Source: Dehalococcoidia bacterium (GTDB taxonomy: Bacteria > Chloroflexota > Dehalococcoidia > Dehalococcoidales > RBG-16-60-22). From it: a DNA stretch of 64,000 nt. Each line of letters begins with the position of its first letter. Positions within the stretch are counted from its first letter, which is position 1. The DNA lies in contig JBGLNK010000001.1 in NCBI GenBank assembly GCA_041300405.1, positions 1,418,545 to 1,482,544 on the forward strand. Reading direction: 5' to 3'. The notes under the pieces were generated by a model. The model worked only from the letters and a program-made list of their open reading frames with translations. It made no database searches and was not told the DNA's origin. This document shows positions 1 through 64,000 of the stretch, one piece after another. A program made the translations under genes and the position numbers.

Positions 1-264
1 CTGAAAACTGTCATACTGAAGGAGCGCCGATCGCATCGGCAGCGACTGAAGTATCTCGGGGTGGAGCTGAACTGATGCTAAATCCACCCCACACCGAGAG
101 GTTTCGCTGCGCTCAACATGACAATTCAGCCTTTTCGGACAGCCTCAAGCTGCCGACTTTTCCTTATTCTTTCCACCCTACGCCGGAGGGGGACTAAGGC
201 TAAAGACGCTATTGTATTGTGCCAACGATAGCAACCGGAAAAAGTTCCCCTTTAACGATTGACG

Positions 265-293
265 TTGCCTGAAAGCCGCTTCTTTGCTATACT
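265..293 (+). promoter_or_regulatory. putative sigma70-type promoter for tRNA-Glu
   Basis: TTGCCT (265-270), 17-nt spacer, TATACT (288-293); tRNA 5' end is 11 nt downstream. Confidence 0.4.
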
Positions 294-303
294 TAACTGG
301 TAC

Positions 304-379
304 GCCCCCATCGTCTAGTGGCCTAGGACACTGGCCTTTCACGCCGGCAACAGCGGTTCGAATCCGCTTGGGGGTACCA
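304..379 (+). tRNA. tRNA-Glu (anticodon UUC), CCA encoded
   Basis: Cloverleaf folded by eye: acceptor GCCCCCA/TGGGGGT, anticodon stem CTGGC/GCCGG with loop CTTTCAC, T-arm AGCGG-TTCGAAT-CCGCT, then ACCA. Confidence 0.9.
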
Positions 380-526
380 ACAATCTTTCTTGCGCTTCAT
401 TTACCACTCCTAAAATAATAATATTGAGAGAATTAGTCATTTTTTATAAGAAGTGCTATACTTTTTGTAATTATTGTTTCCCCGGGAACCTAAAAATTCA
501 AAGTTTAATTATCAGGAGAGAATACA

Positions 527-1903
527 ATGGTAATGAACAGCATAGCGGGAATGCAGCCGGCTCTGCCCGAAAACTGGGCGCAAATGACCCCCGAACAGAA
601 AAGACAATACAGACTCGATAAGTATCTTAACGCCGAAGGCGTTAAATTCGTTAGCGAAGAAGCGAAAAAGAACTATAAAATCAGAGCCCAGCGGATGGTG
701 GATGTATATAACATAAAAGAACCCGATAGAGTACCGTACGCCCTGCCTACAGCGAGCTTACCGCTGGAAATGGCGGGCATTAATATGAATACCGCGATGT
801 ATGATTATGAAAAAGCCCTCCAGGCCTATGCGAATTTTAATGAAAAATATTCTGCAGAACTGGAATTTTATGCTAATCCGATGATATTCCCCGGAAACGT
901 GCTGGAGTTACTCGATTATAAAATTTACGCCTGGCCGGGACACGGCATACCGGCAACCGCTCCCGGATGGCAATATATCGAGGGAGAGTACATGAAAGCG
1001 GAGGAGTACGACGATCTTATCCGCGACCCTTCCGATTTCTGGCTCAGGACATACCTGCCGCGCGTCTTTGGCGTGTTTGAAGGTTTCAAAGCTTTCGGGC
1101 CGCTGACAGGAATTACCGAGAACGTCCACATCCCGTATTTTACGCCGCTGGCTTCGCCAAAGATGCAGGAATCTCTGCAGCGCATGATAGATATAGGGAA
1201 GGAATACCAGAGACTGGCAAAAATAGGCGCGCAATTCATGGGACAGGGGGTTGCCCGCGGGTTCCCGGTAACGCCGGCCTCTTTCGGCAAGGCTCCTTTC
1301 GATACCCTGGGCGACACGCTTAGGGGCACGAAGGGCATCATCGAAGATATGTTCCGAAGACCTCAAAAACTGCTGAAAGCGCTGGATGTCATCGCCGATT
1401 TATCTATTAACGAAGTCCTTAAATCGCCCAATTTCCCAAGGCTTGTCCAGGTTCATTACCCCCTGCATAAAGGCGCCGACGGCTGGATGTCTGAAAAGCA
1501 GTTCGATACATTCTACTGGCCGTCCCTGAAAAAGATGATGGACGCTTTTATCAACGAGGGACTTATCCAGAGCCATTTTGCGGAGGGCAGTTATAATACC
1601 CGCCTGCATAAGGTGGACCAGTTCCCCAAGGGAACGGTAGTCTGGTATTTTGACCGGACAGATATGTTCGAAGCGAAGAAGAAGCTCGGCGCTAACTGCT
1701 GTATCCAGGGTAACGTGCCCGCTTCTTTGTTACTAACGGGTACGGCGAAAGACGTTAAAGAATACTGCCGTAAACTTATTGTCGAATGCGGAAAAGGCGG
1801 CGGCTATATTCTTTCGGCCGGTAACGCCGGCGGGACCCCGCCGATGGCCAACCTGAAGGCGATGGTGGAGGCCGTGAAAGAGTACGGCGTTTATAGAAAA
1901 TAG
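527..1903 (+). CDS. uroporphyrinogen decarboxylase (URO-D) family protein, MtaA/CmuA-like
   Basis: AGGAGA RBS before ATG; C-terminal block GNVPASLLL...GGYILSAGNAGG...NLKAMVEAVKEYG is typical of the URO-D/methylcobamide methyltransferase fold. Confidence 0.75.
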   Translation: MVMNSIAGMQPALPENWAQMTPEQKRQYRLDKYLNAEGVKFVSEEAKKNYKIRAQRMVDVYNIKEPDRVPYALPTASLPLEMAGINMNTAMYDYEKALQAYANFNEKYSAELEFYANPMIFPGNVLELLDYKIYAWPGHGIPATAPGWQYIEGEYMKAEEYDDLIRDPSDFWLRTYLPRVFGVFEGFKAFGPLTGITENVHIPYFTPLASPKMQESLQRMIDIGKEYQRLAKIGAQFMGQGVARGFPVTPASFGKAPFDTLGDTLRGTKGIIEDMFRRPQKLLKALDVIADLSINEVLKSPNFPRLVQVHYPLHKGADGWMSEKQFDTFYWPSLKKMMDAFINEGLIQSHFAEGSYNTRLHKVDQFPKGTVVWYFDRTDMFEAKKKLGANCCIQGNVPASLLLTGTAKDVKEYCRKLIVECGKGGGYILSAGNAGGTPPMANLKAMVEAVKEYGVYRK

Positions 1904-1927
1904 CTGCCGGAAATAATATTCTTAAAT

Positions 1928-2416
1928 ATGGTAGAGATAATAAGGCTGCCGCCGGACAGGTGGCAGGATTTTCAATCTCTGCGCATGGAGGCGCTTAAAA
2001 GCGATCCTGCAGCTTTTGGAAGAGCCTACGAAGAAGAAGTAATATACAAGCAGGAGTTATGGCAAAGAAGAATCGGCAGCGTGATATTTGCCGTTAATGA
2101 TAATCAACCTGTGGGGATGGTCGGTTATTATTTCAATGAAATGGTGAAAAACAAGCATGTCGCGAACATATACGGAATGTATGTAAATAAAGCCTTCCGG
2201 AACCAAGGAATAGGCGGGCAATTATTATCTATCGCTATCACCAGCATAAAAGAAAAAAATGAAATTTTAAAGATCAAGTTATCTGTTAATCCGGCACAGA
2301 AATCAGCAGTAAAATTATATAATAGATTTGGTTTTACGAGTATCGGTACCTCTCGTAAAGAATATAACGATAACGGGAACTTTTCCGACGAAGTGCTTAT
2401 GGAAAAGTTCATCTGA
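1928..2416 (+). CDS. GNAT family N-acetyltransferase
   Basis: 162 aa; acetyl-CoA binding motif FRNQGIGGQLL (Q/RxxGxG) and GNAT-like length. Confidence 0.8.
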   Translation: MVEIIRLPPDRWQDFQSLRMEALKSDPAAFGRAYEEEVIYKQELWQRRIGSVIFAVNDNQPVGMVGYYFNEMVKNKHVANIYGMYVNKAFRNQGIGGQLLSIAITSIKEKNEILKIKLSVNPAQKSAVKLYNRFGFTSIGTSRKEYNDNGNFSDEVLMEKFI

Positions 2417-2440
2417 ACCTTAAAATAATTAGAACCATAA

Positions 2441-2522
2441 TCTCCCCCTCACCCCCGTATCGGAGTATGGGGCAGGCTTAATCCGACTGCGAGTCGGCCC
2501 TCTCCCTCGGTTGGGAGAGGAG
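2441..2522. repeat. cluster of short intergenic hairpins (CCTCTCCC/GGGAGAGG type)
   Basis: Hairpins CCGACT-GCG-AGTCGG (2483-2497) and CCTCTCCC-TCGGTT-GGGAGAGG (2499-2520); related motifs recur at 9323-9369, 15141-15169, 19290-19312, 20715-20822. Confidence 0.7.
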
Positions 2523-3431
2523 ATTTACAGGTATATTTTGGAGCATTCGCTGGAATTTCTTTTCCACCCTAAATCCGTAGCTATTGTAGGCGCCTCGGAG
2601 AACCCGACGACCTACGGTTATTCCTTTATGCAGCATATGCTCAGCTACGGGTTCCGCGGCAAGATTTATCCCATTAATCCCAAGTTACAGGAAATAGCCG
2701 GAGTTAAAGCCTACCCCAGTCTCGAAGCCGTCCCCGGCAACATAGATTATGTCATCCATCTTATCGGCGTGAATAATGCGCCGGATATATTACGACAAGC
2801 CGCCGGCAAAGGCGCAAAAGCGGTGCATATTCTGGCCGGACGGGCCGGGGAAACGGGGCGTCCCGAAGGCAAGGAACTTGAAGCGGAAATCTTGAAACAC
2901 GCCCGGGAATACGGCATCAGGGTGCTGGGACCGAATTGCCTGGGGGTTTTCTGCCCCGGGTCAGGATTATCCTTCGGATATGAGTTCCCAAAAGAACCGG
3001 GCAAGGTAGGCGCGCTGATACAAAGCGGCGGCAACTCAACCGACCTGATGCACATATCATCTCTCCGGGGAATCCGCTTCAGTAAAGTCGTCAGCTACGG
3101 CAACGCGCTGGATATTAATGAAACCGACCTTTTACGCTACTTCATCGATGACTCCGAAACAGAAATTATTTTGAGCTACATCGAAGGATTGAGGAGCAGC
3201 AGCCGGGAATACTTCGAACTGGTAAGGCAGGCCACCGCTAAGAAACCAGTCGTCATTCTAAAAGGCGGACGGACGGCAGTTGGCTCAAGACTGGCATTGT
3301 CACATACCGGCTCAATGGCAGGCTCGGTAAATCTCTGGGAAACAGCCATCAGGCAAGCTGGCGCGGTGCCGGCAAAGAACCTGGACCAGATGGTGAACAT
3401 GGCCGTCGCTTTTTATTTTGTGTCGACATAG
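2511..3431 (+). pseudogene. CoA-binding / ADP-forming acyl-CoA synthetase alpha-type protein, 3'-truncated
   Basis: N-terminus HPKSVAIVGASENPTTYGY and LGPNCLG motifs; ORF stops at 306 aa where homologs continue into the ligase/ATP-grasp part; start codon uncertain (TTG 2511 or 2538). Confidence 0.6.
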
Positions 3432-4168
3432 AGCACCTGCCCGGTAATAAAATCAGAGGCGGCAGAAGCGAAGAAAACCGCCGCGCCCAGCAGGTCTTCC
3501 GGCTCCTCGCGGCGCTGTAAGGTCTGTTCGGAGGTTGCCAGTTTGAAAGTCCCGTCGCTGTCCCGCTGTCCCAGGCTGGCTTCGGTGGTGGTATATCCGG
3601 GGGCAATAGCGTTTACATTGATGCCGGAGCCGCCGAGAGCCCGCGCCATGGCATGGGTAAAGGTATAAATAGTTCCCTTGGAGCAGGCATAGGGCAGAAA
3701 GACCTGCGCCGCAGGCACCTGCGGCACGTTGGAGGCGATGTTGATGATCTTGCCCTTGCCGGCTTTTGTCATTAGCGGGGCGATGGCTTTGCAACACAGC
3801 CAGGTGCCGATGACATTCACCTTAAAAATACGTTCCCAGTCAGCTACCGTCCAGGCATCCCAGGGCGTGATATTCAAGCCGTACCAGATAGCGGCATTAT
3901 TTACCAGAATATCTACTTTACCGTATTTTTTTATCACTTCCCCGGCCATCTTGTTCACAGATTTTTCATCAGAGATATCCGTGAGCGAGGCGGCAGCCTC
4001 ACCACCCATGGCTCGTATCTCCTTCACGGTTTCTTCGGCGCGTTCCAGGCTGATATCCGGCAGGAATAATCTGGCTCCCTCTTCGGCATATTTCAGCGCG
4101 AAGGCTTTTCCCAATCCGCGCCCTCCCCCGGTGATAACAGCTACTTTATCCTTTAATGCGGCTGACAT
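3413..4168 (-). CDS. SDR family oxidoreductase (FabG-like); C-terminus probably clipped by a few residues
   Basis: TGGGRGLG cofactor motif, YACSK catalytic motif; ends ...ITGQVLYVDTK where SDRs normally read VDGG plus a few residues. Confidence 0.8.
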   Translation of the reverse strand: MSAALKDKVAVITGGGRGLGKAFALKYAEEGARLFLPDISLERAEETVKEIRAMGGEAAASLTDISDEKSVNKMAGEVIKKYGKVDILVNNAAIWYGLNITPWDAWTVADWERIFKVNVIGTWLCCKAIAPLMTKAGKGKIINIASNVPQVPAAQVFLPYACSKGTIYTFTHAMARALGGSGINVNAIAPGYTTTEASLGQRDSDGTFKLATSEQTLQRREEPEDLLGAAVFFASAASDFITGQVLYVDTK

Positions 4169-4317
4169 GTCTTCCTCCTAAAATAATGGTGCCGGTAAAA
4201 AGTCCGGCTTAGGAAAATCTACACTACCATCTGGGGTATGTCAAGCTAGAGCGCGAATTAAAAATTAAGAGGGGGAAAATCCCCCTCTTAAAAACAGCAG
4301 CCGGAGTAGTATTGGAT

Positions 4318-6858
4318 TTACTTACTCATATTCGGCGCTGCAGTCTGGTACAATGCCTCTTCGATGGATTCCCGGCGCAGCTTGATAAATACTTCCACCA
4401 GTTCCGGGTCAAACTGCGTGCCGGAGCAGCGCTCTAATTCTTTAAGGGCTTCTTCTTCGTTCATCCCGCGCGTTTTATAGTTACGCTCGGATTTCATGGC
4501 ATCATAAGAATCAGCGATGGTCATTATGCGCGCATCCAGCGGAATATCTTTGCCTTTCAGCCCCTTGGGATAGCCCTGTCCGTCATACCTTTCATGATGG
4601 TACAGGATAGCGTCGATGCAGTCCCGCAAACCGACGACGTACTTGATAATATCCAGGGCTAACTGCGGGTGATTTTTAATCGTTTCCCACTCTTCATTAG
4701 TCAGCGGGCCGCGCTTGGTCAGGATGCTGTCGGGCAGATTAAGTTTTCCGATGTCGTGGAGTAAAGACGCCGCCCGTATACGCCGTATCCCGTCTTTTTC
4801 ATAGCCAATGGCTTTGGCAAGTTCGGCGGCATATTTACAAACCAGCTTTGAATGACCGTAAGTATAGTGATCTCTGGCATCAACGGTGGAAGCCAGTGAA
4901 TAAACAATATTATCAACGGCCGCGTTATTATCGATATTGATCATAGTTTCCGGCTGCTCGGATTCGATAATATCGATTTCATTAGCGGCAACAACACGAT
5001 TGCGCCCGGCCTGCTTGGCCGCATATACCGCTTTGTCGGCTGCCTGGATAATCGAGTTCCGGGCAACGCCATCGATACGCCAGCAGGAAACGCCGATGCT
5101 GCAGGTGAGCGTGATGCCTTTATTGCTCATGCAGGTTTCCACCTTGCCGCGAATGCGTTCGCCGACGACCTTGGCGGCTTCACCGGCGGTCTTTCTCAGG
5201 ATAACTGCGAACTCGTCGCCGCCGTACCTCGCACCGATGTCCGTATCCCTGATGGACGCCTTGATAATCTTGCCGACTTCCTTCAATATTTCATCGCCCA
5301 GGGCGTGACCGTAAATATCATTATAGGTCTTGAAGAAATCGAGGTCGATGAAAAGCAAGGAAAAATCATCGCCTGAAACGGCGCAGTTTTCAATCTCCTG
5401 GTTATATTTGTCCTGGAAACTGCGGTGATTATGCAAGCCGGTCAGACCATCGATATCCGCCTGTTCCCGGGCGTTAGCGTAAATTTGCGCATTTTCTATC
5501 GCTACGGCGGATTCATTAGCCAGCATCGTCACCAGGTCAACGTCATCACGGGAGTAGCTGCCCTTGCCCTGTTTCTTGCTTAGAGCCAGAATGGCAACCA
5601 ATCTCTTCTTGGAAATAACGGGGCATAAAATCTCTACCTGGAAGGTACTGAGAGCTTCCCTGTCCTCCACGGTAAGCTGTTTAAAGCGGGGCTCCTTTTC
5701 CATCGCCTCGACGGAAAGCGGTATGCCGCCGCTGATAAGCCATTTAATCATCAGGCTTTCAGATGCTATCATTATCGGGGCGATTTGATCTTCCTCATTG
5801 AGCCGGGCTACAAACTTGGTTGAATAGTAATCATTAAAAGGCAGCAGCATCGCTACCTGCCTGGCGCGGATTGTTTTGGCCAGGGGTTTCATCAATTCGT
5901 TAGCGATTTCTTTGATGCTGATAAAGGTGCTGACCTTGGCTGCAAAGGAAAGCAGCAGCTGGCGGTTGACGTAGCGGCTGCCGTAAAACAATCTGTCCGC
6001 CGCTTTATCCAGCGCCGATTTAATCCAGTTGAAAAGATAGGCGAAAAGTACAACCAGCACAATCGTCGCCGGGATGCCCATTTGAGGAGGCAGCAGGCGC
6101 AGCAGATTGCTTAAAACCAGCAGCAGTGTCAGATAAGCCAGGGTCATACATACCGTCACACCTGTATAGACCACCCATTTTCTCATCAAGACCTGGATAT
6201 CAAGCAGGCGGTATCTCATCAGCGTATAGGCAACGATAATAGCGTTTACAGTATAACCGGCCTGCGCTACCGCGTAAGGAATTTCCTGTACCATATACTT
6301 GAGAAGCCCCGCGACGACCATGACTATGGACCCGGCCAGCAGGTAGGCCGCCCGGTTCTTTTCTTCAGGTTCAGTGGCTTTCTTGAGCAGTTTATAAAGG
6401 TAGAACAATATGGCAACGCCGGCGGCGTCATTACCGATTACCAGGGCGTTGATTGCGTACCCATAATACGCGGAAAGATTATCGTTACCCAGGATGTTCA
6501 AACCCTGTATCATGTAACCCAAAGCTAAAACAACCAGCGTTACACCCAGCCAGGCATAGCCTAACTTCCTGATTTTGCCGGTATTTTTTTGCGCGTAAGA
6601 AGCCAAGAAACATGCGTATGCGACAAGCATCCACGTGGAAAATAGAATTACCGCAAGTTTCCAGAATACCAACTGCTCGTAAGGCAGACTGAAGTTGGTC
6701 AGCAGGCCGGCCAGGCTAATCCCCGCAGCAGCGATTAATAATGTGATGAACAGGTTTTTCAGGGCGACCTTTTTAGAGCAAAGCACCAGTGAAATAAGTA
6801 CGGCATAAATTACAAGGCTGCCGAACTGAAAAATACTCTGGGCGTTGAGCTGGAACAT
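4318..6858 (-). CDS. membrane sensor with GAF-like, GGDEF (diguanylate cyclase) and HD-GYP (c-di-GMP phosphodiesterase) domains
   Basis: About 8 N-terminal hydrophobic helices; RYGGDEF with RDTD I-site 5 aa upstream; LLHDIGK and HHERYDGQGYP motifs. Confidence 0.85.
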   Translation of the reverse strand: MFQLNAQSIFQFGSLVIYAVLISLVLCSKKVALKNLFITLLIAAAGISLAGLLTNFSLPYEQLVFWKLAVILFSTWMLVAYACFLASYAQKNTGKIRKLGYAWLGVTLVVLALGYMIQGLNILGNDNLSAYYGYAINALVIGNDAAGVAILFYLYKLLKKATEPEEKNRAAYLLAGSIVMVVAGLLKYMVQEIPYAVAQAGYTVNAIIVAYTLMRYRLLDIQVLMRKWVVYTGVTVCMTLAYLTLLLVLSNLLRLLPPQMGIPATIVLVVLFAYLFNWIKSALDKAADRLFYGSRYVNRQLLLSFAAKVSTFISIKEIANELMKPLAKTIRARQVAMLLPFNDYYSTKFVARLNEEDQIAPIMIASESLMIKWLISGGIPLSVEAMEKEPRFKQLTVEDREALSTFQVEILCPVISKKRLVAILALSKKQGKGSYSRDDVDLVTMLANESAVAIENAQIYANAREQADIDGLTGLHNHRSFQDKYNQEIENCAVSGDDFSLLFIDLDFFKTYNDIYGHALGDEILKEVGKIIKASIRDTDIGARYGGDEFAVILRKTAGEAAKVVGERIRGKVETCMSNKGITLTCSIGVSCWRIDGVARNSIIQAADKAVYAAKQAGRNRVVAANEIDIIESEQPETMINIDNNAAVDNIVYSLASTVDARDHYTYGHSKLVCKYAAELAKAIGYEKDGIRRIRAASLLHDIGKLNLPDSILTKRGPLTNEEWETIKNHPQLALDIIKYVVGLRDCIDAILYHHERYDGQGYPKGLKGKDIPLDARIMTIADSYDAMKSERNYKTRGMNEEEALKELERCSGTQFDPELVEVFIKLRRESIEEALYQTAAPNMSK

Positions 6859-6887
6859 AACTCTCCTTTACTTTCCCACCGAATCTA

Positions 6888-7865
6888 TCAGCTTTGCCGG
6901 CGCATTATCAGCAGCACTATGCCTATCAGCAGCAGGAAACAGCCGACGCTTATCCACCGGGTTAGCTTGTCATATTGCGCAATCCCGGACCATGAGAATC
7001 CCTGGTCAGGAGATTTTTCTTTCTTAGCCAAGGGCACTATTGTCTTAGTATTATCCTCAGACGCTGTCTTAATATTTGCAGTATCCGCGGAATTTTCCAC
7101 TACCGAGGCCAACGCCTGATTGGATTCGTCAGCCCGCAGGAGCAGACCTTCGATGACGTTATAGTGAAGTTTCAACAGGGTATCCTTGGCCGCGGTTATA
7201 TTACAGGACTCAATGCTCATGAAGACGCTTTTCCCTCCGATGATACCTTCAACGGTTACTTCACCGGTGGCGTCAGTGATGCCGCGTAAAGTCAGGGTAT
7301 ATTCGCCGGCTTCAGGCTCACGTATACGTATCGTCTGGCCTGATTCTCCAATCGCAGAAACGGTGGAGCCGGAAATCTGGTTCACTTTCGCGCCGCTCTT
7401 GAGATACCCGATGCTCGCGCCGTCAGGGTTTTCTACCATGCCGAGTGCATACTGATTGATTTTAATTACCAGTTCATTATCGGCCTGAGGTATTGCTGCG
7501 GGAGCGGATGGTTTTTCATTTGGTTTTACTTCCGTCATCTTTCCGGCGGGCACCTGGACCTCGGTTCCTCCGGCGCTGACACCTACCTTACCTTCAGTGG
7601 TCTGAACCGTGGTTATCCCGGCTTCATCTACTTCCGTAGAAAATAGCGTGCCGTGAACGGTGATATCTGCCGTTCCTGTTTTTATCTGAAAACTGGCTTT
7701 GCCGTCAGCTTTATCAACCTGGTTCCAGGTCTTGCCGGTTTGCTGTTTCAACACTATCGCATAAGGCTGGGCGCCCTGGCTTTCCTGAATCCGGTCGATA
7801 ATCAAATCCGTCCCGGGTTCCAGTTTGGTGGTGGTGCCCCGGGTAAAAGTAATAACCCAAAAGCG
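6888..7865 (-). pseudogene. FecR-domain-like protein with C-terminal membrane anchor, apparently 5'-truncated
   Basis: Frame stays open 60 nt upstream of the TTG at 7805 (..ITFTRGTTTKLEPGTD..) to a stop at 7866-7868; no signal peptide or ATG; C-terminal TM WISVGCFLLLIGIVLLIM. Confidence 0.5.
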
Positions 7866-8440
7866 TCACGGCTCTCGATATCTCTTCAGAGATGCTGAAA
7901 CGTTTGAAAATTAACGCCGAGAAAATCGGCCTGGATAATATCCAATACCTGAACTCCGCGTGGCAGGACGCATTTACCGGCAAGCAGGTAAAGAGCCATG
8001 ATGTCGTGGTCGCTTCCCGCTCGCTGATGTCAGGCGACATGAAAGGCGCCCTATCCCATGTCAACGCCATCGCCGGACAGGCGGCTTACGTTACTTTCCC
8101 GATTGTCCACCTTCCTTTCGACTTCGAAGTCTACAAGGCCATTGGCAGAGGCCGGAAAAAGCATCCGCCTTTTATTTATATATACAATATGCTTTTTCAA
8201 ATGGGCATCCAGCCTAATGTCGAGGTCCTCTACTCCAAAGTAAAAGTCCAGTTCCCGAGCGTTGAAGAAGCCATGAGTGATTTACAGTGGCGCACTGACT
8301 CTTTTAGTCAGACTGAAAAGACTAAACTGCGGGCGTTTCTTGAGAGCAAATTCGCCGGGCAAAAGGATTCGGCGGTTTTTACACACGAAGGAAAGTCACA
8401 ATGGGCGCTTATCTGGTGGCGCAGAGACAGCCAGAAATAA
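7856..8440 (+). pseudogene. class I SAM-dependent methyltransferase, 5'-truncated (motif I missing)
   Basis: In-frame upstream sequence VTALDISSEMLKRL is the post-I region; a stop at 7853-7855 precedes it and no GxGxG motif is present. Confidence 0.65.
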
Positions 8441-8468
8441 TGCGCCGTTTTGTCTAATACCAAGAGAT

Positions 8469-9059
8469 CTAGGGAAATAGAATTCCCTGGATCTGGGTTT
8501 TCAATTCCGCTTTGGCGTTTGGATAAAAATACAGGGCGAACCCTTCTTTAATGATAGCCGGGAAAAGTGTATCGCCTAGCGCCATGGCGTTGTTTTTAAC
8601 CGCTGCCTTATAAGCATCGCTTCCTTTATCATACAAATAGAGTTCAAAAGTGCCGCTGCGCGTGGCATACTTATATCCTTCTTTTGCTCCAACGGCCTCG
8701 GCCGCCATCCAGGTTTTCTGGAAATAAACATTCAGTTCATCCAGGCTGTCATCCAATTTTGTGAACGGATCGTTGCTTACGGTCTTTGAGGGAGTCGTGG
8801 AAGTGATTTTAGTTGTTGTAGTCTTTGTGGTGGTAGTAGCTGCTTTAGTGGTGGTAGCTGTCTTGGTGATGGCAGACGTTTTAGTGGTGGTAGTTGATGA
8901 AGCGGCTGTTTTGGTAACAGCGACGCTGGCAGCCTTAGTTGAAGTATCCGGCGCGTTACTGCAACCAGCCGATATCAGCCCAACCAGAAAAACTGCAATG
9001 ACCGCCGCTCCTGCCCGCCATAGTACCCACTTCATTCTGGAATTCCGCCGATGAGCCAT
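8469..9059 (-). CDS. lipoprotein with Thr-rich linker, unknown function
   Basis: Signal peptide plus lipobox LISAGCS; about 50-aa T/A/K low-complexity linker; start taken at MAHRR (9059), MKWVLW (9035) also possible. Confidence 0.6.
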   Translation of the reverse strand: MAHRRNSRMKWVLWRAGAAVIAVFLVGLISAGCSNAPDTSTKAASVAVTKTAASSTTTTKTSAITKTATTTKAATTTTKTTTTKITSTTPSKTVSNDPFTKLDDSLDELNVYFQKTWMAAEAVGAKEGYKYATRSGTFELYLYDKGSDAYKAAVKNNAMALGDTLFPAIIKEGFALYFYPNAKAELKTQIQGILFP

Positions 9060-9230
9060 ATCCTTGCGCTCCTTTTTACCTGGATATTCGTCTCTCAAAG
9101 AATATCCCTTTTTTTCATGCGATGTCAAAATATTTGAGCCGTTTTACTAACGTCCTGGAGGAAAAGTGGATTAAACGCGGAAGCATAAAAAACCGTATTC
9201 CGGGGACCCTGGTTTTACGCCGGAAAAGTT

Positions 9231-9294
9231 TTAACCCTGCGATTTAAAACGGCCGATTTCTTCAGGGGTGTAGACATCGCGGTTGACGGGGTGG
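9231..9294 (-). pseudogene. remnant of the last ~20 codons of a cupin paralog
   Basis: Translates HPVNRDVYTPEEIGRFKSQG* versus HPVNRDVYTPEEIAKFKSGK* at the end of the adjacent gene 9427-9972. Confidence 0.75.
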
Positions 9295-9426
9295 AGTCTC
9301 GATACACGACCTCACCCTCTGTCCCCCTCTCCCCGATTGTCATACGGGGCAGGCCGTAGACAGAGGGGGCAATAGTTGGTAAGGCTGCCAATGTGACCTC
9401 TAGAACTTTTTCCAGAGGTTCCCTGA
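9295..9426. repeat. hairpin element between the cupin gene and its 3' remnant
   Basis: Nested stem CCCCCTCT(9323-9330)/AGAGGGGG(9362-9369) enclosing CCCCG/CGGGG. Confidence 0.6.
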
Positions 9427-9945
9427 TCATTTCCCGGACTTGAACTTCGCTATCTCTTCCGGCGTATAGACATCACGGTTGACGGGGTGGCCGGTAGTTA
9501 AATCGCCTTTGGAGCGGGAATAGCCCGTCGCCGAGCAGATGTGCATGAACATCACGGGTTTGGTCACCTTGCGGAAGTAGACGGGGCAGTGCATCATTCC
9601 CTTCGGGACGTAGACAATCGAAGTGGTGTTGATAAAGTGCATCTCGTCCTCGTCGCCCAGGGCGATTTCCGCCTCCGCTCCGAAGTCGTAAAAATTCATG
9701 GGGTTGCCGCCGAGGAAGTATAAAAGCTCGTCGTAGTCGTGGGCGTGTTTGGCGCTGATGACGGACGGCTCGGAGATGGTAAAAATCGTCACCTCATTGG
9801 GAAAGCCGGGGAAATTGGAGCCGGGGCAGGGCTGGTCGCCGTTGAGGTGATTCTGGCCGCAAATATGGACCTGTGGGGAAAGCCGTCCCCTGACAATGGG
9901 TTCACGGATAACATATTTGCCGTATTTATAGCTCATGTCCGCCAT
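9427..9945 (-). CDS. cupin-fold protein, unknown function
   Basis: HAHDYDELLYFLGG matches cupin motif 1 (HxHx3Ex6G); start ambiguous (TTG 9972, ATG 9945 or 9936). Confidence 0.6.
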   Translation of the reverse strand: MADMSYKYGKYVIREPIVRGRLSPQVHICGQNHLNGDQPCPGSNFPGFPNEVTIFTISEPSVISAKHAHDYDELLYFLGGNPMNFYDFGAEAEIALGDEDEMHFINTTSIVYVPKGMMHCPVYFRKVTKPVMFMHICSATGYSRSKGDLTTGHPVNRDVYTPEEIAKFKSGK

Positions 9946-10027
9946 TATAACCTGTGAGCCGCGGGCTGTCAAAGCGCCGAGGGCCGGGGTATATTTTCAT
10001 TTGGTATCTCTTACCTATCCCCTTGTT

Positions 10028-10114
10028 CCCCTTTCCAACCAGAGGCATTTCAGCCAAACAGAAATATTTTAGGGTTGGAAAGGGGAGTTTGAAGGAGAGT
10101 CCCGATGAATCGGG
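10028..10114. repeat. intergenic hairpins
   Basis: CCCCTTTCCAACC (10028-10040) pairs with GGTTGGAAAGGGG (10073-10085); CCCGA-TGAA-TCGGG at 10101-10114. Confidence 0.6.
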
Positions 10115-10324
10115 ATCTCCGCAGGCTACTCCGCATTATAAGTACGAATTATTTTATAACGGGCAAGTTTAAAGGAAGTTCCTAAATCAATACACATAAG
10201 CAACCATATACAAACGGGGCTGCGCTGGGGCTGCAAGCCGGCGCACCGGCCGGTATTTGCGCCCGATTCCCGCATGCGCTACAATAAGTTGCAATATGAA
10301 ACTTCCTGTATAAAAGGAGGCGCT

Positions 10325-11698
10325 ATGGGTATCTCGGAACAGTTCGCGGCTAATGTGGTCAAGACCGGATTTAACGCTTTGGATAAGGTGACTGTCTCGC
10401 GGGCGAGGCTGCGCATACTGGATGCAATGGGCTGCGCCATCGCCGGGGCGAACGCGGCAGGCTGCCAGGCTATGCTCAACCTCGTGAAAAAGTGGGGCGG
10501 GGCGGCGGAAAGCACGGTTATCGCCCACGGCATTAAAGCGCCGGCGCAACATGCCGCGATGATGAACTCCCTGATGACGCGTTCCTTCGACTTCGAGCCG
10601 GTAGACGCGGAAGGCGATAACAAGTCCAGCCCGGCGCATATCAGCGGCACGACCGTCCCTACAGCGCTGGCCATGGCCGAACAGCAGGGCGCGAGCGGCC
10701 GGGACCTCATTACCGCGCTGGTGATAGGCGATGACATCGCCTGCAGGCTGGGAATAGCTTCCGGGTTCGATTTCGACTTGGGGTGGGACAATACCGGCAC
10801 GATTAACGGCTTCGCCGCGACAGCAATCGCGGGCAAACTGCTGAAGCTGGATGAAAAGCAGCTGCATAACGCGTTCGGCATCGCCCTGAATCAACTGGCG
10901 GGCACGATGGACGGCGTCATGGATAAATCCATGTCCTTCAAATTACCCATCGCGCTTTCGTCACGCAACGGTATTTTTGCCGCCGAGCTGGCCGGGCAGG
11001 GATTTGCGGGTGTGAAAGACCCGTTCACAGGCACGAACGGCTTTTTCAAGCTGTACTGCCGCAACGCCAACTTGCAGGACATCGTGAAAGACCTAGGTAA
11101 GCGGTTCTACGCCGATGCCGTCCACAAGCCGTATTCCGCCTGCCGGATGACCCATTCCTCCATCGACAGCGCGGTTCACATCTCGCGCGGTAACGATTAT
11201 AAAGAACCGGACATAGAGTCCGTGGAAGTGCGCGTGACGCCCACCGTTTGCCGGGGATTCTGCAGCGGCGACCTGGCTTACGGGGAGACGCCCCAGGTGG
11301 AGGCGGCATTCAATATTAAGTATGCCGTGGCCTGTGCTTTAATCCACCGGCAGGTGAAGCCCCAATATTTTACCGATGAAGAAATCCACAGTCCGGAAAT
11401 GCAGAGCCTGCTAAAGAAAATCAGCCTGTCGCCCTCTATCCCGCAAGAGAAAAACCCGCGCACGGAAATAGAAATGAAGATGAAGGACGGCCGGACGCTC
11501 AAGGCGAGCACGGATTTCCCGAAGGGCCATTACCTGAAAACCCCGCTGACCGCCGACCAGATAGAGGAGAAGTTCTACAGCAACGTGGCGTACTCCAATA
11601 CCGTATCCGCGAAGAAAGCGGAGAAGGCGCTGGAGATGATAGCCAGGCTGGAGGAGTTGAAGGATATCAGGGAGCTGACGGGGCTGCTGGTGAGGTAA
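10325..11698 (+). CDS. MmgE/PrpD family protein (2-methylcitrate dehydratase-like)
   Basis: AAGGAGG RBS then ATG 10325 (track start 10274 is upstream of the RBS); N-terminus FAANVVKTGFNAL.., length and overall pattern of the PrpD family. Confidence 0.85.
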   Translation: MGISEQFAANVVKTGFNALDKVTVSRARLRILDAMGCAIAGANAAGCQAMLNLVKKWGGAAESTVIAHGIKAPAQHAAMMNSLMTRSFDFEPVDAEGDNKSSPAHISGTTVPTALAMAEQQGASGRDLITALVIGDDIACRLGIASGFDFDLGWDNTGTINGFAATAIAGKLLKLDEKQLHNAFGIALNQLAGTMDGVMDKSMSFKLPIALSSRNGIFAAELAGQGFAGVKDPFTGTNGFFKLYCRNANLQDIVKDLGKRFYADAVHKPYSACRMTHSSIDSAVHISRGNDYKEPDIESVEVRVTPTVCRGFCSGDLAYGETPQVEAAFNIKYAVACALIHRQVKPQYFTDEEIHSPEMQSLLKKISLSPSIPQEKNPRTEIEMKMKDGRTLKASTDFPKGHYLKTPLTADQIEEKFYSNVAYSNTVSAKKAEKALEMIARLEELKDIRELTGLLVR

Positions 11699-11706
11699 AG
11701 GTTATA

Positions 11707-11731
11707 GGGAGTAGGGTTAAGGGAGTAGGGG
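11707..11731 (+). repeat. G3N4 heptad element (G-quadruplex-type motif), copy 1
   Basis: GGGAGTAGGGTTAAGGGAGTAGGGG; shares the 17-mer GGGTTAAGGGAGTAGGG with 52109-52125. Confidence 0.8.
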
Positions 11732-11799
11732 ATAACGGCTGTTACTGACCCCGTATCAAGTAAAAAGCAAGCTTTTGCCGGTATGGTTTTTATATAAGG

Positions 11800-12160
11800 A
11801 ACCTATCCCCGGCCCCTTCCCTTCGGCTGCGCCGGGGAAGGGGAGATTGTTTTTAGGGGTTTGTCTCGCCCCGGGTTCCCACGGGACTCGCCAAACCTAC
11901 TGTGCGGTGAACCCCACCTTTTCCCCTCCCCGAATGTATGCTCAAAGACGCAAGACTATAGTGGATCATCCTCCCTCCTTGAAAAGAGCCTGTACTGAGC
12001 AAAGCGAAGGGAGCGGCCGGGCTTGAAACCAGCCCCGACGTATATTTAATACTCAGTCCATCCCGATGAAAATCGGGATCCAGTTAGTTAGAGTCAGTGC
12101 AATTTAAATCCAGATAAAGCTATCCTGAATCACTGGATTCCGGCTTTCGCCGGAATGGTG
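11800..12160. repeat. noncoding stretch packed with hairpin repeats
   Basis: CCCCTTCCC..GGGGAAGGGG (about 11815-11850), ATCCCGAT-GAAA-ATCGGGAT (about 12060-12080), ATTCCGGC-TTTC-GCCGGAAT (12137-12156, inverted copy of the GTCATTCC family). Confidence 0.6.
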
Positions 12161-12239
12161 GAACGAGCACAAGTAGGTTTTTACAGGGCGGGTTAGGGTA
12201 CACTGCACTCACATTGGGGGTATTTACTGTTAAAATTAT

Positions 12240-12464
12240 AAGTATCAGGATTTCAGCATCCTTGTGAATATGGGGCGGATGGCCTACCCCGTGGGTATCC
12301 GCGGAGGGCTTGGCCGGCCGCGGAAGGTTCCAGTGCACCCAGTAAAAATTGCACCCTTGAAAAGCATCACGGTCTACCCGCGCTATTCCGGTGCGTCCGA
12401 GCGCCACATCTTCCGGTTTTGCCTTATATGTCTTAAAGTACTTCCCGTATTTTGTCTCTGTCAT
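12240..12464 (-). pseudogene. cupin paralog, 3'-truncated
   Basis: N-terminus TKYGKYF.. resembles 9427-9972 (SYKYGKYV); cupin motif HPPHIHKDAEIL is followed by AT-rich and repeat-derived sequence instead of the conserved G and the second motif. Confidence 0.6.
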
Positions 12465-12574
12465 TTTTTCTCCCTCCTGTTTTATTTGCCCATAGTATCC
12501 CCCATTTATATCTTTTATTCAAGCACTAATAAGGGGGAATTTGTCCTTTATTCAACACGTAGTCACAAAATGTA

Positions 12575-13261
12575 CTATCGTGACACGGCGTGGTCCCTGA
12601 CTGCCGGGTCCTGCCGGCTGGCGGTCCTGCCTTTGTTCAGGACATGTGAAACCGTTTCTTCTGGTGTCATGTTTGTGTTGTCGATAACGTTCACTCTGTC
12701 GTCAAAATCCAGCTTCTCATAGAAGTGTCTTATCCAGTATTCTGGCGTAACGCTCCCGTGGCAAGTCCTTGACTGGCAGCGTACTACAGCGGTCTGATAC
12801 TCCGGCCTGAGGAGGGAAAGTCGGTATTTCAAGTTGCGTGATTGAAAAATCTCTATGTACTTGTCCAGGTCTTCCGGCAGTATCACGGTGGACAAGACAA
12901 AATCATCCCCGAACATGGATAGGATGTCTAGTTCATTGGCAATTTCAGCGGCAAGTTCAATGAAATCCCACTGTGTCGTTCCCTTCTTGTGTTTTACCAC
13001 CTGGATTACACAGTCGCCGTCAATCGCCAGAAATCCTTTTCTAAGGAGTATTTCGGCAATGGTGGATTTGCCGCTTCCACAAGTACCGTTAAGTACGATA
13101 ACATTCCCGCCGTCGCACCTGTGTGTAATCTCCACTTCTTCACCGCAGTGAGCGCAAGTAGGCAAAACCGGCGACATGGCAAAGTCCTGCTTACGCAGGA
13201 TCTCATTGTAAACGGTAATATCCCTCTTTGCACGCTCTCCGCAATTCGGGCAAGTAATCAA
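12575..13261 (-). CDS. P-loop NTPase/kinase-like protein with N-terminal zinc ribbon
   Basis: CPNCG...CAHCG zinc ribbon then Walker A GTCGSGKST; TTG start with GAGG 8 nt upstream. Confidence 0.6.
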   Translation of the reverse strand: MITCPNCGERAKRDITVYNEILRKQDFAMSPVLPTCAHCGEEVEITHRCDGGNVIVLNGTCGSGKSTIAEILLRKGFLAIDGDCVIQVVKHKKGTTQWDFIELAAEIANELDILSMFGDDFVLSTVILPEDLDKYIEIFQSRNLKYRLSLLRPEYQTAVVRCQSRTCHGSVTPEYWIRHFYEKLDFDDRVNVIDNTNMTPEETVSHVLNKGRTASRQDPAVRDHAVSR

Positions 13262-13265
13262 CTTC

Positions 13266-13517
13266 TTACCTCAATCTCCCTCGGTATGGAGCATCGTCAC
13301 GAAATACTCGCCGTAGTATCGCCCTTCGGTTTGGTTGCGCCGTATCCAAAGCAGCTCTCTGGCGGAAGACTGGATCATCTCTCTCAGGGTCGTAAGGTGC
13401 ATGGTACTCGTCTGCCTGACGCGCGGGCAGAATCCCGGTTTCGCCCATGATTATACCAAGGCACGCTGCGGGATACAACGCAAGCCGGCTATTCTCAACC
13501 AGGGGATTTCGCGGCAA
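13266..13517 (-). CDS. hypothetical protein (weak call)
   Basis: Stop codon overlaps the RBS of the downstream P-loop gene, suggesting coupling; no recognisable motif. Confidence 0.25.
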   Translation of the reverse strand: MPRNPLVENSRLALYPAACLGIIMGETGILPARQADEYHAPYDPERDDPVFRQRAALDTAQPNRRAILRRVFRDDAPYRGRLR

Positions 13518-13732
13518 GCGGCCAGAGCAACAATTCGCCCAAATGTAAAAAATACTTTTTACGGAATATTTATATCCCGGATAAATTCAAAAGGTTGGGT
13601 GTTATATTGAGTGTCGCAGGACAAACATGTCCCGCTGCCATTCACGATGCCTGACCGGGAATCCGGTTATTACCTCCCGCGCTCATAAAGGGTAATTTCC
13701 CGCCTCGCTCAAGGAGTAGCGGGGTCGTTGCT

Positions 13733-13768
13733 CAATAAAAAAGGGGCGGGTTTGAAAAACCCGCCCCT
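13733..13768 (-). terminator. rho-independent terminator downstream of ilvC
   Basis: GGGGCGGG (13743-13750) / CCCGCCCC (13760-13767) stem followed on the minus strand by a T-run. Confidence 0.6.
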
Positions 13769-13777
13769 CCGCCTGAC

Positions 13778-13935
13778 GTCATTCCCGACCTGACCTGCCC
13801 TGTATGATAATCGGGGTCGGGAATCCATATTCAAATCATTTATTGATAATCATCTCCCAACTTCAATCCTGGAACTCACACAATCGGTCTCCCTTTCGTA
13901 AAGGGAGATAAAGAGGGATTTTTCCCCTTCCCTCT
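13778..13935. repeat. composite ~150-nt hairpin repeat element, copy A
   Basis: GTCATTCCCGACC...GGTCGGGAATCCATATTCAAATCATTTATTGATAAT...ATCGGTCTCCCTTTCGTAAAGGGAGATAAAGAGGGATTT; collinear with 38134-38266. Confidence 0.8.
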
Positions 13936-13941
13936 TCCTTA

Positions 13942-15042
13942 TTAGTTTTCCTGCCGTCCGCCAATGCCCTTGGCTGTTTTGGCGCCTTTCTTCTCCGGTT
14001 CCTTCGGACGCAGGTCTCGCGTAGCTTTACCTGCCAACCACATCTCGGAATTGTGCATTTCCCCCAGTTCCTTGCCGAGGAGCTCTTTATAGTTGGCCCC
14101 GCCGGTAGACTCGATGACGCGCTTTGTTTCCGCCCCGCTCGCCACCCGCTCGTAAAGGTCTTTAAAGACCGGCATGACCGCCGCTTTAAACTTCGGCCTC
14201 CAGTCCAGGGCGCCGCGCTGCGCAGTAGCGGAACAGTTGGAGTACATCCAGTCCATGCCGTTTTCCGATACCAGTTTGATTAAACTTTCGGTTAATTCTT
14301 CGACGGTCTCATTAAAAGCCTCGCTGGGTGTGTGTCCATGCGATCTCAAAATATCGTACTGCGCTTCCATGATACCTGCCAGCGCGCCCATCAGCACGCC
14401 GCGCTCGCCGACGAGGTCGCTGAAAACTTCCTGTTCGAAAGTGGTGGGGAAGAGATATCCGGCTCCGATGGCGATGCCCATGGCGATGCAGCGCTCTTTG
14501 GCCCGCCCGGTGGCATCCTGGAATACCGCGAAGCTGGCATTGATGCCTGCTCCGGATAAAAAGTTGCGCCGCAGGGAAGTGCCGGAACCTTTAGGCGCCA
14601 CCATGATTACATCGACGTCTTTAGGCGGTATTACGCCCGTCTGGTCTTTGTAAACGATAGAAAAACCGTGAGAAAAGTAAACCGCCTTGCCTGCTTTCAG
14701 ATGCTTCTTGACTGACGGCCAGACTAACCTCTGCGAAGCATCGGTGGTAAGCATTTCAATGATTGTGCCGCGTTCCACCGCCTCTTCTATTTCAAAGAGG
14801 GTTTTACCGGGTACCCAGCCGTCCGCTACCGCGCGGTCCCAGTCCCGCATGAACTGTTTGCTCTGCCCTATAATTACGTTGAAGCCGTTATCTCTCATGT
14901 TTAAAGACTGTCCGGGGCCTTGCACGCCGTAGCCGATAACAGCGATAGTTTCATCCTTGAGAACCTTGCGGGCTTTCTCCATCGGGAACTCGCTCCGCAT
15001 GACAACTTCTTCTTTTACACCGCCGAAATCAATTAATGCCAT
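13942..15042 (-). CDS. ilvC: ketol-acid reductoisomerase
   Basis: IAVIGYGVQGPGQSLNMRDNG Rossmann motif and full-length KARI-like sequence; GGAGAA RBS. Confidence 0.9.
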   Translation of the reverse strand: MALIDFGGVKEEVVMRSEFPMEKARKVLKDETIAVIGYGVQGPGQSLNMRDNGFNVIIGQSKQFMRDWDRAVADGWVPGKTLFEIEEAVERGTIIEMLTTDASQRLVWPSVKKHLKAGKAVYFSHGFSIVYKDQTGVIPPKDVDVIMVAPKGSGTSLRRNFLSGAGINASFAVFQDATGRAKERCIAMGIAIGAGYLFPTTFEQEVFSDLVGERGVLMGALAGIMEAQYDILRSHGHTPSEAFNETVEELTESLIKLVSENGMDWMYSNCSATAQRGALDWRPKFKAAVMPVFKDLYERVASGAETKRVIESTGGANYKELLGKELGEMHNSEMWLAGKATRDLRPKEPEKKGAKTAKGIGGRQEN

Positions 15043-15132
15043 AGTTTATTCTCCTTTCCGAATCATGAAATGACGAAACCGATAAAGTTATTCTAGCACT
15101 GGAAAGGAGATTCGTGCAATAAACACATTCAT

Positions 15133-15169
15133 CAAAACACTTTGCCCTCTCCATCGAGGAGAGGGCAAA
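15133..15169 (-). terminator. rho-independent terminator after the SIMPL gene
   Basis: TTTGCCCTCTCC-ATCG-AGGAGAGGGCAAA stem, T-rich tail on the minus strand. Confidence 0.55.
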
Positions 15170-15208
15170 AGGGATGCGTGTCAAAAATGGAATTATATTA
15201 TTGTGCCA

Positions 15209-15964
15209 TTACTTAATATTGTAAGCCACCTGAACCGTCAATGTAACATCCATTTCGCCGGGACTAACCGGTGAAGGCGTCGCGTCGGGGACGGACGGGG
15301 CAGGGATTCCGGGCGTGGACTTGATGGGGACTGATCCGCCGATTTCAACGATGTAAGTCGGTTCTCCCAGATTTACGCCGGATTGGTCAGCCAGCTGCTG
15401 TGCCTTGCTTTTCGCGTCGGCCATCGCCAGCTGCCGTGCCTGTGTCACGTAAGTTTTCGGATCGTCGATGGTAAAGCCGATGCTGTTTATCCGGATGTAA
15501 TCGCCGCCAGCCGATGCCGCGGCATCGATTATACTTCCCGTGTTTTCCACTTTCCTGATTTTCGCGGTTACGGTGTTGGTAACCAGATATCCGATGACTA
15601 CTTGCTGCCGGGTTGCGTCATCATATCTGGTAAGCTGTTGAATGTTGTAGCTGGTGGTTTGAATATCCTTCTCGGCCACCCCGCCCCCCTTGAGAGCGTT
15701 AACCACTGCGTTCATCGACGATGATGCCTGCCCCTGTGCCTGGCTGACTGTCGTGTCCTGAACCTGTACCCCCAGGCTCAAGATGGTCGTATCCGGCACG
15801 GCGGCAACCTTTCCTTCTCCGCTGACCCATATCCCCGTGCTCTGGTTGTTGAAGATTCCGCCGGTAATCGTCGAGTTAGCAGGCGATGTAGTGCTGCATC
15901 CTGCCAGCCCGATGACGGTTAACATTAATCCCAGGGATAGAACCAACCATAACTTTTTTCTCAT
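15209..15964 (-). CDS. SIMPL/DUF541 family periplasmic lipoprotein
   Basis: Start at MRKKLW (GAGGAG RBS), lipobox LAGCS; SIMPL-like repeats (..VSGEGKVAAVPD.., ..TTSYNIQ..). Confidence 0.75.
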   Translation of the reverse strand: MRKKLWLVLSLGLMLTVIGLAGCSTTSPANSTITGGIFNNQSTGIWVSGEGKVAAVPDTTILSLGVQVQDTTVSQAQGQASSSMNAVVNALKGGGVAEKDIQTTSYNIQQLTRYDDATRQQVVIGYLVTNTVTAKIRKVENTGSIIDAAASAGGDYIRINSIGFTIDDPKTYVTQARQLAMADAKSKAQQLADQSGVNLGEPTYIVEIGGSVPIKSTPGIPAPSVPDATPSPVSPGEMDVTLTVQVAYNIK

Positions 15965-16120
15965 TATACGACTCCTCATAATATACAAGATAACAAGCAC
16001 CTGTCTGTTTCGTTTAAAGTATAAAAGCTGCACGATGGAATAGTTATATAATTTGGCGTGGGAAAATTACAAAAATGTAAAATTTAAAGGCGGCTGGCGG
16101 CGCCGGCAGGCTGGTTCATT

Positions 16121-16480
16121 TTAACTCTCCTTTTTTACCTTGCATCCATGTCCGATTCGTTTTGCTTTTGCCATTCTCTGGATGTCTTTTCGGTATACTT
16201 CGCTTTTGAAAGGAGTCCGCGCGAGCAGACTGGTTAAAGATCCGGCGTGTTGATTTGCGGTTTCACGGTCGATGGCATAGATTATCCACGCGCCTTCCCG
16301 TGATGTCTTGAGAAAGCCGTTTTTATGCAATATACCAAGGTTGCGGGAAGCCCTGGTTTGAGAGATATCCAACGCTTGCATTATTTCACAGACGCAGCAA
16401 TCTCTCTTTAACAGGACGTGGATGATCCTGAGCCTGGTCTCATCAGAAAGCGCCTTTAATGCATCTATTAAATCCTGCAT
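16121..16480 (-). CDS. ArsR/SmtB family transcriptional regulator
   Basis: LSDETRLRIIHVLLKRDCCVCEIMQALDISQTRASRNLGIL winged-helix signature; start at MQDLIDAL. Confidence 0.8.
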   Translation of the reverse strand: MQDLIDALKALSDETRLRIIHVLLKRDCCVCEIMQALDISQTRASRNLGILHKNGFLKTSREGAWIIYAIDRETANQHAGSLTSLLARTPFKSEVYRKDIQRMAKAKRIGHGCKVKKES

Positions 16481-16587
16481 AATGTTTCTCTCCGGCGGGG
16501 TGGGGAATAAGCGTATATGCACATATCCGCATATATATTAGCAGGACAAATACTTTTATTCAATCGCGTTTTGTCAAAGCGAATCGG

Positions 16588-16635
16588 CTACTTCCTGTAA
16601 ACGCCATATTCTTTAGCTGCTTCAACTATCGCTTT
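16588..16635 (-). pseudogene. 3'-terminal fragment of a URO-D-family paralog
   Basis: Translates KAIVEAAKEYGVYRK* versus KAMVEAVKEYGVYRK* at the end of gene 527-1903. Confidence 0.7.
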
Positions 16636-16685
16636 CCTTCCGCCAGGAGACATTCACACAGAATCTGGGCACCAGTTTTTTTCAT
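16626..16685 (-). pseudogene. ilvB: 5' fragment (19 codons) of acetolactate synthase large subunit
   Basis: AGGAG RBS 11 nt after the ilvD stop; MKKTGAQILCECLLAEGK matches the conserved IlvB N-terminus, then stop. Confidence 0.7.
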
Positions 16686-16696
16686 AACGGACTCCT

Positions 16697-18352
16697 CTAT
16701 TTTGTAAACACCGCCCCGGTACTGGCGGAAGATACATTCTCTGTATAGCGGCGGAGATAGCCGCTCTTAATCCTCGGCTGGAATTCAGGCAGTTGCTTCA
16801 GCCGGTCGGCTATTTCTTTATCGCTTAGCTCGACGTCGAGTTTATATTCAGGAATATTAATATTTATCATATCGCCTTCCCTGACGGCGGCAATAGGTCC
16901 GCGGCTGGCGGCTTCAGGTGAGACGTGTCCGATAGACGCGCCGCGGGTAGCGCCGGAAAAGCGGCCGTCGGTAATCAGGGCGACTTCTTTCTCCATACCG
17001 ATGCCGGTAACCAGGGATGTAGGGGTCAGCATTTCACGCATACCGGGGCCGCCTTTAGGGCCTTCATAGCGGATGACCAGCACATCACCGGGTTTAATCT
17101 GTTTGGCTAAAATAGCCCTGGTTGCAGCTTCTTCAGAATCAAACACACGGGCCGGGCCGCGGTGAACCAGCATCTCCGGTGCCACTGCCGCTTTTTTAAC
17201 TACGGCGCCTTCCGGAGCCAGGTTGCCAAAAAGGATAAATAATCCGCCGGTGGCCGAGTGAGCGGTTTTCACCGAACGGATAACTTCGGTGTCCAGAGTT
17301 TTAACTCCGGCAATATTATCGCCGATAGTTTTACCGGTGACGGTCTTCGATTTTAGTTTTAAAAGATTTTTAAGCTCTCCCATAACAGCCTGTATACCGC
17401 CGGCCTGATCTAGATTTTCAATGTGATGCGGGCCTATCGGTCTTAAGTGGCAAAGGTAAGGAGTATGCTTCCCCAATTCATTGACCGAGGTTAATTTAAA
17501 ATCAATCCCGGCTTCATTGGCAATGGCCATAAGGTGCAGGACGGAGTTGCTGCTGCCTCCCAGCGCCATATCCACCGTAAAAGCGTTATAAATCGCATCG
17601 GCGGTAATGATATCACGCGGACGGATATTATCTTTGAGGATTTGCATTACCTGTTTTCCGGCTTTCCTGGCCAGACCGCGACGTCGAGCATCCGCAGCTG
17701 GAATGGTGCCGTTGCCGGGCAATCCCATGCCGAGGGCTTCGGTCAAACAGTTCATGGTGTTAGCGGTGAACATACCGGCACAACTGCCGCAACCGGGGCA
17801 GGCTTGCTGCTCCAGTCCTGACAACTCGGCCTCGGTCATCTTCCCGCCGGTTACGGCACCGACGCCTTCAAAGACATTATTTAGGTCGACTTTTTTACCG
17901 TTATAATGACCGGCCAGCATCGGACCGCCGCTGACGAAGATAGCGGGCACGTTCAGCCTTAAAGCGGCCATGAGCATGCCGGGGATAATCTTATCGCAGT
18001 TAGGAATAAATACCAAAGCATCGAACTGGTGAGCTTCGGCCATAATTTCAATCGAGTCCGCAATCAACTCGCGGCTCGGAAGGCTGTATTTCATACCGGC
18101 GTGGTTCATGGCGATGCCGTCGCAAACGGCGATGGTGTTGAACTCGAAGGACACGCCTCCCTCAGCGCGGACGCCTTCTTTCACAGCGTCGGCGATCTGG
18201 CGCAGGTGGATATGCCCCGGAACGACTTCGGTATAACTATTAACGATACCGATGAACGGTTTATCCATCTCTTCCCGTGTGCATCCAAGCGCGTACAGCA
18301 GAGAACGGTGCGGCGCCCTCTCCACTCCTTTTTTTACAGCGTCACTTTTCAT
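16697..18352 (-). CDS. ilvD: dihydroxy-acid dehydratase
   Basis: 551 aa, full-length IlvD signature blocks ([36 protein letters not shown]). Confidence 0.95.
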
Positions 18353-18375
18353 CTTTCAGCCCTCTTTACAGCTTC

Positions 18376-18410
18376 AATAAAAAAACGGCCGTCCTTTTAA
18401 AGACGGACCA
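18376..18410 (-). terminator. terminator-like hairpin in the ilvD leader
   Basis: Minus strand GGTCCGTCTTTAAAAGGACGGCC followed by GTTTTTTTATT, only about 25 nt before the ilvD start. Confidence 0.45.
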
Positions 18411-18510
18411 AATAGAAATTATTATGCTTGAAGCCCGTATCTAAAGATAGCATTAATTTGAGTTTATTGTCAAGCTGAAAGCGTGTCTGGTAATCTATAG
18501 ATATTGAATA

Positions 18511-18544
18511 GAAAAATACCCCGTGACATCAGGACACGGGGTAT
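18511..18544 (-). terminator. rho-independent terminator after the GYD gene
   Basis: ATACCCCGTG...CACGGGGTAT stem plus TTTTT on the minus strand. Confidence 0.65.
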
Positions 18545-18651
18545 CTACATCACAAGAATGCGCTTACGAACCGTACCCAAACGCGCAACTAGTCGTTAAT
18601 CCGGTATGATTTGACTAAGCCATATTCGTATTTACCGGAAGGAATCCGGTG

Positions 18652-18954
18652 TTATTTGTCCAGGGAATTCGAAAGGTCGATTTCTTTGACAAAATCTTCC
18701 ACCGTTATAGCTCCCATCAGCATCGGCTCTAACGTGCCCCTGGAGCATATTTCAATTACTACCCGGGAAATGACGCGGGCGTTTTCAGCCTCGAGGATAT
18801 TTACGAAATCATAAGGCCCCAGGAGTTTGTACTGGCAGATTACTTTGGCGCCCATTTTTTCGATTTCCTTGTTGACTTCCCATATCCTGCCGGGGTTCTT
18901 TTTAACAGACTTCCTTCCTTCATTGGTCAAGGTGGTCAGCAGGCAATAAAACAT
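18652..18954 (-). CDS. GYD domain-containing protein
   Basis: 100 aa; MFYCLLTTLTNEGRKSV...LGPYDFVNILEAEN pattern of the GYD family; GAGGAGG RBS. Confidence 0.75.
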   Translation of the reverse strand: MFYCLLTTLTNEGRKSVKKNPGRIWEVNKEIEKMGAKVICQYKLLGPYDFVNILEAENARVISRVVIEICSRGTLEPMLMGAITVEDFVKEIDLSNSLDK

Positions 18955-19001
18955 ATGATGTTCCTCCTCATCTAAGCCGGTATTGTACTATTATTACATG
19001 T

Positions 19002-19030
19002 AGATTACCTTATAGACGGAAACTTGTCAA
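19002..19030 (-). promoter_or_regulatory. putative promoter of the GYD gene
   Basis: Minus strand TTGACA (19025-19030), 17 nt, TAATCT (19002-19007). Confidence 0.4.
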
Positions 19031-19238
19031 TTAATTTATAGCCCATTTTTAGTATAAATATTACATTTCTGTTTCTTATTAAGGAACAGTATACAAAAAT
19101 GCCCGGTATTTCTTTATGAAAACATTGCTTTGTCACCGGCGGGAGTCGCAATGTTTATAACGGGAATAGGTATCAAGGCTTTATCAAACCAGCAGGGCAA
19201 GAGGAACTCATCAGGGTGCGGTAATGAATAACAGATGC

Positions 19239-19272
19239 TATTCCCACCCTATTCCCATCGTCCCCTTAGTAA
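19239..19272 (-). pseudogene. remnant of the last ~10 codons of a CoA-transferase paralog
   Basis: Translates TKGTMGIGWE* versus TRGTMGIGWV* at the end of gene 19319-20668. Confidence 0.7.
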
Positions 19273-19321
19273 ATCCCTCTCTAACTCTCCCTTTACGAAA
19301 GGGAGAGGATGATTGTTATTA
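19273..19321. repeat. 49-nt hairpin element between the CoA-transferase gene and its 3' remnant
   Basis: CTCTCCCTTTACGAAAGGGAGAG hairpin. Confidence 0.65.
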
Positions 19322-20668
19322 AACCCACCCTATCCCCATCGTCCCCCTGGTAATGAACCCCGCTTTACAGGCGGCTTTTGTTAAAGAGTCTCTGAAATTC
19401 GGGTGCGCTATAGAGATAAGCGCCTTGGCGCGCTGCCAGACGCTCAGACTTTTAAGATTAACTATACCGTACTCCGTCACGATGTAGGAGACGTCGGAGG
19501 CGGGCACGGTCACCATGTCCCCGATCTCAAGAGTGGGCACGATGCTGGATATTGTTTTGCCGTCTTTACCCCGGCGGGTGGAGTGGACGCAGATAAAGGC
19601 CTTGCCGCCCTCCGCCATGTAAGCGCCGCGCGTAAATTCGAGCTGCCCTCCGGTGCCGCTTATCTGGCGCGTGCCGACCGATTCCGAACAGACCTGTCCG
19701 CGCAAGTCTACCCTTAAAGTGCTGTTGATGGCTATCTGGTTCCTGTTTTTCGCGATGATATACGGGTTGTTGGTATAGTCCACCGGGAAACCGGCGATTG
19801 ACCTGTTCTTATCCATGAACTTGTATAGCTTTTCCGAGCCGGCGGCGAAACAGTGCACCGCCCTGCCAGGATTGAGGCTTTTCTTGCTGCCGGTAACTAC
19901 CCCGGCTTCGATAAGCGCCATCATGCTGTCGTTGAACATCTCGCTGTGGATGCCGAGGTCTTTCAGTCCGTGCTGGATGAGAAGCTTGCCGACGATGCTG
20001 GGTATAGCGCCCACGCCGAGCTGTATCGTGGCGCCGTTTTCTATCTGCTCCGCCAGCAAAGCGGCGATGGCCTCGTCTTCTTTAGTCACGACAGCGGCCG
20101 GGAATACGGGTATTTTATACTCGTAATTTTCCACGATATAATCCACTTGCGAGATATTGACAACATCATCGTGACCGCCGTAAACCCACGGCATATGCTC
20201 GTTCACTTCCAGGACTACAGTTTTAGCGACGTCGCAAGCCGCTTTCTGACGGGTGATGGACACCCCGAAGTTAAAATTACCGCTGTTGTTCATCGGCGTA
20301 ACTTCAATAAAGGTTATGTCAACCTGGTCTTTAAGCCACTGGCGGTACATGCGGGGGCCTTCACCCAGCCCGAATGGTATATAAGAACAAGACCCGTTCT
20401 TACAGTATTCGCGGTCCACTTTTCCTAAAAACCACGAGTTAAAGATAAAATGTTCCTGGGTGGGGTCGACTTTGGGGATAATGGTGTGTGAATGCTCCGC
20501 CCTTATTTTTACTTCCTTAAGCTCGGCGGAGCGTTCGCTCAATTTTTCATCGATTAATGTCGGAAAGCCGCAGATAGCGCCGTAGTCAATCCACATGCCG
20601 GATTTCACCAGCCCGGCGGCTTCTTCAGCGGAAATCAGTTTGCGTTTGTATTCAGCAAGAAAGGTCAT
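19319..20668 (-). CDS. acetyl-CoA hydrolase/transferase family protein (4-hydroxybutyrate CoA-transferase-like)
   Basis: 449 aa; SGTGGQLEF motif and family-typical N- and C-terminal halves. Confidence 0.85.
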   Translation of the reverse strand: MTFLAEYKRKLISAEEAAGLVKSGMWIDYGAICGFPTLIDEKLSERSAELKEVKIRAEHSHTIIPKVDPTQEHFIFNSWFLGKVDREYCKNGSCSYIPFGLGEGPRMYRQWLKDQVDITFIEVTPMNNSGNFNFGVSITRQKAACDVAKTVVLEVNEHMPWVYGGHDDVVNISQVDYIVENYEYKIPVFPAAVVTKEDEAIAALLAEQIENGATIQLGVGAIPSIVGKLLIQHGLKDLGIHSEMFNDSMMALIEAGVVTGSKKSLNPGRAVHCFAAGSEKLYKFMDKNRSIAGFPVDYTNNPYIIAKNRNQIAINSTLRVDLRGQVCSESVGTRQISGTGGQLEFTRGAYMAEGGKAFICVHSTRRGKDGKTISSIVPTLEIGDMVTVPASDVSYIVTEYGIVNLKSLSVWQRAKALISIAHPNFRDSLTKAACKAGFITRGTMGIGWV

Positions 20669-20699
20669 GTTGTTCCTTTAAGTTCAGATAAAAAAATTT

Positions 20700-20830
20700 A
20701 AAACTATGTGAAACAGACCATTTCCTCTCCCCTATGCGGGAGAGGATTAAGATGAGGGGGCTAATCAGGTGGTTTTCTCTCATTTCACCCTCACCCTACC
20801 CTCCCCTCAAGGGAGAGGAGATTAAATTTT
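20700..20830. repeat. intergenic hairpin repeats
   Basis: CCTCTCCCCTATGCGGGAGAGG and CCCTCCCCTCAAGGGAGAGGAG hairpins. Confidence 0.6.
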
Positions 20831-20872
20831 GTTCTCTTACACGAATACCACAACTGTAATGTTCTGAGAAGT

Positions 20873-21091
20873 TTATTTTAAATGCTTATTTTCAATTTCC
20901 TTTATCTTGTTAACGCGGGCGAGGTGCCTTCCGCCTTCGAACTCGGTGGTCAGGAAAGTTTCAACGATAGAAGGGACACGCGCCTGACCTTCTTCAGCAG
21001 AAAGGCAGCATATCTGCGCATCATTATGGAGGATGCTGAAATAAAAGTCGCTTTGCAGACAATCTTTCACGAAATTAAATTCCCTTCGCAT
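20873..21091 (-). CDS. hypothetical small protein (strand uncertain)
   Basis: 72-aa ORF in AT-rich DNA fully overlapped by an 80-aa plus-strand ORF (20882-21124); neither has a clear RBS. Confidence 0.25.
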   Translation of the reverse strand: MRREFNFVKDCLQSDFYFSILHNDAQICCLSAEEGQARVPSIVETFLTTEFEGGRHLARVNKIKEIENKHLK

Positions 21092-21125
21092 ATACTTTTA
21101 CCGATAATCCCGAAGGAGGCATAGG

Positions 21126-22493
21126 ATAATAGTCACACAAGCTTTAGCCAAAAATATTGTCAATACAAACTACAATGACCTTCCTGATAAAGTGAGGGAA
21201 GTTACAAAAAGAAGCATCCTTGACACACTGGGGGTTATACTCCCGGCGACAACTTTGGAAAAGGCATGCATTTCAATTTACGAGTTGGCAAAGGAGGCGG
21301 GCGGCAAGGAAGAGAGTACCCTGCTGGGTTTTGGAGGTAAAATCCCTTGCTGGATGGCGGCTTTTGTCAACGGCTCATGTGCCCACGCCCTTGATTTTGA
21401 TGACTGTATAGTCGGGGAAAATCCAATACATCATCCCACTGCATCTACTTTCCCTGCAGCTCTGGCTGTCGCTGAGAAGATAGGGGGAGTGAGCGGCAAA
21501 GACTTTATTACCGCCGTCGCTTTAGGTAATGACCTGAGCATTAGAATAGCCTCGGGTCCCACAGGCAACACAATGATGGATTACCCTTTCTTCCCTGTTA
21601 GCACATTTGGCATCTTCAGTGCTGCGGCAGCATCCGGAAAACTGCTCAAACTATCCGAAGTAAAGATGTTAAATGCTCTAGGATTAGCTTTACACAGAGT
21701 TGGCGGTACCAATAATGCGGTGTTTGCACCTGATTCAGATGTAAGAGCAATTAGAGATGGTTTTACCAATCAAGAAGGTGTTATTTCAGCGCTTATGGCC
21801 AGCAAAGGAATAGCTGCGTGTAAAGACGCTATCGAACAGCTTTTTAAAGTCTATTACAACGACAGGTATAATCCCGAGCCTCTTACTTCAGATTTAGGAA
21901 AGAAATTTAGAGGATCTGAAACCGAATATAAAATCTGGCCGTCTTGCGGTCAAACCCACAATTATATTCAGGCTGCGTTAAATATCGCCAAAGAATATGA
22001 TATAAAGCCGGACGACGTTGAAGAGGTCATTATTACCGGAAGCCAAGATGGCGCACTGCATTCCAAACTTCCTGAAGCGGCGAGCCCGACCACAAGTATC
22101 GCCGCCAAGTTCTCGATTCCTTTTTGTGTCGCGGTGGCGCTTGTGAAACGGAGTGTAACAATCAGTGATTTTTTACCTCGGAATCTGGCATCCCCGGATG
22201 TCATAAGAATAGCCCAAAAAACGAAATTCAAGTTAGATCCGACCTTTGGATCTTTTACACGTGCCATCGTCGAAGTCAGAACAAGGGGAGGCGGACACTA
22301 TTCCTTCGACCTCAATAATACGAAACGGGAAAAAACAGGTGTTAACTTAGAAGATCTAATAACCAAATTCAATGATTGCGCCGGTTACTCTAAGAAGAAT
22401 CTTTCACAGGCAAGAATAAAAAAGCTGATTAACACAATCCTTCATCTGGAAAACGTGAATGATATGGGAGAAATTACAGATATTTTAGCCTGA
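21126..22493 (+). CDS. MmgE/PrpD family protein, low-GC paralog; no canonical start codon for the conserved N-terminus
   Basis: AAGGAGG (21113-21119) then ATA ATA GTC...; in-frame IIVTQALAKNIVNTNYNDLPDK is the typical PrpD N-terminal helix; first canonical start is GTG 21192. Confidence 0.75.
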   Translation: MIVTQALAKNIVNTNYNDLPDKVREVTKRSILDTLGVILPATTLEKACISIYELAKEAGGKEESTLLGFGGKIPCWMAAFVNGSCAHALDFDDCIVGENPIHHPTASTFPAALAVAEKIGGVSGKDFITAVALGNDLSIRIASGPTGNTMMDYPFFPVSTFGIFSAAAASGKLLKLSEVKMLNALGLALHRVGGTNNAVFAPDSDVRAIRDGFTNQEGVISALMASKGIAACKDAIEQLFKVYYNDRYNPEPLTSDLGKKFRGSETEYKIWPSCGQTHNYIQAALNIAKEYDIKPDDVEEVIITGSQDGALHSKLPEAASPTTSIAAKFSIPFCVAVALVKRSVTISDFLPRNLASPDVIRIAQKTKFKLDPTFGSFTRAIVEVRTRGGGHYSFDLNNTKREKTGVNLEDLITKFNDCAGYSKKNLSQARIKKLINTILHLENVNDMGEITDILA

Positions 22494-22634
22494 GAAACCT
22501 ATCTTTTATTGAATTAATGGCACCACTCTTAAGAATAAAATTTATTATTACCCGAGCAGAGATTTACTAACCCTTAATAACAATATATTTTATATAATTT
22601 ATTGTGATAGAAAAAAACTTATCAGGAAGTATTC

Positions 22635-23876
22635 ATGACGGACTGTTTAATTTACACTAAAGAAGAACAGAAGATGCTGGCACATTGGGATACAATTGAA
22701 AAAGAAGTCGGGTGGCTGGGAGATGACCCTGTTCCAGGTAAAATCACATATGCAGTATGTAATCGGGTGGCTACTAAAGACCTGATTTTAAATAGGGCTA
22801 ATAGCATCAATGATCCTAATCCTTTATGCCGGAATGACAAATATGCCCGTCAAACAAGATGGGGTTCCATCATAGCGCCGCCCTTTTTTGAATTGGTTAT
22901 TACGTTTCAAGGGCCGATAAACTTTAGGCCGATACCTCCTGAAGTCGGCATAGCCAGGGGGATGATGGGTTCAGGAACGCCGGGGAAAGAACAATCGGTA
23001 ATCTGGACTTATCTTCCACACTGGGAATTTTTCAAGCCGATACGCCCAGGTGATTCTTTCCGCGTTTGGTACGGTCCCAACAACCACATAGATAAAACCA
23101 GTCCGGATGGGAAAGGACCGCGCATTTTCCTGCTCCATGACCAGTTAAAATATTTTAATCAGAAGGGTGAACTCGTTGCCATTAAGCACAAAAGAAATTC
23201 GTATTATATAGTTGCACCGGAAGAACGGCAAAGGACAGCCCCTTCGATAAAACCCATGCCAAAGTTGGAGCCGTATAAATATACTCAACAAGAGCTTGAT
23301 TTTATAGATCGTGTCCGTGAAAACGAGATAATACGAGGCTCCAGGATACGCTGGTGGGAGGATGTCAAGACAGGGGAAGACCTGCAACCTGTTACTAATG
23401 GCCCAACCAATCTGTGGGACCAGGCCATAGATATAATAAGTTTGGGAACCACTCCTATTGAAGGGAAACAAGGTATTCCGCCTCATGTACCTATACTAGA
23501 TCCGGAAACCGGTGTCTGGCACAACCCTTCTGAGACCCATCTGTCAGATAGGGTAGCTCAATTACAAAACTTCCCCCAGGCTTACACAATGATGAGCTTA
23601 TGGGAGGCTCTGCTGGGCCGAATAATAACGAACTGGATGGGAGATGACGGTTTTTTAAAGAAAACCGCGTTTGACCGGTTTGAAAATGATATTTTTGGCG
23701 ATACTGTCATCGGCCGGGGCAAAGTGATAAAAAAATATATTCTGGACAACGGCGAGCACGTGGTTGACATTTCCTGCTGGCTGGAGAACATGCGGGGCTA
23801 TATTACCAAGGCTGGGACGGCTACGGTAAGCCTATTATCCAGGGAAAGTATCGATGATGACTTAATGCGCTATTAA
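22635..23876 (+). CDS. double hot-dog fold (MaoC/FAS1-like) dehydratase/hydratase
   Basis: N-terminal half NPLCRNDKYARQTRWGSIIAPPFF (MaoC N-terminal type); C-terminal half FGDTVIGRGKVIKK...VVDISCWLENMRG (MaoC type). Confidence 0.7.
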   Translation: MTDCLIYTKEEQKMLAHWDTIEKEVGWLGDDPVPGKITYAVCNRVATKDLILNRANSINDPNPLCRNDKYARQTRWGSIIAPPFFELVITFQGPINFRPIPPEVGIARGMMGSGTPGKEQSVIWTYLPHWEFFKPIRPGDSFRVWYGPNNHIDKTSPDGKGPRIFLLHDQLKYFNQKGELVAIKHKRNSYYIVAPEERQRTAPSIKPMPKLEPYKYTQQELDFIDRVRENEIIRGSRIRWWEDVKTGEDLQPVTNGPTNLWDQAIDIISLGTTPIEGKQGIPPHVPILDPETGVWHNPSETHLSDRVAQLQNFPQAYTMMSLWEALLGRIITNWMGDDGFLKKTAFDRFENDIFGDTVIGRGKVIKKYILDNGEHVVDISCWLENMRGYITKAGTATVSLLSRESIDDDLMRY

Positions 23877-23910
23877 ATTATCCGCGTATTTACTATCAGG
23901 GAGTTGTAGC

Positions 23911-24123
23911 ATGAGTAATGTTAAAGTAGGTGAAAAGATTAGAATAAAAAACCGGCCTGATTGGCCTTCGCCTCCAGGATATCAACTGGCTAATTCTGAA
24001 GGTGATGTTATTTCGATTATGCAGGAGGAGGGGTTTGTGACGATTCGATTGGTAAAAACCAGCACGGCCATACCAAAAGACACATGCCTGACTCTAAGAT
24101 TAGAGAATATAGAGAACAAATAA
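23911..24123 (+). CDS. small hypothetical protein (70 aa)
   Basis: GGGAG RBS, 34 nt after the previous gene, same strand and composition as neighbours. Confidence 0.45.
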   Translation: MSNVKVGEKIRIKNRPDWPSPPGYQLANSEGDVISIMQEEGFVTIRLVKTSTAIPKDTCLTLRLENIENK

Positions 24124-24218
24124 CTCTACCTGAAGCAAGAGAAGTTCGCTTGTTAACTTTGCAATGATATGCTTTCGAAACCGATAACAGACATAATCTT
24201 ACCAAAAGGAGTGAGCAC

Positions 24219-25058
24219 ATGAATAATAAACCGATTGTAGACCCGACTTTCGACCTGACACCCATGGGACCTGCAAAGCTTTTTGACAATTTCTATTATG
24301 TTGGTACGCAATCTGTAGGCTCATTCATAATCGATACCAAAGATGGAATAATTATGATTGATACCGGTTGGGGAGGACCGGATTGCAGTCTAATCGTGAA
24401 TGATATAAAAAAACTAGGTCTCAATCCGGGTAACATCAAATTGATATTAATATCCCATGAACACCTGGATCACTTCGGTGGAGTCCCCTACTTGAAGAAA
24501 AATGTTTGTCCTGAAGCTAAAGTTGCGATGAGTACGATAGGCTGGAATTATTTACAAGCCACACCGGCTGAGCCGCAGGGAAGACCTTACAGCAATCCGA
24601 GGCCTCAATCGATCGACATATTTTTAAAAGATAGACAGAAGATAACAATGGGTAATATTGTTGTCCAGATAATTTCCACCCCCGGTCATAGCTGGGGATG
24701 TGTTTCATTTATCGTTCCGGTAACCGATAACGGGAAACCTCATATGGCAGGTATTATGGGCGGTACGGTTCTTAGTCCTGACTGGAATAACGCCTATCAT
24801 TACAAAGCTTCAATAGAATATTTTAAAATATTTACCCGTAAATCCAAATGTGATGTCGGGCTGGGAGTTCATTTCTCGGGTTATGAAGCAAAGTTAATTG
24901 CGCTTCAGGCCAGAAAGCCCGGGGAAGCTAATCCATTCGTGATCGGCACAGAAAAGTTCGAATCCGTATATCTGCAGCAATATAGAGACAGATTTGAGTC
25001 TGCCCTCAAGCAAATGTCGCCTGAAGTATTTCCTCCTGCTCCTCCCTGGATAAAGTAG
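24219..25058 (+). CDS. MBL-fold metallo-hydrolase
   Basis: HEHLDHFGG (HxHxDH) motif; AAGGAG RBS. Confidence 0.8.
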   Translation: MNNKPIVDPTFDLTPMGPAKLFDNFYYVGTQSVGSFIIDTKDGIIMIDTGWGGPDCSLIVNDIKKLGLNPGNIKLILISHEHLDHFGGVPYLKKNVCPEAKVAMSTIGWNYLQATPAEPQGRPYSNPRPQSIDIFLKDRQKITMGNIVVQIISTPGHSWGCVSFIVPVTDNGKPHMAGIMGGTVLSPDWNNAYHYKASIEYFKIFTRKSKCDVGLGVHFSGYEAKLIALQARKPGEANPFVIGTEKFESVYLQQYRDRFESALKQMSPEVFPPAPPWIK

Positions 25059-25158
25059 ATTCGATAGGCTGTATTGGATTGGAGTGTATAAATCAAATAT
25101 GAAGCCCTGTATAAATCCTGATGTTATCTAATCCTCACGTGCATAGTAGCCGTGTATA

Positions 25159-25407
25159 TTACTTATTATTTTTTCTGGATGCGTTGCGCTTCTTTTCAGA
25201 GGTAGCCTTCCCTGTTACGGGGTGTTTGAAATGAAACGGAACGATGTAGCCCGTCCCGTACGAGGGGTCAACGTCCTGGGGGAGATCCGGGTAAAATGGC
25301 GCTATTTTCCTGGGGTCTCTAGCGGCGACGCGTTCTGGTTTTACCCACCCTTGCCCGGGAGCGAACGACAAATCGCGATTAAACTGACATGTCTTGATTT
25401 TCCACAC
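25159..25407 (-). CDS. hypothetical protein with Lys-rich tail (weak call)
   Basis: 82-aa ORF, no motif recognised. Confidence 0.25.
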   Translation of the reverse strand: MWKIKTCQFNRDLSFAPGQGWVKPERVAARDPRKIAPFYPDLPQDVDPSYGTGYIVPFHFKHPVTGKATSEKKRNASRKNNK

Positions 25408-25646
25408 GCCATCCTCTTTACTTTTAAGCTCTGGGTAGACATGAAACGGCTGAAAATATATACGTTGCCGCTCGTGATTTTGGCTCTGTTCCTTTCATCG
25501 CTTGTTGCGGCTTGCGGTGACCCCGCCGCTCCAATCTGCATATTCCGGTACGGCGGAGCCGCAGTTCCGGTGGGTAGTGAGCCAGTGTTCCGGTAACTGC
25601 GGAGCCACCGTTCCGGTTATGAGATCCACACAGGGTTATTAGATTA

Positions 25647-26399
25647 TTATTCCTTTATTCCGTAGACTTCTCTCATGGATGGTTCATTTCCATCGCAATG
25701 GATTTCAATAGTATAAGAGTCGTACACGATTCGATCAAGGATAGCATCCGCCAGTGTCGCTTCACCGATCTTGGCGTGCCAGCCAGCCGGCGCAAACTGG
25801 GAACAGAAGATGGTAGACGCTCTCTTGTGCCGGCTGTGAATAATCTCAAGCAGGTCCCTCGCCTCGCTTTCTCTTAATGATACGAGCATCCATTCGTCCA
25901 GGATAAGCAGATTGATCTTCTGGTACTGGGCGAGCAGTTTCTTGATGGTACCTTCACCCCGGGCAATAGCCAGGTCGGTGAGTAAATCAGGCAGACGGAT
26001 ATACCTGGCGGAGTAAAACTTCTTACACGCCTCCATGCCCAGGGCGCAACAGATGTATGATTTCCCGGACCCGGTCGCGCCCATGATGATCACATTATGT
26101 TTTTCTTCGATGTAGGTACAGGCAGCAAGCCTGACGATCAGTGCCTGGTCAAGTTTTCGCTGGGCCATATAGTTAATATCGGCAATGTGAGCTTGAGGCT
26201 GATCGAATTTCGCGGTTTGTATGAGTTTTTTCAACCGGTTATTCTTCCGGCTGGTCCACTCGATATCGGTAAGCAGCCCGAGACGCTCTTCAAAGGACAG
26301 GCTCATCATATCCGGTACCTTTAGCTGTTCACGGAAAGCGCTGGCCATGGCGGTAAGCCGCATTTCTATCAGTTTCCCGATCGTTTCTTCGTTTGTCAT
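25647..26399 (-). CDS. istB: IS21 helper ATPase IstB
   Basis: Walker A GATGSGKSY, DEW Walker B, 4-nt ATGA overlap with istA. Confidence 0.9.
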   Translation of the reverse strand: MTNEETIGKLIEMRLTAMASAFREQLKVPDMMSLSFEERLGLLTDIEWTSRKNNRLKKLIQTAKFDQPQAHIADINYMAQRKLDQALIVRLAACTYIEEKHNVIIMGATGSGKSYICCALGMEACKKFYSARYIRLPDLLTDLAIARGEGTIKKLLAQYQKINLLILDEWMLVSLRESEARDLLEIIHSRHKRASTIFCSQFAPAGWHAKIGEATLADAILDRIVYDSYTIEIHCDGNEPSMREVYGIKE

Positions 26400-27940
26400 C
26401 TCGTTTTCCTCTCATAGTATTCGGCTCCACGGGTAAATCCATAAGGTGTTGCAGTACCGGGAGTAACCGGTTCGGAGTGACTCTCGATCTTATCCTGCCC
26501 GGTAGACAGAATTGTCTTTACGCTCTTGTAGCTGGGTACCGGCGTGTAAAACAGCGCCTTTTTGCAGGCAGCCTCCAGTCTGATCACCGAGTATTTGTCC
26601 GCCAGTTTGATGAGCGACAGGCAGCTTTTATACCCCTGCTGCTCTACCTTGTGAGACGACAGTATTGCCTTAACCGTCGTTTCCGTATTCGGGCCGATTT
26701 TCCTCGCCCAGTTGATAAACCGGTCGGCATTCCACTGGACATAGGCCTGGTGATCGGGCGGCATATGGGCTTCCATGGTACTGTACTGACCGGGGTAGCC
26801 GTATAACCGGGGATGGGAGCAGATACGATGATTATTGAAGAAGACTTCGATAACCTGCCTGGTTATCCGTACATCTACCTTGCGCTTGATATACTCGTAG
26901 GGCACCGAGTAATTCATCTTGTCTACGGTTATGTGGTAATTCAACTGGACGGTGGCGATTTTCCATGTCGCCAGCTCATACGGTGTACTGGGAAGCGGCT
27001 GCAGGAAAGGGTTTTCCTGCTCAAGGAACAGGCTAAGTCTGCTGCCTTCTTTCTTCTGGAACGGCTTTCGATTAAAGGCATCAAGTTTCTCTCGAATAGC
27101 CTGGTTTAGTGCTGGAAGACTAAAATATTTCTGATTGCGTAGGACGGCGATGATCCAGGTGGAGATATTACCGACTGTTCCTTCCGCGTTCGGCTTGTCT
27201 TTGGGTTTCCTGACGCGAGCCGGTACTACTGCCGTATCATAGTGCTCGGCCATCTCGTGGTAGACCTTGTTGATCGTCGGACTGTACCAGTCCGTCCGCA
27301 CCACTCCGGTCTTCAGGTTATCCGGCACCAGCAGCTTGCTGACTCCGCCATAGAAACGGTACATATTGACATGGGCGGCAATCCAGCATTCCTGGTCCCG
27401 GGCGAGGAAAGCTTCGACATAGGCATACTGGCTGTAGGAAAGAACCGCCACAAACACGTAGACGGGAATTATCTCGCCTGTTTCGTCATTGATAATAGCC
27501 GCTGTCTGTCCGGCCCAGTCGACTTCGATCTGCTCTCCCGGTTTACGCTGGATGTGCATGGTCGCCCGTTGGGTTTGTGCATACTGCTGATAGTGATAGC
27601 AAAACTGGGAGTACATCAGTGGCTGCTCGTTACTCAACCGGCAACTGGTACAATACTCGGTCCAGAGCAGCCTGAGTGTTACCCCGGATTTAGCCATCTC
27701 CTTATGGATGTACTCCAGATCCGGCTGCCGGCGTGATACAGGTGGTGTCGAGTCGGGGAAAAGCAGTTTCTCCAGGTCGCCGTCCGTCAGATCATCCTTC
27801 AGCGGCCATTCGATACTCGTTTCCTTTGCCCGTGCCAGCACTCTTTTCACTGTATTCCGTGAGCACTGGCAGCTTGCGGCAATCCCGCGCTGACTGATCC
27901 CCCGGCTGTGAAGCCGGAGAATCTCCCGATAGTTGGTCAT
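26396..27940 (-). CDS. istA: IS21 transposase IstA
   Basis: 514 aa, N-terminal HTH (GISQRGIAASCQCSRNTVKR) and DDE core typical of IstA. Confidence 0.9.
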   Translation of the reverse strand: MTNYREILRLHSRGISQRGIAASCQCSRNTVKRVLARAKETSIEWPLKDDLTDGDLEKLLFPDSTPPVSRRQPDLEYIHKEMAKSGVTLRLLWTEYCTSCRLSNEQPLMYSQFCYHYQQYAQTQRATMHIQRKPGEQIEVDWAGQTAAIINDETGEIIPVYVFVAVLSYSQYAYVEAFLARDQECWIAAHVNMYRFYGGVSKLLVPDNLKTGVVRTDWYSPTINKVYHEMAEHYDTAVVPARVRKPKDKPNAEGTVGNISTWIIAVLRNQKYFSLPALNQAIREKLDAFNRKPFQKKEGSRLSLFLEQENPFLQPLPSTPYELATWKIATVQLNYHITVDKMNYSVPYEYIKRKVDVRITRQVIEVFFNNHRICSHPRLYGYPGQYSTMEAHMPPDHQAYVQWNADRFINWARKIGPNTETTVKAILSSHKVEQQGYKSCLSLIKLADKYSVIRLEAACKKALFYTPVPSYKSVKTILSTGQDKIESHSEPVTPGTATPYGFTRGAEYYERKTR

Positions 27941-28175
27941 TTATTGACCCTCCTTAAAATATATTTATGCCATTAAGCACAAACACATTCTAAGGAAAGT
28001 CGCCAGGTGGGTGGCTCTCTGCCCCGGAAGGGTGGCTCCCATCCGCCGGAACCGTGGCTCTCAAACTCCGGAACTATGGCTCAATTTGGTCCGGAATATT
28101 CATCTGAATAAGCCTTCCATATTTTCTTGAGTCTAGTTTACGACCTGGAAAAACAGGTTTATAAATGCTTCTTCA

Positions 28176-29274
28176 GGTGCTCACAACAAAATTACTCCTG
28201 CTATTCAGGCTATTTTCATCCTGAATTAGCCTGTTCTCATCATTTAGGCACACTACGCCCTTGTCATTTGTAATTCTCGTCTTACCATGTACAGGTTGGC
28301 CAGGGCAAACAGACTAAATACCTGCGCCGCGTTTTTAAACAGCCCCTTGTACCTTACTTTCTGATAATGCCACAGATGCTTTACTACCAGAAAAGCGTGC
28401 TCCCCTTTGGCTCTTACCTGGCTTTGCTTGTGATTGTACTCCACATCTTCAGGAGAGAGTTGATAATGCCGGCAAGCTTTACGATTCACGCACCATTTGA
28501 TTCCCCTGTCTTCATACTCTTTTCTCTTCTTTTCACTGGTATAGGCCTTGTCACCGTAAACTGCCTTTTCCTCTCCATGCAGCAGGTCGTCCATGACTTG
28601 TGAATCGTGAACTCCAGCATCCGTGACCACGATACTGTGCGCCAGACCGGTCTTAGTATCTGTACCTACATGCGCCTTCATGCCAAAATACCATTGATTT
28701 CCCTTCTTCGTCTGTTTCATCTCTTTGTCTCTGGTGTTTTCTCGGTTCTTCGTAGACGACGGAGCGTTGATGATCGTGGCGTCAACAATCGTCCCTTCTC
28801 TTAATAGCAACCCTTTTTCTGTAAGATAACGTTGCGTCTTATCGAATATCTTCTTGGTTAGCTTATGCTTTTCCAGTAGATGCCGAAAGTGTAATATCGT
28901 GGTCTCGTCTGGTATCACATCCGCAGCAATATCAATGCCGGCAAATCGTCTCATTGACTCGCTATCATAAAGCCCGTCTTCCATCGCAGGGTCGGACAGC
29001 GCGTACCACTGCTGCATGAAATATACCCGCAGCATCATTTCCATGGGCATAGGCTGTCGGCCGTTACCAGCTTTGGGATAATATTCTTCAATGATTTGCA
29101 TTAAATCCTTCCAGGGAATCACTCGGTCCATTTCTTGAAGAAATTTTTCACGTCTGGTCTTCCTTTTCTTGTTATCATAGGCAAGGCTGGCGAATGATAA
29201 TGTATTCACCTTCAACTCCCATTCGTAGACTTGCTTCAATTATAGCTGATGGACAGGAGTTTTTCAGAGTTTCC
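28176..29274 (-). mobile_element. IS5-family insertion sequence (boundaries approximate)
   Basis: Imperfect inverted ends GGTGCTCACAACAAAATTACTCCTGCTATTCAG / rc GGAAACTCTGAAAAACTCCTGTCCATCAG; about 1.1 kb with a single transposase. Confidence 0.7.
28253..29239 (-). CDS. IS5-family DDE transposase
   Basis: 328 aa; LRVYFMQQWYALSDPAMEDGLYD..., GTIVDATII, YGDKAY blocks typical of IS5-group transposases. Confidence 0.9.
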   Translation of the reverse strand: MKQVYEWELKVNTLSFASLAYDNKKRKTRREKFLQEMDRVIPWKDLMQIIEEYYPKAGNGRQPMPMEMMLRVYFMQQWYALSDPAMEDGLYDSESMRRFAGIDIAADVIPDETTILHFRHLLEKHKLTKKIFDKTQRYLTEKGLLLREGTIVDATIINAPSSTKNRENTRDKEMKQTKKGNQWYFGMKAHVGTDTKTGLAHSIVVTDAGVHDSQVMDDLLHGEEKAVYGDKAYTSEKKRKEYEDRGIKWCVNRKACRHYQLSPEDVEYNHKQSQVRAKGEHAFLVVKHLWHYQKVRYKGLFKNAAQVFSLFALANLYMVRRELQMTRA

Positions 29275-29950
29275 TTAGATGAGTGAATACGCTACCTTGT
29301 TCACGGGCGAGATAAATTATATAATTACCACGACCTAAAAGACTCTTTCCGAGATGGAACTTGCCGCCCGGGACAAATGTGATGCAGCAAATGCAACAAC
29401 AATCTGAACTGTTTACTATGACAGCTACAAATTCAATAGATTTTGTTGGTCGAAAATAATTCGGCGAAAGTCTTGAAGAACTAAGGTAAAGGAGGATTGT
29501 TTGGATTTCGTCATCGTAAGGTCTTTTAATTCGTTGTATATCTTCCTGGATAACAGATACAAGGTTTGAGATATTTTTTACTTAAAGCACGAACAATATC
29601 ATTGATGTCTGTTGTAAGCTCTTTGTCAGCACGTTTCATCTTTACTCCAATATATGCACCCACGAGGAATCTTCTCTTTGAAATCGATGAAGCCACCTGA
29701 TATGACTTTCACAGAGTCTTTTTCTTGTCTGTTATACAGTTGAATCTCGAGTTCATTGTGAGTAGTGATTTCTCTTACTTCAATCATCTCACTGCGTAAA
29801 GCCTGTGGAAACTGGAAAGCGGCAAAGAAATCAAAGCTAAAGACCTTCAAGAGAGGCAATGGCTGGGACTGAACATTTGCAGGTTGTTGAACCGGTTTTA
29901 TGGATGAGCGCTTCTCAAAGCCTTAACTCAAATTAAGCTCTCCGGCAATA

Positions 29951-30388
29951 CTATCCTTTATCCAGCCATTCTATTTGCACATTGCAATCCGGCTTCAGTT
30001 TGCCGAACTCCGGGTCGCCCGTTACCAGGATAGCGTTCTTCAGATTGGAAAGCGCGGCAGCGTAGCAATCGGCGTAAGCTATAGAGCAACCAGCTTTTAA
30101 ATGGGCTGCCGCCAGGGCAAGTGTCTTGTCAACTTCCTCAATTTTAACAGGCAACTCATAAATACGCGCCAGGGTCTCCTGGGCTTTCTGCAGGCCTTTT
30201 TCACGCTCTACGATATACATCACCTCACCCAGGTTAACAACGCACATGAAGAGATGGCATTCCCCGGCTTCGGCGATTTCCAGCAGTTCTTGGACGCGAA
30301 CGCTTCCCGACTCTCCCTCAAGATATGCCAGAAGAGCGTAGCTGTCAAGCACATAATCCGGCACAGGGCTATTTTCCGCGTTCTTCAT
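29951..30388 (-). CDS. vapC: type II toxin VapC (PIN domain)
   Basis: 145 aa; YVLDSYALLAYL N-terminal acidic motif, conserved D near the C-terminus (VTGDPEF); overlaps the antitoxin gene by 20 nt. Confidence 0.8.
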   Translation of the reverse strand: MKNAENSPVPDYVLDSYALLAYLEGESGSVRVQELLEIAEAGECHLFMCVVNLGEVMYIVEREKGLQKAQETLARIYELPVKIEEVDKTLALAAAHLKAGCSIAYADCYAAALSNLKNAILVTGDPEFGKLKPDCNVQIEWLDKG

Positions 30389-30605
30389 CTTGCCGCCTTG
30401 ATTTTTGAAGCGCTTTGACCAGGGAAGTATCGCCTTTTAACATGCCCAGGGTATTCTTAATTGGAGCCTTGGAAGCAGGTACGATAGAGATGACACCCCC
30501 ATAGTCGATAACATGCACCCTGTCGCCCTTCTTAAGCCGGTATCGTTTCCGTAGTTCTTGAGGAATTACAATCCATCCTTTTTCAGAAAGCGTTGATGTA
30601 GTCAT
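30369..30605 (-). CDS. vapB: AbrB/MazE/SpoVT-type antitoxin (VapB)
   Basis: 78 aa; GWIVIPQELRKRYRLKKGDRV swapped-hairpin motif; GGAGGG RBS. Confidence 0.8.
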   Translation of the reverse strand: MTTSTLSEKGWIVIPQELRKRYRLKKGDRVHVIDYGGVISIVPASKAPIKNTLGMLKGDTSLVKALQKSRRQDEERGK

Positions 30606-30618
30606 TATAATTCCCTCC

Positions 30619-30650
30619 GTATATACTATCTATTAATTAGTATATACTAT
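30619..30650 (-). promoter_or_regulatory. candidate VapB operator: two direct repeats
   Basis: GTATATACTAT at 30619-30629 and 30640-30650 (21-nt period), immediately upstream of the vapB RBS. Confidence 0.5.
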
Positions 30651-30838
30651 TTCATCGTTTTTGTATACGCCATATTGTGAAATTCTTGAACATTCATGTA
30701 TTTTCCCCTCGCCTTGACTCAGATTCCCCCACTCCTTATAATTTAACTTAGTTCTGACCATGTAATCGCTGATATCCCAAATGCATTACTTTCGTTATAA
30801 TTATTGGCTAACCATCCTGTGAAGAGAGGAACAGTAAA

Positions 30839-31996
30839 TTGGACTATTTTTTAACGGAACAGCAAAAGACCATCAAAGACCTGGCGCGGCGCCTCGCCGA
30901 GGAAAGAATCCTGCCTATACGGTCGGAACTGGATGAAAAAGAAGAGTTCCCCTGGAACATCATGAAAGACCTCGCGGACGCCGATTTGTTCCGCGTTTTT
31001 GTGCCGGAAGAGTATGAAGGCCTCGGCGGCGGCTGCCTGGAGCTCTGCCTCGTGACCGAAGAATTAAGCCGGGTATGCAGCGGCGTGGCCGTGAGCTATG
31101 CGGCCAGCGCTTTAGGCGTGATGACGGTGATGGAATACGGTACGGAGGAGCAGAAAAAGAGATTCCTGCCGGATATCGCCAGCGGCAAGAAGCTCGGCGC
31201 GTTTGCCATTACCGAGCCCACCGCCGGCAGCGACGCTTCCAACATCAAGACCACGGCGGAAAAGGTGGAGGGGGGATATTTAATCAACGGCACCAAGCAG
31301 TTTATTACCAACGGCGGCGAGGCCGAAATATATACCATTATCGCCCTGACGGATAAAACCAAAGGGGCGCGCGGCGCAAGCTCCATCGTCGTGGAAAAAG
31401 GCACGCAGGGCTTTACCTTCGGCAAGAAAGAAAAGAAAATGGGCATCCGCTCCTCAGCCACGCGCGAGCTTGTCTTCAAGAACTGCCTCGTCCCGGAAAG
31501 CAACCTCATCGGCAAACCGGGACTGGGCTTCATCCAGGCGATGCGGCTTTTCGACCGCTCCCGCCCCGGCATCGGCGCGCAGGCCGTGGGGCTGTGCCAG
31601 GGCGCTTTAGAAGCAGCGACGGATTACGCGCAGGAACGCGTACAGTTCAACCAGCCGCTGATTACCCAGCCCGTCGTCCAGCAGATGCTGGCGGACATGG
31701 CCATCCAGACGGAAGCCGCCCGCGCTTTAGTCTATGCGGCGGCAAAGTACGTCGACAGCGGCGCGAAGAACGTCACCGAAACATCGGCGATGGCTAAAGT
31801 ATTTGCCTCCGATGCCGCCATGAAAGTGACCGTGGACGCGGTGCAGATATGCGGCGGCGCCGGCTATATGCGGGACTACCCGGTGGAAAAAATGATGCGC
31901 GACGCTAAAATCCTCCAGATTTACGAAGGCACCAACCAGATACTCCGCAACGCCATTGCCGTGAACCTGCGCAAGAGGAAGGCCCGCACGGCATGA
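30839..31996 (+). CDS. acyl-CoA dehydrogenase (short/medium-chain type)
   Basis: 385 aa; TEPTAGSDA, QFITNGG, YEGTNQI motifs; TTG start after AGAGAGGA. Confidence 0.9.
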   Translation: MDYFLTEQQKTIKDLARRLAEERILPIRSELDEKEEFPWNIMKDLADADLFRVFVPEEYEGLGGGCLELCLVTEELSRVCSGVAVSYAASALGVMTVMEYGTEEQKKRFLPDIASGKKLGAFAITEPTAGSDASNIKTTAEKVEGGYLINGTKQFITNGGEAEIYTIIALTDKTKGARGASSIVVEKGTQGFTFGKKEKKMGIRSSATRELVFKNCLVPESNLIGKPGLGFIQAMRLFDRSRPGIGAQAVGLCQGALEAATDYAQERVQFNQPLITQPVVQQMLADMAIQTEAARALVYAAAKYVDSGAKNVTETSAMAKVFASDAAMKVTVDAVQICGGAGYMRDYPVEKMMRDAKILQIYEGTNQILRNAIAVNLRKRKARTA

Positions 31997-32778
31997 ACAT
32001 CATCGTCTGCCTGAAGCAGGTACCCGGCACAACCGCCGTGAAAATAGACCCGCAGACCAATACGCTGGTCCGGCAGGGCATCGAGAGTATTATCAATCCC
32101 TTCGATACTTATGCCGTCGAAGAAGCAGTGAGAATCAAGGAAAAACTCGGCGGCAAGGTGACCGTTATCACGATGGGACCGCCCCAGGCGGAAACAGCGC
32201 TGCGCGAGGCCATATCCCGCGGCGCGGATGAAGCCTTGCTGCTCACCGACCGCGCCTTTGGCGGGGCCGATACCTGGGCGACGGCACGCACGCTGGCGCA
32301 AACCATTCTTAAATTAAAGCCTTACGACCTGATTATCTGCGGACGGCAGACCATCGACGGGGATACCGGGCAGGTCGGCCCGGAGATGGCGGAGATGCTG
32401 GGCATACCGTTCATCGCTTACGTCAGCCAGGTGGAAGAAATATCAAATAATAAGATCCGTGTCCGGAGGATGATTGAAGAAGGCCATGAAGTCATCGAAG
32501 CGGAACTGCCGGCGCTGATTACCGTTGCCAAGGAAATCAACCTGCCGCGACTGCCGTCGCTGCGCGGGATATCGCGCTCAAAAAGCGCCAGGATACCGGC
32601 ATGGGGCGTCGCCGAGCTCTGCATCGATGCCGCAACGGTCGGGTTATCCGGTTCGTCCACACAGGTCATTAAAATCTTCTTCCCGCAGAGGGTCAGCCAG
32701 GCGGAAATTCTCACCGGTAATCCTGAAAATCAGGTTGATAAGTTAATCGATAAACTCAAGGGCGCAAGCCTGGTCTAG
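31993..32778 (+). CDS. etfB: electron transfer flavoprotein beta subunit
   Basis: MNIIVCLKQVPGT..., DLIICGRQTIDGDTGQVGP motifs; ATGA overlap with the ACAD gene. Confidence 0.9.
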   Translation: MNIIVCLKQVPGTTAVKIDPQTNTLVRQGIESIINPFDTYAVEEAVRIKEKLGGKVTVITMGPPQAETALREAISRGADEALLLTDRAFGGADTWATARTLAQTILKLKPYDLIICGRQTIDGDTGQVGPEMAEMLGIPFIAYVSQVEEISNNKIRVRRMIEEGHEVIEAELPALITVAKEINLPRLPSLRGISRSKSARIPAWGVAELCIDAATVGLSGSSTQVIKIFFPQRVSQAEILTGNPENQVDKLIDKLKGASLV

Positions 32779-32790
32779 ACTTGGAGTAGT

Positions 32791-33528
32791 ATGACCGTTA
32801 CCTGGATACTATTAATCGTCATCGGCTATTTTTTCGGGTCGATACCGCTTTCTTACATTTTAGGTAAAAGGCGCGGGGTAGACCTGAGTAAACAGGGCAC
32901 GCACCAGGTAGGGGCCGGCAACCTCTGGAGGATTACATCCCGCAAGCTCGGCTTCATGGTAGGTTTTTATGATTTCCTCAAAGGCATGGCCATGCTGATT
33001 GTTGCCTGGCAACTTGGACTCGATGCCGGGCAGCAGCTCGTCGTCGGGCTGGCGGTTATCGTCGGTCATAACTGGCCGGTCTTCTTAGCCTTCCACGGCG
33101 GCCGCGGTATCGCCACATTGCTGGGGCTGGTGGTAATCCTCCCGATTTTAAACGATATTTCTCCCTGGCCTTCCGTAATTGGCATAGCTATTACTCTAAT
33201 CCTGACCGTCATTTACCGCAGTTCACCGCTGCCGGTGCTCATAAGCGTCATTTCACTGCCGCTGACCAGTGGGCTATTCGGCAGCCCGATGGGTGTGTAT
33301 TCGGCTTATGTGGCGATTCTACTGGTGGTAATCATTAAGCGCCTGACCGCCCAGCCGGCGCCGGAGAAACTGCCGATAAGCCGGGGACGACTGATAGTTA
33401 ACCGCCTGTTCTTCGACCGCGATATCGCCGACAAACATGCCTGGCTGCACCGCCCGCACTTTAACGAGAAGGAAATCCTGGAATATCCGGCAGACGAAGA
33501 AGAATCGGAAGCAGGTCTTAAGCGCTAA
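32791..33528 (+). CDS. plsY: glycerol-3-phosphate acyltransferase PlsY family, with C-terminal extension
   Basis: GYFFGSIPLSYILGK, GAGNLWR, VIVGHNWPVFLAFHGGRG motifs. Confidence 0.75.
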   Translation: MTVTWILLIVIGYFFGSIPLSYILGKRRGVDLSKQGTHQVGAGNLWRITSRKLGFMVGFYDFLKGMAMLIVAWQLGLDAGQQLVVGLAVIVGHNWPVFLAFHGGRGIATLLGLVVILPILNDISPWPSVIGIAITLILTVIYRSSPLPVLISVISLPLTSGLFGSPMGVYSAYVAILLVVIIKRLTAQPAPEKLPISRGRLIVNRLFFDRDIADKHAWLHRPHFNEKEILEYPADEEESEAGLKR

Positions 33529-33529
33529 C

Positions 33530-34030
33530 ATGCCGCAATGTGCCGCTCATCCCGAAGTTGAGACCAATCTCCGATGCGGGAGTTGCGGCAAATCGATATG
33601 CCCGAAATGCCTTGTGGAAACACCTGTAGGCGCAAAATGCCGTGATTGCGCCGGTATCAAACGCCTGCCGACATTTAAAGTCACCGGCCGGTATTATCTC
33701 AGGGCGGCGGTTACGGCCTTTGGGCTCGCCATTGCCCTCGGTTTATTACTGGGATTCATTGCCAGTTACCTGTCGTTTAATTTTTTCCGGCTTCTCCTGG
33801 CACTGGGCGTCGGCTGGGTCATCGGGGAACTTGTCAGCCGCGCCGCAAACCGGAAACGGAGCGGATGGCTGGCGGCGATAGGCAGCGGAGCGGTTATTCT
33901 GTGCTATGTTATTGTATACCTGGTAGATTTCTACCGCTATGGATATTTCGATTGGGCCATATACCGTACAATTTTTAACGTCCTCGCCGTTGGAATAGCC
34001 GTGTATTACTCGACCAGATACCTGCGTTGA
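33530..34030 (+). CDS. B-box-type zinc-ribbon membrane protein
   Basis: CAAHPEVETNLRCGSCGKSICPKCL..CRDC then 3-4 TM helices; start moved to ATG 33530 (the track start overlaps plsY). Confidence 0.6.
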   Translation: MPQCAAHPEVETNLRCGSCGKSICPKCLVETPVGAKCRDCAGIKRLPTFKVTGRYYLRAAVTAFGLAIALGLLLGFIASYLSFNFFRLLLALGVGWVIGELVSRAANRKRSGWLAAIGSGAVILCYVIVYLVDFYRYGYFDWAIYRTIFNVLAVGIAVYYSTRYLR

Positions 34031-34033
34031 GCC

Positions 34034-34183
34034 TTACAGGCTCAAGCCCACGCAAACATCCAACAAAGCTGTTTTACCCGCGGCAACCTGCTTTAATCCA
34101 CGCTTCAGGGCGGCTTCGATTTTCCCCGGCTCGTCCAGCTTTTCACCGTAAGCGCCGAAGGCTTCCGCCACTTTCACGTAGCC
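34034..34183 (-). pseudogene. 3'-terminal fragment of a thiamine-diphosphate enzyme (acetolactate synthase-like)
   Basis: Translates YVKVAEAFGAYGEKLDEPGKIEAALKRGLKQVAAGKTALLDVCV..*, the typical C-terminal block of ALS-type TPP enzymes; nothing upstream of it. Confidence 0.65.
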
Positions 34184-34434
34184 AATCCTGTTTCAACAAC
34201 CTCCATATCAGGATAGCGCAGGACGACTACCGCGGCGGCGCCGGTTTTAGTGAACCTGTTTACAGAGACATCCGCACCAGCCACGTACTTCGGTTTAAAT
34301 ACTTTCCCAACTCTAGATACTTGCGACGCTAATTCAAGTTGGATTTCCCGCGCCTGCGCAGTATTTACATTCCAATCATACCGTCCGGCTATTTTCATAA
34401 CCTGATTATAGACGCAGAGGATAAGGCAGGGCAA
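34174..34434 (-). pseudogene. nfi: 5' fragment of endonuclease V
   Basis: AREIQLELASQV...YVAGADVS...AAAVVVLRYPDMEVVE aligns with the first ~85 aa of Nfi; the catalytic remainder is absent. Confidence 0.65.
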
Positions 34435-34552
34435 ACAGAATATTTACGTATGGTTGATCAACTCACTTTAGCCGGTGACGGGAAAGAAGCAAGGGAAAAA
34501 CTTGTCAAAAGACTAAATAAATATACTATCTTTACGATATTAACCGCTACCA

Positions 34553-34581
34553 TTGACAGCTTTATTGATATAGTGCATAAT
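34553..34581 (+). promoter_or_regulatory. sigma70-type promoter of rpsP
   Basis: TTGACA (34553-34558), 17 nt, CATAAT (34576-34581). Confidence 0.55.
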
Positions 34582-34622
34582 AAGGAACGTAAAACTCTAT
34601 TGTACTAGAAGGACAGGTGTGC

Positions 34623-34898
34623 ATGCTTAGAATAAGATTACGCCGCGTGGGCGGCAGAGGACAAGCCAGTTACAGGATAGTAGTAATTGATAAACGGAAT
34701 GCGCGTGACGGCGCATTTGTCGAAATCATCGGTAATTATAACCCCCGTACTAACCCGGAAACAGTAGCCATTAAAGAAGAACAGGCACTGCACTGGTTAA
34801 GCAAAGGCGCTCAACCGACTCTTACCACTGCCAGACTGTTGGGCAAGGCAGGTATTCTGGAAAAGTACAAACTTGTCAAGGAGAAACCGAAAGCATGA
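34623..34898 (+). CDS. rpsP: 30S ribosomal protein S16
   Basis: MLRIRLRRVGGRGQASYRIVV.. canonical S16 N-terminus. Confidence 0.95.
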   Translation: MLRIRLRRVGGRGQASYRIVVIDKRNARDGAFVEIIGNYNPRTNPETVAIKEEQALHWLSKGAQPTLTTARLLGKAGILEKYKLVKEKPKA

Positions 34899-35122
34899 AA
34901 GCACTAGTAGAGTACATCGCCAAGTCTATTGTCAATGAACCGGATGCAGTCAAAGTAGACGAGGAAACCAACGAGGAAGGCATTACGCTGAAGTTGAGCG
35001 TGGCAGATGATGACAAGGGAAGAATCATCGGCAAGCAGGGCCAGATAGCCCAGGCTATGCGGACATTACTCCGTGTCAAAGCGGCCAAGGCCTCGACCAG
35101 AGTCAGACTGGAAATAATATAG
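34895..35122 (+). CDS. KH-domain RNA-binding protein (YlqC/UPF0109)
   Basis: 75 aa, GRIIGKQGQIAQAMRTLL KH motif, ATGA overlap with rpsP. Confidence 0.85.
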   Translation: MKALVEYIAKSIVNEPDAVKVDEETNEEGITLKLSVADDDKGRIIGKQGQIAQAMRTLLRVKAAKASTRVRLEII

Positions 35123-35247
35123 TATTTATAGTAATCCCCAGCCAGCGACCTTACCAGAAATGGGGAGGAAACAAATCCCTCACCTGTTTGTAGTACTTGC
35201 ATCCTGAAGACAGGGTGTAGAAGATAAAATAGCATTGGAAAAATATA

Positions 35248-35279
35248 AAAGCCCCGAATGACATCGGGGCTTTATTTTT
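35248..35279 (+). terminator. rho-independent terminator
   Basis: AAAGCCCCGA-ATGACA-TCGGGGCTTT followed by ATTTTT. Confidence 0.75.
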
Positions 35280-35312
35280 CTCCCGAATACTCATAAAGCA
35301 AAAGGGGACGTC

Positions 35313-36206
35313 ATGGCAGATATGGTATACGGCGGCATCGAGGCAGGAGGAACGAAGTTCGTTTGCGCTATCGGCACGGGACCGGATTCACTTGTAAAAA
35401 CTCAGTTTACGACAACTACCCCTGACGAGACCATCGGAAGGGCAATCGAATTTTTCAAAGAACATTCCCGTGTGAAGGCGCCGGCGGCAATCGGCATCGC
35501 TTCTTTCGGTCCCCTCGACCTCGATAAAAAATCCCCGGCCTACGGTTATATTACCTCCACCCCAAAGGACGGGTGGTCGAATACCAATTTCATCGGGAAG
35601 GTGCAAAGCCGGCTCAACATTCCGGCCGTCATAGATACCGATGTCAACGGGGCTGCCCTGGGTGAACACGCCTGGGGGAACGCAAAGGGGCTCGATACCT
35701 TTATTTATCTTACGGCGGGGACGGGGTTTGGCGGCGGCGGTATGGTAAACGGCAGGCTGATGCACGGGCTGATACACCCGGAAATGGGACACATACGAAT
35801 TCCTCACGACCGGCAAAAAGACCCGTATCAGGGCAGTTGCCCTTACCACGGGGATTGTCTGGAAGGGCTGGCATGCGGTAAAGCGATGGAACTCCGCTGG
35901 GGTCAGCCGCCGGAAAAGCTCCCTGCTAATCATCCTGCCTGGGATCTCGAGGCAGACTATCTCGCGCTGGCGATTAACAACTTTATATGCACGCTTTCTC
36001 CGCAGCGCGTCATCGTGGGCGGCGGCCTGTTAAAAAACCCGGAACTCTTGCCGTCGATTCGCCGCAAGGTTATCCAGAATTTAAATGGGTATATCCGTTC
36101 TGAAGCTATACTGGAGGATATCGAAAGTTATATTGTCCCCCCGGCGCTGGGCGACTTGGCCGGGGTAATCGGCGCGATGGAGCTAGCGAAGAGAATTAAT
36201 TGTTGA
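35313..36206 (+). CDS. ROK family sugar kinase (fructokinase-like)
   Basis: YGGIEAGGTKFVCAIG N-terminus, GHIRIPHD and CPYHGDCLEGLACG zinc motif. Confidence 0.8.
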   Translation: MADMVYGGIEAGGTKFVCAIGTGPDSLVKTQFTTTTPDETIGRAIEFFKEHSRVKAPAAIGIASFGPLDLDKKSPAYGYITSTPKDGWSNTNFIGKVQSRLNIPAVIDTDVNGAALGEHAWGNAKGLDTFIYLTAGTGFGGGGMVNGRLMHGLIHPEMGHIRIPHDRQKDPYQGSCPYHGDCLEGLACGKAMELRWGQPPEKLPANHPAWDLEADYLALAINNFICTLSPQRVIVGGGLLKNPELLPSIRRKVIQNLNGYIRSEAILEDIESYIVPPALGDLAGVIGAMELAKRINC

Positions 36207-36276
36207 ACCCATTCCTTACCCCAAACTACAAATTACGCACACTCGCCCACACTCTTAACTTACCCTGCCTCCACCC

Positions 36277-36302
36277 GTCATTCCCGCGAAAGCGGGAATC
36301 CA
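36277..36302. repeat. GTCATTCC-family hairpin
   Basis: GTCATTCCCGCGAAAGCGGGAATCCA. Confidence 0.75.
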
Positions 36303-36374
36303 GAAATTAGGCGTAATATAGTAGTATTCTTGTTAGTTAATAGAAAATACTTAGTCCCCCGGGTATATGCTTTT

Positions 36375-37760
36375 TTACGCGCGGGTTTTACCCCTGGCTA
36401 TCGACGCGAAGATTCCCCCGAAACAAAGAACAGAACAGATGATGAACATGATTTTCATGGATTTCAGGAACATATCATAATACTCGGGTGTAATTTGAAC
36501 CCTTCCGATAAAAATTGAGAATAACAGCAGGGAAATACCCATGCTGAACATCTGCCCGGTAAGCCTCATCGTCGCAAGCGTGCTGGAAGCGACTCCATAA
36601 GTCCTTTTTTCTACTGAACCCATGATGGCATTGGAATTGGGCGATGAGAAAAAACCATAGCCGATACCCAGGACTAATAAACTTATTATTATATAGGGTA
36701 CCCCGCTAGTGTTATTCAAAAATGTCAGTCCGATAAGTCCCAGGGTTGTCAGCGTCATGCCGGCGGATGCCAGTATCCGGGGCTCGATTCTATCCGAAAG
36801 CGTGCCCGCTATCGGCGAGAAAACAGCCATCATCACCGGTTGCGCTATAAGTATCAGCCCGGCTATTTCCGGAGAAAATCCCTTGATATATTGCAGGTAG
36901 AGCGAAAGCAGGAACCCGACGGCGGAGGTTGCGCTGTAGTGTATCAGGGTAGCCAGGCTGGAAAAAGCGAAAACGGTATTCTTTCTGAAGAGGTCCATGT
37001 TCATTACCGGATATTTGACCCGGGATTCCCATTTTACGAATCCCGCCAGCGCGACTAGTCCCAATAGTATTAGCCATAAACCCCATAGCTCCGGGAGCAC
37101 GGAGAAGGCGTACATTATTGCTACCAGACCGATGCAGTAAATCACCGAGCCGGTGAAATCGATTTTCTCTCCCTTTGAACCCGCCCATTCGCCGCGCAAT
37201 TTCCAGATTACCATGGTAATGATTACGATGCATAACAGCGAGTTGAGGATGAAGATACTCCTCCAGCCGAACTGCCCGATGAGCAGTCCGCCGACCAGCG
37301 GCCCGACGGATAGTCCCACATAGACTGAAGCCGTATTTATGCCGAGCGCTTTTCCTCTTTCGTTCGCCGGGTAAACGGAAGTTAGAATGGCTACCCCGGT
37401 GCCGAATGTCAGGGCGTTGCTAACCCCGAAGATAACCTGGTAGAAAATCAGCTGGGCGCCTGAAGTGGCTGTCGAGCAAAGCAGCGTGGCTATCGCGTTA
37501 ACGATGATGCCGATGAGGAAGATTTTTTTCCGTCCGTAGATATCCGCTATCCGCCCGAAAGGCACCAGCAAGGCCGCCGCCGCGAGCAGCCCGGCCGTCG
37601 TGACCCAGTTCAATACTATTGCGTTTAAAGAGAGGTCCTTCCCGATAGAGGGAAGCGCGATAGTAACGGATGAAAAAGTTAAAGGAGAGAGGAAAGAACT
37701 CATACCGGCGATTAAAGTAACTGCTCTCTTGCTGATTCCGGTCACCTGGACGTTATTCAT
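36375..37760 (-). CDS. MFS transporter (14-TMS, DHA2/EmrB-like)
   Basis: 461 aa, about 14 hydrophobic segments, GRIADIYGRKK motif A. Confidence 0.8.
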   Translation of the reverse strand: MNNVQVTGISKRAVTLIAGMSSFLSPLTFSSVTIALPSIGKDLSLNAIVLNWVTTAGLLAAAALLVPFGRIADIYGRKKIFLIGIIVNAIATLLCSTATSGAQLIFYQVIFGVSNALTFGTGVAILTSVYPANERGKALGINTASVYVGLSVGPLVGGLLIGQFGWRSIFILNSLLCIVIITMVIWKLRGEWAGSKGEKIDFTGSVIYCIGLVAIMYAFSVLPELWGLWLILLGLVALAGFVKWESRVKYPVMNMDLFRKNTVFAFSSLATLIHYSATSAVGFLLSLYLQYIKGFSPEIAGLILIAQPVMMAVFSPIAGTLSDRIEPRILASAGMTLTTLGLIGLTFLNNTSGVPYIIISLLVLGIGYGFFSSPNSNAIMGSVEKRTYGVASSTLATMRLTGQMFSMGISLLLFSIFIGRVQITPEYYDMFLKSMKIMFIICSVLCFGGIFASIARGKTRA

Positions 37761-37914
37761 TAAGCGGCACTTTTCCCCGGCGATTTGATATCACCGTTTA
37801 ATATTTGTTGTTATAATGTGTGATTGGGTATCGGCCCTGATAGAAGGGAGTGTTTAAAAAAAGAATATAACTGATTATATTAGCTTTGCCGCTTCATAAT
37901 CAATTTTTCTACCG

Positions 37915-38266
37915 GTCATTCCGGGCAGAAGGCAAAGAATCTGTATATTTATCCATCCCGACGAAAGTCGGTCTGGGCGCAGTATGCCCCGCCTTTTCTT
38001 CTCCTAATTTAAAATTGTCATTCCGGCGCAGCCTGCCCCGTATGAGTAAAACGAATCGGGGGCCGGAATCCATGTAAGAACCCGTAACGAGATTTGGGCT
38101 ATCGGCGTCCCTCTTATAAAAGAGTCTTTTTCCGTCATTCCCGCCCTGATCGGGAATCCATGTTCAAATCGTTTATTGTTAATATGCGCCCAACATCGAT
38201 CTCGAACTAGCACGATCGGTCTCCCCTTGCAAGGGGAGATATAGAGGGATTTCAGGACAAAATCCC
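37915..38266. repeat. three tandemly arranged GTCATTCC-family elements including composite copy B
   Basis: GTCATTCCGGG.. (37915), GTCATTCCGGCGC...GGCCGGAATCCATG (38017-38074), composite copy 38134-38266 collinear with 13778-13935. Confidence 0.8.
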
Positions 38267-38534
38267 ATTTACAATCTCTCCCGCTTACTCTATACTCTGG
38301 ATACATCCCGGATACTGTAAAAGATGGTGGTACAAGTATTGCTGTAAAGCAGGGTATTTAACATAAGACGAATGAACGAATAAACGAATACTTAGCTGCG
38401 ACCTGAGCCTGGTAATTATAATAAAAAAATTTGAATAACGGGCCTAATTGTAAAAATATTAGGGTGGAATCAATCATTTAAAACCATCTCAATTAGTTTG
38501 TAACGCCGCCAGCGTTTGAGTCCATGATGATTAT

Positions 38535-38918
38535 TTAAGCTCCCATCTTTTCCATGTCGAGAAGACAGTCATAGCTTTCCCGGGAGGAGATATATTGGCC
38601 TATGCCGCAGCGGTTGTAGCCTCCAAAATTTTCAATATGCGCTTGCGCGAACTCCTCGGGAGAAATTTTACATGCAGGATTGGTAACGGCGTCATGCCAA
38701 TGATCAACTCCGGAACCGCCGCAACCACTGGTTCTGGTAACCCCTTTTTCTACCAGCACAACACTGGCACCTTTCCTGGCGGCACCAATGGCCGCCCAAC
38801 ACCCCGCGATACCGCCACCGAGCACCAGCACATCACTACTGACTTCTGTTTCTTTCTCATAGGCCACTGTGTAGGGCCATGCCGGGGCATCTTTGTGAAT
38901 CAATTCATCATAACGCAT
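38535..38918 (-). pseudogene. FAD-dependent oxidoreductase (AprA / fumarate-reductase flavoprotein-like), only the first 127 aa
   Basis: VLVLGGGIAGCWAAIGAARKGASVVLVEK dinucleotide-binding motif; stops after DMEKMGA and is followed by AT-rich noncoding DNA. Confidence 0.65.
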
Positions 38919-38931
38919 AATTATCTTCCTT

Positions 38932-39222
38932 CTATAACAGTAGTCTTATCATTCTCCAGAAAGCGAGCGGGCGGCGCCGATGACGACCTCTTTGGTAACC
39001 GGGTCGTAAACGGTGCCGGCGAGGAACTGCCGGATGGGCTCTTTTTCCACGTCGGGCTCGCCGCCCCGACGTAGGCGCACTGGATGCGCTGCTTATCGTT
39101 GAGCTGGTAGCGTCCTGGATTCCGCTGCGGTATAGCTCGTGTGACTTTTTACCGCCGTAATGGAGGGTAAAAATGGTATACTCCGGTAAGCCTTCCGAGC
39201 AGTCAGTCAGGATTGTATGCAT
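38932..39222 (-). pseudogene. small ORF upstream of the flavoprotein fragment, broken by at least two frameshifts
   Basis: Readable pieces in three frames (MHTILTDCSEGLPEYTIFTLHYGGKKSHELYRSG / NPGRYQLNDKQRIQCAYVG / VEKEPIRQFLAGTVYDPVTKEVVIGAARSLSGE*); function unknown. Confidence 0.35.
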
Positions 39223-39238
39223 GGTTTTTCTTAAATCA

Positions 39239-39817
39239 TTACCGGTCGTATATTTGTTTATTCGATTGTTTTCTTGACGTTTTTTCAATCCTCTGCCCGG
39301 CCATCTTGAGTATTTTTTCTTTGAGTAAACAAACCATTTCGTTTTCATACGCGATTTTTTCGATACTCAACCCTCTTTTTCGTATCTCGCGTTCCATTCT
39401 TAGCAATGCGGCTTTTTCTCTCTCCGAACGCTTGACATTGATTTTCTTCAAACCATAGGTCGCTAAAAGCAGACTCCTCAGACCCCAGGGTCGCAGCATG
39501 ATCTGTTCAACTTCTTCAGGATCTAAGTTTAATTTCAATGAAAGACCCTTTATCATTTCATTACGCTTTCCGGGTTCTTTGTTGAATCTGATCATCTGCT
39601 GGTAGATAAACTCAAATTGGTCTGGTAACTTCTTCCAGGATTGATAATAGCGGCGACAGGTGCTGGTATTTACTTCATGTTCTTTAGCTACCTGGTGCCA
39701 ATTCTTTCCGTTGTCGAACTCGTCGAAACATAATTGCCTGTTAGATCGACCGTACTTATCTAACTTCGGCATGTTACGTGGCTGAGAAAATAAGGTGAAA
39801 CCGCGTCGTTTTTTCAT
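39239..39817 (-). CDS. hypothetical protein with HTH-like N-terminal region
   Basis: 192 aa in an AT-rich block; NWHQVAKEHEVNTSTCRRYYQSWKK resembles a transposase/terminase-type HTH; charged coiled C-terminus. Confidence 0.45.
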   Translation of the reverse strand: MKKRRGFTLFSQPRNMPKLDKYGRSNRQLCFDEFDNGKNWHQVAKEHEVNTSTCRRYYQSWKKLPDQFEFIYQQMIRFNKEPGKRNEMIKGLSLKLNLDPEEVEQIMLRPWGLRSLLLATYGLKKINVKRSEREKAALLRMEREIRKRGLSIEKIAYENEMVCLLKEKILKMAGQRIEKTSRKQSNKQIYDR

Positions 39818-40623
39818 TCTCTTTCACTCGACAAATATTGATGTTTTTTGACATTTAATCGACTAAAATGCGTCTTTAAAAGACAATTATTAGCTCATTT
39901 AACCACAAAATATCCAAAACATACCTGCGCATATCAAACTAATATTCATATATATTGTATCTCATTTATATCACTAATTTCAAAATTTTGATGAAACAAG
40001 ATGAAATAATACGGATTTGTTAGTGTAAGATCCCTTTCGTCGTCTACTGAATCTATAATAACCGTACGGGAATGAATCTGATTGGCCAATACCCCAGCTT
40101 CAAACAGGGGATTTCGCCAGAAAATGAGTGCCAAAATAGTCAGAGATGTCATTCAGTTCACTCATCTTGTACCTTTTCCTTCTCTCAACCGACCGGCTAC
40201 TAGTTTATCCGCCCGCCAAAGTCAGGGATTAGCTACAATATGTCTTCGAAGTCCCCTAAAGAAGGGACGCCGGACTAAGATTACCGATTTACAATATGGC
40301 AGAGTCAATTTCCTTCAGCATCATCGTTGAAAAGAGATGCAAAATGACCGATCTGTTGGCAAAAGGTAACGATGCGGTTGCCCAAAGACAAGGAATACCG
40401 CTAAAGTTTGAGGTTCCCGTGAAATGATTGCCTGCCGGGATGATAAATCTCCTTTATGTTTTTCCCCCCACCCGCTATACTGTCACTACCTTGGTATCTG
40501 GCGCCATTTCCGGGGCAAACTTTAATTAAATACACCCCGACCTTGCGACGAGGGAAGTTTACGTTATCATACGTGGCTTATTATTAGCCGACTTTGTATA
40601 TTTAATAAAGGAGGATATCGACC

Positions 40624-41506
40624 ATGGCACCAGGAAAGAGAATGACAGAAGCTGCTAAATCTCCGGTTGAAGAAACGAAAATAGATTATGCCGGGTCTGC
40701 TATAGGTTGCGCGAGGATCAACCCCGCCAGTTCTTATGGAGCAGTCCCGATGTTGTTAAAAAATTATATTGACACCGGTTCAGTGCCGGTCTGGGAAGAG
40801 ATTCGTCAAAGAATTGATAATACCTATCTGGCCGTCAGCGCTGCCATGCAAGCCCTGGATAAAGAGACATCTTTTTCCGGGGATGTTAGGAGACAGGTAA
40901 AGGGCGGGAAGAAGTTGTTTTTTAAACCAAACCTGGTATCGCTGCCGGCCATAGACCCCAGGACCCACAATCCGGTACTGTGGGGAACCTGCCTGCCTTG
41001 GGAATTCCTGTCAGCCGTGATGCGCTGGTTCCATGATGAGATGAATATTTCTTATCATCAAATGGCACTCGGAGAAGGGGGTGCGGGGACCGCGGCGGCT
41101 GCCTTTACGACATCCAGACTTTGGGGCGGCCGGACGGTGACCACCCAGGCATTGATGGAAGGAAAATCAGGGGAAAACTATGGTGGGTGGGGGTTCTACT
41201 TCGCTAGAAAGTACCTGGCGGAATCCCATAATTCCAAACATTCGGATGACCCCATGCAAGGTTATGAGGAAAGTCTTTCCGGCCATTGCCTGCCTCCGGG
41301 ACAGGTCAGCGACAAATTACTAATTTATGACCTTAATAAAATAGCGGACGATAGGTCTGACGGCCGTGAAATACCGGTGCCTGATGGCATTAACTTCAGG
41401 AATATAATTATCCATAAAGCTGTTGTGGGCGGTAACCCGGGTGACAGTGAAGACCTGAGGAATTGGCCTGGATGCGTTCTGGTGAATGTGACCAAGTTGA
41501 AAATAC
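40624..41506 (+). pseudogene. DUF362-family protein, 5' part, interrupted by IS3
   Basis: AAGGAGG RBS; GGKKLFFKPNLVS motif typical of DUF362; reading frame runs into the IS3 inverted repeat at 41507. Confidence 0.65.
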
Positions 41507-41586
41507 TGAGGTGGACCCCAAAATTCGGACAGGTTGTTAAGGTGGAATCTTGCTCTTAAAATAAAATGGGAGAAAAGGAGCAAGAC

Positions 41587-41871
41587 ATGAAAGGAAACCG
41601 CAGGAAGCACAACCAGTCGTTCAAGGCCAGGGTAGCGCTGGAAGCGCTTAAAGGAGAAGCAAGCATTGCCGAGATTGCCAGCCGCTATGAAGTCCACCCC
41701 AATCTGGTAACCAAGTGGAAGAAAACCCTCCAGGATGAAGCTGCCGGTATCTTCGGTGAAGACCATGCCCGTAAGAAGAAGCAGGGTGAAAACCTGGTTG
41801 CTCAGTTGTACCAACAGATAGGCCAGCTCAAGGTAGAAAAGGATTTTTTAGAGAATGTGCTGCGTCGCTGA
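41587..41871 (+). CDS. IS3 OrfA (HTH protein)
   Basis: AAAGGAG RBS; FKARVALEALKGEASIAEIASRYEVHPNLVTKWKK typical of IS3 OrfA; slippery T TTT TTA at 41844-41850. Confidence 0.85.
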   Translation: MKGNRRKHNQSFKARVALEALKGEASIAEIASRYEVHPNLVTKWKKTLQDEAAGIFGEDHARKKKQGENLVAQLYQQIGQLKVEKDFLENVLRR

Positions 41872-42774
41872 GTCTCGAAGAGAAGCGCCGCGGAGTCGAG
41901 CGAACGTCTTCCCTGCCCATCACACGCACGTGTCGGTTACTGGGCATCAGCCGCTCGGTTCTCTACACCGGTCGAAAGGGCCGCAAGATAAGGAACATGC
42001 GCTCATGAAGCTGATCGATCGGCAATATCTGCTGACGCCGTTTTACGGGTCGCGCAAGATGGCCGTCTGGCTCAGAGAGAGGGATATGCCGTCAACCGCG
42101 AGCGGGTGCGGCGTCTGATGAGATTGATGGGGCTGCGGGCCATCTACCGGCGGCCCCGGACGAGTAAGCCTGCGCCGGGGCACAAGGTCTACCCATACTT
42201 GCTCGGCGGCATGAATATCACCCGGCCGGACCAGGCTTGGGCGGCGGACATCACGTATATCCCGATGAAGCTAGGTTTTCTGTACCTAGTGGTCATCATC
42301 GACTGGTACAGCCGCTGCGTGCTCTCCTGGAGACTCTCCAACACCCTTGAGGCAGATTTCTGTATCGAGTCCTTGAAAGACGCCCTCAAGAAAGGCAAGC
42401 CAGAGGTATTCAATACCGACCAGGGCAGCCAGTTTACCGCAGAAGCTTTCACGGAAATACTGAAAAAACATGATATCCGGATCAGCATGGATGGAAAGGG
42501 AATTTATAACGACAATCTTTTCATCGAGAGGCTATGGCGAACGGTCAAATACGAGGAAGTCTACCTGAAAGCCTACCGGGATGGAACGGAAGCCTGGCGC
42601 AGCCTGGACAGCTACTTCCGCTTCTACAATAACGAGCGCCCACACCAGTCTCTGGGCTACCGCAACCCGGCGGAAGTCTATGCTGGAACTCTGGAACCTA
42701 TCAATGGAGGTATGGTACAATCCCTATCATCAACAGCAGGATTCCACCTTATCTTGAGGTGCCCGAATGGGTAA
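41845..42774 (+). pseudogene. IS3 OrfB (DDE transposase) with two extra frameshifts
   Basis: The expected -1 frame (LSLEEKRRGV..LLGISRSVLY) stops at 42006; homology continues in another frame (LMKLIDRQYLLTPFYGSRKM) and shifts again near the AGAGAGAGGG run 42073-42083 (GYAVNRERVRRLMRLMGL...DQGSQFT...NNERPHQSL). Confidence 0.8.
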
Positions 42775-42781
42775 GTACGCA

Positions 42782-42927
42782 AGCTGGAACGAGTTCGAGA
42801 AAAACATCCCCCTGTGAAAACGGAAGACGGGATAATAAAGGACTTCGGCCTCAATATGTTCCGCGATGAGAACTGGCAGAAACGCGCGGGAACGTTATTG
42901 GTTGATGGCAATAAAAGGAGGTCTTAA
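42782..42927 (+). pseudogene. 3' part of the IS3-interrupted ORF
   Basis: In frame with 40624-41506 once the 1275-bp IS is removed; its stop TAA overlaps the ATG of the next gene (TAATG). Confidence 0.5.
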
Positions 42928-43667
42928 TGGTAATACCAGCAATACTGGACAAGAAGGACAAGGACATCATTTCACAAGAGTTCAGGGATGCTGTCGGGGC
43001 GGATAAAGTGAAGGATGATGACGTGGTTTTAGCAGCCTACGGCTCTGATTCCAGTTATGTGCCTTTTCGCAAGCCGAACTGGGTGGTTCTTCCCGAAACT
43101 AAGGAAGACGTAGCAGCGCTTCTGAAGCTCGCCAATAAACATAAGATTCCTGTAGCCGCTTTCGGCCGGGGGGTCAATATTGCCGGATACGGTGTGCCCT
43201 CGGAAGGCGGCATTGTGATGGACCTCCGGCGCATGGACAAGATATTCGAGATAAATACCGATTCAGGATATGCCGTTATTGGACCCGGCGTCACCTTCGA
43301 CCAGTTCGCGGTAGCGTTAGCCAAAAAGGGGTATCGATGCCCTTTACCTACGGGACCGGGCGGCGGCTCCGCTATTGGTACCTATCTGATGAGACCATCG
43401 CAGAACATGGTCACCAAGCGTCTCGATCCCATCGTAGACCTGGAAGTAGTCCTGGCGGACGGTACGATTTTCAATACCGGTTCATCGCATTTTGCTAACG
43501 GTGGCAGTGGCATGAGATATGGTCCATACCCTGACCTGTCCGGGATATTTTGCTACGCTTATGCCACTATGGGGATAGTCACCAGTGCCTCCGTGACGAT
43601 TTACCCGATAAATGAGGCTAACCGCGTCAACGTAGCGGCCTTCGATAATTTCCCGGCCCATATTTGA
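42927..43667 (+). pseudogene. FAD-linked oxidase (VAO/GlcD-type FAD_binding_4), 3'-truncated
   Basis: PNWVVLPETKEDVAALLKLANKHKIPVAAFGRGVNIAG and downstream FAD-binding blocks; stops at 246 aa, so the substrate-binding/cap domain is absent. Confidence 0.65.
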
Positions 43668-44101
43668 AAATTCTTCCCAGAAATGATATATTCAGACTCA
43701 TATCATTAATTTTGCCCATATCGTATTTTTACGTTCAGAATTGTTTTAAAAATTACCCCAATCGTCCATCCTTTCCAAGTGATTCGAGTCTATCCTGGAT
43801 AACCCAGGCATCAACTAGCCGATATTTCAGACCAATGCCAGGCGAGAGAATCCAAATGGACACATGTAGAATAGCCTCCGGTATTTATCAATATACTTGT
43901 AGTTGATGGCTTTACCCGTTATCAGGTGATGGAGATATTTCCAGCCTATGCAGCTGCCAATACTATTCTGTTCCTTGAGAAAATGGCTGAACAAATACGT
44001 TTCCCTGCTGCACAGAGTAATCCAGACTAACTAAGCCGGGGAATTCTTCGCCTACAAGGTATAAAATGGCCGCGGGAATACTACACTAAAATTCATGTCT
44101 T

Positions 44102-45466
44102 CTAACTTGTCGGAAGCAAATACAATATGATATCACCCACATTTGTTCCTGTGCTTCCAGTCAATATTATACTGTTTCCGGTTTCTTTTAACAGAACATA
44201 ACTATTATAACGCTCCAGATAAGAACGGATATCACAGTTCTTCTTTTTCAGATTATCCAGGCTGCTTACATCCACAATTGCTCCGGCAACATCAGACATA
44301 TAGTCCGAACCATCGGTAGCCACGCTTGCCGATAACCATTCACCCGGATAATTTTTAAAGAGAAACATTGTAAGGGCGGCATAGTGTTGATTTCTCCCAC
44401 CTATTCCATGATTATCGGGAAGTACCGGAGTCGTCTCTCCACCGATTATAATAGCATCATAGTTTTTATAAATTACATTCAGTATTTCTTGTGCTCTTTG
44501 ACGGGCCGCAGTTGCGGTATCCCCTGTTTGTTCAGCGGTGACGATGAAAGGCCTGAATCCCGAAGAACTTGCCTTTTCCGCCATCGCTTCCAGTGCCAAA
44601 CGATTATCCCCTATAATGTAATTCCTTGCATTCTCAAGCAGCTTTGGTGTTTCTTCAAATTTTTCTTGACAGCCTCTTTCCAGTACGGTCAATATGTTTT
44701 CCGGTACTTTATGGAGAAGGTTATATTTTTCGATGACCTGTCGGGCATCTGAATAGCTTGTAGAATCGGGATAAGTAGGTCCGGAAGCAATGATGCTCAT
44801 ATCGTTCCCCACCACATCGGACAGGATAAGGGACAAAACAGTAGCGGGATAATAATGTTGTGCCAGTCTTCCGCCCTTTATCCCGGATAGATGCTTCCTG
44901 ACGGTGTTGATTTCATGGATATCAGCGCCGCATGAAAGGAGCAGCCCGGTAACCTTTTGTTTATCACCGAGAGACAGACCGTCCGCCGGGTACGGCATCA
45001 AAGCTGAACCTCCGCCGGAAATAAGACAAATGACCATGTCATCTTTACCTATTGCATACTTGTGCTTTAAATCGAGCATAGCCCGGGTCGCTTTAATTCC
45101 GCGTTCATCCGGTAGAGGGTGACCTGCCTGCATAACCCTGATTTTTTTTAACTTGAATTCTTCCGGGGCGGCTTTGTCGATGACGATGCCAGCTTCTATA
45201 TTCTCCGGACCGGTGATTTTCTCCAGTGTCTGAGCCATCAATCCGGAGGCTTTTCCCCCGCCGATAACGAAAATCCGGCCGGTTACTTTCTGGCTATTTT
45301 TATTGACAGAAAATGTCCTTGTCGCCGGGTCAAAAGAGACCGCAGTCTGCATGACGGCGCCCGGCAGGACTCTCTCTATCCCTGCTTCTATAATGTCGAG
45401 TGCCTTTTCTCGCAACCTGCTTGTAGCCAGCTCTCGTCTGTTCTTAATAATCATTCTCTGGTCCAT
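44102..45466 (-). CDS. glycerate 2-kinase / hydroxypyruvate reductase-like (DUF4147 + MOFRL)
   Basis: 454 aa; VIGGGKASGLMA, ICLISGGGSALM, GGETTP..GIGGRNQ motifs of the MOFRL glycerate kinase family. Confidence 0.8.
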   Translation of the reverse strand: MDQRMIIKNRRELATSRLREKALDIIEAGIERVLPGAVMQTAVSFDPATRTFSVNKNSQKVTGRIFVIGGGKASGLMAQTLEKITGPENIEAGIVIDKAAPEEFKLKKIRVMQAGHPLPDERGIKATRAMLDLKHKYAIGKDDMVICLISGGGSALMPYPADGLSLGDKQKVTGLLLSCGADIHEINTVRKHLSGIKGGRLAQHYYPATVLSLILSDVVGNDMSIIASGPTYPDSTSYSDARQVIEKYNLLHKVPENILTVLERGCQEKFEETPKLLENARNYIIGDNRLALEAMAEKASSSGFRPFIVTAEQTGDTATAARQRAQEILNVIYKNYDAIIIGGETTPVLPDNHGIGGRNQHYAALTMFLFKNYPGEWLSASVATDGSDYMSDVAGAIVDVSSLDNLKKKNCDIRSYLERYNSYVLLKETGNSIILTGSTGTNVGDIILYLLPTS

Positions 45467-46739
45467 CTCGCTTTAGAGATGGCAGGACATGAGGCCCCTG
45501 TGGGATCACCGCAATTTCTGCACTTTGGCCCAATGCCGCTAGAGCTCTTGATAACCCTTCGTCAACAGAAGGAATAGCCGCTATTTTCATATTACGTACC
45601 TGTTCCTGCTTGAGACCGGACATGAGAAGTACTTCATGTTCGAGCTGAGCCCGCGCCAGGAACAGGTTCTGCCAAGTCACGCCGGCGTGTTCTCCCTGCT
45701 TTATTCTTTCAAGAACCTCTGTTGGCGTAGCAGCCGATGAATGTAAATCGTAAAAAGACCGGGGACCTATACCGGCGTCACATCGGGCAGCTACGATAAT
45801 AATTCCACCGCTTTTTGTAATCTGTGCCGCGGTATCAATTGCCTTGCAAGTCTGGTAGAGATCAATATCCAGAGGTGCTCCGCCGCAGGTCACGATAGAA
45901 ATATCAACCTGATGATCAATGCAGGCCGTAGCCAGATGCTTTTCCAGTTCACAACCTTGTTCATGGGCAATCACCGGGTCTCCGGCAAATACATCCGTGA
46001 TTTCCCCTTTTTCATTAAGGAGCACGTTAACAATAAAATTCAGTCCCGCCATTTTCGCCTGTTCAATCATATCCTCGTGAACCGGATTACCGTGAAGAAC
46101 ACCTGCACGGGCATTCTTATCCTTAAGCATCGAGTAAGAATGATTATGGCATATGGCCCTTTCGCTGGAGACGCCGGGGGCTATGCTCTTTCTTCCTCCG
46201 GAAAAGCCGGCAAAAAAATGCGGCTCGATGAATCCGGTACTTATTTTAATATCTGCTTCAGCTACCTTTTTAAAAATCTCTATCGGTGTTTCCCGTGATG
46301 TCGTTCCTAGAGAAACCACATCATTAACATCGTGGTTGATGGTCCTGTAGTTTTCCACGATATTACGCCCTAACTTTTTCAGCATCTCCTTTTCACTGAG
46401 GGGTTGATGCAGACCCAGTGCCACGACAATCGTGATGTTACGCCGCGGTACTACTGGTTCGATTGCTTCTAGAATGGGTGGCAGGAGTATGCTGTCGGGA
46501 CAGGCTCTTGTATTGTCTGTGGTAATAATCACCACTTTATCGTTTTTCCCAGGAAGTGAGCCCAGCGGGGGGCTGTTGATAGGATTTTTAAGTCCCCCTC
46601 GAATAGCTTCTATCTCATCGTCAAGCTGGTGGCTTTCCTTCCTTTTCAGGATGGAAACAAGATTATTAGCGGGTATCGAAACTTTAAGAAATGATGTGCC
46701 GTACGGCAAATCGACTATCGTTTGTTTTGAAAAATTCAT
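45444..46739 (-). CDS. LarA-like nickel-pincer-dependent 2-hydroxyacid racemase/epimerase (DUF2088)
   Basis: 431 aa; GLHQP and GFIEPHFFAGFSGGRKSIAPGV...CHNHS blocks corresponding to the LarA catalytic His and cofactor-binding Lys/His positions; 23-nt overlap with the kinase gene. Confidence 0.75.
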   Translation of the reverse strand: MNFSKQTIVDLPYGTSFLKVSIPANNLVSILKRKESHQLDDEIEAIRGGLKNPINSPPLGSLPGKNDKVVIITTDNTRACPDSILLPPILEAIEPVVPRRNITIVVALGLHQPLSEKEMLKKLGRNIVENYRTINHDVNDVVSLGTTSRETPIEIFKKVAEADIKISTGFIEPHFFAGFSGGRKSIAPGVSSERAICHNHSYSMLKDKNARAGVLHGNPVHEDMIEQAKMAGLNFIVNVLLNEKGEITDVFAGDPVIAHEQGCELEKHLATACIDHQVDISIVTCGGAPLDIDLYQTCKAIDTAAQITKSGGIIIVAARCDAGIGPRSFYDLHSSAATPTEVLERIKQGEHAGVTWQNLFLARAQLEHEVLLMSGLKQEQVRNMKIAAIPSVDEGLSRALAALGQSAEIAVIPQGPHVLPSLKRDGPENDY

Positions 46740-47127
46740 GTGTAGTTAAATTGTACCATTTCCTGTATCTGATTTCATAGATTCTACTAGACGTAAAAAG
46801 CGCTTAAGTTTTCTGTATGAGCCTCCAGGTCCTATTTCGAAAGAAACACTACCTCACCACCGTCCCACTTGTGCCAGGTGCTTAGATCCGCCGCTTTGGT
46901 TATCCTATTCATGATCAAATACTTCTTGCCCTTTCGTATCATGCCTGAGTATCTCTGGTTGTTCCGTTTCCATGTTTATCAGACAGGAATGATAACCTAC
47001 CCGTTATAAATAGTGCACTTGGCAATAATAGTGTTGCAGGTATACCTTACTCACGTTGTTTTCTTTACAGCGCTATTCTTAGATACGCTCTTAGCTGTAT
47101 CTCCTCCAACTTATTGATAATCCTCTT

Positions 47128-47973
47128 TTACTTTGTGATTTTACCGTCCAGATCCCAAAGGTCTTCCCAGCTTTTCGCACCTTCCCAGAGGAATACCTGC
47201 CCTTTGATTAAACGACAGTTTTTATCGATGCCTTCGAGTAATTCCATCTCGGCATCGGTAAGAGGGTCTTCAATTGTGCTGCGCAAGTTGCTCACGTAGT
47301 TAAATTCATGGATAGAAAAAGGAATGGCGATTTGGCCGCGCTGTACAGCCCATTTCAGGCAGATGATCGCAGGATGCACGTGATGTGCTTTGGCGATTTC
47401 GACAAGTTCCGGTATCTCCAGGTCGACGACGTCGTCTTTAGTTTTGTCACGGTCGGGACGATTGGGCGAACCGATAGGGCAGAAACTTACTACCTGAATG
47501 TCGCGCTCAATACAGTAATGGAACAGTTCCGGCTGTTGGAAGCTCGGATGGAGTTCTATCTCGATCAAAGCAGGTTTAATACGGCACAGCGGTAATACTG
47601 CATCAAGCTTGGGTATAGTCATGCTGGACATGCCGATATTTTTCACCAGGCCCATATCGACCAACTTTTCCATCTGACGCCAAGTAGCCATGAAGCAGTC
47701 GGCAGAGAAAGGCTTCGAGTCGGGATTGCGGGCGTCTTTGTCGCACCCGGGAGCGTGGTAGTTCGGAAACGGCCAGTGCACGAAATAGGTGTCGAGATAA
47801 TCCAGTTGTAAATCTTTCAAACTTTTAGCACAGGATAACAGCACATCACCCTTGCCGTGCTTATCATTCCATACCTTAGACATAATGAATAGTTCTTCAC
47901 GTTTGATTGTCTTGTTTTCGATGGCCCCGGCAAATACTTTGCCGATCAGGTCTTCGTTGCCGTAAACAGAAGC
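47128..47973 (-). pseudogene. aldo/keto reductase, 5'-truncated
   Basis: Frame is open upstream of the track Met: ..ASVYGNEDLIGKVFAGAIENKTIKREELFIMSKVWN.. (AKR motif); the first ~45 aa, including the catalytic Asp/Tyr region, are missing. Confidence 0.7.
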
Positions 47974-47976
47974 AAC

Positions 47977-48363
47977 AAGCTTATCGCACAGGCGGAGAAA
48001 GACCGCACCATCCTTAAATACAAGACGGTTATCAACTGGGAAAAAGCAGGCGACGACCAGGTATGGGCATTAATCGAAGTCAGGGTCGCACCGCAAAAAG
48101 ACGTCGGCTTCGACGCTATTGCCGAGCGTATAGGACGCTTCCCGCAGACGCGCTCGGTCTACTTAATATCCGGGACTTACGATCTGCATGCGCTGGTAGT
48201 GGGTAAAACGAACCGCGAGATAGCGGACTTCGTATCGCAGCAGCTTTCACATATCGAAGGGGTGCATGAAACAGTCACGCAGTTCGTGCTGAAACGCTAC
48301 AAGGAAGACGGGGAGGTAATGGGGGGCGGCGAGACGGCGAAACGCCAATCAGTAATCCTCTAA
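47977..48363 (+). pseudogene. Lrp/AsnC family regulator, 5'-truncated (HTH missing)
   Basis: No start codon; translates KLIAQAEKDRTILKYKTVINWEKAG...SGTYDLHALVVGKTNREIADFV...GVHETVTQFVLK (RAM/AsnC ligand domain only). Confidence 0.7.
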
Positions 48364-48390
48364 ACCGGTTTTACGGGTCAGGAGTCATAT

Positions 48391-49587
48391 ATGTCAGCAG
48401 AAAAAACTATTCAAAAAATCAAGTATAAGAAGATAATTTCGGACCGGGCCAACAAGCTGTCGCCCTCCGGAATACGCAAGTTCTTCGACCTGCTGGCGTC
48501 CATCGAAGGCGTTATCTCGCTGGGCGTCGGCGAGCCCGATTACGCTACGCCCTGGCACATCTGCGAAGCCGCGGTAAAAAGCCTGGAAAATGGTTATACG
48601 ATGTATACATCCAACTCCGGCATACCCGAACTGCGCGAGTTAACGGCTAAATACCACAAGGAAAAATACGGCCTGGATTATAATCCTTACGGCGAAATGC
48701 TGATTACTGTAGGCGTCAGCGAAGCCCTCGACCTGACCATGCGGGCTATCCTGAATCCCGGCGACGAAGTAATCATGACCGACCCGCATTACGTGGCCTA
48801 TGACTCCTGTGTTATCCTGGCTGAAGGCGTGCCGGTAATGGTGCCGACCTACGAAAAAAGCGGCTTCGAGGTGGATGCCGCCGACATCGAGTCCAGAATA
48901 ACATCGAGAACGCGCGCCATCCTCATCGGCTATCCTTCCAATCCAACGGGCGCCGTCATGCCGCGCGAGAAGCTGGAAGCCATCGCCGACCTGGCCAGGC
49001 GGCGGAACCTCATTGTTATTTCCGATGAAATATACGCCCGTCTGAATTACGGCACCGAGCATACCTGTTTTGCCAGCCTGCCCGGGATGAAAGACTACAC
49101 GATTTTACTGGGCGGCTTTTCCAAGGCTTACGCCATGACCGGCTGGCGGGTGGGATACGCCATGGCCCCGGCGGAAATCATCGCCGCCATGACCAAGATA
49201 CACCAGTACACGATAATGAGCGCCCCTACCCCGGCCCAGGTGGCCGCCATCGAGGCTTTTAAGACAGGAGAGAAGGACGTGGTGGAAATGGTGGCAGACT
49301 ACAACCAGCGGCGGAAAGTCATCGTTAAAGGATTACGCGATATCGGCATGAGCTGTTTCGAGCCGAAGGGCGCTTTTTACGCATTCCCTTCAATTACCTG
49401 CACCGGCATGACATCGGAGGAATTTTCCGAAGGTCTGCTTAAAGAGGAGAAGGTAGCCGTGGTGCCCGGTTCGGCCTTTGGCAAGTGCGGCGAGGGCTAC
49501 GTGCGCTGCTGCTACGCCACTTCCATGGCTGACATAGAGGAAGCTTTAAAGCGCATCGGGCGGTTTGTGAAAAAGTACCGGAAGTAA
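48391..49587 (+). CDS. class I/II pyridoxal-phosphate aminotransferase (aspartate aminotransferase-like)
   Basis: 398 aa; SNPTGAV, SKAYAMTGWRVGY (PLP lysine) motifs. Confidence 0.9.
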   Translation: MSAEKTIQKIKYKKIISDRANKLSPSGIRKFFDLLASIEGVISLGVGEPDYATPWHICEAAVKSLENGYTMYTSNSGIPELRELTAKYHKEKYGLDYNPYGEMLITVGVSEALDLTMRAILNPGDEVIMTDPHYVAYDSCVILAEGVPVMVPTYEKSGFEVDAADIESRITSRTRAILIGYPSNPTGAVMPREKLEAIADLARRRNLIVISDEIYARLNYGTEHTCFASLPGMKDYTILLGGFSKAYAMTGWRVGYAMAPAEIIAAMTKIHQYTIMSAPTPAQVAAIEAFKTGEKDVVEMVADYNQRRKVIVKGLRDIGMSCFEPKGAFYAFPSITCTGMTSEEFSEGLLKEEKVAVVPGSAFGKCGEGYVRCCYATSMADIEEALKRIGRFVKKYRK

Positions 49588-49690
49588 TCTCTTTATTCAT
49601 CCACTCCCATTATAGCTATCTTCTGTCAGTTAATTCTTTTGTTTTGTGACTTTAGGATTTAGTGAATTTATGAGGTCAGGGAGGATGAGC

Positions 49691-50102
49691 ATGGCTAAAA
49701 GGAAAACTTCCAAAAGCGAGTCTTTCAATTCAAAATACAAAACCAACATTCGACGAAAATAAAGATGAATGGGTCTTACAAGTACCAAGCAATGCAGTCA
49801 CACAAAAGTCAGTAAGTTATTATGAGGTCCGTTTACCTTTATATGCTAGTCGAACACTCGCAACCGGCGGTAATATCTTAAGAATTCGGCGTAAAAAATA
49901 TCGTGATTGGTTGCTAGGCCAACAAGGTGGAATATGTGCAATCTGTAGCAAAGGAAGCGAGCCAGACAACCCATGGAACCTTGACCATCAGCCTGCTCTT
50001 GCAGAACCAGGTTCCAAGTTCATCGACTATGAAAGGATAACTAAAAATCGAGTTATCCATCGCAAATGTGACCCTGCGCAAGAAGCGAAAGAGCGCAGTT
50101 AA
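49691..50102 (+). pseudogene. small HNH-type endonuclease-like gene with a frameshift
   Basis: AGGGAGGA RBS plus ATG 49691 opens a 23-codon frame ending at 49762; the C-terminal frame (..RKKYRDWLLGQQGGICAICSKG..NLDHQP..NRVIHRKCD) has been open since 49689 but has no start. Confidence 0.45.
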
Positions 50103-50126
50103 TATTTTTTAGCATAGGTGAATATT

Positions 50127-50180
50127 TTAGATAGAGATTGCCACGCCTTTCGCCGTTCTGGCTCAATGGCTCGCAATGAC
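50127..50180. repeat. GAGATTGCC / CTCGCAATGAC-family repeat
   Basis: GAGATTGCCACGCC...GGCTCGCAATGACTGACC; related copies at about 101-123, 54697-54765 and 57605-57655. Confidence 0.6.
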
Positions 50181-50188
50181 TGACCGCT

Positions 50189-50692
50189 TTACCCCGTTTC
50201 TACCACAAAATCAAAAGTAGCTTTCTGGCCTTCCGGCGTGTCTGTAACATCCATTACCGTGAGATTTTGAAACAAGGGGTCTGTTTCGTTGCGTTTTTCT
50301 CCGGGAAAATAAAGCTGGGTGGTGAGGAATGAAGAGCCGTCGCGGGTGCGGACCTTCACGTGGATATGGGGCGAGCGGAATGAATACTGGTAAGATCTGA
50401 CTGTTTCCAGCCGGTAGCGTCCATCCCGGTCCGTGAACTGGTGCCCCCGCAGGTTAAAGCCTTCATTGTCGTAACTGCCGAGGCCGTCGGCGTGCCAGAA
50501 ATCAAGCCAGGCGCGGGACAGCGGACGCCCGTTCGTGTCCAGCACCCGCCCTTCGAGAATCAATTTCGCGCCGGGAGTGCCCGGCTCCGCGATACTATTA
50601 CGCGCCGGGGAGCCGATTTTATAGTACGGGCCTTCCTCGACAGGGGGTGTTAATACCCAAAAAGCCTTTTGAGTGTTTTTTATCATAGCCAT
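50189..50692 (-). CDS. intradiol ring-cleavage dioxygenase family protein
   Basis: EGPYY..G..L.L.GRVLD..GRPL..A.LDFWHAD..G.Y and RSPHIH motifs; start at MAMIKN after GGGAGAG. Confidence 0.75.
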   Translation of the reverse strand: MAMIKNTQKAFWVLTPPVEEGPYYKIGSPARNSIAEPGTPGAKLILEGRVLDTNGRPLSRAWLDFWHADGLGSYDNEGFNLRGHQFTDRDGRYRLETVRSYQYSFRSPHIHVKVRTRDGSSFLTTQLYFPGEKRNETDPLFQNLTVMDVTDTPEGQKATFDFVVETG

Positions 50693-50809
50693 GATAGTCT
50701 CTCCCAAAAATAAAACACTTCCCAACTGTAATTTACAATAAATCCCGGGAAATTTCTGTAATTAATGTCACAGAATTGCGGTCGGCAGTAAGCGCACAGC
50801 TTTTAGCGC

Positions 50810-52069
50810 TCACACCTTAACCTGCAAGGATATTTTTTTATGTTTGTCCTGCAGTTTAAGCAGCAGCACCGCCGCGATGGATATTACAGCGCAGGCCGCC
50901 CCGGCGATGAACGCCCCGTTGTAGCTTTCCGTTTTATCGAAAATCCAGCCTGCCAGCCACGCGCCCGACGCTCCACCGATGTTGATACCGAACAAGCCGA
51001 TGCCCATCAGCGTGGTCATGTGGCGCGTGCCGAAAAAACGGCCGATGGCCAGCGGTATCAGCGTCGTTTCTCCCCCGTAGGGGATGCCGAATATCACCGC
51101 GCACACATAGAAAGCCCATACCGACCGGGTGAACATCAGCAGCACGAAGACCGCCGCCAGCGCCACGCAGGTGATGGCCAGGCTCAAGTACAGGCCGATT
51201 TTCTCCGCGATAACGCCGGTGAAAATACGGCTGAAAATGCTGACCAGCCCGATGACGCTGACGAACGTGGCCGCTACCAGCGGGTCGATGCCGACATCCG
51301 TGGCGTAATTGACGATGTGGATGATGATGATTTGCACCCCGAAGAAAAAGAACAGGAACGCGATGATGATGAGCCACATGCGTGAATCACGCAAGGCAGC
51401 GGCCACAGGGTTGCCGTCTCGGGGAACGGACGCGGGCTCCGGCGCGGCCGCGTAACGCGGCGGATTCTTTAAAAACAGCGCGGGAACGACCATTAAAACC
51501 CCGGCCGCGATGCCGCAGACTACGAAGGCCTGCGACCAGTCGAAGGCGTTGACCAACCTCTCCACCGCAGGCACAATCAGCAGCGTGCCGAACCCGGAAC
51601 CGGCGGTGACGATGCCCAGCGCCAAACCGCGGTTGCGGTCGAACCAGCGGGACGGCAGCGTCGTGCAGATGCCCCATGTCCCGCTCATCCCGATGGCCTC
51701 GATGACGGCGTAGGTGAGGAAAAACTGCCAGAGCGTCGTGATTTGGCTGGACAGCAAATAGCCCACACCCATCAACAGCCCGCAGACAATCATGATTTTG
51801 CGCGCCCCGTACTTATCGGCCAGCCAGCCGGTGCCGATGCCGGTGAACGCCCGGATGAGCACCGCCAGCGAATATATCATCGATGTCGATGACCGGTCCC
51901 ACTGGAAAGTTTCCGCCAGCGGCTTGAAGAAAACACTGTAACAATAGATGAGGCCGTAGGTGATGAAAATCATCAGGGCGCAGGCAGCCACGATTATCCA
52001 GCCGTAGGCGGGCTGGTCGGTTTCAGGTGTGGCAGTTTTACTTTGCATATAGAAGCGAGGCTCTTTCAC
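50810..52069 (-). CDS. MFS transporter (oxalate/formate antiporter-like)
   Basis: 12 hydrophobic segments, GWLADKYGARK motif; start uncertain (GTG 52069 or ATG 52048). Confidence 0.8.
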   Translation of the reverse strand: MKEPRFYMQSKTATPETDQPAYGWIIVAACALMIFITYGLIYCYSVFFKPLAETFQWDRSSTSMIYSLAVLIRAFTGIGTGWLADKYGARKIMIVCGLLMGVGYLLSSQITTLWQFFLTYAVIEAIGMSGTWGICTTLPSRWFDRNRGLALGIVTAGSGFGTLLIVPAVERLVNAFDWSQAFVVCGIAAGVLMVVPALFLKNPPRYAAAPEPASVPRDGNPVAAALRDSRMWLIIIAFLFFFFGVQIIIIHIVNYATDVGIDPLVAATFVSVIGLVSIFSRIFTGVIAEKIGLYLSLAITCVALAAVFVLLMFTRSVWAFYVCAVIFGIPYGGETTLIPLAIGRFFGTRHMTTLMGIGLFGINIGGASGAWLAGWIFDKTESYNGAFIAGAACAVISIAAVLLLKLQDKHKKISLQVKV

Positions 52070-52106
52070 TGAATATTATAGAGAAAGCGGCTGGGGAATA
52101 ACAAAC

Positions 52107-52139
52107 GGGGGTTAAGGGAGTAGGGATTAGGGTTGAGGG
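52107..52139 (+). repeat. G3N4 heptad element (G-quadruplex-type motif), copy 2
   Basis: GGGGGTTAAGGGAGTAGGGATTAGGGTTGAGGG: five G-tracts with a strict 7-nt period. Confidence 0.8.
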
Positions 52140-53056
52140 TATAGAGAATAGGAAAAATTGTATTGATTATTCTGTAATAAAAGTGCATATAATAATAGAC
52201 AGAACTCAAGGTGGAGGTGATAACATTGACTACAACCGGTACGAAATACCTTGTTGATAATAAAGGCAAGAAATTTAACCTTTAAAACCTGCGATTCGGA
52301 ATCAGTCACGCCGAACGCGTTTTCCATGACATCAACCTGATGCCCCCGGAACATGATATTCAGCTCCGCCGGGCCAAAAAAATCCACCACCGCCCGCACG
52401 CGACTGGACTGATCAAGGTAACCGCTCGAACCTTCAAAACCGGCACTCGCATCGGCAGTACCGAGCAAAGCGACCAGGTGCCCACCCGCGCTGCCGCCCC
52501 AGACCCCTATTTTATCGGGATCGAGGCCGTAGTCAGAGGCTGTAGCTCTCAGGTACCGCACCGCGCATTTGACGTCTTCAATCATGGCGGGGAATTTATA
52601 TTGCGGGGCCAGCCGGTAATTAACCGAGACAACAAGATAACCTCGTTTTATCATTTCCGGTATTTCATTGGCGCCGGCGCCGGCTGTTTTATCGCCACCC
52701 GTCCAGCCGCCGCCGTGGACATACATGACCACAGGTAAAGCTCCCGCGGCGGTTTGCGGATAATAAATATCCATTTTTAAAGATACATTATCGGCAACAC
52801 CGTAGGTCACATTTTTCTCCGTTGTGCCCAGCTTGACCGGATTCGGGCCGGGCAGTTGAGATGGAGCAGGCGCAGTGGAAGGCAATGCAGTTGGTATAAT
52901 TGAAGTTGGAGGACCTATAGTCTGAGATAATGTAGTGGCAGGTATTGTAGCGGGGATTGGTGACGGCGGGGTTCCAGTTTGGCAAGACATGAAAAACAGG
53001 AGCGCCGCCAGCAGCAAAGCCGGACAGACTATATTAAATTTAATCATCTGGAACAA
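52127..53056 (-). pseudogene. alpha/beta hydrolase (esterase/lipase type), 3'-truncated
   Basis: Signal/TM N-terminus, HGGGW oxyanion motif, GGSAGG nucleophile elbow; after ..DSESQVLK (about 52280) the ORF runs through AT-rich repeat DNA, so the Asp/His part of the triad is absent. Confidence 0.65.
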
Positions 53057-53180
53057 TTCTATGACAAGTATCGATATTATGTAAATAGTACTTTTTATAT
53101 CTGCCTAGCCAAACCGCTTAAAACCATTTATAATCATAAGCGGTTGTATCAAAGATGTCTGCTTGAAAGGAGCACAATAC

Positions 53181-54677
53181 ATGGAAATCAAGGTTACCGC
53201 CGGTGATATCAGCAAAATAGAAACCGGCGCTATCATCACGGGTTATTATGAGAACACCAAGAAGCCGGAAGGCGATACCGCAGCGGTGGATGCCGCCCTC
53301 GATGGGCTGGTTACCCGCCTGATTAAAAAGGGCGATATTAAAGGCAAACTGAATGAAATTACGCTACTGCACTGCGCGGGTAAAGCGGCTGCCACCCGTT
53401 TCGTCATCGTCGGCCTGGGTAAAAAAACCGACATTACAACAGAAAAAATACGATGCGCAGTCGGCGAGGTATGCCGCTACCTGCGTCAAAAAGGCGTCGA
53501 CCGTATTGCCAGCGGCTTACTGGGGGCGGGGGTTAACGGTATCAAGAATGATAAAGCCGTCCAGTCTATGACCGAGGGCGCGATGCTCGGCCTTTATGAT
53601 TTCCGCAAGCATAAAACCAAGAAAGACGATACATATACCGAGGTCAAGGAGTTCGCGATTATCGGAAAAGATAAAAGCGCGATAGACAAAGCCGTCAAAC
53701 AAGCGGAAATAATCGCCAATGCCGTGAACTGGACACGCAACCTCGTTAACGAGCCGTCCAACTTTTTAACTCCGGCCGACCTGGCCGAGGCCGCCCGGAA
53801 AATCGCAACAGACAACGGTCTTAAAATTGAAGTGCTGGAAAAAAAGCAGATGGCTTCATTGGGCATGGGTGGTTTGCTGGGCGTCGCCCAGGGGAGCCAG
53901 CAGCCTCCGCGGTTCATCATCATGACTTATAAAGGCAAGAATACCAAAGACGTTGATATTGCGCTGGTCGGCAAGGGCATCACGTTCGATACCGGCGGCA
54001 TAAGTATCAAACCTTCCACCGACATGCACGAAATGAAGACCGATATGGCCGGAGCGGCTTCCGTCATCGCCGCCATCGGCGCAATCGCCCAACTTAAACC
54101 GGCTATTAACGTCACCGCCATCGCACCGGCTACAGAGAATATGCCCAGCGGCACCGCCCAGAAACCCGGCGATATCATCAAGGCGATGAACGGCAAGACA
54201 ATCGAAGTGCTCAACACAGACGCCGAGGGCCGCCTGATACTGGCCGACGCTTTAAGTTACGCCCGGAAACTGGATGCCAGGGCTATCATCGATATTGCCA
54301 CGCTGACCGGTTCCTGCCGGGCAACCCTGGGCACTTTTGTCACCGGGGCTTTTTCCAACAACCAGCCGCTGGTCGATAAGCTCATTGCCGCGGGCAATGA
54401 AGCAGGCGAGCGCGCCTGGCTGTTTCCGATGTTCGAAGAATACGGAGAGATGATTAAGAGCGAGATCGCGGACATACAGAATGTGGGCGGTAAGTACGCC
54501 GGAGCCATTACCGCGGCCAAGTTCCTCGCCGAGTTCGTCGACGATACCCCCTGGGTGCATATGGACATCGCCGGCACCAGCGAGACCGATAAAGATAAAG
54601 GATACCAGGTTAAAGGCGCTACCGGCAACCCGGTGCGCACACTGGTGAACCTGGTATTGAAGATGGCGGAAGAATAA
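53181..54677 (+). CDS. pepA: leucyl aminopeptidase (M17)
   Basis: AAAGGAG RBS then MEIKV; NTDAEGRL and VGKGITFDTGG motifs. Confidence 0.9.
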   Translation: MEIKVTAGDISKIETGAIITGYYENTKKPEGDTAAVDAALDGLVTRLIKKGDIKGKLNEITLLHCAGKAAATRFVIVGLGKKTDITTEKIRCAVGEVCRYLRQKGVDRIASGLLGAGVNGIKNDKAVQSMTEGAMLGLYDFRKHKTKKDDTYTEVKEFAIIGKDKSAIDKAVKQAEIIANAVNWTRNLVNEPSNFLTPADLAEAARKIATDNGLKIEVLEKKQMASLGMGGLLGVAQGSQQPPRFIIMTYKGKNTKDVDIALVGKGITFDTGGISIKPSTDMHEMKTDMAGAASVIAAIGAIAQLKPAINVTAIAPATENMPSGTAQKPGDIIKAMNGKTIEVLNTDAEGRLILADALSYARKLDARAIIDIATLTGSCRATLGTFVTGAFSNNQPLVDKLIAAGNEAGERAWLFPMFEEYGEMIKSEIADIQNVGGKYAGAITAAKFLAEFVDDTPWVHMDIAGTSETDKDKGYQVKGATGNPVRTLVNLVLKMAEE

Positions 54678-54696
54678 CGGTCCGAACGAGATATAC

Positions 54697-54765
54697 GACG
54701 GCGAAGCAATCGAACAAGTTATAAAACGGATTGCTTCGCTACGCTCGCAATGACTTAACAAATTC
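54697..54765. repeat. hairpin repeat (GCGAAGCAATC...GATTGCTTCGC + CGCTCGCAATGAC)
   Basis: Inverted repeat plus the CTCGCAATGAC tail shared with 50163-50178 and about 101-123. Confidence 0.65.
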
Positions 54766-54784
54766 TGAGGCAAGGAGGCGTTAA

Positions 54785-55441
54785 ATGAAAATCAAATGGC
54801 TGGCCCACTCCGCATTTCTCATCACCGCCGATTCCGGTACACGGATAGTCACTGACCCGTACCAATCCGGCGAGCGGCACAGGCACACAGAGTTCTCCGA
54901 AGCCGCGGACATCGTGACCGTGAGCCACGGCCACAGCGACCATAATCATACCGACCCTATTAAGGGAAACCCGCTGGTGCTGGATAAAGCCGGAGAGGCT
55001 GAAGGCATTAAAGACAAGAACGTTAAAATCAAGGGCGTAGCCGCAGCTCACGATGAGGCCGGGGGCTCTAAACGAGGAGCGAATATTATTTTCTGCCTGG
55101 ATATTGAAGGCGTGAAAATTTGCCACTGCGGCGACCTGGGACACCTGCTCACGGACGAACAGGTAAAGGCCATCGGCCAGGTGGACGTGCTGATGATACC
55201 GGTGGGCGGTTTCTTTACCGTTGAGCCGCCGGAAGCCGATAAAGTCATCGGGCAGCTTAAACCTAAAATCATTTTACCCATGCACTACCTGACGGAAAAA
55301 ATCAGCATCCCTATTAAAAAAGAGGATGAATTTCTCAAGGGGAAGAATAATGTTAAACGCGCCGAAAGCAGTGAAATCGAGGTTAAAGCGGGCAAGCTCC
55401 CGGCCAGCGCGCAGATAATCATGTTGAAATATTCGCTTTAA
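54785..55441 (+). CDS. MBL-fold metal-dependent hydrolase (UPF0173-like)
   Basis: MKIKWLAHSAFLI.., VTVSHGHSDHNH motif. Confidence 0.75.
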   Translation: MKIKWLAHSAFLITADSGTRIVTDPYQSGERHRHTEFSEAADIVTVSHGHSDHNHTDPIKGNPLVLDKAGEAEGIKDKNVKIKGVAAAHDEAGGSKRGANIIFCLDIEGVKICHCGDLGHLLTDEQVKAIGQVDVLMIPVGGFFTVEPPEADKVIGQLKPKIILPMHYLTEKISIPIKKEDEFLKGKNNVKRAESSEIEVKAGKLPASAQIIMLKYSL

Positions 55442-55442
55442 C

Positions 55443-56069
55443 ATGAAGACGTACTGGGAGAGCCGTTATCAGACCGAAGGTAAAATTTGGGGAAATGCGC
55501 CCAGCCGGACGGCCGTACATGCACAGGAATTTTTCCGGCAGGCCGGAGTGAAAAAAATTCTCGTGCCGGGTTCGGGCTACGGGAGAAACACACGGCTATT
55601 TTCCGCCTCCGGTTTGGATATGACCGGCGTTGAAATTTCACCTTCGGCTTGTAATATGGCAAAGGTTTTCGACCCGCAATCCAGTTTCTACAATGCCTCC
55701 GTCCTGGACATGTCTTTCCTCGCTGAAAAATTCGATGCGGTCTACTGTCATAGTGTCCTGCACCTTTTCCGCGAGCAGGATAGAAAAACCCTTATCCGGC
55801 AAAGCGCCGACCGGCTCGCAGTTAACGGCCTTATGTTCTTCTCTGTTATGTCGGAAAAAGACCCCGGTTACGGCAAGGGCGCGGAAACCGAAAAAACCAC
55901 CTTTGAAAGCAAGCCGGGAAGGCCGGTGCATTATTTCACCGCCGCCGACCTGCAAGCTCACTTTAACGCGATGAAAATCCTGGAAACAGGCATCATGGAA
56001 GAACCGGAAAACCACGGCGAGGAAGGGCCGCATGTTCACCCGTGGCGTTATATCTATGTTAGAATATAA
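55443..56069 (+). CDS. class I SAM-dependent methyltransferase
   Basis: ILVPGSGYGRN motif I equivalent, FDAVYCHSVLHLF motif; starts 1 nt after the preceding stop. Confidence 0.7.
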   Translation: MKTYWESRYQTEGKIWGNAPSRTAVHAQEFFRQAGVKKILVPGSGYGRNTRLFSASGLDMTGVEISPSACNMAKVFDPQSSFYNASVLDMSFLAEKFDAVYCHSVLHLFREQDRKTLIRQSADRLAVNGLMFFSVMSEKDPGYGKGAETEKTTFESKPGRPVHYFTAADLQAHFNAMKILETGIMEEPENHGEEGPHVHPWRYIYVRI

Positions 56070-56075
56070 TTGTTC

Positions 56076-56553
56076 ATGATAAATCCTAAAGACATCGAAC
56101 TCATCATCTTCGATATGGACGGGACAATTCTCCCATCTCTTCTGCCTTTCTATGAATCGATAAAGCGGGCTTTTACCAAGCTGGGGTGGCCGGTAACTTT
56201 CAGCCCCGGAGAAATCAACCGGTTCTTCGGTGTTACCACGGCGTCAATCAAAGGCAGCGTATACGAGTTCATCACCCCGCTAAACAGCCCTATTTCCACC
56301 GAAGAAATCCGGGAAAGAGTCCGCGCGGAAAATGATGAAATATTTCATGAAATGGCGCAAACTTACCCCGGCGTGAAAAAAACCCTGAAAATACTGCGCC
56401 AAAGGGGCTACAAGCTGGCACAGTATACCAACGCTTCCATATCTTATTTGAATACTATTATGTCATCTCTGGAAATAAGAGACTACTACGATTACGTCGA
56501 ATGCGTCGAAGACAACCACCTTACAAAAACCGAACTGGCAAAGAAAATCAAAG
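56076..56553 (+). pseudogene. HAD-superfamily hydrolase, 3'-truncated
   Basis: [12 protein letters not shown] (motif I) and LAQYTNAS (motif II); the reading frame then continues as the antisense of the ClpC fragment, producing the artificial 363-aa track ORF. Confidence 0.65.
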
Positions 56554-57472
56554 CTAGGATATTGGCAGCGTCAACAGCGCCTTCAGCGGCGCCGGCGCCC
56601 ACCATGGTGTGGAATTCGTCGATGAATATTACGCAGTTGCCGGCCGTTTTTATTTCATCAACGATTTTCTTTAATCTTTCCTCGAACTCGCCGCGGTACT
56701 TGGTGCCCGCTACCAGCGAGCCCATGTCCAGGGCTATCAGCCGCTTGTCCTGCAGAGTCTCGGGAACGTCACCGGCTACGATGCGGTGGGCCAGCCCTTC
56801 GACGATGGCCGTCTTGCCCACTCCCGGTTCACCGATGAGCGCGGGATTGTTCTTGGTGCGCCGGCTTAAAATCTGGATGACGCGCTCGATTTCCTTGTGC
56901 CGCCCGATGACCGGGTCGAGTTTGCCCTTGCGGGCCTGCTCGGTAAGGTCGGTGCCGAGCTGGTCGAGCGCCGGTGTGCGGCTGGATGAGCGGGTCGCCC
57001 TGGTACGGGGCGAGGAGGATGAGGGGGTGCTTTGCGTTAAAATGTGGGATACTTCAGCCCGGGCTCTCTCCAGCGTAATGCCGAAGCTGTCCAGCACGCT
57101 GGAAGCCACGCCTTCGCCTTCACGGAGGAGGCCGAGCAGCAGGTGTTCCGTGCCGATATAATTATGTCCCATCTGGCGCGCTTCATCGATCGCCAGTTCA
57201 ATGACTTTCTTGGCTCTTGGGGTAAGGCCGGTTTCTCCGGTGCCGGGCTTATCCCCCCGGCCGATGATAAACTCCACCGCGGAACGCACTTTGCTGAGAC
57301 CGATGCCGAGGTTGGTCAGGACGCGCGCCGCTACGCCTTCTTCCTCGCGGACGAGGCCGAGCAAAATATGCTCGGTTCCGATGTAGCTATGGTTAAGGCT
57401 GCGAGCCTCTTCCTGGGCTATTGTGAGGACGCGGCGGGCTCTTTCTGAAAATTTTTCAAATCTGCTTGCCAT
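56492..57472 (-). pseudogene. clpC: ATP-dependent Clp protease ATPase ClpC/ClpB-type, only the first ~305 aa
   Basis: Two Clp_N repeats ([22 protein letters not shown]), Walker [18 protein letters not shown]; homology ends at ..GAVDAANIL (56555), then 20 unrelated codons. Confidence 0.75.
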
Positions 57473-57518
57473 ATATTCCCCCCGGAATACCTGTTTTTAA
57501 ATACACCTCTACTTTAAT

Positions 57519-57546
57519 ATTATACCACCATTGAGAGTTAAGCAAG
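57519..57546 (-). promoter_or_regulatory. extended -10 promoter upstream of the clpC fragment
   Basis: Minus strand TGGTATAAT (57519-57527) with TTGCTT-like -35 at 57540-57545. Confidence 0.45.
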
Positions 57547-57680
57547 CAGGGACTAAAGCGTAGTTGTTGAACCCGCTATTGCGGGACCCCGGTTTTCCGG
57601 GAGCGAGGCAATCTCTGACGTTGTTATTGTATCCGTTGGAGATTGCTTTGCAATAACAGGTGTATTGCTGCTTGCCAAAC
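57541..57680. repeat. nested inverted repeats between 5S rRNA and clpC
   Basis: GCAAGCAG/CTGCTTGC outer stem; TGTTATTG/CAATAACA; GCAATCTC/GAGATTGC; CCCGG-AAAA-CCGGG; CCCGC-AATA-GCGGG. Confidence 0.6.
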
Positions 57681-57733
57681 AATCTCAATAAAAGAAATGT
57701 CTATAATGTATCATCAGGCTAGAAAAAACTAAA

Positions 57734-57856
57734 CCTCCTGGCAGTGGCATATTTTCCACAAAGGGTTCCCCCCTCAGTATCGTCTGCGCTGGAGCGTTTC
57801 ACTTCCGTGTTCGGGATGGGAACGGGTGGTGCCACTCCGCTCTAACCACCAAGAGG
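57734..57856 (-). rRNA. rrf: 5S ribosomal RNA, not adjacent to a 23S gene
   Basis: Minus strand reads CCUCUUGGUGG...CCACCCGUUCCCAUCCCGAACACGGAAGUGAAACGCUCCAGCGC...CCACUGCCAGGAGG with pairing termini; ends +/- 3 nt. Confidence 0.9.
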
Positions 57857-57912
57857 CAAGTCACGATAAAAAAACTATTGATTTGTTAAAGCTCTACCCT
57901 GATACAAAAGAC

Positions 57913-57921
57913 ATTATAACA
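57913..57921 (-). promoter_or_regulatory. extended -10 element upstream of 5S rRNA
   Basis: Minus strand TGTTATAAT, 56 nt upstream of the 5S 5' end. Confidence 0.4.
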
Positions 57922-58226
57922 CAACCTTTGCCATAAAAAAAGCCCCCGGTCAGGTTTATTGTAGGAATATTGGTATAAAATCCGTAGGAATGCCCGGGAA
58001 AGAGCCGCCTTTTACGGGTTATACGCCCTTGACAAGCACAGAGACAAGTGATAGGTTATTGAAGGGCTTTTTCAGAAAAATACCATCCGGGCCGGCGCGC
58101 TTTCTATTTATGCAGCTATAACGCCGGCAATATTATTTGCAGCAAACCGCGGGGCGGATTGATTATCCGGTCCTCCGGTTTAACTAAATGATTTAGTCCT
58201 GTGTAAAATAGTAAGGGGTGAATATA

Positions 58227-58523
58227 ATGAGCATCGAGCTGGTTCACATAGGGTTCGGGAATATTCTGGCTATGAGCAGGGCAATTGCGATAGCTTCACC
58301 GAATTCCGCGCCCACCAAGCGCATTATCCACGAGGGCAGGAATAGCGGCAAGGTAATCGATATGACATCCGGCAGGAGGACCAAGGCGGTTATTTTCACC
58401 GACAGCGGGCATATTATCCTGGCGGCGCTGGCGCCGGAAACAATTTCCAGCCGTCTCCAGTCGGGACGCAGCGGTGCGCCGGTAAAACAGGAACAGGGCG
58501 ACGGTACCGATGAGCTCCAATAA
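58227..58523 (+). CDS. remA: RemA/DUF370 family regulator
   Basis: [32 protein letters not shown]... canonical RemA sequence; AAGGGG RBS. Confidence 0.85.
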
Positions 58524-59136
58524 AACCTCCGGGCTTAATCCACAGGGAAAGCCCTTACTTATCATCCTTTCCGGCCTTTCCGGAGCGGGCAAAGATTCGG
58601 TATTGAACGAACTTAAAAAATGCGCGCGGCCGCCGGAAACCATCATCACGGTCACTACCAGGCCGCGCCGCCATAATGAAAAAGACGGCGTGCATTACAC
58701 CTTTGTTTCACCGGAAAATTTCCAGGCGATGATTGACGCCGGTCAAATGCTGGAATGGGCTGCCGTTTACGGCAACCGCTACGGCGCGCCCCGGGAACCG
58801 GTGAAAAAAGCCCTGGAAAGCGGCAAAGACGTCATTATCAAGGTTGATGTCCAGGGTGCCGCCACTTATAAGAAAATCGTTCCCCAGGCGGTGTTTATCT
58901 TCCTGGCGCCTCCTTCGATAGAAGATTGCGCGCCGCGGCTCAAGGAACGCCGCACGGAAAGCCCGGCGGAACTTGAACTGCGCCTGGAAACCGCCCGGAA
59001 AGAAATGGATATGCTGCCTATCTTCGATTATATAGTAATAAACCGGCATAATGAACTGGACAAAGCCGCAGCCGAAGTCAAGGCGATTATCGCAGCGGAA
59101 AAGTGCCGCGTCAAACCGCGTGAAATAAAACTTTAA
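58510..59136 (+). CDS. gmk: guanylate kinase
   Basis: [11 protein letters not shown]-loop, TTRPRR.E..G..Y.F motif; overlaps remA by 14 nt. Confidence 0.9.
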
Positions 59137-59187
59137 TCCCGTTAACCCGGCGGCAGTGTTCCAGGCTGCAGCCGGGAGTATGCAACT

Positions 59188-59817
59188 TCAGGCATGCTTG
59201 AGGGCTACCCCTTCAAGGACGTTGGCTACATCTTCACAGCGGTCGGTGGCGCTTTCCAGGTGCTCGTAAATTTCACGCCATTTAATAACCGTAGCTATAT
59301 CGGAGTTGTTTTCAAAAAGCTCGCCGATGGCGGCGCGGTAGATGCGGTCGGCCACGTTTTCCAGCCGGTTCATTTCTACACAGTGTTCGAGCATGTTCTT
59401 GAACTCGGATTTCTTGCGCAGGCCGGCCACGGCCTTTTCCATTTCCGCCGCGCCCTGGACGATGACATCGGCCAGTTCTTTAGCCCTTTGCGTGGGACTT
59501 GTTATCTTGTAGATAAACATGGCATCGGCCGAGGCATGGATGAAATCGATGATGTCATCCATCGTGTGCGCCAGGAGGGCGATATCCTCCCGGTCGAAAG
59601 GCGTCACGAAAGTGCGGTGCAGCATGGAAATAACCTGATGGGTGATGGTATCGCCGGCGTGTTCCATCTCGGTTATTTCAGCCACATGGCTGTCGATAAA
59701 TTGCCAGGTATCGAGCATGTCTTTCAGGGATTTGGCTGCTTTGGAAGTGTTTTTAGCGCTTTCTTCAAACAGGTCGAAGAATTTATGCTCCTGGGGCATC
59801 AAATGTAGTTTTACCAT
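59188..59817 (-). CDS. DUF47 family protein (PhoU-like, usually partner of a Pit phosphate transporter)
   Basis: 209 aa; FFDLFEESAKN..., EHAGD, DRCEDVAN blocks of the DUF47/TIGR00153 family; no pit gene adjacent. Confidence 0.75.
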   Translation of the reverse strand: MVKLHLMPQEHKFFDLFEESAKNTSKAAKSLKDMLDTWQFIDSHVAEITEMEHAGDTITHQVISMLHRTFVTPFDREDIALLAHTMDDIIDFIHASADAMFIYKITSPTQRAKELADVIVQGAAEMEKAVAGLRKKSEFKNMLEHCVEMNRLENVADRIYRAAIGELFENNSDIATVIKWREIYEHLESATDRCEDVANVLEGVALKHA

Positions 59818-60193
59818 ATTAATTCTCCTTTAAGAAGGTAAAATGTGCTTCAGAAATCCTGAACCTAAGCGGGGCTAAATGTAACTTTGGTTCTGGAGAG
59901 GGAACTGTAAAAGAAAAAATAAAATTTAGTCTGATGTGACGGAAGGATTGCCCCTGTTTAACGGGCAAAAACATTATCCTTTTTCCATACCGTAATTTTT
60001 ATCATAGGCCAGAATGAGTGTATTAAAAACGGGCGGAAAAGTCAAGGAAACGGGGTCATTCTTTTTACAAATAACCCGCCGGATAAGCGCAGGACGCCCG
60101 CTGGATTGGCGGTTTGCTAGAATAGCGGCGGGATGTGTACTAGAATGTATTTAATTAAGTTTTAGCTGGATAATAACAAAGGAATTCTTAACG

Positions 60194-60727
60194 GTGCAAA
60201 GTACGGCAGATAAAAGCAAAATAAAGGTTTTTACCCCCGGGAAAATAGGCAGCATGGAACTGCGCAACCGCACTATCAGGTCCGGTTGTTTCGAGGGGAT
60301 GTGTGCGTACGCTGCGCCCGGCGAAGCATTAATCGAACATCACAGGAAAGTCGCCGCCGGCGGCATCGGCATGACCACCGTGTCTTATTGCGCCGTATCT
60401 GCGGATGGAGTGGCCTTCGAACATGAGATGTGGATGCGGGAAGAGATTGTCCCCGCTTTGAAACGGCTCACGGATGCCGTGCACCGGGAGGGCGCCGCCG
60501 CCTCGATACAATTGGGGCATTGCGGTTTCTTCGCCAACAGGTTTGCCATCGGAAAGACTCCTATCGGCCCTTCCCGCAAGTTTTGCCTCTTCCGGTACAG
60601 CGTCTGCCGCGCGATGAATGAAGAAGATATCGGGCGGGTGCGGGAGGACTTCGGCAGGGCGGTAAAAATGGCGGTGCAGGCCGGGTTCGACGCCGTGGAA
60701 ATCCATGCCGGGCATGGGTATCTTTAA
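60194..60727 (+). pseudogene. NADH:flavin oxidoreductase (Old Yellow Enzyme family), first ~177 aa only
   Basis: LRNRTIRSGCFEG.., AAASIQLGHCG, GFDAVEIHAGHGYL then stop; homologs continue LSQFLSP.. Confidence 0.75.
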
Positions 60728-60833
60728 AGCCATCCTCGCAGTTCATTTTTACGAGTACCGGATAACCGGGGCCGGCAGCTTCCCTGGCGCGCCTGATGAC
60801 GGAAACAGGAAAGCGCAGGCGGTTTTCCAGCAT
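60725..60833 (-). pseudogene. inverted 109-bp piece of the same type of OYE gene
   Basis: Minus strand translates LENRLRFPVSVIRRAREAAGPGYPVLVKMNCEDGFK, the OYE segment lying ~19 aa after HGYL. Confidence 0.7.
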
Positions 60834-61097
60834 GCAACCCTCGCAGATGCCCAGGCGGCTGGCGCCGTCACCTGGAACTACGGGCTGTTCATCAATACTA
60901 TCATCGCTTTTTTCATCATTGCTTTAGCTATTTTCATGATCGTAAAAGCGGTGAATAAAGCCCGGAAAGCCATGGACGCCAAAAAGGCAAAAGAGGCGAT
61001 TGCCGCCGCTCCTGTTACCAAAGACTGCCCATTCTGCGCCACGGCTATCCCGGTAAAAGCCACCCGCTGCCCGCACTGCACTTCTGAAATCAAGTAA
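60834..61097 (+). pseudogene. mscL: large-conductance mechanosensitive channel, 3' two-thirds only
   Basis: ATLADAQAAGAVTWNYGLFINTIIAFFIIALAIFMIVKAVNK.. matches MscL from the periplasmic loop/TM2 onward; no TM1 and no start. Confidence 0.7.
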
Positions 61098-61192
61098 AAC
61101 AGAGGCGATGAGATGAAAGGCGAGAGGGCGAGTCAGTGACTCGCCCCTACGGTTTGCTGCGCACTTCTTGCCGTACTATAATGTGGTCAATC

Positions 61193-61786
61193 ATGGACAT
61201 GTTTCAAGGAAAAACCTTTACCGAAGAGAACTATTACCAGCAAGCCTTTGCGCGCCTTGAGCTTGCCGATGAGGCCGTCAGTTCTATAACTTTTGAAGAA
61301 TGTACGTTTGAGGGCTGCAGTTTTATCAGTACCAGGCTCGCTGGCGTCAGGTTCTCCGGATGCAAGTTTAATGATTGCGTTTTAAGCGCTGTTATCCCTA
61401 TGAACAGCCGGTTCGATGGCGTAACCTTTAAGAACTGCAAGACCATCGGTATAGACTGGACGAAAGCGCAGATGTTCCGTGAAATCACACTCAAGGATTG
61501 CCAGCTTAACTATTCTAACTTCCGCTTTATGAAGATCCCCAAGCTAAAGATGACCGGGTGTGAGGTCATCGATGCCGATTTTACGGAAGCGGACCTTTCC
61601 GGCGGGGATTTCAAGAACTCCAATTTTGAAAAGACACGGTTCATGAAAACGAATCTTTCTGGGGCGGATTTCAAGGGCGCGAAGAACTATTCCATCGACC
61701 CCCGCGCCAATACCCTAAAAAAAACCCGCTTTTCTTATCCCGAGGTGATCACTTTACTGAACAGTCTGGACATCATTATAGAATAA
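61193..61786 (+). CDS. pentapeptide-repeat protein (Qnr/MfpA-like)
   Basis: Continuous A(D/N)LXX-type pentapeptide repeats (..ADFTEADLSGGDFKNSNFEKTRFMKTNLSGADFKGA..); start chosen at MDMFQG. Confidence 0.75.
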   Translation: MDMFQGKTFTEENYYQQAFARLELADEAVSSITFEECTFEGCSFISTRLAGVRFSGCKFNDCVLSAVIPMNSRFDGVTFKNCKTIGIDWTKAQMFREITLKDCQLNYSNFRFMKIPKLKMTGCEVIDADFTEADLSGGDFKNSNFEKTRFMKTNLSGADFKGAKNYSIDPRANTLKKTRFSYPEVITLLNSLDIIIE

Positions 61787-62041
61787 ATACCAATCCGCCA
61801 AAGGCGGACAAATTTCAAATAACCCCACCCCACCGTTTTTTTCTTGTAGTTGTTTTACCTCGTTATTGTTCAACCTCATCCCCTTGTATCCCACTTTTTA
61901 CCAAAAAGCTGCATAACCATATCAAAACATGCAATTAAGCATAACAGCTAATTTGAAAACAGCGTTAAGACGGATTGATGGGAAAATACATTGGACTATA
62001 ATCAGAGAACTTCACATGAATACCGTTAAGGAGCAAGCGTT

Positions 62042-62515
62042 ATGTCAATAAAAGCCAACAAGGCCAAGGAACAAAGGATCGTAGAGGAAGTACTGAACCA
62101 GGGGAAAATGGATGTGTTGGATGGGTGCCTGGCGGTAGGCTTTGTCTACCACGGCCCGGGCGGGGCGGAGATTAAAGGTATAGACGGGTATAAAACATTC
62201 ATTTCCAGACTGCGCGCCGCCTCCCCTGACATCCACGTGACTATCGAAGACATCCTGGCGGAAGGAGACATGGTGGCTACCCGCACACTTTGTACGTTTA
62301 CCTTTACTGTGCAAAGCGGCCCAGTTGCGCCAACACGCAAAAAAGTGTCCATGACAGGCAGCATCCTCGACCGTTTTCAGGATGGTAAAATAGCAGAAAC
62401 GTGGGAACAATATGACCGCTTTGACATGTACCAGCAAATGGGCATCATTCCGGTAAGGCCGGTATTAAAGCCTGGATTCAAGCGGAACTTACGTAAAAAG
62501 CGCCATCCCGATTAG
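62042..62515 (+). CDS. SnoaL-like ester cyclase family protein
   Basis: EEVLNQGKMDVLDGCLA..FVYHGPGG..GIDGYKTFISRLRAASPD pattern of predicted ester cyclases. Confidence 0.65.
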   Translation: MSIKANKAKEQRIVEEVLNQGKMDVLDGCLAVGFVYHGPGGAEIKGIDGYKTFISRLRAASPDIHVTIEDILAEGDMVATRTLCTFTFTVQSGPVAPTRKKVSMTGSILDRFQDGKIAETWEQYDRFDMYQQMGIIPVRPVLKPGFKRNLRKKRHPD

Positions 62516-62616
62516 GTATATCAGCGGATTCAACAACAGTGTATTAACCGATTCTATGTTGCCGCCTTTCCCGTAAAATCAAAATAGATAAGTAACCACA
62601 GGAAGGAGACAAAAAG

Positions 62617-62796
62617 ATGTCTATAAAGCGGAACAAGAACAAAGAAACTACACTTACAATGGATAGCATCCTGGACCGCCTGGTTGATGGTAAAGTAATG
62701 GATACACCAGATATGTATGACCGGTTAATGCTCTCCCAGCAGTTGAGCATCATGCTTTGCATCCCGGCAAAACAGGCTCCCAAGAGGGTGAGGTAG
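62617..62796 (+). pseudogene. internally deleted paralog of the ester cyclase (59 codons)
   Basis: GGAAGGAG RBS; MSIKRNKNKE.. parallels MSIKANKAKE.., and ..DSILDRLVDGKVMDTPDMYDRLMLSQQLSIM parallels GSILDRFQDGKIAETWEQYDRFDMYQQMGII; the middle ~100 aa are missing. Confidence 0.55.
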
Positions 62797-63063
62797 AAAA
62801 ACCCGGCGTAATTGCCCTAAAGATATAGGACTTTTAATAAAAGCCATAAGCTTTTCTCTTGTTGCCCTTTTTATTGGAGGTAAGCTACAATAAAATAGAA
62901 ATAATAGTTCCTGGTTTAGTGGATACCACCTCTGGTTCAGACGGTTATTTCTCCACCAACTTAAGACGAATGGTGAATTACGCTGGATGCGCCTGCCCGG
63001 CCGGACAGCTTAATAATAAATACCAAAGGCAAAAAACAGGAATAAAATCAGGAGGATAAAATA

Positions 63064-64000
63064 GTGGCTTACGATGTATCCAAGATGGCGGACTGGCAAA
63101 TAGCCGAAGCTGCCTGCGAACACATGCCCACTCCGCAAGAGTGGCAGGAAAAACTGGGGCTTAAGAAAGACGAAATGCTGGCTTACGGGAAAGTGGGCAA
63201 AGTAGACTTTCTTAAGGTAATGGAACGGCTCAAGAACAAACCAGACGGCAAATACATCGAAGTAACCGCCGTTACCCCCACTCCGCTCGGTGAAGGTAAA
63301 ACCACCACCACCATGGGCCTTATCGAAGGCCTCGGCTACCAGAAGGAAAACGCCGGCGGCGCTATCCGCCAGCCTTCAGGCGGTCCGACGATGAACGTTA
63401 AAGGCACGGCGGCCGGCGGCGGCAACGCCCTGCTTATTCCTCATACCGAGTTCTCGCTCGGTCTTACCGGAGATATCAACGATATTATGAACGCCCACAA
63501 CCTGGCCATGGTCGCCCTGACCTCCAGGATGCAGCACGAACGCAACTATGATGACGATCAGCTCGCCCGTCTTTCCCATATGCGCCGCCTGGACATCGAC
63601 CCCCTGCGCGTGGAAATGGGCTGGATCATGGACTACTGCGCCCAGGCCTTGCGCAATATCATCATCGGCATGGGCTCCCAGAAGACCGACGGCTATATGA
63701 TGCAGAGCAAATTCGGCATCGCCGTCAGCTCCGAACTCATGGCCATCCTTTCCATCGTTACCGACCTCGCCGACCTGCGCAAGCGGCTTGGTGAAATCAC
63801 CGTTGCCTATGATAAAAAGGGCAAGCCGGTTACCACGGAAGATCTGAAAGTGGCCGGCGCCATGACCGCCTGGATGAAGAACACCATCAACCCTACCCTC
63901 TGCTCCACCGCGGAATACCAGCCCTGCTTCGTCCATGCCGGGCCTTTCGCCAATATCGCCATCGGCCAATCATCCATTATCGCCGACCGGATCGGCCTCA
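63064..64000 (+). CDS. fhs: formate--tetrahydrofolate ligase, 5' part (runs off the window)
   Basis: AGGAGGA RBS, GTG start; [17 protein letters not shown]-loop and FANIAIG motif; not in the ORF track because no stop is reached, and the track ORF 63376-63969(-) is its antisense shadow. Confidence 0.9.

Follow-up and report, generated by a model that had tools for sequence, protein, structure and literature searches.

The window is a stretch of 64,000 nucleotides from a contig assigned to a Dehalococcoidia bacterium, and it contains no Ns. Abrupt discontinuities divide it into blocks, here lettered A to O, whose ends cut genes mid-domain. In order, the features are:

1..3421, block A, cut by the window start: tRNA-Glu, URO-D-like gene, GNAT gene and acetate-CoA ligase alpha fragment
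3416..3422, joint of A and B, tail-to-tail: acetate-CoA ligase fragment (+) against SDR (-)
3422..7857, block B, about 4436-4438 bp: SDR, GAF-GGDEF-HD protein and FecR-domain protein without its N-terminus
7858..12237, block C, about 4380 bp: methyltransferase without its N-terminus (from profile position ~22) and intact MmgE/PrpD
12238..16636, block D, about 4399 bp: cupin-like gene (3′ end cut at ~12237), AAA_18 protein, KARI (ilvC), SIMPL and ArsR
16637..21032, block E, 4396 bp: ilvD, GYD, acetyl-CoA hydrolase and the final 52 codons of rpiB
21033..25396, block F, 4364 bp: MmgE/PrpD, MaoC-like dehydratase and metallo-beta-lactamase
25397..29797, block G, 4401 bp: IS21 (istA/istB, roughly 25530-28105) and IS5/IS4-type DDE transposase
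29798..34180, block H, 4383 bp: PIN/MazE, acyl-CoA dehydrogenase, ETF and PlsY
34181..38538, block I, 4358 bp: ribosomal protein S16, ROK kinase and MFS transporter
38539..42891, block J, 4353 bp: N-terminal stub of an FAD-oxidoreductase (-) cut at 38538-41, genes of unknown function and an IS3-type element (HTH_Tnp_1 and rve)
42892..43660 (+), piece J′, 769 bp: a 499-aa FAD-linked oxidase, present up to codon 244 and cut at 43658-43660
43661..47975, block K, 4315 bp: glycerate-kinase-like gene (DUF4147/MOFRL), LarA and aldo/keto reductase without its N-terminus
47976..52280, block L, about 4305 bp: Lrp/AsnC without its HTH domain, aminotransferase, dioxygenase and MFS transporter
52281..56554, block M, about 4274 bp: 3′-cut esterase (-), M17 aminopeptidase, MBL, methyltransferase and 3′-cut HAD hydrolase
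56555..60724, main part of block N: ClpB N-terminal part (-), orphan 5S rRNA, RemA, guanylate kinase, PhoU-like gene and codons 1-177 of an Old Yellow Enzyme (OYE) gene
60725..60832 (-), tip of block N: reverse-complement copy of 108-109 nt, OYE codons ~198-233
60833..64000, block O, cut by the window end: MscL without its first ~56 residues, pentapeptide-repeat protein, SnoaL-like protein and formate-THF ligase (runs off the window)

Gene integrity follows this division. In the roughly 30 interior genes tested, Pfam coverage is full length; truncated profiles occur at block ends only, and no pseudogenes or degraded genes were found in block interiors. All 12 breakpoints claimed by the first-pass annotation are real discontinuities, at or within a few nucleotides of where it had placed them. 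At the first of these (3416-3422), the acetate-CoA ligase alpha gene lacks its 3′ end (TIGR02717 positions 1-287 of 447) and the opposing SDR lacks its last 6 residues, with LYVD followed by TK and a stop where the relatives in its 90%-identity cluster (255 aa) end in LYVDGGTVML. The joint placed at 7853-7866 lies precisely at 7857/7858, and that at 16633-16637 is narrowed to 16635-16637. Near 12240, the reading frame of the cupin-like ORF ceases to make sense after DAEILILI, and the ORF as called forms a singleton cluster. The FAD oxidoreductase ending at 38535-38541 is represented by its N-terminal ~100 residues only, and the FAD-linked oxidase at ~43660 is interrupted at residue 244 of 499.

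The remaining breakpoints on that list are equally sharp. At 34178-34186, a contig of another NCBI assembly (L009) terminates at 34180. At 47971-47982, similarity to a 32-kb ENA contig (L013) ends at 47973; the aldo/keto reductase, which is 337 aa elsewhere, has lost its N-terminus here, and the Lrp/AsnC gene its HTH domain. The esterase at ~52280 covers profile positions 1-153 of 215. At 56550-56557, ClpB covers positions 1-294 of 853 and the HAD hydrolase 3-140 of 226, and an NCBI contig (L011) begins at 56556. The 109-bp piece bounded by 60722-60727 and 60831-60836 consists of OYE residues ~198-233 in reverse complement, from the same gene that stops at 60724, and MscL beyond it starts at profile position 57 of 127. 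Four further discontinuities, absent from the earlier list, lie at 21032/3, where RpiB is interrupted, probably at 25396/7, at 29797/8 and at 42891/2.

No listed breakpoint falls at the end of an IS element, and the junctions inspected at base level share no motif, as had been claimed. Self-comparison of the window found no long repeats at block ends and no target-site duplications at the listed joints. A placement of the F/G boundary at the IS21 terminus was rejected, with the IS21 inverted repeats lying at ~25530-25632 and 28008-28102, not at 25397. The claim that base composition also changes in blocks is weakly borne out: GC content ranges from 0.43 to 0.54 between blocks, but variation within blocks is just as large.

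The spacing of the breakpoints is regular. Twelve of the 13 complete blocks are 4274-4438 bp long (CV 0.012), and the CV of all intervals is 0.049, falling to 0.012 without the one outlier block. When the same number of breakpoints was placed at random 200,000 times, the interval CV was never below 0.28. Block length also declines along the window (Spearman -0.85, p = 4e-4). The order is non-monotonic (4438, 4380, 4399, 4396, 4364, 4401, 4383, 4358 and so on), and J and J′ together (5122 bp) fall out of rank. A strict descending length sort is excluded by C (4380 bp) preceding D (4399 bp), F (4364 bp) preceding G (4401 bp) and the 5122 bp of J with J′; a fixed block length of 4398 bp is excluded by the same unequal lengths. 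Since the lengths are only approximately ordered, simply sorting the sequences as they now stand does not explain everything.

The joints were compared with contigs from NCBI (GCA_041300435.1), Logan, JGI and ENA, all from the same Dehalococcoidales-like population. Some of these assemblies may go back to the same reads, so they are not fully independent. Contigs that cross joints are 98-100% identical to the window, except for L013 (95.6%) and homologues L015-L017 (78-88% nucleotide identity), and three window proteins differ by one residue from their sister-MAG counterparts. The window from 1 to 25000 has no match in the E. coli genome, and an exact 56-mer of block E has none in genome or metagenome contig collections that do not include the source and the sister MAG. 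No literature was found on accessions JBFYTV, GCA_041300435, SRR28346262 or ERZ25039461.

Seven joints (7857, 16636, 21032, 29797, 43660, 47975 and 60832) are contradicted by contigs of other assemblies, in which the cut gene is intact and is followed by sequence not present in the window. NCBI contig L012 matches window 7857..3885 over its positions 59-4031 at 99.97% identity, and beyond 7857 it runs for 58 nt of different sequence that continues the FecR gene. L001 (4996 bp) matches the window over its positions 483-4880 only, passing both 16636 and 21032 into other sequence, and carries an intact rpiB. L009 matches window 34180..29798 over its positions 1-4383 and continues past 29798 into squalene-cyclase-like, LytB and acyltransferase genes; there the Logan contig L010 sides with L009 against the window. 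In L015-L017, the oxidase extends 255 codons past 43660. The ENA contig is collinear with window 44092-47973 and goes on to an intact 337-aa AKR, a Zn-ADH and an FGGY kinase, all missing from the window, as are the native neighbours of block K over 16 kb. At 60832, L011 passes the joint while still in reverse-complement OYE sequence. Neither the missing ends of L001 nor the missing halves of the cut genes occur elsewhere in the window.

Other contigs end where the window joins. Six contig ends lie within 0-30 nt of a junction, at 16636, 21035, 25396, 34180, 56525 and 56556, as would be expected of places where assembly naturally breaks off. NCBI contig L002 (4203 bp) matches window 16636..12434 throughout, apart from 2 SNPs, so that its end coincides with the joint at 16636, and L004 equals window 52586..56525. 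NCBI contig L007 (4362 bp) coincides with window 21035..25396, and the Logan contig L008 likewise ends at 25396; the right-hand joint of block F was placed at 25396/7 because of these two ends and the block periodicity. For seven seams (3419, 12237, 25396, 34180, 38538, 52280 and 56554), no crossing contig was found, and the evidence there consists of gene truncation, periodicity or nearby contig ends.

Two discontinuities differ from the rest and would be internal to contigs rather than seams. At 42891/2, where the IS3-type element ends, 215 nt are missing between two native neighbours: both flanks recur on JGI contig L014, unchanged in order and orientation but 215 nt further apart, and the last 23 nt of NCBI contig L003 match this missing stretch. 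The junction is thus excluded as a seam and represents either a deletion in the strain or a scaffold gap that was closed up. Apart from the lost 215 nt, J′ lies beside J just as it natively does, which length sorting alone would not produce and which implies that scaffolding or extension took place at some step.

The OYE junction at 60724/5 is tail-to-tail at a CTTT/AAAG palindrome with 4 nt of microhomology. Its partner is the same gene, read backwards from codon ~233 through codon ~198 and natively situated no more than ~170 nt downstream. L011, which differs from the window by 10 SNPs over 4276 nt, carries the same junction and extends 8 nt further into the reverse-complement sequence (encoding GGS), and the same 177-aa OYE product is also on record from Logan. 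The junction thus recurs in two or three assemblies; it and the adjacency of J and J′ are the only joints that do. An intact 405-aa OYE allele is present in another metagenome. Most likely, 60724/5 reflects one chimeric fold-back read that lengthened a contig tip; a library fold-back read suffices because the folded segment (108-115 nt) is shorter than one short read and lies at the tip. Unlikely by comparison is a genuine inversion within the gene, ~170 bp long (codons ~179-234), that segregates among these Dehalococcoidales-like bacteria.

The joins are present in the deposited record, since ORFs that read across them are recorded on a single NCBI contig of 2,310,894 bp: the ClpB N-terminal ORF (326 aa), MscL (130 aa), the cupin (114 aa) and the FAD stub (127 aa). 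Such seam-spanning ORFs form singleton clusters. Taken with the spacing and the crossing contigs, this makes it very probable that the breakpoints are the seams of about fifteen separate metagenome contigs of ~4.3 kb, set end to end without gaps in one 2.3-Mb public record. If so, they are a data artefact and not the trace of a scrambled genome. The short contigs of a highly fragmented Dehalococcoidales-like metagenome bin would have been written one after another as a pseudo-molecule, in arbitrary orientation, in roughly descending length and without N spacers; length-sorted concatenation is our inference as to cause. Every seam would then abut two unrelated contig ends, so that genes running off those ends appear cut mid-domain, and gene callers reading over the seams would produce chimeric ORFs found nowhere else.

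The first-pass annotation had offered two readings, an artefactual chimera or a scrambled, decaying genome. The former holds in substance, but the routes it named, multiple-displacement amplification (MDA) and mixed-strain co-assembly, are not supported; the latter would not account for the observed pattern either. That a single, truly assembled contig became chimeric through MDA template switching, library artefacts or strain mixing is improbable. The OYE junction is a textbook fold-back, although this fold-back geometry was found at 60724/5 and not at the other joints; a strain mixture does exist, given differences of 0-1.6% between the window and sister contigs; and about half of the joins are of the inversion type by the first-pass count, which is also what random contig orientation would give. 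Chimeras from MDA template switching are known to arise at irregular intervals, would be inverted for the most part and link segments near each other in the genome. The joints in the window are instead spaced at ~4.3-4.4 kb with a downward trend in block length, coincide with contig ends of other assemblies and join unrelated partners, with L013 showing 10 kb of native surroundings that differ. No assembler would extend over 64 kb through about 14 joins of such regularity.

Still less probable, to the point of being scarcely credible, is a genome that is truly rearranged and decaying, with biological breakpoints. The three IS elements in the window (IS21, IS5/IS4-type and IS3-type), the gap at 42891/2 abutting the IS3 end and the recurrence of the OYE inversion joint would all suit it. 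Against it, contigs of the same population cross seven junctions with the cut genes intact, interior genes are full length with none degraded, and the listed joints carry no IS element, repeat or target-site duplication. To our knowledge, there is no biological precedent for equal spacing of 4.3-4.4 kb. Paired inversions, in which one tail-to-tail and one head-to-head joint share the halves of the same two genes, were rejected, with the families at 3419/7857 and at 56554/47975 failing to match. About as implausible as the decaying genome is a patchwork that was deliberate or introduced downstream of the public record, by block shuffling or by concatenation when the window was cut. Shuffling would likewise yield near-constant block size and random orientation, but the joint-reading ORFs had already been catalogued from the 2,310,894-bp NCBI contig, the block ends are natural contig ends elsewhere, which random cutting would not be expected to produce, and the window lacks the other halves of the cut genes. 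Local shuffling of a single contiguous stretch was rejected too, since neither those halves nor the L001 ends occur in the window.

Concatenation of separate contigs implies no new biology, and the value of the result is as a quality flag on the record. The 2.31-Mb public record, which resembles one contig, appears to consist of about 500 short contigs joined without gap characters, and if this is true, quality rankings will treat it as a nearly complete genome in a single contig. It also seeds protein databases with chimeric singleton ORFs, among them, from this window, the 326-aa ClpB stub with its foreign tail, the 130-aa MscL, the 127-aa FAD stub and the 114-aa cupin. Analyses of synteny, operons, GC skew or rearrangement on this record are invalid, and the earlier warning that operon-level inference across the breakpoints is unsafe is upheld. 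Other findings in the window should be disregarded wherever they extend across any of the 14 seams.

Among known systems, the window most resembles pseudo-molecules made by concatenating draft or MAG contigs. It shares with them unrelated abutting ends, genes cut exactly at seams, random orientation, the lack of a junction motif, intact interiors and perhaps block sizes in contig-list order. In concatenated records, runs of N usually mark the seams and the sequence is labelled a scaffold, whereas the window has no Ns, which makes its seams invisible and lets gene callers read over them; its size order is also only approximate, with J and J′ out of rank. MDA/phi29 template-switch chimeras are matched by the single joint at 60724/5, with its inverted join and microhomology, while the other ~14 joints are evenly spaced, link unrelated loci and are inverted in about half of cases by the first-pass count. 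IS-driven rearrangement and pseudogenisation likewise bring truncated genes and IS elements together in one region, but in the window no listed breakpoint lies at an IS end, repeats and target duplications are lacking, and the interior genes are intact.

The first-pass annotation listed abrupt breakpoints within conserved genes. The frames flanking every listed site were translated and scored against Pfam and NCBIfam, and profile coverage shows a real mid-gene cut at each.

Genes truncated at joints, with profile positions covered
acetate-CoA ligase alpha: 1-287 of 447
ClpB: 1-294 of 853
MscL: 57-112 of 127
HAD hydrolase: 3-140 of 226
esterase: 1-153 of 215
Old Yellow Enzyme (OYE): 1-178 of 342
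aldo/keto reductase (AKR): match begins at 39
methyltransferase: match begins at ~22
Lrp/AsnC: lacks the HTH domain
FecR domain: begins at residue 5 of its frame
FAD oxidoreductase: stub of about 100 residues

Homologues were checked for the same natural end, and close relatives proved longer. Within the SDR's 90%-identity cluster the protein has 255 aa, and the window copy stops 6 residues short; the FAD-linked oxidase is 499 aa in relatives and is cut here after residue 244. Elsewhere, AKR and OYE are 337 and 405 aa, respectively. The homologues thus do not share the end points of the window copies, and the truncations are genuine.

L001, a 4996-bp contig of the sister assembly (NCBI GCA_041300435.1, contig JBFYTV010000489.1), encodes an exact copy of the window's IlvD. 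L001 matches the window only over its positions 483-4880 (100% identity; window 21032..16635), and both of its ends run on into sequence absent from the window; rpiB, cut in the window, is complete there. This alignment confirms the annotated joint at 16633-16637 and reveals another, unlisted, at 21032/3. The comparison was repeated for other blocks, the segments between joints.

Contigs aligned to the window
16636..12434: NCBI L002 (4203 bp), contig end exactly on the joint
21035..25396: NCBI L007 (4362 bp); Logan contig L008 likewise ends at 25396
34180..29798: NCBI L009 (6941 bp), continuing into squalene-cyclase-like, LytB, and acyltransferase genes; beyond 29798, Logan contig L010 agrees with L009, not with the window
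7857..3885: NCBI L012, followed by 58 nt more of FecR
52586..56525: NCBI L004
56556..60831: sister contig L011 (4284 bp)
44092-47973: ENA 32-kb contig L013, collinear at 95.6% identity; past 47973 it carries intact AKR, Zn-ADH, and FGGY kinase, all three absent from the window

Metagenome contigs with the FAD-linked oxidase part from the window at 43657-8, where the gene runs for 255 further codons. Other assemblies cross seven joints with intact genes and break at six places at or beside joints. In L013 (ERZ25039461 contig_21455), several genes are split into two adjoining calls (PfkB, 89+231 aa; FGGY, 123+398 aa; adh_short, 58+179 aa), a pattern typical of frameshift errors in unpolished long-read assembly.

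The joints are evenly spaced.

Block lengths, left to right
B-E: 4438, 4380, 4399, 4396 bp
F-I: 4364, 4401, 4383, 4358 bp
J+J': 5122 bp (4353 + 769)
K-N: 4315, 4305, 4274, 4278 bp

All but one of the 13 blocks measure 4274-4438 bp (CV 0.012 for these twelve), with length declining from left to right (Spearman -0.85, p = 4e-4). In 200,000 trials with breakpoints placed at random, the median CV was 0.91 and no trial gave a value below 0.28. This periodicity foretold joints near 25.4, 29.8, and 42.9 kb ahead of their detection. Domain coverage is full-length in all interior genes scored, among them IlvD, KARI (the ilvC product), two MmgE/PrpD proteins, acyl-CoA dehydrogenase, ROK, two MFS transporters, LarA, a glycerate-kinase-like protein, an M17 peptidase, and an aminotransferase. 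Self-comparison of the window found no repeats at block ends.

Position 42891/2 was rejected as a seam, since its flanks are native neighbours. It is a deletion or closed scaffold gap: 215 nt located between an IS3-type element and the oxidase gene are missing from the window and present in JGI contig L014 (1229-1443) and NCBI contig L003. Part of these 215 nt looks like the 3' end of a tRNA (GGCAGTTCAAATCCGCCTGCCACC); its position directly beside the IS3-type element suggests an old integration site.

The window has a GC content of ~50%, no Ns in its whole sequence, and a single tRNA-Glu gene. Searching the E. coli genome with window 1-25000 gave no match. Gene content is Dehalococcoidales-like (PlsY, ClpB, and IlvCD, with IspH in a sister contig), and the SDR cluster includes members named 'Dehalococcoidales bacterium'.

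Other features of the window
57736-57853 (-): the only 5S rRNA gene, an orphan (Rfam, 89.8 bits) flanked by the clpB stub and remA; the window has neither 23S nor 16S
25397-29797: block G, almost entirely mobile elements, namely an IS21 (istA 514 aa, istB 250 aa; inverted repeats ~25530-25632 and 28008-28102) and an adjoining IS5/IS4-type DDE transposase
10274-11698 and 21192-22493: MmgE/PrpD-family paralogues on different blocks
9427-9972 and 12240-12464: cupin-like paralogues on different blocks, neither with a Pfam hit
13817-13921 and 38150-38252: dispersed ~105-nt intergenic repeat, with a partial inverted copy at 19271-19306

The unlinked position of the 5S rRNA gene is real rather than a seam effect, because the gene lies inside block N and is collinear in L011. 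Block G looks like a repeat-only contig. The two long copies of the dispersed repeat are 83% identical. The repeat holds a conserved strong hairpin, UCUCCC(U/C)UU...AAGGGAGA, and is found immediately 3' of both ilvC and the acetyl-CoA hydrolase gene. It matches no Rfam family at gathering score and may be a terminator-bearing repeat or small mobile element.

At 60724/5, OYE codons 1-177 meet, tail-to-tail, the gene's own codons ~198-233 in reverse complement. The joint (window 60716-60733) is centred on an 8-nt palindrome, CTTTAAAG (CTTT|AAAG); in the native gene, both partner sites carry similar 10-mers (GGGTATCTTT / GGATGGCTTT). Such microhomology is expected for fold-back template switching. 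L011, 10 SNPs from the window, shares the joint and reaches 8 nt further; Logan, too, has a record of the identical 177-aa product. At 108-115 nt, the inverted tail is less than a short read in length, and it lies at a contig tip. Both points speak for a fold-back chimeric read, with a small real inversion the less likely cause.

Exact look-ups located the window's own ORFs on one NCBI contig of 2,310,894 bp. Seam-crossing ORFs occur on it (a 326-aa ClpB stub with a foreign tail, a 130-aa MscL ORF, a 114-aa cupin ORF, and a 127-aa FAD stub), so the seams belong to the deposited record and were not made by cutting the window. Seam-spanning products form singleton clusters.

The even, slowly shrinking blocks, their arbitrary orientation, and the unrelated partners at each joint, together with the intact interiors, the seven joints crossed elsewhere, and the six nearby breaks, argue that the window very probably consists of a highly fragmented bin's contigs joined without spacers. 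The contigs would have been listed roughly by size and written end to end. Because the ordering by size is only approximate and J+J' breaks the ranking, the sorted contigs appears to have been edited afterwards, for example by polishing, extension, or the removal of scaffold gaps. The earlier suspicion of a chimeric record thus stands in kind, but not in mechanism: an amplification or library artefact (MDA) or mixed-strain co-assembly is quite unlikely; MDA chimerism explains neither the regular spacing nor the unrelated partners. Its alternative, a truly scrambled and decaying genome, is scarcely credible and is rejected, because near-identical contigs hold intact alleles and block interiors are intact. 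Biologically the finding matters little; in practice, concatenation as the preferred reading serves as a warning on the source record and on any other finding in the window that spans a seam.

Follow-up and report, generated by a model that had tools for sequence, protein, structure and literature searches.

We consider a pair of genes on the minus strand of the window (the whole stretch of 64,000 nucleotides that was analysed), for which a preliminary description, made from the sequence alone, gave two overlapping open reading frames. Both ORFs are found exactly at the positions given there, and they are listed in Table 1 together with the surrounding features. The first gene of the pair encodes a LarA homolog (LarAH) and the second a class II (MOFRL) glycerate kinase (GK).

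Table 1. Features at and around the racemase-kinase pair, in window coordinates
Feature	Position	Strand	Description and basis
IS3-like transposase, split across three ORFs	41566..42774	+	recognised IS3 orfA/orfB features in the translations
Truncated GlcD-like FAD-binding fragment	42927..43667	+	246 aa; FAD_binding_4 only; outside the shared block
Shared block (truncated AKR, racemase, kinase)	44092..47973		3.9 kb; blastn against metagenome contig L001
Class II (MOFRL) glycerate kinase (GK)	44102..45466	-	454 aa as longest ORF; DUF4147 + MOFRL, PDB matches
Racemase stop/GK start overlap	45444..45466 (maximal); 45444..45454 (conserved start)	-	at most 23 nt; 11 nt if the conserved start is used; sequence, homolog junctions
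LarA homolog, predicted LAR-type NPN-dependent 2-hydroxyacid racemase	45444..46739	-	431 aa, intact; Pfam, PDB matches
Region upstream of the racemase gene	46740..47127	-	388 nt; within the block that is 95.6% identical to L001
5'-truncated aldo-keto reductase (AKR) pseudogene	47128..47973 (ORF 47128..47883)	-	~56 N-terminal codons missing

The first protein is a member of the LarA family. Pfam finds Lar_N (PF09861, 1.5e-62, residues 13-212) and LarA_C (PF21113, 4.2e-28, residues 277-418), both with scores that far exceed the gathering scores and together giving the architecture of the superfamily, and the PDB matches are 2yjg (2.4e-78) and 5huq (1.9e-73). The translation contains the three motifs quoted in the preliminary description (GLHQP, residues 109-113; EPHFFAGFSGGRKS, residues 172-185; CHNHS, residues 197-201), and these blocks line up with H108, H174, K184 and H200 in the LarA of L. 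plantarum. Residue by residue, R78, H111, H174, K184, H200, Y295, Q296 and K299 correspond to R75, H108, H174, K184, H200, Y294, Q295 and K298 of LarA, where H108 and H174 are the catalytic histidines, K184 is the tether of the NPN cofactor, H200 binds Ni, and the Arg, Tyr, Gln and Lys bind the carboxylate. These eight residues are unchanged across 17 members of the clade, which is associated with the Dehalococcoidia and is ~37% identical to the LarAs of Firmicutes; identity of the window protein to the solved LarAs is 36.5-36.8%. Its NCBIfam scores fall below every equivalog cut-off, including that of NF033504 (Ni_dep_LarA equivalog, 418.2 bits against 460), and its relatives are labelled lactate racemase by JGI and NCBI.

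The kinase contains DUF4147 (PF13660, 3.1e-79) and MOFRL (PF05161, 5.1e-23) at full length. Its matches in the PDB are PH0495 (1x3l, 8.2e-78), which aligns with residues 22-451, and TM1585 (2b8n, 1.7e-72). The protein scores far under the cut-offs of two NCBIfam glycerate 2-kinase models (228 against 550 and 217 against 670), which, going by their names, we take to be archaeon-specific. The characterised MOFRL kinases act on glycerate only, with the D form favoured (13-34% for the L form), and give 2-phosphoglycerate (2-PG) as the product (PMC2063504); by analogy with these members, the window kinase would convert D-glycerate to 2-PG.

The two genes have the layout of an operon, with the racemase first on the same strand and the start of the kinase overlapping the racemase stop. 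The overlap of 23 nt in the preliminary description holds from the first ATG of the kinase ORF. The conserved start in homologs, however, is at residue 5 (MIIKNR, ATG at 45454), which would give a protein of 450 aa; the upstream ATG is absent from two homologous loci (L096 and L011), and a third (L098) has GTG at the conserved start position. Because the homologs keep only the residue-5 start, the true overlap is probably 11 nt. In relatives the two genes either overlap, by 4, 4, 11/23, 20 or 50 nt, or are separated by 4 or 13 nt, and the kinase is probably coupled in translation to the racemase gene.

The shared block and its surroundings

The pair lies in a block of DNA that is 95.6% identical by blastn to a metagenome contig (L001), and both flanks of the block are unrelated to that contig. 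The contig has ~47% GC throughout. The window genes are similarly composed (47.1% GC and GC3 0.44 for the LarA homolog, 45.9% and 0.45 for the kinase), and eight housekeeping-type genes have a GC3 of 0.57-0.75. By its composition the block is foreign in the window. The earlier picture of an isolated low-GC pair needs to be narrowed: the pair is low relative to the core genes, but it is not unique, since the region at 21-25 kb is equally low.

The genes on either side of the pair are decayed, as the preliminary description had it. The AKR gene upstream is without its first codons, with a Pfam match that begins at profile position 76 of 291 and a homology to the full-length L001 gene that starts at ASVYGNE and ends at 47973; the gene order is the same in the window and in L001. 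The GlcD-like ORF on the other side keeps its N-terminal FAD domain only, scores far under the NCBIfam glcD cut-off and has no coding continuation in any frame. The block looks horizontally acquired, with its upstream neighbour lost. The edges of the block were examined for flanking repeats and for remnants of IS elements; short repeats turn up at chance level only, and the flanks are unique. The region upstream of the racemase gene is presumably the promoter region; promoter- and terminator-like sites are no commoner than in shuffles, and a search of 43500..48500 against Rfam finds nothing at E <= 1.

The next question is whether the pair could be a non-functional passenger in this genome, that is, a recent fragment of a larger sugar-acid cluster, devoid of cofactor biosynthesis and decaying. 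The end of the L001 homology, which cuts through the reductase gene, the GC3 of the pair relative to the core genes, and the IS elements and truncated genes around it all suit such an origin. So does the cofactor supply: the claim that no larB, larC or larE gene is in the window is upheld by a Pfam scan of its 46 ORFs of 150 aa or more, which finds none of the three. The genes larBCE, however, are often unlinked to larA homologs, with an association of 33-42% even in group 1. The NPN cofactor is presumably supplied by the host. Both ORFs are also full length, unlike the kinase of L001 and L011, which is frameshifted, and the functional residues and the 388-nt upstream region are all retained. 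The LarA homolog is under purifying selection, with dN/dS of 0.20 against the L001 copy (0.19 for the kinase), though the truncated reductase has 0.17, similar to the intact genes; dN/dS is therefore blind to recent inactivation and is uninformative as a test of current function. Weighing these points, we regard a decaying passenger as unlikely.

Conservation of the pair

We turn our attention to the relatives of the LarA homolog. In the subclade of 61-96% identity, 9 of the 11 other distinct homologs have a MOFRL kinase directly downstream on the same strand, either overlapping or at most 13 nt away (the racemases are 96, 83, 82, 81, 79, 78, 69, 65 and 61% identical to the window protein). 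A 71%-identical homolog has an N-terminal remnant of the kinase in the downstream position, and a subclade member of 63% identity (L004) is without an adjacent MOFRL kinase. Because the remaining neighbours vary between contigs, the racemase-kinase pair is the conserved unit, and the identities of the racemases and of the kinases to the window copies co-vary with r = 0.99 (6 pairs). None of the nearest relatives outside the subclade (54-60% identical) has an adjacent MOFRL kinase; some of them adjoin GlcD-like D-2-hydroxyacid oxidases instead, an arrangement that would suit lactate equally.

Independent pairings of LAR-type LarA homologs, either with a MOFRL kinase or with the unrelated Gly_kinase, are found in Bacteroidales, Clostridia, Dehalococcoidaceae and Verrucomicrobiota. 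The MOFRL pairings outside the subclade are in Bacteroidales (L038) and Clostridiales (L093, with the order KdgT permease, LarAH, GK). Gly_kinase (PF02595) lies directly downstream of the LarA homolog in Pseudoflavonifractor capillosus ATCC 29799, a cultured strain that carries the pairing. At other loci it is ~1.3 kb downstream (L065 and L084, with a CdaR-type regulator between in L065), ~5 kb away inside a gene cluster (L017 and L018) or ~2 kb upstream (L062). A glycerate kinase of either class is present at 7 of 80 more distant genome loci, for which the enrichment P of 4e-8 to 3e-4 uses a guessed, not measured, chance rate of 0.4-1.6%; the metagenome scan with a single-protein query gives 7 loci. 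The suggestion that the racemase supplies D-glycerate to the kinase is thus well supported by the comparative context, both by the 9 of 11 pairings and by the independent pairings elsewhere.

The literature searched contains neither a pairing of LarA with a glycerate kinase nor "glycerate racemase" as a phrase. The two kinase classes presumably correspond to COG2379 (MOFRL) and COG1929 (Gly_kinase). Both COGs are missing from the genomic-context table published in 2020.

Substrate pocket and a possible glycerate route

The pocket signature of the LarA homolog is F175, F176, W356 and Q357. Lactate, glycerate and 2-hydroxybutyrate are now known as substrates of the lactate racemase group. The published rule for the lactate racemase (LAR) group is F, F, W and E/Q at LarA F175, F176, W358 and T359 (JBC 2024, PMC11770544). 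Because F, F, W, Q fits this signature, the protein is of LAR type and does not represent a new specificity class. The preliminary description had taken a position inside an already characterised specificity group as evidence against its proposal, and the LAR signature effectively puts the protein in such a group, though the NCBIfam equivalog cut-offs are unreached. A malate racemase reading is rejected: it has the top NCBIfam score (LarAH6, 418.6 against a cut-off of 500; LarAH5, 351.6 against 462), yet the specificity residues, i.e., H/Q and K at W358/T359, the Y-K loop past the second catalytic His and the GHK motif, are absent.

The preliminary description knew of no glycerate activity assigned to the LarA family, a view that is now outdated. 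Racemisation of glycerate by enzymes of the lactate racemase group has been measured in vitro (Urdiain-Arraiza et al., J Biol Chem 2024, PMC11770544), and its physiological significance is still undetermined according to that paper. In the same work LarAH43 from Enterocloster asparagiformis, a LAR-group enzyme with Gln at the T359 position, has a kcat/KM of 1.14e5 M-1 s-1 for glycerate and of 0.83e5 for lactate. The Gln at this site in the window protein speaks for glycerate, as it is shared with LarAH43, which slightly prefers glycerate, and with LarA_Ip, which accepts L-glycerate. As a marker of glycerate use, however, Gln357 is rejected: Gln is common at the T359 site (51 of 93 sampled homologs), and Gln versus Glu is unlinked to the kinase (Fisher p = 0.43). 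Since Gln or Glu fails to predict kinase linkage, no residue flags glycerate use. The N-terminus of LarAH43 has no match among the 240 retrieved homologs, and the published primers match no retrieved locus.

Combining the pocket with the gene pairing, we favour, with moderate confidence, a two-gene catabolic module of a LAR-type racemase and a class II glycerate kinase, in which glycerate is the likeliest substrate in vivo. For the racemase we envisage inversion of a small 2-hydroxyacid at C2 through proton-coupled hydride transfer, in which His111 and His174 would serve as acid and base. In this module L-glycerate, or a DL mixture, would be converted to D-glycerate, where both the substrate and the direction of flux are read from the context. 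The kinase would then use ATP to convert D-glycerate to 2-PG, the product expected for its class, which could enter lower glycolysis through enolase. The L-glycerate may perhaps arise, by way of aldehydes, when sugars or sugar acids are degraded. Against such a glycerate module stand the foreign look of the block, its truncated neighbour and the lack of larB, larC and larE among the window ORFs. Lactate is moreover the canonical LAR substrate, and LarAH43 turns it over nearly as well as glycerate.

A plain lactate racemase is accordingly the alternative to be weighed, with the kinase acting independently on D-glycerate from elsewhere and the two genes sharing regulation only, as genes for C3 acids. 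In its favour, the window protein carries the published lactate racemase signature, and the nearest solved structures are those of lactate racemases. In addition, related Dehalococcoidia homologs adjoin GlcD-like FAD oxidases (D-lactate/glycolate oxidase types), and a GlcD-like fragment adjoins the pair in the window. Within the 61-96% subclade, however, no lactate permease or other lactate-specific gene lies beside the pair, and the kinase is the sole invariant neighbour, with frames that usually overlap and sequences that co-diverge. The replacement of the MOFRL kinase by the unrelated Gly_kinase in other lineages suggests that the functional partner is glycerate kinase activity itself. We consider a plain lactate racemase beside an independent kinase quite unlikely.

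In P. capillosus the LarA homolog is preceded by genes for an acid-sugar kinase (DUF1537) and a dehydrogenase of the PdxA family, two families that reportedly take part in threonate/erythronate catabolism. Another polyhydroxy acid, with the racemase epimerising erythronate/threonate at C2 or racemising 2,4-dihydroxybutyrate/2-hydroxybutyrate and the MOFRL protein phosphorylating the product, is nevertheless highly improbable: LAR enzymes do turn over 2-hydroxybutyrate, 2,4-dihydroxybutyrate and 4-deoxy-threonate/erythronate measurably, but at activities 100- to 1000-fold below those on lactate/glycerate (PMC11770544), the MOFRL kinases tested take glycerate only, and no DUF1537 or PdxA gene lies beside the pair in the subclade of the window.

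Returning to the glycerate module, we see roughly even chances that a LAR racemase with a glycerate kinase, MOFRL or Gly_kinase, is a recurrent and previously undescribed module for L-glycerate salvage in anaerobes (Dehalococcoidia, Clostridia, Bacteroidales and others). If so, it would be the first physiological role for glycerate racemisation, and L-glycerate would be a real substrate in the habitats of these anaerobes, probably derived from sugar-acid or aldehyde metabolism. The racemase-kinase pair reveals neither new chemistry nor a new protein family; because the chemistry was shown in vitro in 2024, the novel element is the likely physiological role and not the activity. The pairing offers a concrete role that can be tested, in which L-glycerate, a poor kinase substrate, would be turned into the D form and then into 2-PG. 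Annotations as "nickel-dependent lactate racemase" may thus conceal glycerate enzymes.

Comparison with known systems

Among the closest known systems is LarAH43, a LAR-group enzyme that shares with the window protein the F, F, W, Q pocket signature, including the Gln in place of T359; the difference is that PMC11770544 gives no genomic context for it and leaves the physiological role open. The LarAs of L. plantarum (5HUQ) and T. thermosaccharolyticum (2YJG) share with the window protein the two-domain fold family, the His pair, the Lys tether, the Ni-binding His, the carboxylate-binding Arg/Tyr/Gln/Lys, the FF loop and the Trp. They differ from it at the T359 site, where the L. plantarum enzyme has Thr, that of T. 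thermosaccharolyticum has Glu and the window protein has Gln, and at V297, which is Cys in the window protein. The window pair is also without a lar operon, lactate permease or larBCE nearby, and has the coupled kinase instead.

LarA_Ip/Sar (LarAH2, Isosphaera pallida, 9EIA), which matches the window protein with an E-value of 4e-66, likewise lines the pocket for the C-alpha substituent with Trp356-Gln357, and L-glycerate is its third-best substrate (PMC11851776). It has Leu174/Met175 in place of Phe175/Phe176, and its pocket is larger and more plastic, with a broad spectrum (PMC11851776). Mar2 (malate racemase, LarAH6, 6D6Z) represents the family with the best NCBIfam score and has a similar N-terminal domain, e.g., GTTSRETPIEIF versus GTTKRGTPVEVF. 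The specificity residues of Mar2 are replaced in the window protein: the Y-K loop by F-F, GHK by GRK, the Gln before the catalytic Lys by Cys, and the Lys of helix 14 by Trp-Gln.

The kinase shares the DUF4147 + MOFRL architecture with the MOFRL kinases of T. tenax, P. torridus, T. maritima (TM1585) and P. horikoshii (PH0495), and no racemase partner is described for the characterised ones in the literature searched. The partner of the archaeal kinases is glyceraldehyde oxidation, in a non-phosphorylative Entner-Doudoroff branch (PMC2063504), whereas the kinase in the window is in an operon with a LarA homolog.

The gene pair and its setting

The two genes are found exactly where the preliminary description placed them, and the motifs it named (GLHQP, EPHFFAGFSGGRKS and CHNHS) are all present in the racemase translation. 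The racemase matches the Pfam domains Lar_N (1.5e-62) and LarA_C (4.2e-28), and the kinase matches DUF4147 (3.1e-79) and MOFRL (5.1e-23). The 23-nt overlap reported for them holds as a figure for the maximal ORFs, but the real overlap is probably 11 nt, with the kinase ATG at 45454, because the homologs share only the start at residue 5 (MIIKNR); the upstream ATG is absent from two relatives, and one has GTG at the conserved start.

Features of the window and of the compared loci
Feature	Location	Strand	Remark
Racemase ORF	45444..46739	-	431 aa
Kinase ORF	44102..45466	-	454 aa
Block shared with L001	44092..47973
IS3-like element	41566..42774
ORF before IS3-like element	40624-41559		311 aa
IS21-type pair, IstB	25647..26399
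IS21-type pair, transposase	26396..27940
DDE_Tnp_1 transposase	28253..29239		beside IS21-type pair (25647-29239)
Second low-GC island	21192-25058
Old-Yellow-Enzyme-type ORF	60194-60727
Kinase remnant, L002	1872-2171
Kinase remnant, L003	2033-2332
Frameshifted kinase, L001	11274-12636
Frameshifted kinase, L011	763-2213
DUF362 protein, L011	2440-3561
Dehalococcoidaceae cluster, L018	1812-16613		all one strand
P. capillosus cluster, L100	4648-10521		AAXG02000047.1

The closest relative found is on a metagenome contig, L001, where the racemase is 96% identical. In a DNA comparison the similarity (95.6%) is confined to one block. This block spans both genes and the 388 nt upstream of the racemase, and it takes in an aldo-keto reductase gene whose first ~56 codons are gone. 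In L001 the three genes stand in identical order within a larger sugar or sugar-acid cluster (FGGY kinase, PfkB kinase, class II aldolase, RbsD/FucU, Zn-ADH, SDR, ABC permeases and an altronate/galactarate-dehydratase-like gene). Since the GC3 of the block is 0.44-0.45 versus 0.57-0.75 in eight core genes of the window, and the GC of L001 is ~47% throughout, the pair looks like an acquired fragment in this Dehalococcoidia genome. Both ORFs are uninterrupted, with a dN/dS of ~0.2 against L001, a value compatible with recent loss of function because the truncated reductase scores similarly. No boundary repeats are found at the edges of the 3.9-kb block, and around the pair no Rfam element is matched and no promoter stands above chance level. 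The LarB, LarC and LarE domains occur in 0 of the 46 ORFs scanned, which bears out the reported absence of larBCE from the window.

To the left of the pair lie a GlcD-like fragment, with the FAD domain only, and the IS3-like element. Mobile elements are plentiful in the window, as it also carries the IS21-type pair and the DDE_Tnp_1 transposase. The second low-GC island (GC 0.41-0.45, GC3 0.42-0.46) adjoins the IS cluster and may be another acquired segment; it contains a second PrpD/MmgE-like gene, a dehydratase-fold ORF and a metallo-beta-lactamase-fold ORF. The Old-Yellow-Enzyme-type ORF is truncated or frameshifted, because its profile match spans no more than positions 1-178 out of 342. 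The ORF that ends shortly before the IS3-like element has no match in Pfam or NCBIfam; its stretch 'KKLFFKPNLV' may resemble DUF362, a family related to the Lar_N domain. At L011, the locus of an 82% identical relative, a protein with DUF362 and 4Fe-4S ferredoxin domains is convergent to the racemase-kinase pair; the published tree of the LarA superfamily takes DUF362 as outgroup (PMC11770544).

Coupling to glycerate kinases of two families

Within the subclade of 61-96% identity, the gene immediately downstream, in the same orientation, encodes a MOFRL kinase in homologs that are 96, 83, 82, 81, 79, 78, 69, 65 and 61% identical; at the junction the two genes overlap by up to 50 nt or are separated by up to 13 nt. 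The 71% homolog has a kinase remnant of 100 residues at this spot, and the 63% homolog is the only such member without a kinase; relatives at 54-60% identity have no adjacent MOFRL kinase. As the identities of racemase and kinase to the window copies co-vary (r = 0.99), the two genes are, on this measure, inherited together. The remaining neighbours vary (AKR, Zn-ADH, aldehyde:ferredoxin oxidoreductase, class II aldolase, metallo-beta-lactamase-fold proteins, FAD oxidoreductase).

The remnant, an N-terminus 48% identical, lies directly 3' of the racemase and 5' of an amidase gene; here the pair has been broken up naturally. The kinase is also frameshifted in L001 and L011; the window copy is intact. 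Since the PfkB, FGGY and SDR genes of L001 are split as well, real decay and indel errors in a long-read assembly are equally likely causes.

The wider sample comprises 80 species-representative genome loci with racemases 35-59% identical, and the LAR catalytic set is kept in every one of the 80. A glycerate kinase is found at 7 of these loci, MOFRL in 2 and the unrelated Gly_kinase family (PF02595) in 5; P is 4e-8 to 3e-4 at an assumed, unmeasured chance rate of 0.4-1.6% per locus. The MOFRL cases are a Bacteroidales MAG (with a hydroxypyruvate-isomerase-like TIM barrel, a class V aminotransferase and a lactate-permease-family transporter) and a Clostridiales MAG (KdgT permease, racemase, kinase). 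With Gly_kinase, an Oscillospiraceae locus has the order pyruvate kinase, racemase, CdaR-type regulator, kinase. The long cluster of a Dehalococcoidaceae MAG runs from HpcH/HpaI aldolase, aldehyde:ferredoxin oxidoreductase, a ferredoxin-like ORF and a LarA homolog (Glu type) through a hyi-like TIM barrel and GlcDEF-like genes (two GlcD-like subunits and a CCG Fe-S subunit) to Gly_kinase and a D-2-hydroxyacid dehydrogenase; the cluster resembles a sugar-acid or glycolate-to-glycerate route that includes the racemase.

The cultured strain Pseudoflavonifractor capillosus ATCC 29799 carries a LAR-type homolog, close to that of the Clostridiales MAG, in a cluster behind a sigma-54 activator: KdgT permease, DUF1537 acid-sugar kinase, PdxA-family dehydrogenase, LarA homolog and, directly 3' of it, Gly_kinase. 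DUF1537 kinase and PdxA genes are typical of threonate/erythronate catabolism. Because its racemase is tied to both a glycerate kinase and genes of this type, P. capillosus is a good experimental system for the pairing.

That one glycerate-kinase family is replaced by another speaks most strongly for glycerate kinase activity as the racemase's functional partner.

Proposed role and relation to known LarA enzymes

The closest solved relatives of the kinase are PH0495 (8.2e-78) and TM1585 (1.7e-72). MOFRL kinases that have been characterised accept glycerate alone, favour its D form (the L form reaches 13-34% of D activity) and give 2-phosphoglycerate as the only product (PMC2063504). This preference provides a rationale for a racemase upstream. 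The NPN-dependent racemase would invert C2 of L-glycerate or DL-glycerate, and the kinase would phosphorylate D-glycerate to 2-PG for glycolysis, a mechanism that we judge moderately probable as a whole. The frequent aldehyde-handling, aldolase and dehydratase genes nearby suggest that the glycerate may come from sugar-acid breakdown via glyceraldehyde or tartronate semialdehyde. Lactate is a likely second substrate, and for the Dehalococcoidia relatives beside GlcD-like oxidases it would fit as well.

The racemase aligns with the solved lactate racemases 2yjg (2.4e-78) and 5huq (1.9e-73) in HMMER and is 36.5-36.8% identical to them. Its H111, H174, K184 and H200 correspond to LarA H108, H174, K184 and H200, and its R78, Y295, Q296 and K299 to the carboxylate-binding R75, Y294, Q295 and K298. 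It falls under every NCBIfam equivalog cut-off (LarAH6 malate racemase, 418.6 vs 500; LarA, 418.2 vs 460; LarAH5, 351.6 vs 462; LarAH10, 307.6 vs 540), and in a neighbour-joining tree it nests within a Dehalococcoidia-rich clade, apart from the Firmicutes LarAs. Lactate racemases "usually exhibit" F, F, W and E/Q at LarA 175, 176, 358 and 359 (PMC11770544); since F175, F176, W356 and Q357 fit this rule, the racemase is assigned to the LAR type. A malate racemase is rejected on the residues that separate the protein from Mar2: the Y-K loop of Mar2 is replaced by F-F, its GHK motif by GRK, the Gln that precedes its catalytic Lys by Cys, and the Lys of its helix 14 by Trp-Gln. Gln357 is likewise rejected as a diagnostic residue: of 93 homologs sampled, 51 have Gln at the site and 39 have Glu, and Gln shows no association with kinase linkage (p = 0.43).

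We take COG2379 and COG1929 to be the glycerate-kinase COGs. Both are absent from the 2020 genomic-context table, kinases are unmentioned in the text of the 2024 paper (PMC11770544), and no link between LarA and glycerate kinases is found in the literature searched. The suggestion that the racemase feeds a glycerate kinase gains from the conserved, recurrent coupling but loses its claim to a novel activity: the view that glycerate activity was unassigned in the LarA family is out of date, since LAR-group glycerate racemisation was shown by Urdiain-Arraiza et al. (J Biol Chem 2024, PMC11770544). For the LAR enzyme of Enterocloster asparagiformis, LarAH43, kcat/KM is 1.14e5 M-1 s-1 with glycerate as substrate versus 0.83e5 with lactate, a preference ascribed by the authors to Gln at the T359 position (PMC11770544). 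In crystal structures of LarA_Ip from Isosphaera pallida, Trp356 and Gln357 line the substituent pocket, and L-glycerate is also accepted (PMC11851776). The discoverers of the activity left its physiological meaning undetermined (PMC11770544). Judged by its sequence, the racemase is a new, uncharacterised member of this known LAR group; the new element is that its coupling to glycerate kinases is conserved and recurs, a pattern that suggests a testable physiological role for glycerate racemisation.

Follow-up and report, generated by a model that had tools for sequence, protein, structure and literature searches.

At positions 60194–61097, the window (the whole 64,000-nucleotide stretch of DNA that was analysed) carries the first part of an OYE-family gene, a short piece of the same gene in opposite orientation and the distal part of mscL. 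Two junctions separate these three pieces, and the two OYE pieces lie at the right-hand end of a block, the left edge of which is described below:

56555..56556, no strand: left edge of the block 56556–60831, where a HAD-hydrolase gene is abutted to a ClpB/ClpC-like gene (minus strand), placed from profile ends
60194..60724, plus strand: codons 1–177 of an OYE-family gene (NADH:flavin oxidoreductase, Pfam PF00724), ending in HGYL
60715..60733, no strand: junction 1 (60724|60725), centred on the palindrome CTTTAAAG, placed by alignment to the contig L003
60725..60831, minus strand: inverted OYE codons 232 to 197 (LENRLRF…NCEDGFK), placed by the match to positions 756–865 of L003
60831..60832, no strand: junction 2, from inverted OYE to mscL, blunt with 0–1 nt microhomology
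60832..61097, plus strand: mscL codons 70–156 and the stop codon (Pfam MscL, TIGR00220)

The plus-strand OYE segment (60194–60724) matches positions 1–178 of the 342 in Pfam Oxidored_FMN (PF00724) with an E value of 4e-26, and the N-termini of several NCBIfam OYE models match it as well. The reference for all comparisons is P0122, an intact 405-residue homolog from the same 90% protein cluster, which is encoded on the 1495-bp ENA contig L003. The window protein is about 94% identical to residues 1–177 of P0122 (166/177 in the alignment), and nucleotides 1–714 of L003 pair with window positions 59969–60737 on the plus strand. The next part of L003 (756–865) pairs with window positions 60831–60722 on the minus strand, with 101 of 110 nucleotides identical (92%, E 1e-43), which is far above chance. 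By tblastn, the identity of the inverted segment is 85% (E 2.5e-16); taken alone, the segment scores weakly against the OYE family (E 0.04 with Pfam and 4e-4 with the BaiCD model). The minus-strand reading of 60725–60831/60833 is (M)LENRLRFPVSVIRRAREAAGPGYPVLVKMNCEDGFK. The leading methionine of MLENRLRF is not OYE sequence, and the OYE-derived part stops at 60831. In the intact gene of L003, HGYL and LENRLRF are separated by exactly 19 codons (57 nt, LSQFLSPWTNKRRDWYGGS), all of which are skipped in the window. The comparison with L003 thus bears out the initial annotation, in which the OYE homology ended at HGYL (60724), the following stretch was opposite-strand OYE and about 19 residues were missing in between.

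A complete OYE protein is an FMN-binding (βα)8 barrel of about 340 profile positions, and the intact relatives are 395–405 residues long. Here, profile positions 1–178 are found on the plus strand and 198–227 on the opposite strand. Judged by its sequence, the window OYE is a gene fragment or pseudogene and no functional member of PF00724. Its N-terminal part shows three window-derived and four homolog-derived lineage-specific substitutions. As this is no excess, the event that disrupted the gene would be recent relative to the DNA divergence of about 7–16% from the intact homolog. Other pieces of OYE or MscL were not found within the 64-kb window.

The mscL fragment encodes the end of the periplasmic loop, TM2, the cytoplasmic helix and, at its C-terminus, a CPFC…CPHC zinc ribbon, but it lacks TM1. 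It covers approximately positions 58–112 of the 123–127 in the MscL profiles (61–109 of 123 in Pfam MscL) and scores 48 bits with TIGR00220, against a cutoff of 71. Members of PF01741 and TIGR00220 possess both TM1 and TM2 and score over the cutoff, and the window gene, with its first 69 codons absent, falls outside this definition. It had been described as the 3′ two-thirds of mscL up to its natural stop. The stop is indeed the natural one, but the 87 codons present amount to 56% of about 156, not to two-thirds. The MscL reading begins with the first base after junction 2: the OYE sequence ends in …TTTTCCAGC and is followed by AT GCA ACC…, in which the AT at 60832–33 is part of a conserved MscL tyrosine codon, as in (T)AT-Ala-Thr. 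Intact mscL relatives encode 146–156 residues (contigs L004 and L033). A C-terminal CxxC…CxxC zinc-ribbon extension is shared by a clade of MscL proteins of about 146–156 residues (window 60996–61097; L004 10001–10441; L033 990–1460), and most of the best 120 listed MscL homologs have about this length. Downstream of mscL the gene order is kept, with a pentapeptide gene, a SnoaL gene, a 59-aa ORF and FTHFS. The SnoaL-like gene (62042–62515) precedes a 59-codon ORF (62617–62796) that resembles the C-terminal 42 residues of SnoaL (43% identity, E 2e-9). Its conservation in relatives (L033 and a JGI contig) suggests that this ORF is perhaps a genuine small gene and not debris.

Junction 1 is built on a short imperfect inverted repeat. 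The intact gene of L003 reads …TAT CTT TTA AGC C… at codons 176–180 and …GGC TTT AAA GGC… at codons 230–233, so that CTTTTAAGCC at codons 177–180 faces GGCTTTAAAG at codons 230–233 with an inverted match of 9/10 overall, 4 nt of which are an exact match. When the first arm is compared with the reverse complement of the second, the quasi-palindrome is CTTT[T/A]AAGCC. The window reads TATCTTTAAAGCCATCC at this point; therefore the crossover falls in CTTT and creates a TAA stop (60725–60727) immediately after HGYL by turning CTT TTA AGC into CTT TAA AGC. In the predicted single-stranded DNA fold of the intact homolog, the two repeat arms pair as the outermost helix, although the overall fold does not stand out (z = -0.44). 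Analysis of GC skew gave no replication direction, and the promoter and terminator scan was uninformative.

The same junction is found in two further assemblies. L001 is a 4284-bp contig of the NCBI MAG GCA_041300435.1, which is 99.77% identical to window positions 56556–60831, junction 1 included. L006 is a 1311-bp Logan assembly contig of run SRR28346262, which matches window positions 59503–60813 with two mismatches and also includes junction 1. Junction 1 is base-identical in the window, L001 and L006, and these represent three different SNP haplotypes. It is interior to its three contigs, all of which end 89–115 nt past it, and both L001 and L006 run through it without a branch. The complete gene calls of the lineage comprise only the 177-aa form (a cluster of three), and the inverted orientation is the only one seen in the lineage. 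A native continuation from codon 177 to 178 appears in no assembly of the lineage, and when the last 227 residues of the intact homolog were compared with a 5.8-billion-cluster protein collection, no match exceeded 82% identity. The nearest homologs indicate that the organism is an uncultured member of the Dehalococcoidales. A scan of GTDB species representatives with the intact OYE returned 26 loci (best protein identity 81%, Dehalococcoidales-type 67–81%), none of them from this species. None of the 26 has PhoU_div upstream or mscL within 10 kb, and they therefore gave no reconstruction of the ancestral locus. A literature search on JBFYTV, GCA_041300435 and SRR28346262 found no paper.

Short OYE calls in the contigs L002, L034 and L035 were considered as further copies of this rearrangement and rejected, as these genes are collinear and frameshifted. 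In all three, the ortholog is split into two or three collinear ORFs (L002 8280–9481; L034 9836–11050; L035 37–1078), which suggests frameshifts, either long-read sequencing errors or independent pseudogenes.

Junction 2 behaves differently from junction 1. It is present in the window only, the ORF that spans it forms a singleton cluster, and exact-pattern scans of JGI metagenome contigs found no match for either junction 2 or the inverted segment. L006 ends at 60813, 18 nt before the junction. L001 diverges from the window exactly at junction 2: it runs on for 8 nt (CGAACCGCC; …CCAGCGAACCGCC) as native OYE sequence encoding Gly-Gly-Ser and then ends. Seven of these 8 bases match L003, and the single difference is synonymous. 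In the relatives, the gene after OYE is epimerase-like (L003, L008 and L012) and the one before mscL is a CGGC-domain gene (L033), which shows that OYE and mscL are not natural neighbours.

The block that ends at junction 2 has a comparable left edge. At 56555|56556, the HAD-hydrolase gene is cut at about codon 162, where HAD profiles end at about position 150–165 of about 220, and the ClpB/ClpC-like gene on the minus strand is cut after L306 of about 820–850 residues. Residues 8–306 of the latter match only positions 1–294 of the 853 in ClpB TIGR03346, and the ClpB/C match ends in …GAVDAANIL, after which KPAL is expected. L001 starts precisely at 56556. L036, a 3940-bp contig from the same MAG as L001, covers window positions 52586–56525 and ends 30 nt short of the edge. 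These 30 nt occur only once in the window and probably belong to the native HAD gene. Thus, in an independent assembly, window positions 56556–60831 form a free-standing contig, and the sequence on their left belongs to another. This block also holds a solitary 5S rRNA gene (57736–57853, minus strand, Rfam 89.8 bits), flanked by the ClpB/C-like gene and remA and without an adjoining 23S rRNA gene. The same arrangement in the independent contig L001 indicates that the 5S rRNA gene is genuinely unlinked here.

Six further genes in the window are cut within a domain, as placed by alignments to Pfam and PDB entries:

7856: methyltransferase without motif I
about 34177: Endonuclease V, 55 of 198 profile positions
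about 38538: FAD Rossmann protein of 127 aa, where 350–640 are expected
about 43660: GlcD-like flavoprotein that stops at a point equivalent to residue 243 of 471
about 47973: aldo-keto reductase whose start corresponds to residue 46 of 324, its first 45 residues being absent
52127–52345 (about 52.3 kb): esterase that breaks off at the counterpart of residue 187 of 304

With the cuts at 56555 and 60831, there are at least eight mid-domain cuts in 64 kb, in genes that are otherwise undecayed; no frameshifted or stop-riddled pseudogenes were seen in the window. A cupin truncation near 12.2 kb was dropped from the set (E 0.34). From about 34177 onwards, successive cuts are 4361, 5122, 4313, 8582 (2 × 4291, with the esterase cut between) and 4276 nt apart, and the distance from 7856 to 34177 is 26321 nt, or 6 × 4387. 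The spacing is therefore mostly 4.28–4.39 kb, with one block of 5.12 kb (38538–43660). Several of the cuts lie beside conserved motifs: AANIL|KP in ClpB/C, GGS|LENR in OYE, D-x-A|SVYGNE in the aldo-keto reductase and motif I of the methyltransferase. Short-read metagenome graphs typically break at strongly conserved motifs. All four independent contigs (L001, L006, L036 and L037) lie wholly inside blocks, and none crosses a boundary.

Elsewhere the window contains three insertion sequences in 64 kb: an IS21 element (25601–28039) with istA/istB and 32-nt imperfect terminal inverted repeats, an IS4/IS5-type DDE transposase gene (28253–29239) and an IS3 element with orfA/orfB (41566–42774). At 31993–33528, an acyl-CoA dehydrogenase gene and that for ETF beta are followed directly by plsY and not by the usual ETF alpha; both flanking genes look complete.

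Clean double truncations at regular intervals are unlike deletions and like abutted contigs of similar length, and this pattern points to a record assembled from pieces, with junction 2 as one of its joins. The 2.31-Mb record, deposited as a single contig of 2,310,894 bp without Ns, is best read as a pseudo-molecule in which short-read contigs of about 4.3–5.1 kb, in roughly decreasing order of length, were abutted without Ns. The block 56556–60831 would be one such contig, and mscL would open the next. The three assemblies probably break here because the sequence that follows, …WYGGSLENR…, is the most conserved OYE motif, or because it is strain-variable. A length-sorted order fits the four right-hand blocks (about 4313, 4300, 4277 and 4276 nt) and fails for the 5.12-kb block. 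Two further observations run against a pseudo-molecule: IS21, IS5 and IS3 are intact inside blocks, which is unusual for short-read contigs, and the ends of L001 could also be explained by a sample in which a window-type deletion allele coexists with the ancestral one.

Pseudo-molecules made by concatenating draft contigs without gap characters are an assembly or deposition artefact. The window shares with them flanking genes that are both cut mid-domain and undecayed, recurrence at contig-sized intervals, neighbours that are off synteny, and independent assemblies that stop at the join, one of which continues differently. It differs from a simple concatenation in the block that is out of length order and in the insertion sequences inside blocks, and the likeness is one of sequence pattern alone. 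Junction 2 is best explained as the place where two unrelated short contigs were abutted in such a pseudo-molecule. The initial annotation had treated the inverted piece and mscL as products of one event; this view does not survive the native OYE continuation of L001 and the similar cuts every ~4.3–4.4 kb. If junction 2 is a contig join, neither the 36-codon length of the inverted segment nor the truncation of mscL is a property of the organism.

Junction 1 requires a different explanation. A stochastic chimera of multiple displacement amplification (MDA) cannot recur base for base in three haplotypes, and junction 1 is therefore taken, on comparison of the assemblies, as a change that arose in vivo and is inherited in this Dehalococcoidales lineage, and not as an MDA chimera. 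Its anatomy fits a microhomology-mediated template switch or a small inversion. After OYE codon 177, the sequence would jump to the opposite strand at codon 232 and proceed backwards from there. Both breakpoints would fall in the 10-nt quasi-inverted repeat (CTTTTAAGCC / GGCTTTAAAG), as expected of a template switch during replication or of a small microhomology-mediated inversion, and the in-frame TAA that arises at the junction would kill the OYE gene. The inverted stretch would extend beyond its 60831 end in the window, at least to codon 194; it may be a 165-bp inversion between the repeat arms, a longer inversion or a join to something else. The template-switch or fold-back event proposed at the outset is thus retained for junction 1, with its 9/10 inverted match at the breakpoints, and given up for junction 2, the contig join. 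We consider it likely that junction 1 is real and junction 2 is a contig join.

The principal alternative is that the whole structure arose in vivo, as a deletion with an inverted templated insert made by a FoSTeS/MMBIR double template switch or by an inversion followed by a deletion. The window would then show a dead OYE gene fused to a 5′-truncated mscL, and the other cut genes would be deletion scars in a decaying, IS-rich genome. Such a history would agree with a record that is one 2,310,894-bp contig without Ns and in which IS21, IS5 and IS3 are assembled intact, and the left end of L001, which coincides with 56555|56556 to the base, would be expected if both alleles coexist. The missing OYE C-terminus of the lineage in the protein collection is also in keeping with it, as is an 11/13 direct repeat (GCCATCCTCGCAG / GCAACCCTCGCAG) that lies right after both junctions, at 60729–60741 and 60834–60846. 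The repeat has an empirical p≈0.002 before multiple testing, and each copy belongs to native coding sequence, one in OYE and the other in MscL. With junction 2 as a contig join, the repeat is probably fortuitous; the favoured explanation gives it no role, and it is left unexplained whether or not the junction is artificial. Yet biology does not put deletions every ~4.3–4.4 kb, and at least eight clean mid-domain cuts in 64 kb, with undecayed retained halves and no decayed pseudogenes, do not resemble scars. Moreover, L001 continues for 8 nt past junction 2 as native OYE with no stop at a branch, the microhomology at the junction is 0–1 nt, OYE and mscL are not neighbours in relatives, and the ORF across the junction is unique to this record. 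A wholly in-vivo origin is accordingly unlikely. Its most specific form, a single replication accident with two template switches, seeded at the 10-nt quasi-palindrome and perhaps guided by the 11/13 repeat, we regard as very unlikely. Were it true, several kilobases would have been deleted and 107 nt of inverted templated filler would lie between a dead OYE gene and a TM1-less mscL, with one ORF of 130 codons.

In the opposite direction, junction 1 could be an artefact as well. In a recurrent fold-back during library preparation, the 3′ end GGCTTTAAAG would snap back on CTTTTAAGCC, and assemblers would extend the contig end with the chimera as the path through the conserved OYE motif is tangled. 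This would account for the end of the contig 89–115 nt past junction 1 in all three assemblies; an inverted microhomology is sequence-determined and could recur in independent libraries, and inverted MDA chimeras primed at short complementary sequences are well documented (PMC1855051). However, such chimeras are scarce beside the true path and pruning would remove them, L006 and L001 pass junction 1 unbranched, all three SNP haplotypes carry it, and no assembly of the lineage contains the native 177→178 connection or the C-terminal half of OYE, which makes a recurrent artefact quite unlikely. A one-off chimera from strand-displacement amplification of the sequenced sample is less credible by far and can be regarded as extremely improbable. 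An inverted segment with an intervening deletion and a short priming homology does correspond to the class that makes up 85% of MDA chimeras (PMC1855051), but such chimeras are stochastic, junction 1 recurs unchanged in three assemblies of different haplotypes and so is not confined to one library, and the consensus of a metagenome assembly cannot come from a single chimeric molecule. The in-vitro amplification event that had been raised as a possible origin is accordingly rejected for junction 1, which is common to three assemblies with three SNP haplotypes.

Three other rearrangements were considered for junction 1. An inverted duplication (a true fold-back with a long stem) is unlikely, as it needs a branch at codon 177, through which L001 and L006 run. 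A single large inversion was rejected, since the partner junctions fail to match. A site-specific inverton was also set aside: the sole repeat is imperfect, 10 nt long and located inside the coding region, and there is no recombinase among the neighbours at 50.8–64 kb.

Quasipalindrome-associated template-switch mutations and short-range template switching have been described in E. coli by the Lovett laboratory (PMC7202029, PMC6357072) and in great-ape genomes (PMC7954356). Junction 1 resembles them in that each breakpoint falls in one arm of an imperfect inverted repeat (9/10), an inverted copy results locally, and the nascent strand appears to have copied the opposite strand a short distance away. 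In classical quasipalindrome events, a few bases are copied, the strand returns to its template and the hairpin is perfected. The stretch inverted here is at least 115 nt long and the skipped one 57 nt, and the return switch or second breakpoint is outside the view, as the contigs end 89–115 nt past junction 1. MDA chimeras (Lasken and Stockwell 2007, PMC1855051) likewise combine inverted sequence with an intervening deletion and are primed at 2–21 nt of complementarity, but unlike them junction 1 is reproducible over three assemblies and haplotypes. As it stands in the window, the structure reads as a deletion with 107 nt of inverted templated filler, the source of which lies 57 nt downstream of the first breakpoint. 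Complex rearrangements of the FoSTeS/MMBIR type include deletions with an inverted templated insertion. Unlike these, junction 2 is without microhomology and contradicted by L001, and the pattern is repeated at regular spacing throughout the window.

If the record is a pseudo-molecule, each of its block edges would mimic a gene fusion, truncation or rearrangement, roughly every 4.3–4.4 kb, and truncated or fused genes reported from the 2.31-Mb record need to be compared with the block boundaries. Junction 1, by its sequence anatomy, appears to be a real but ordinary pseudogenising rearrangement of an already known mutational class. Of the many OYE paralogs that this uncultured Dehalococcoidales lineage has, it would have inactivated one, with little biological consequence.
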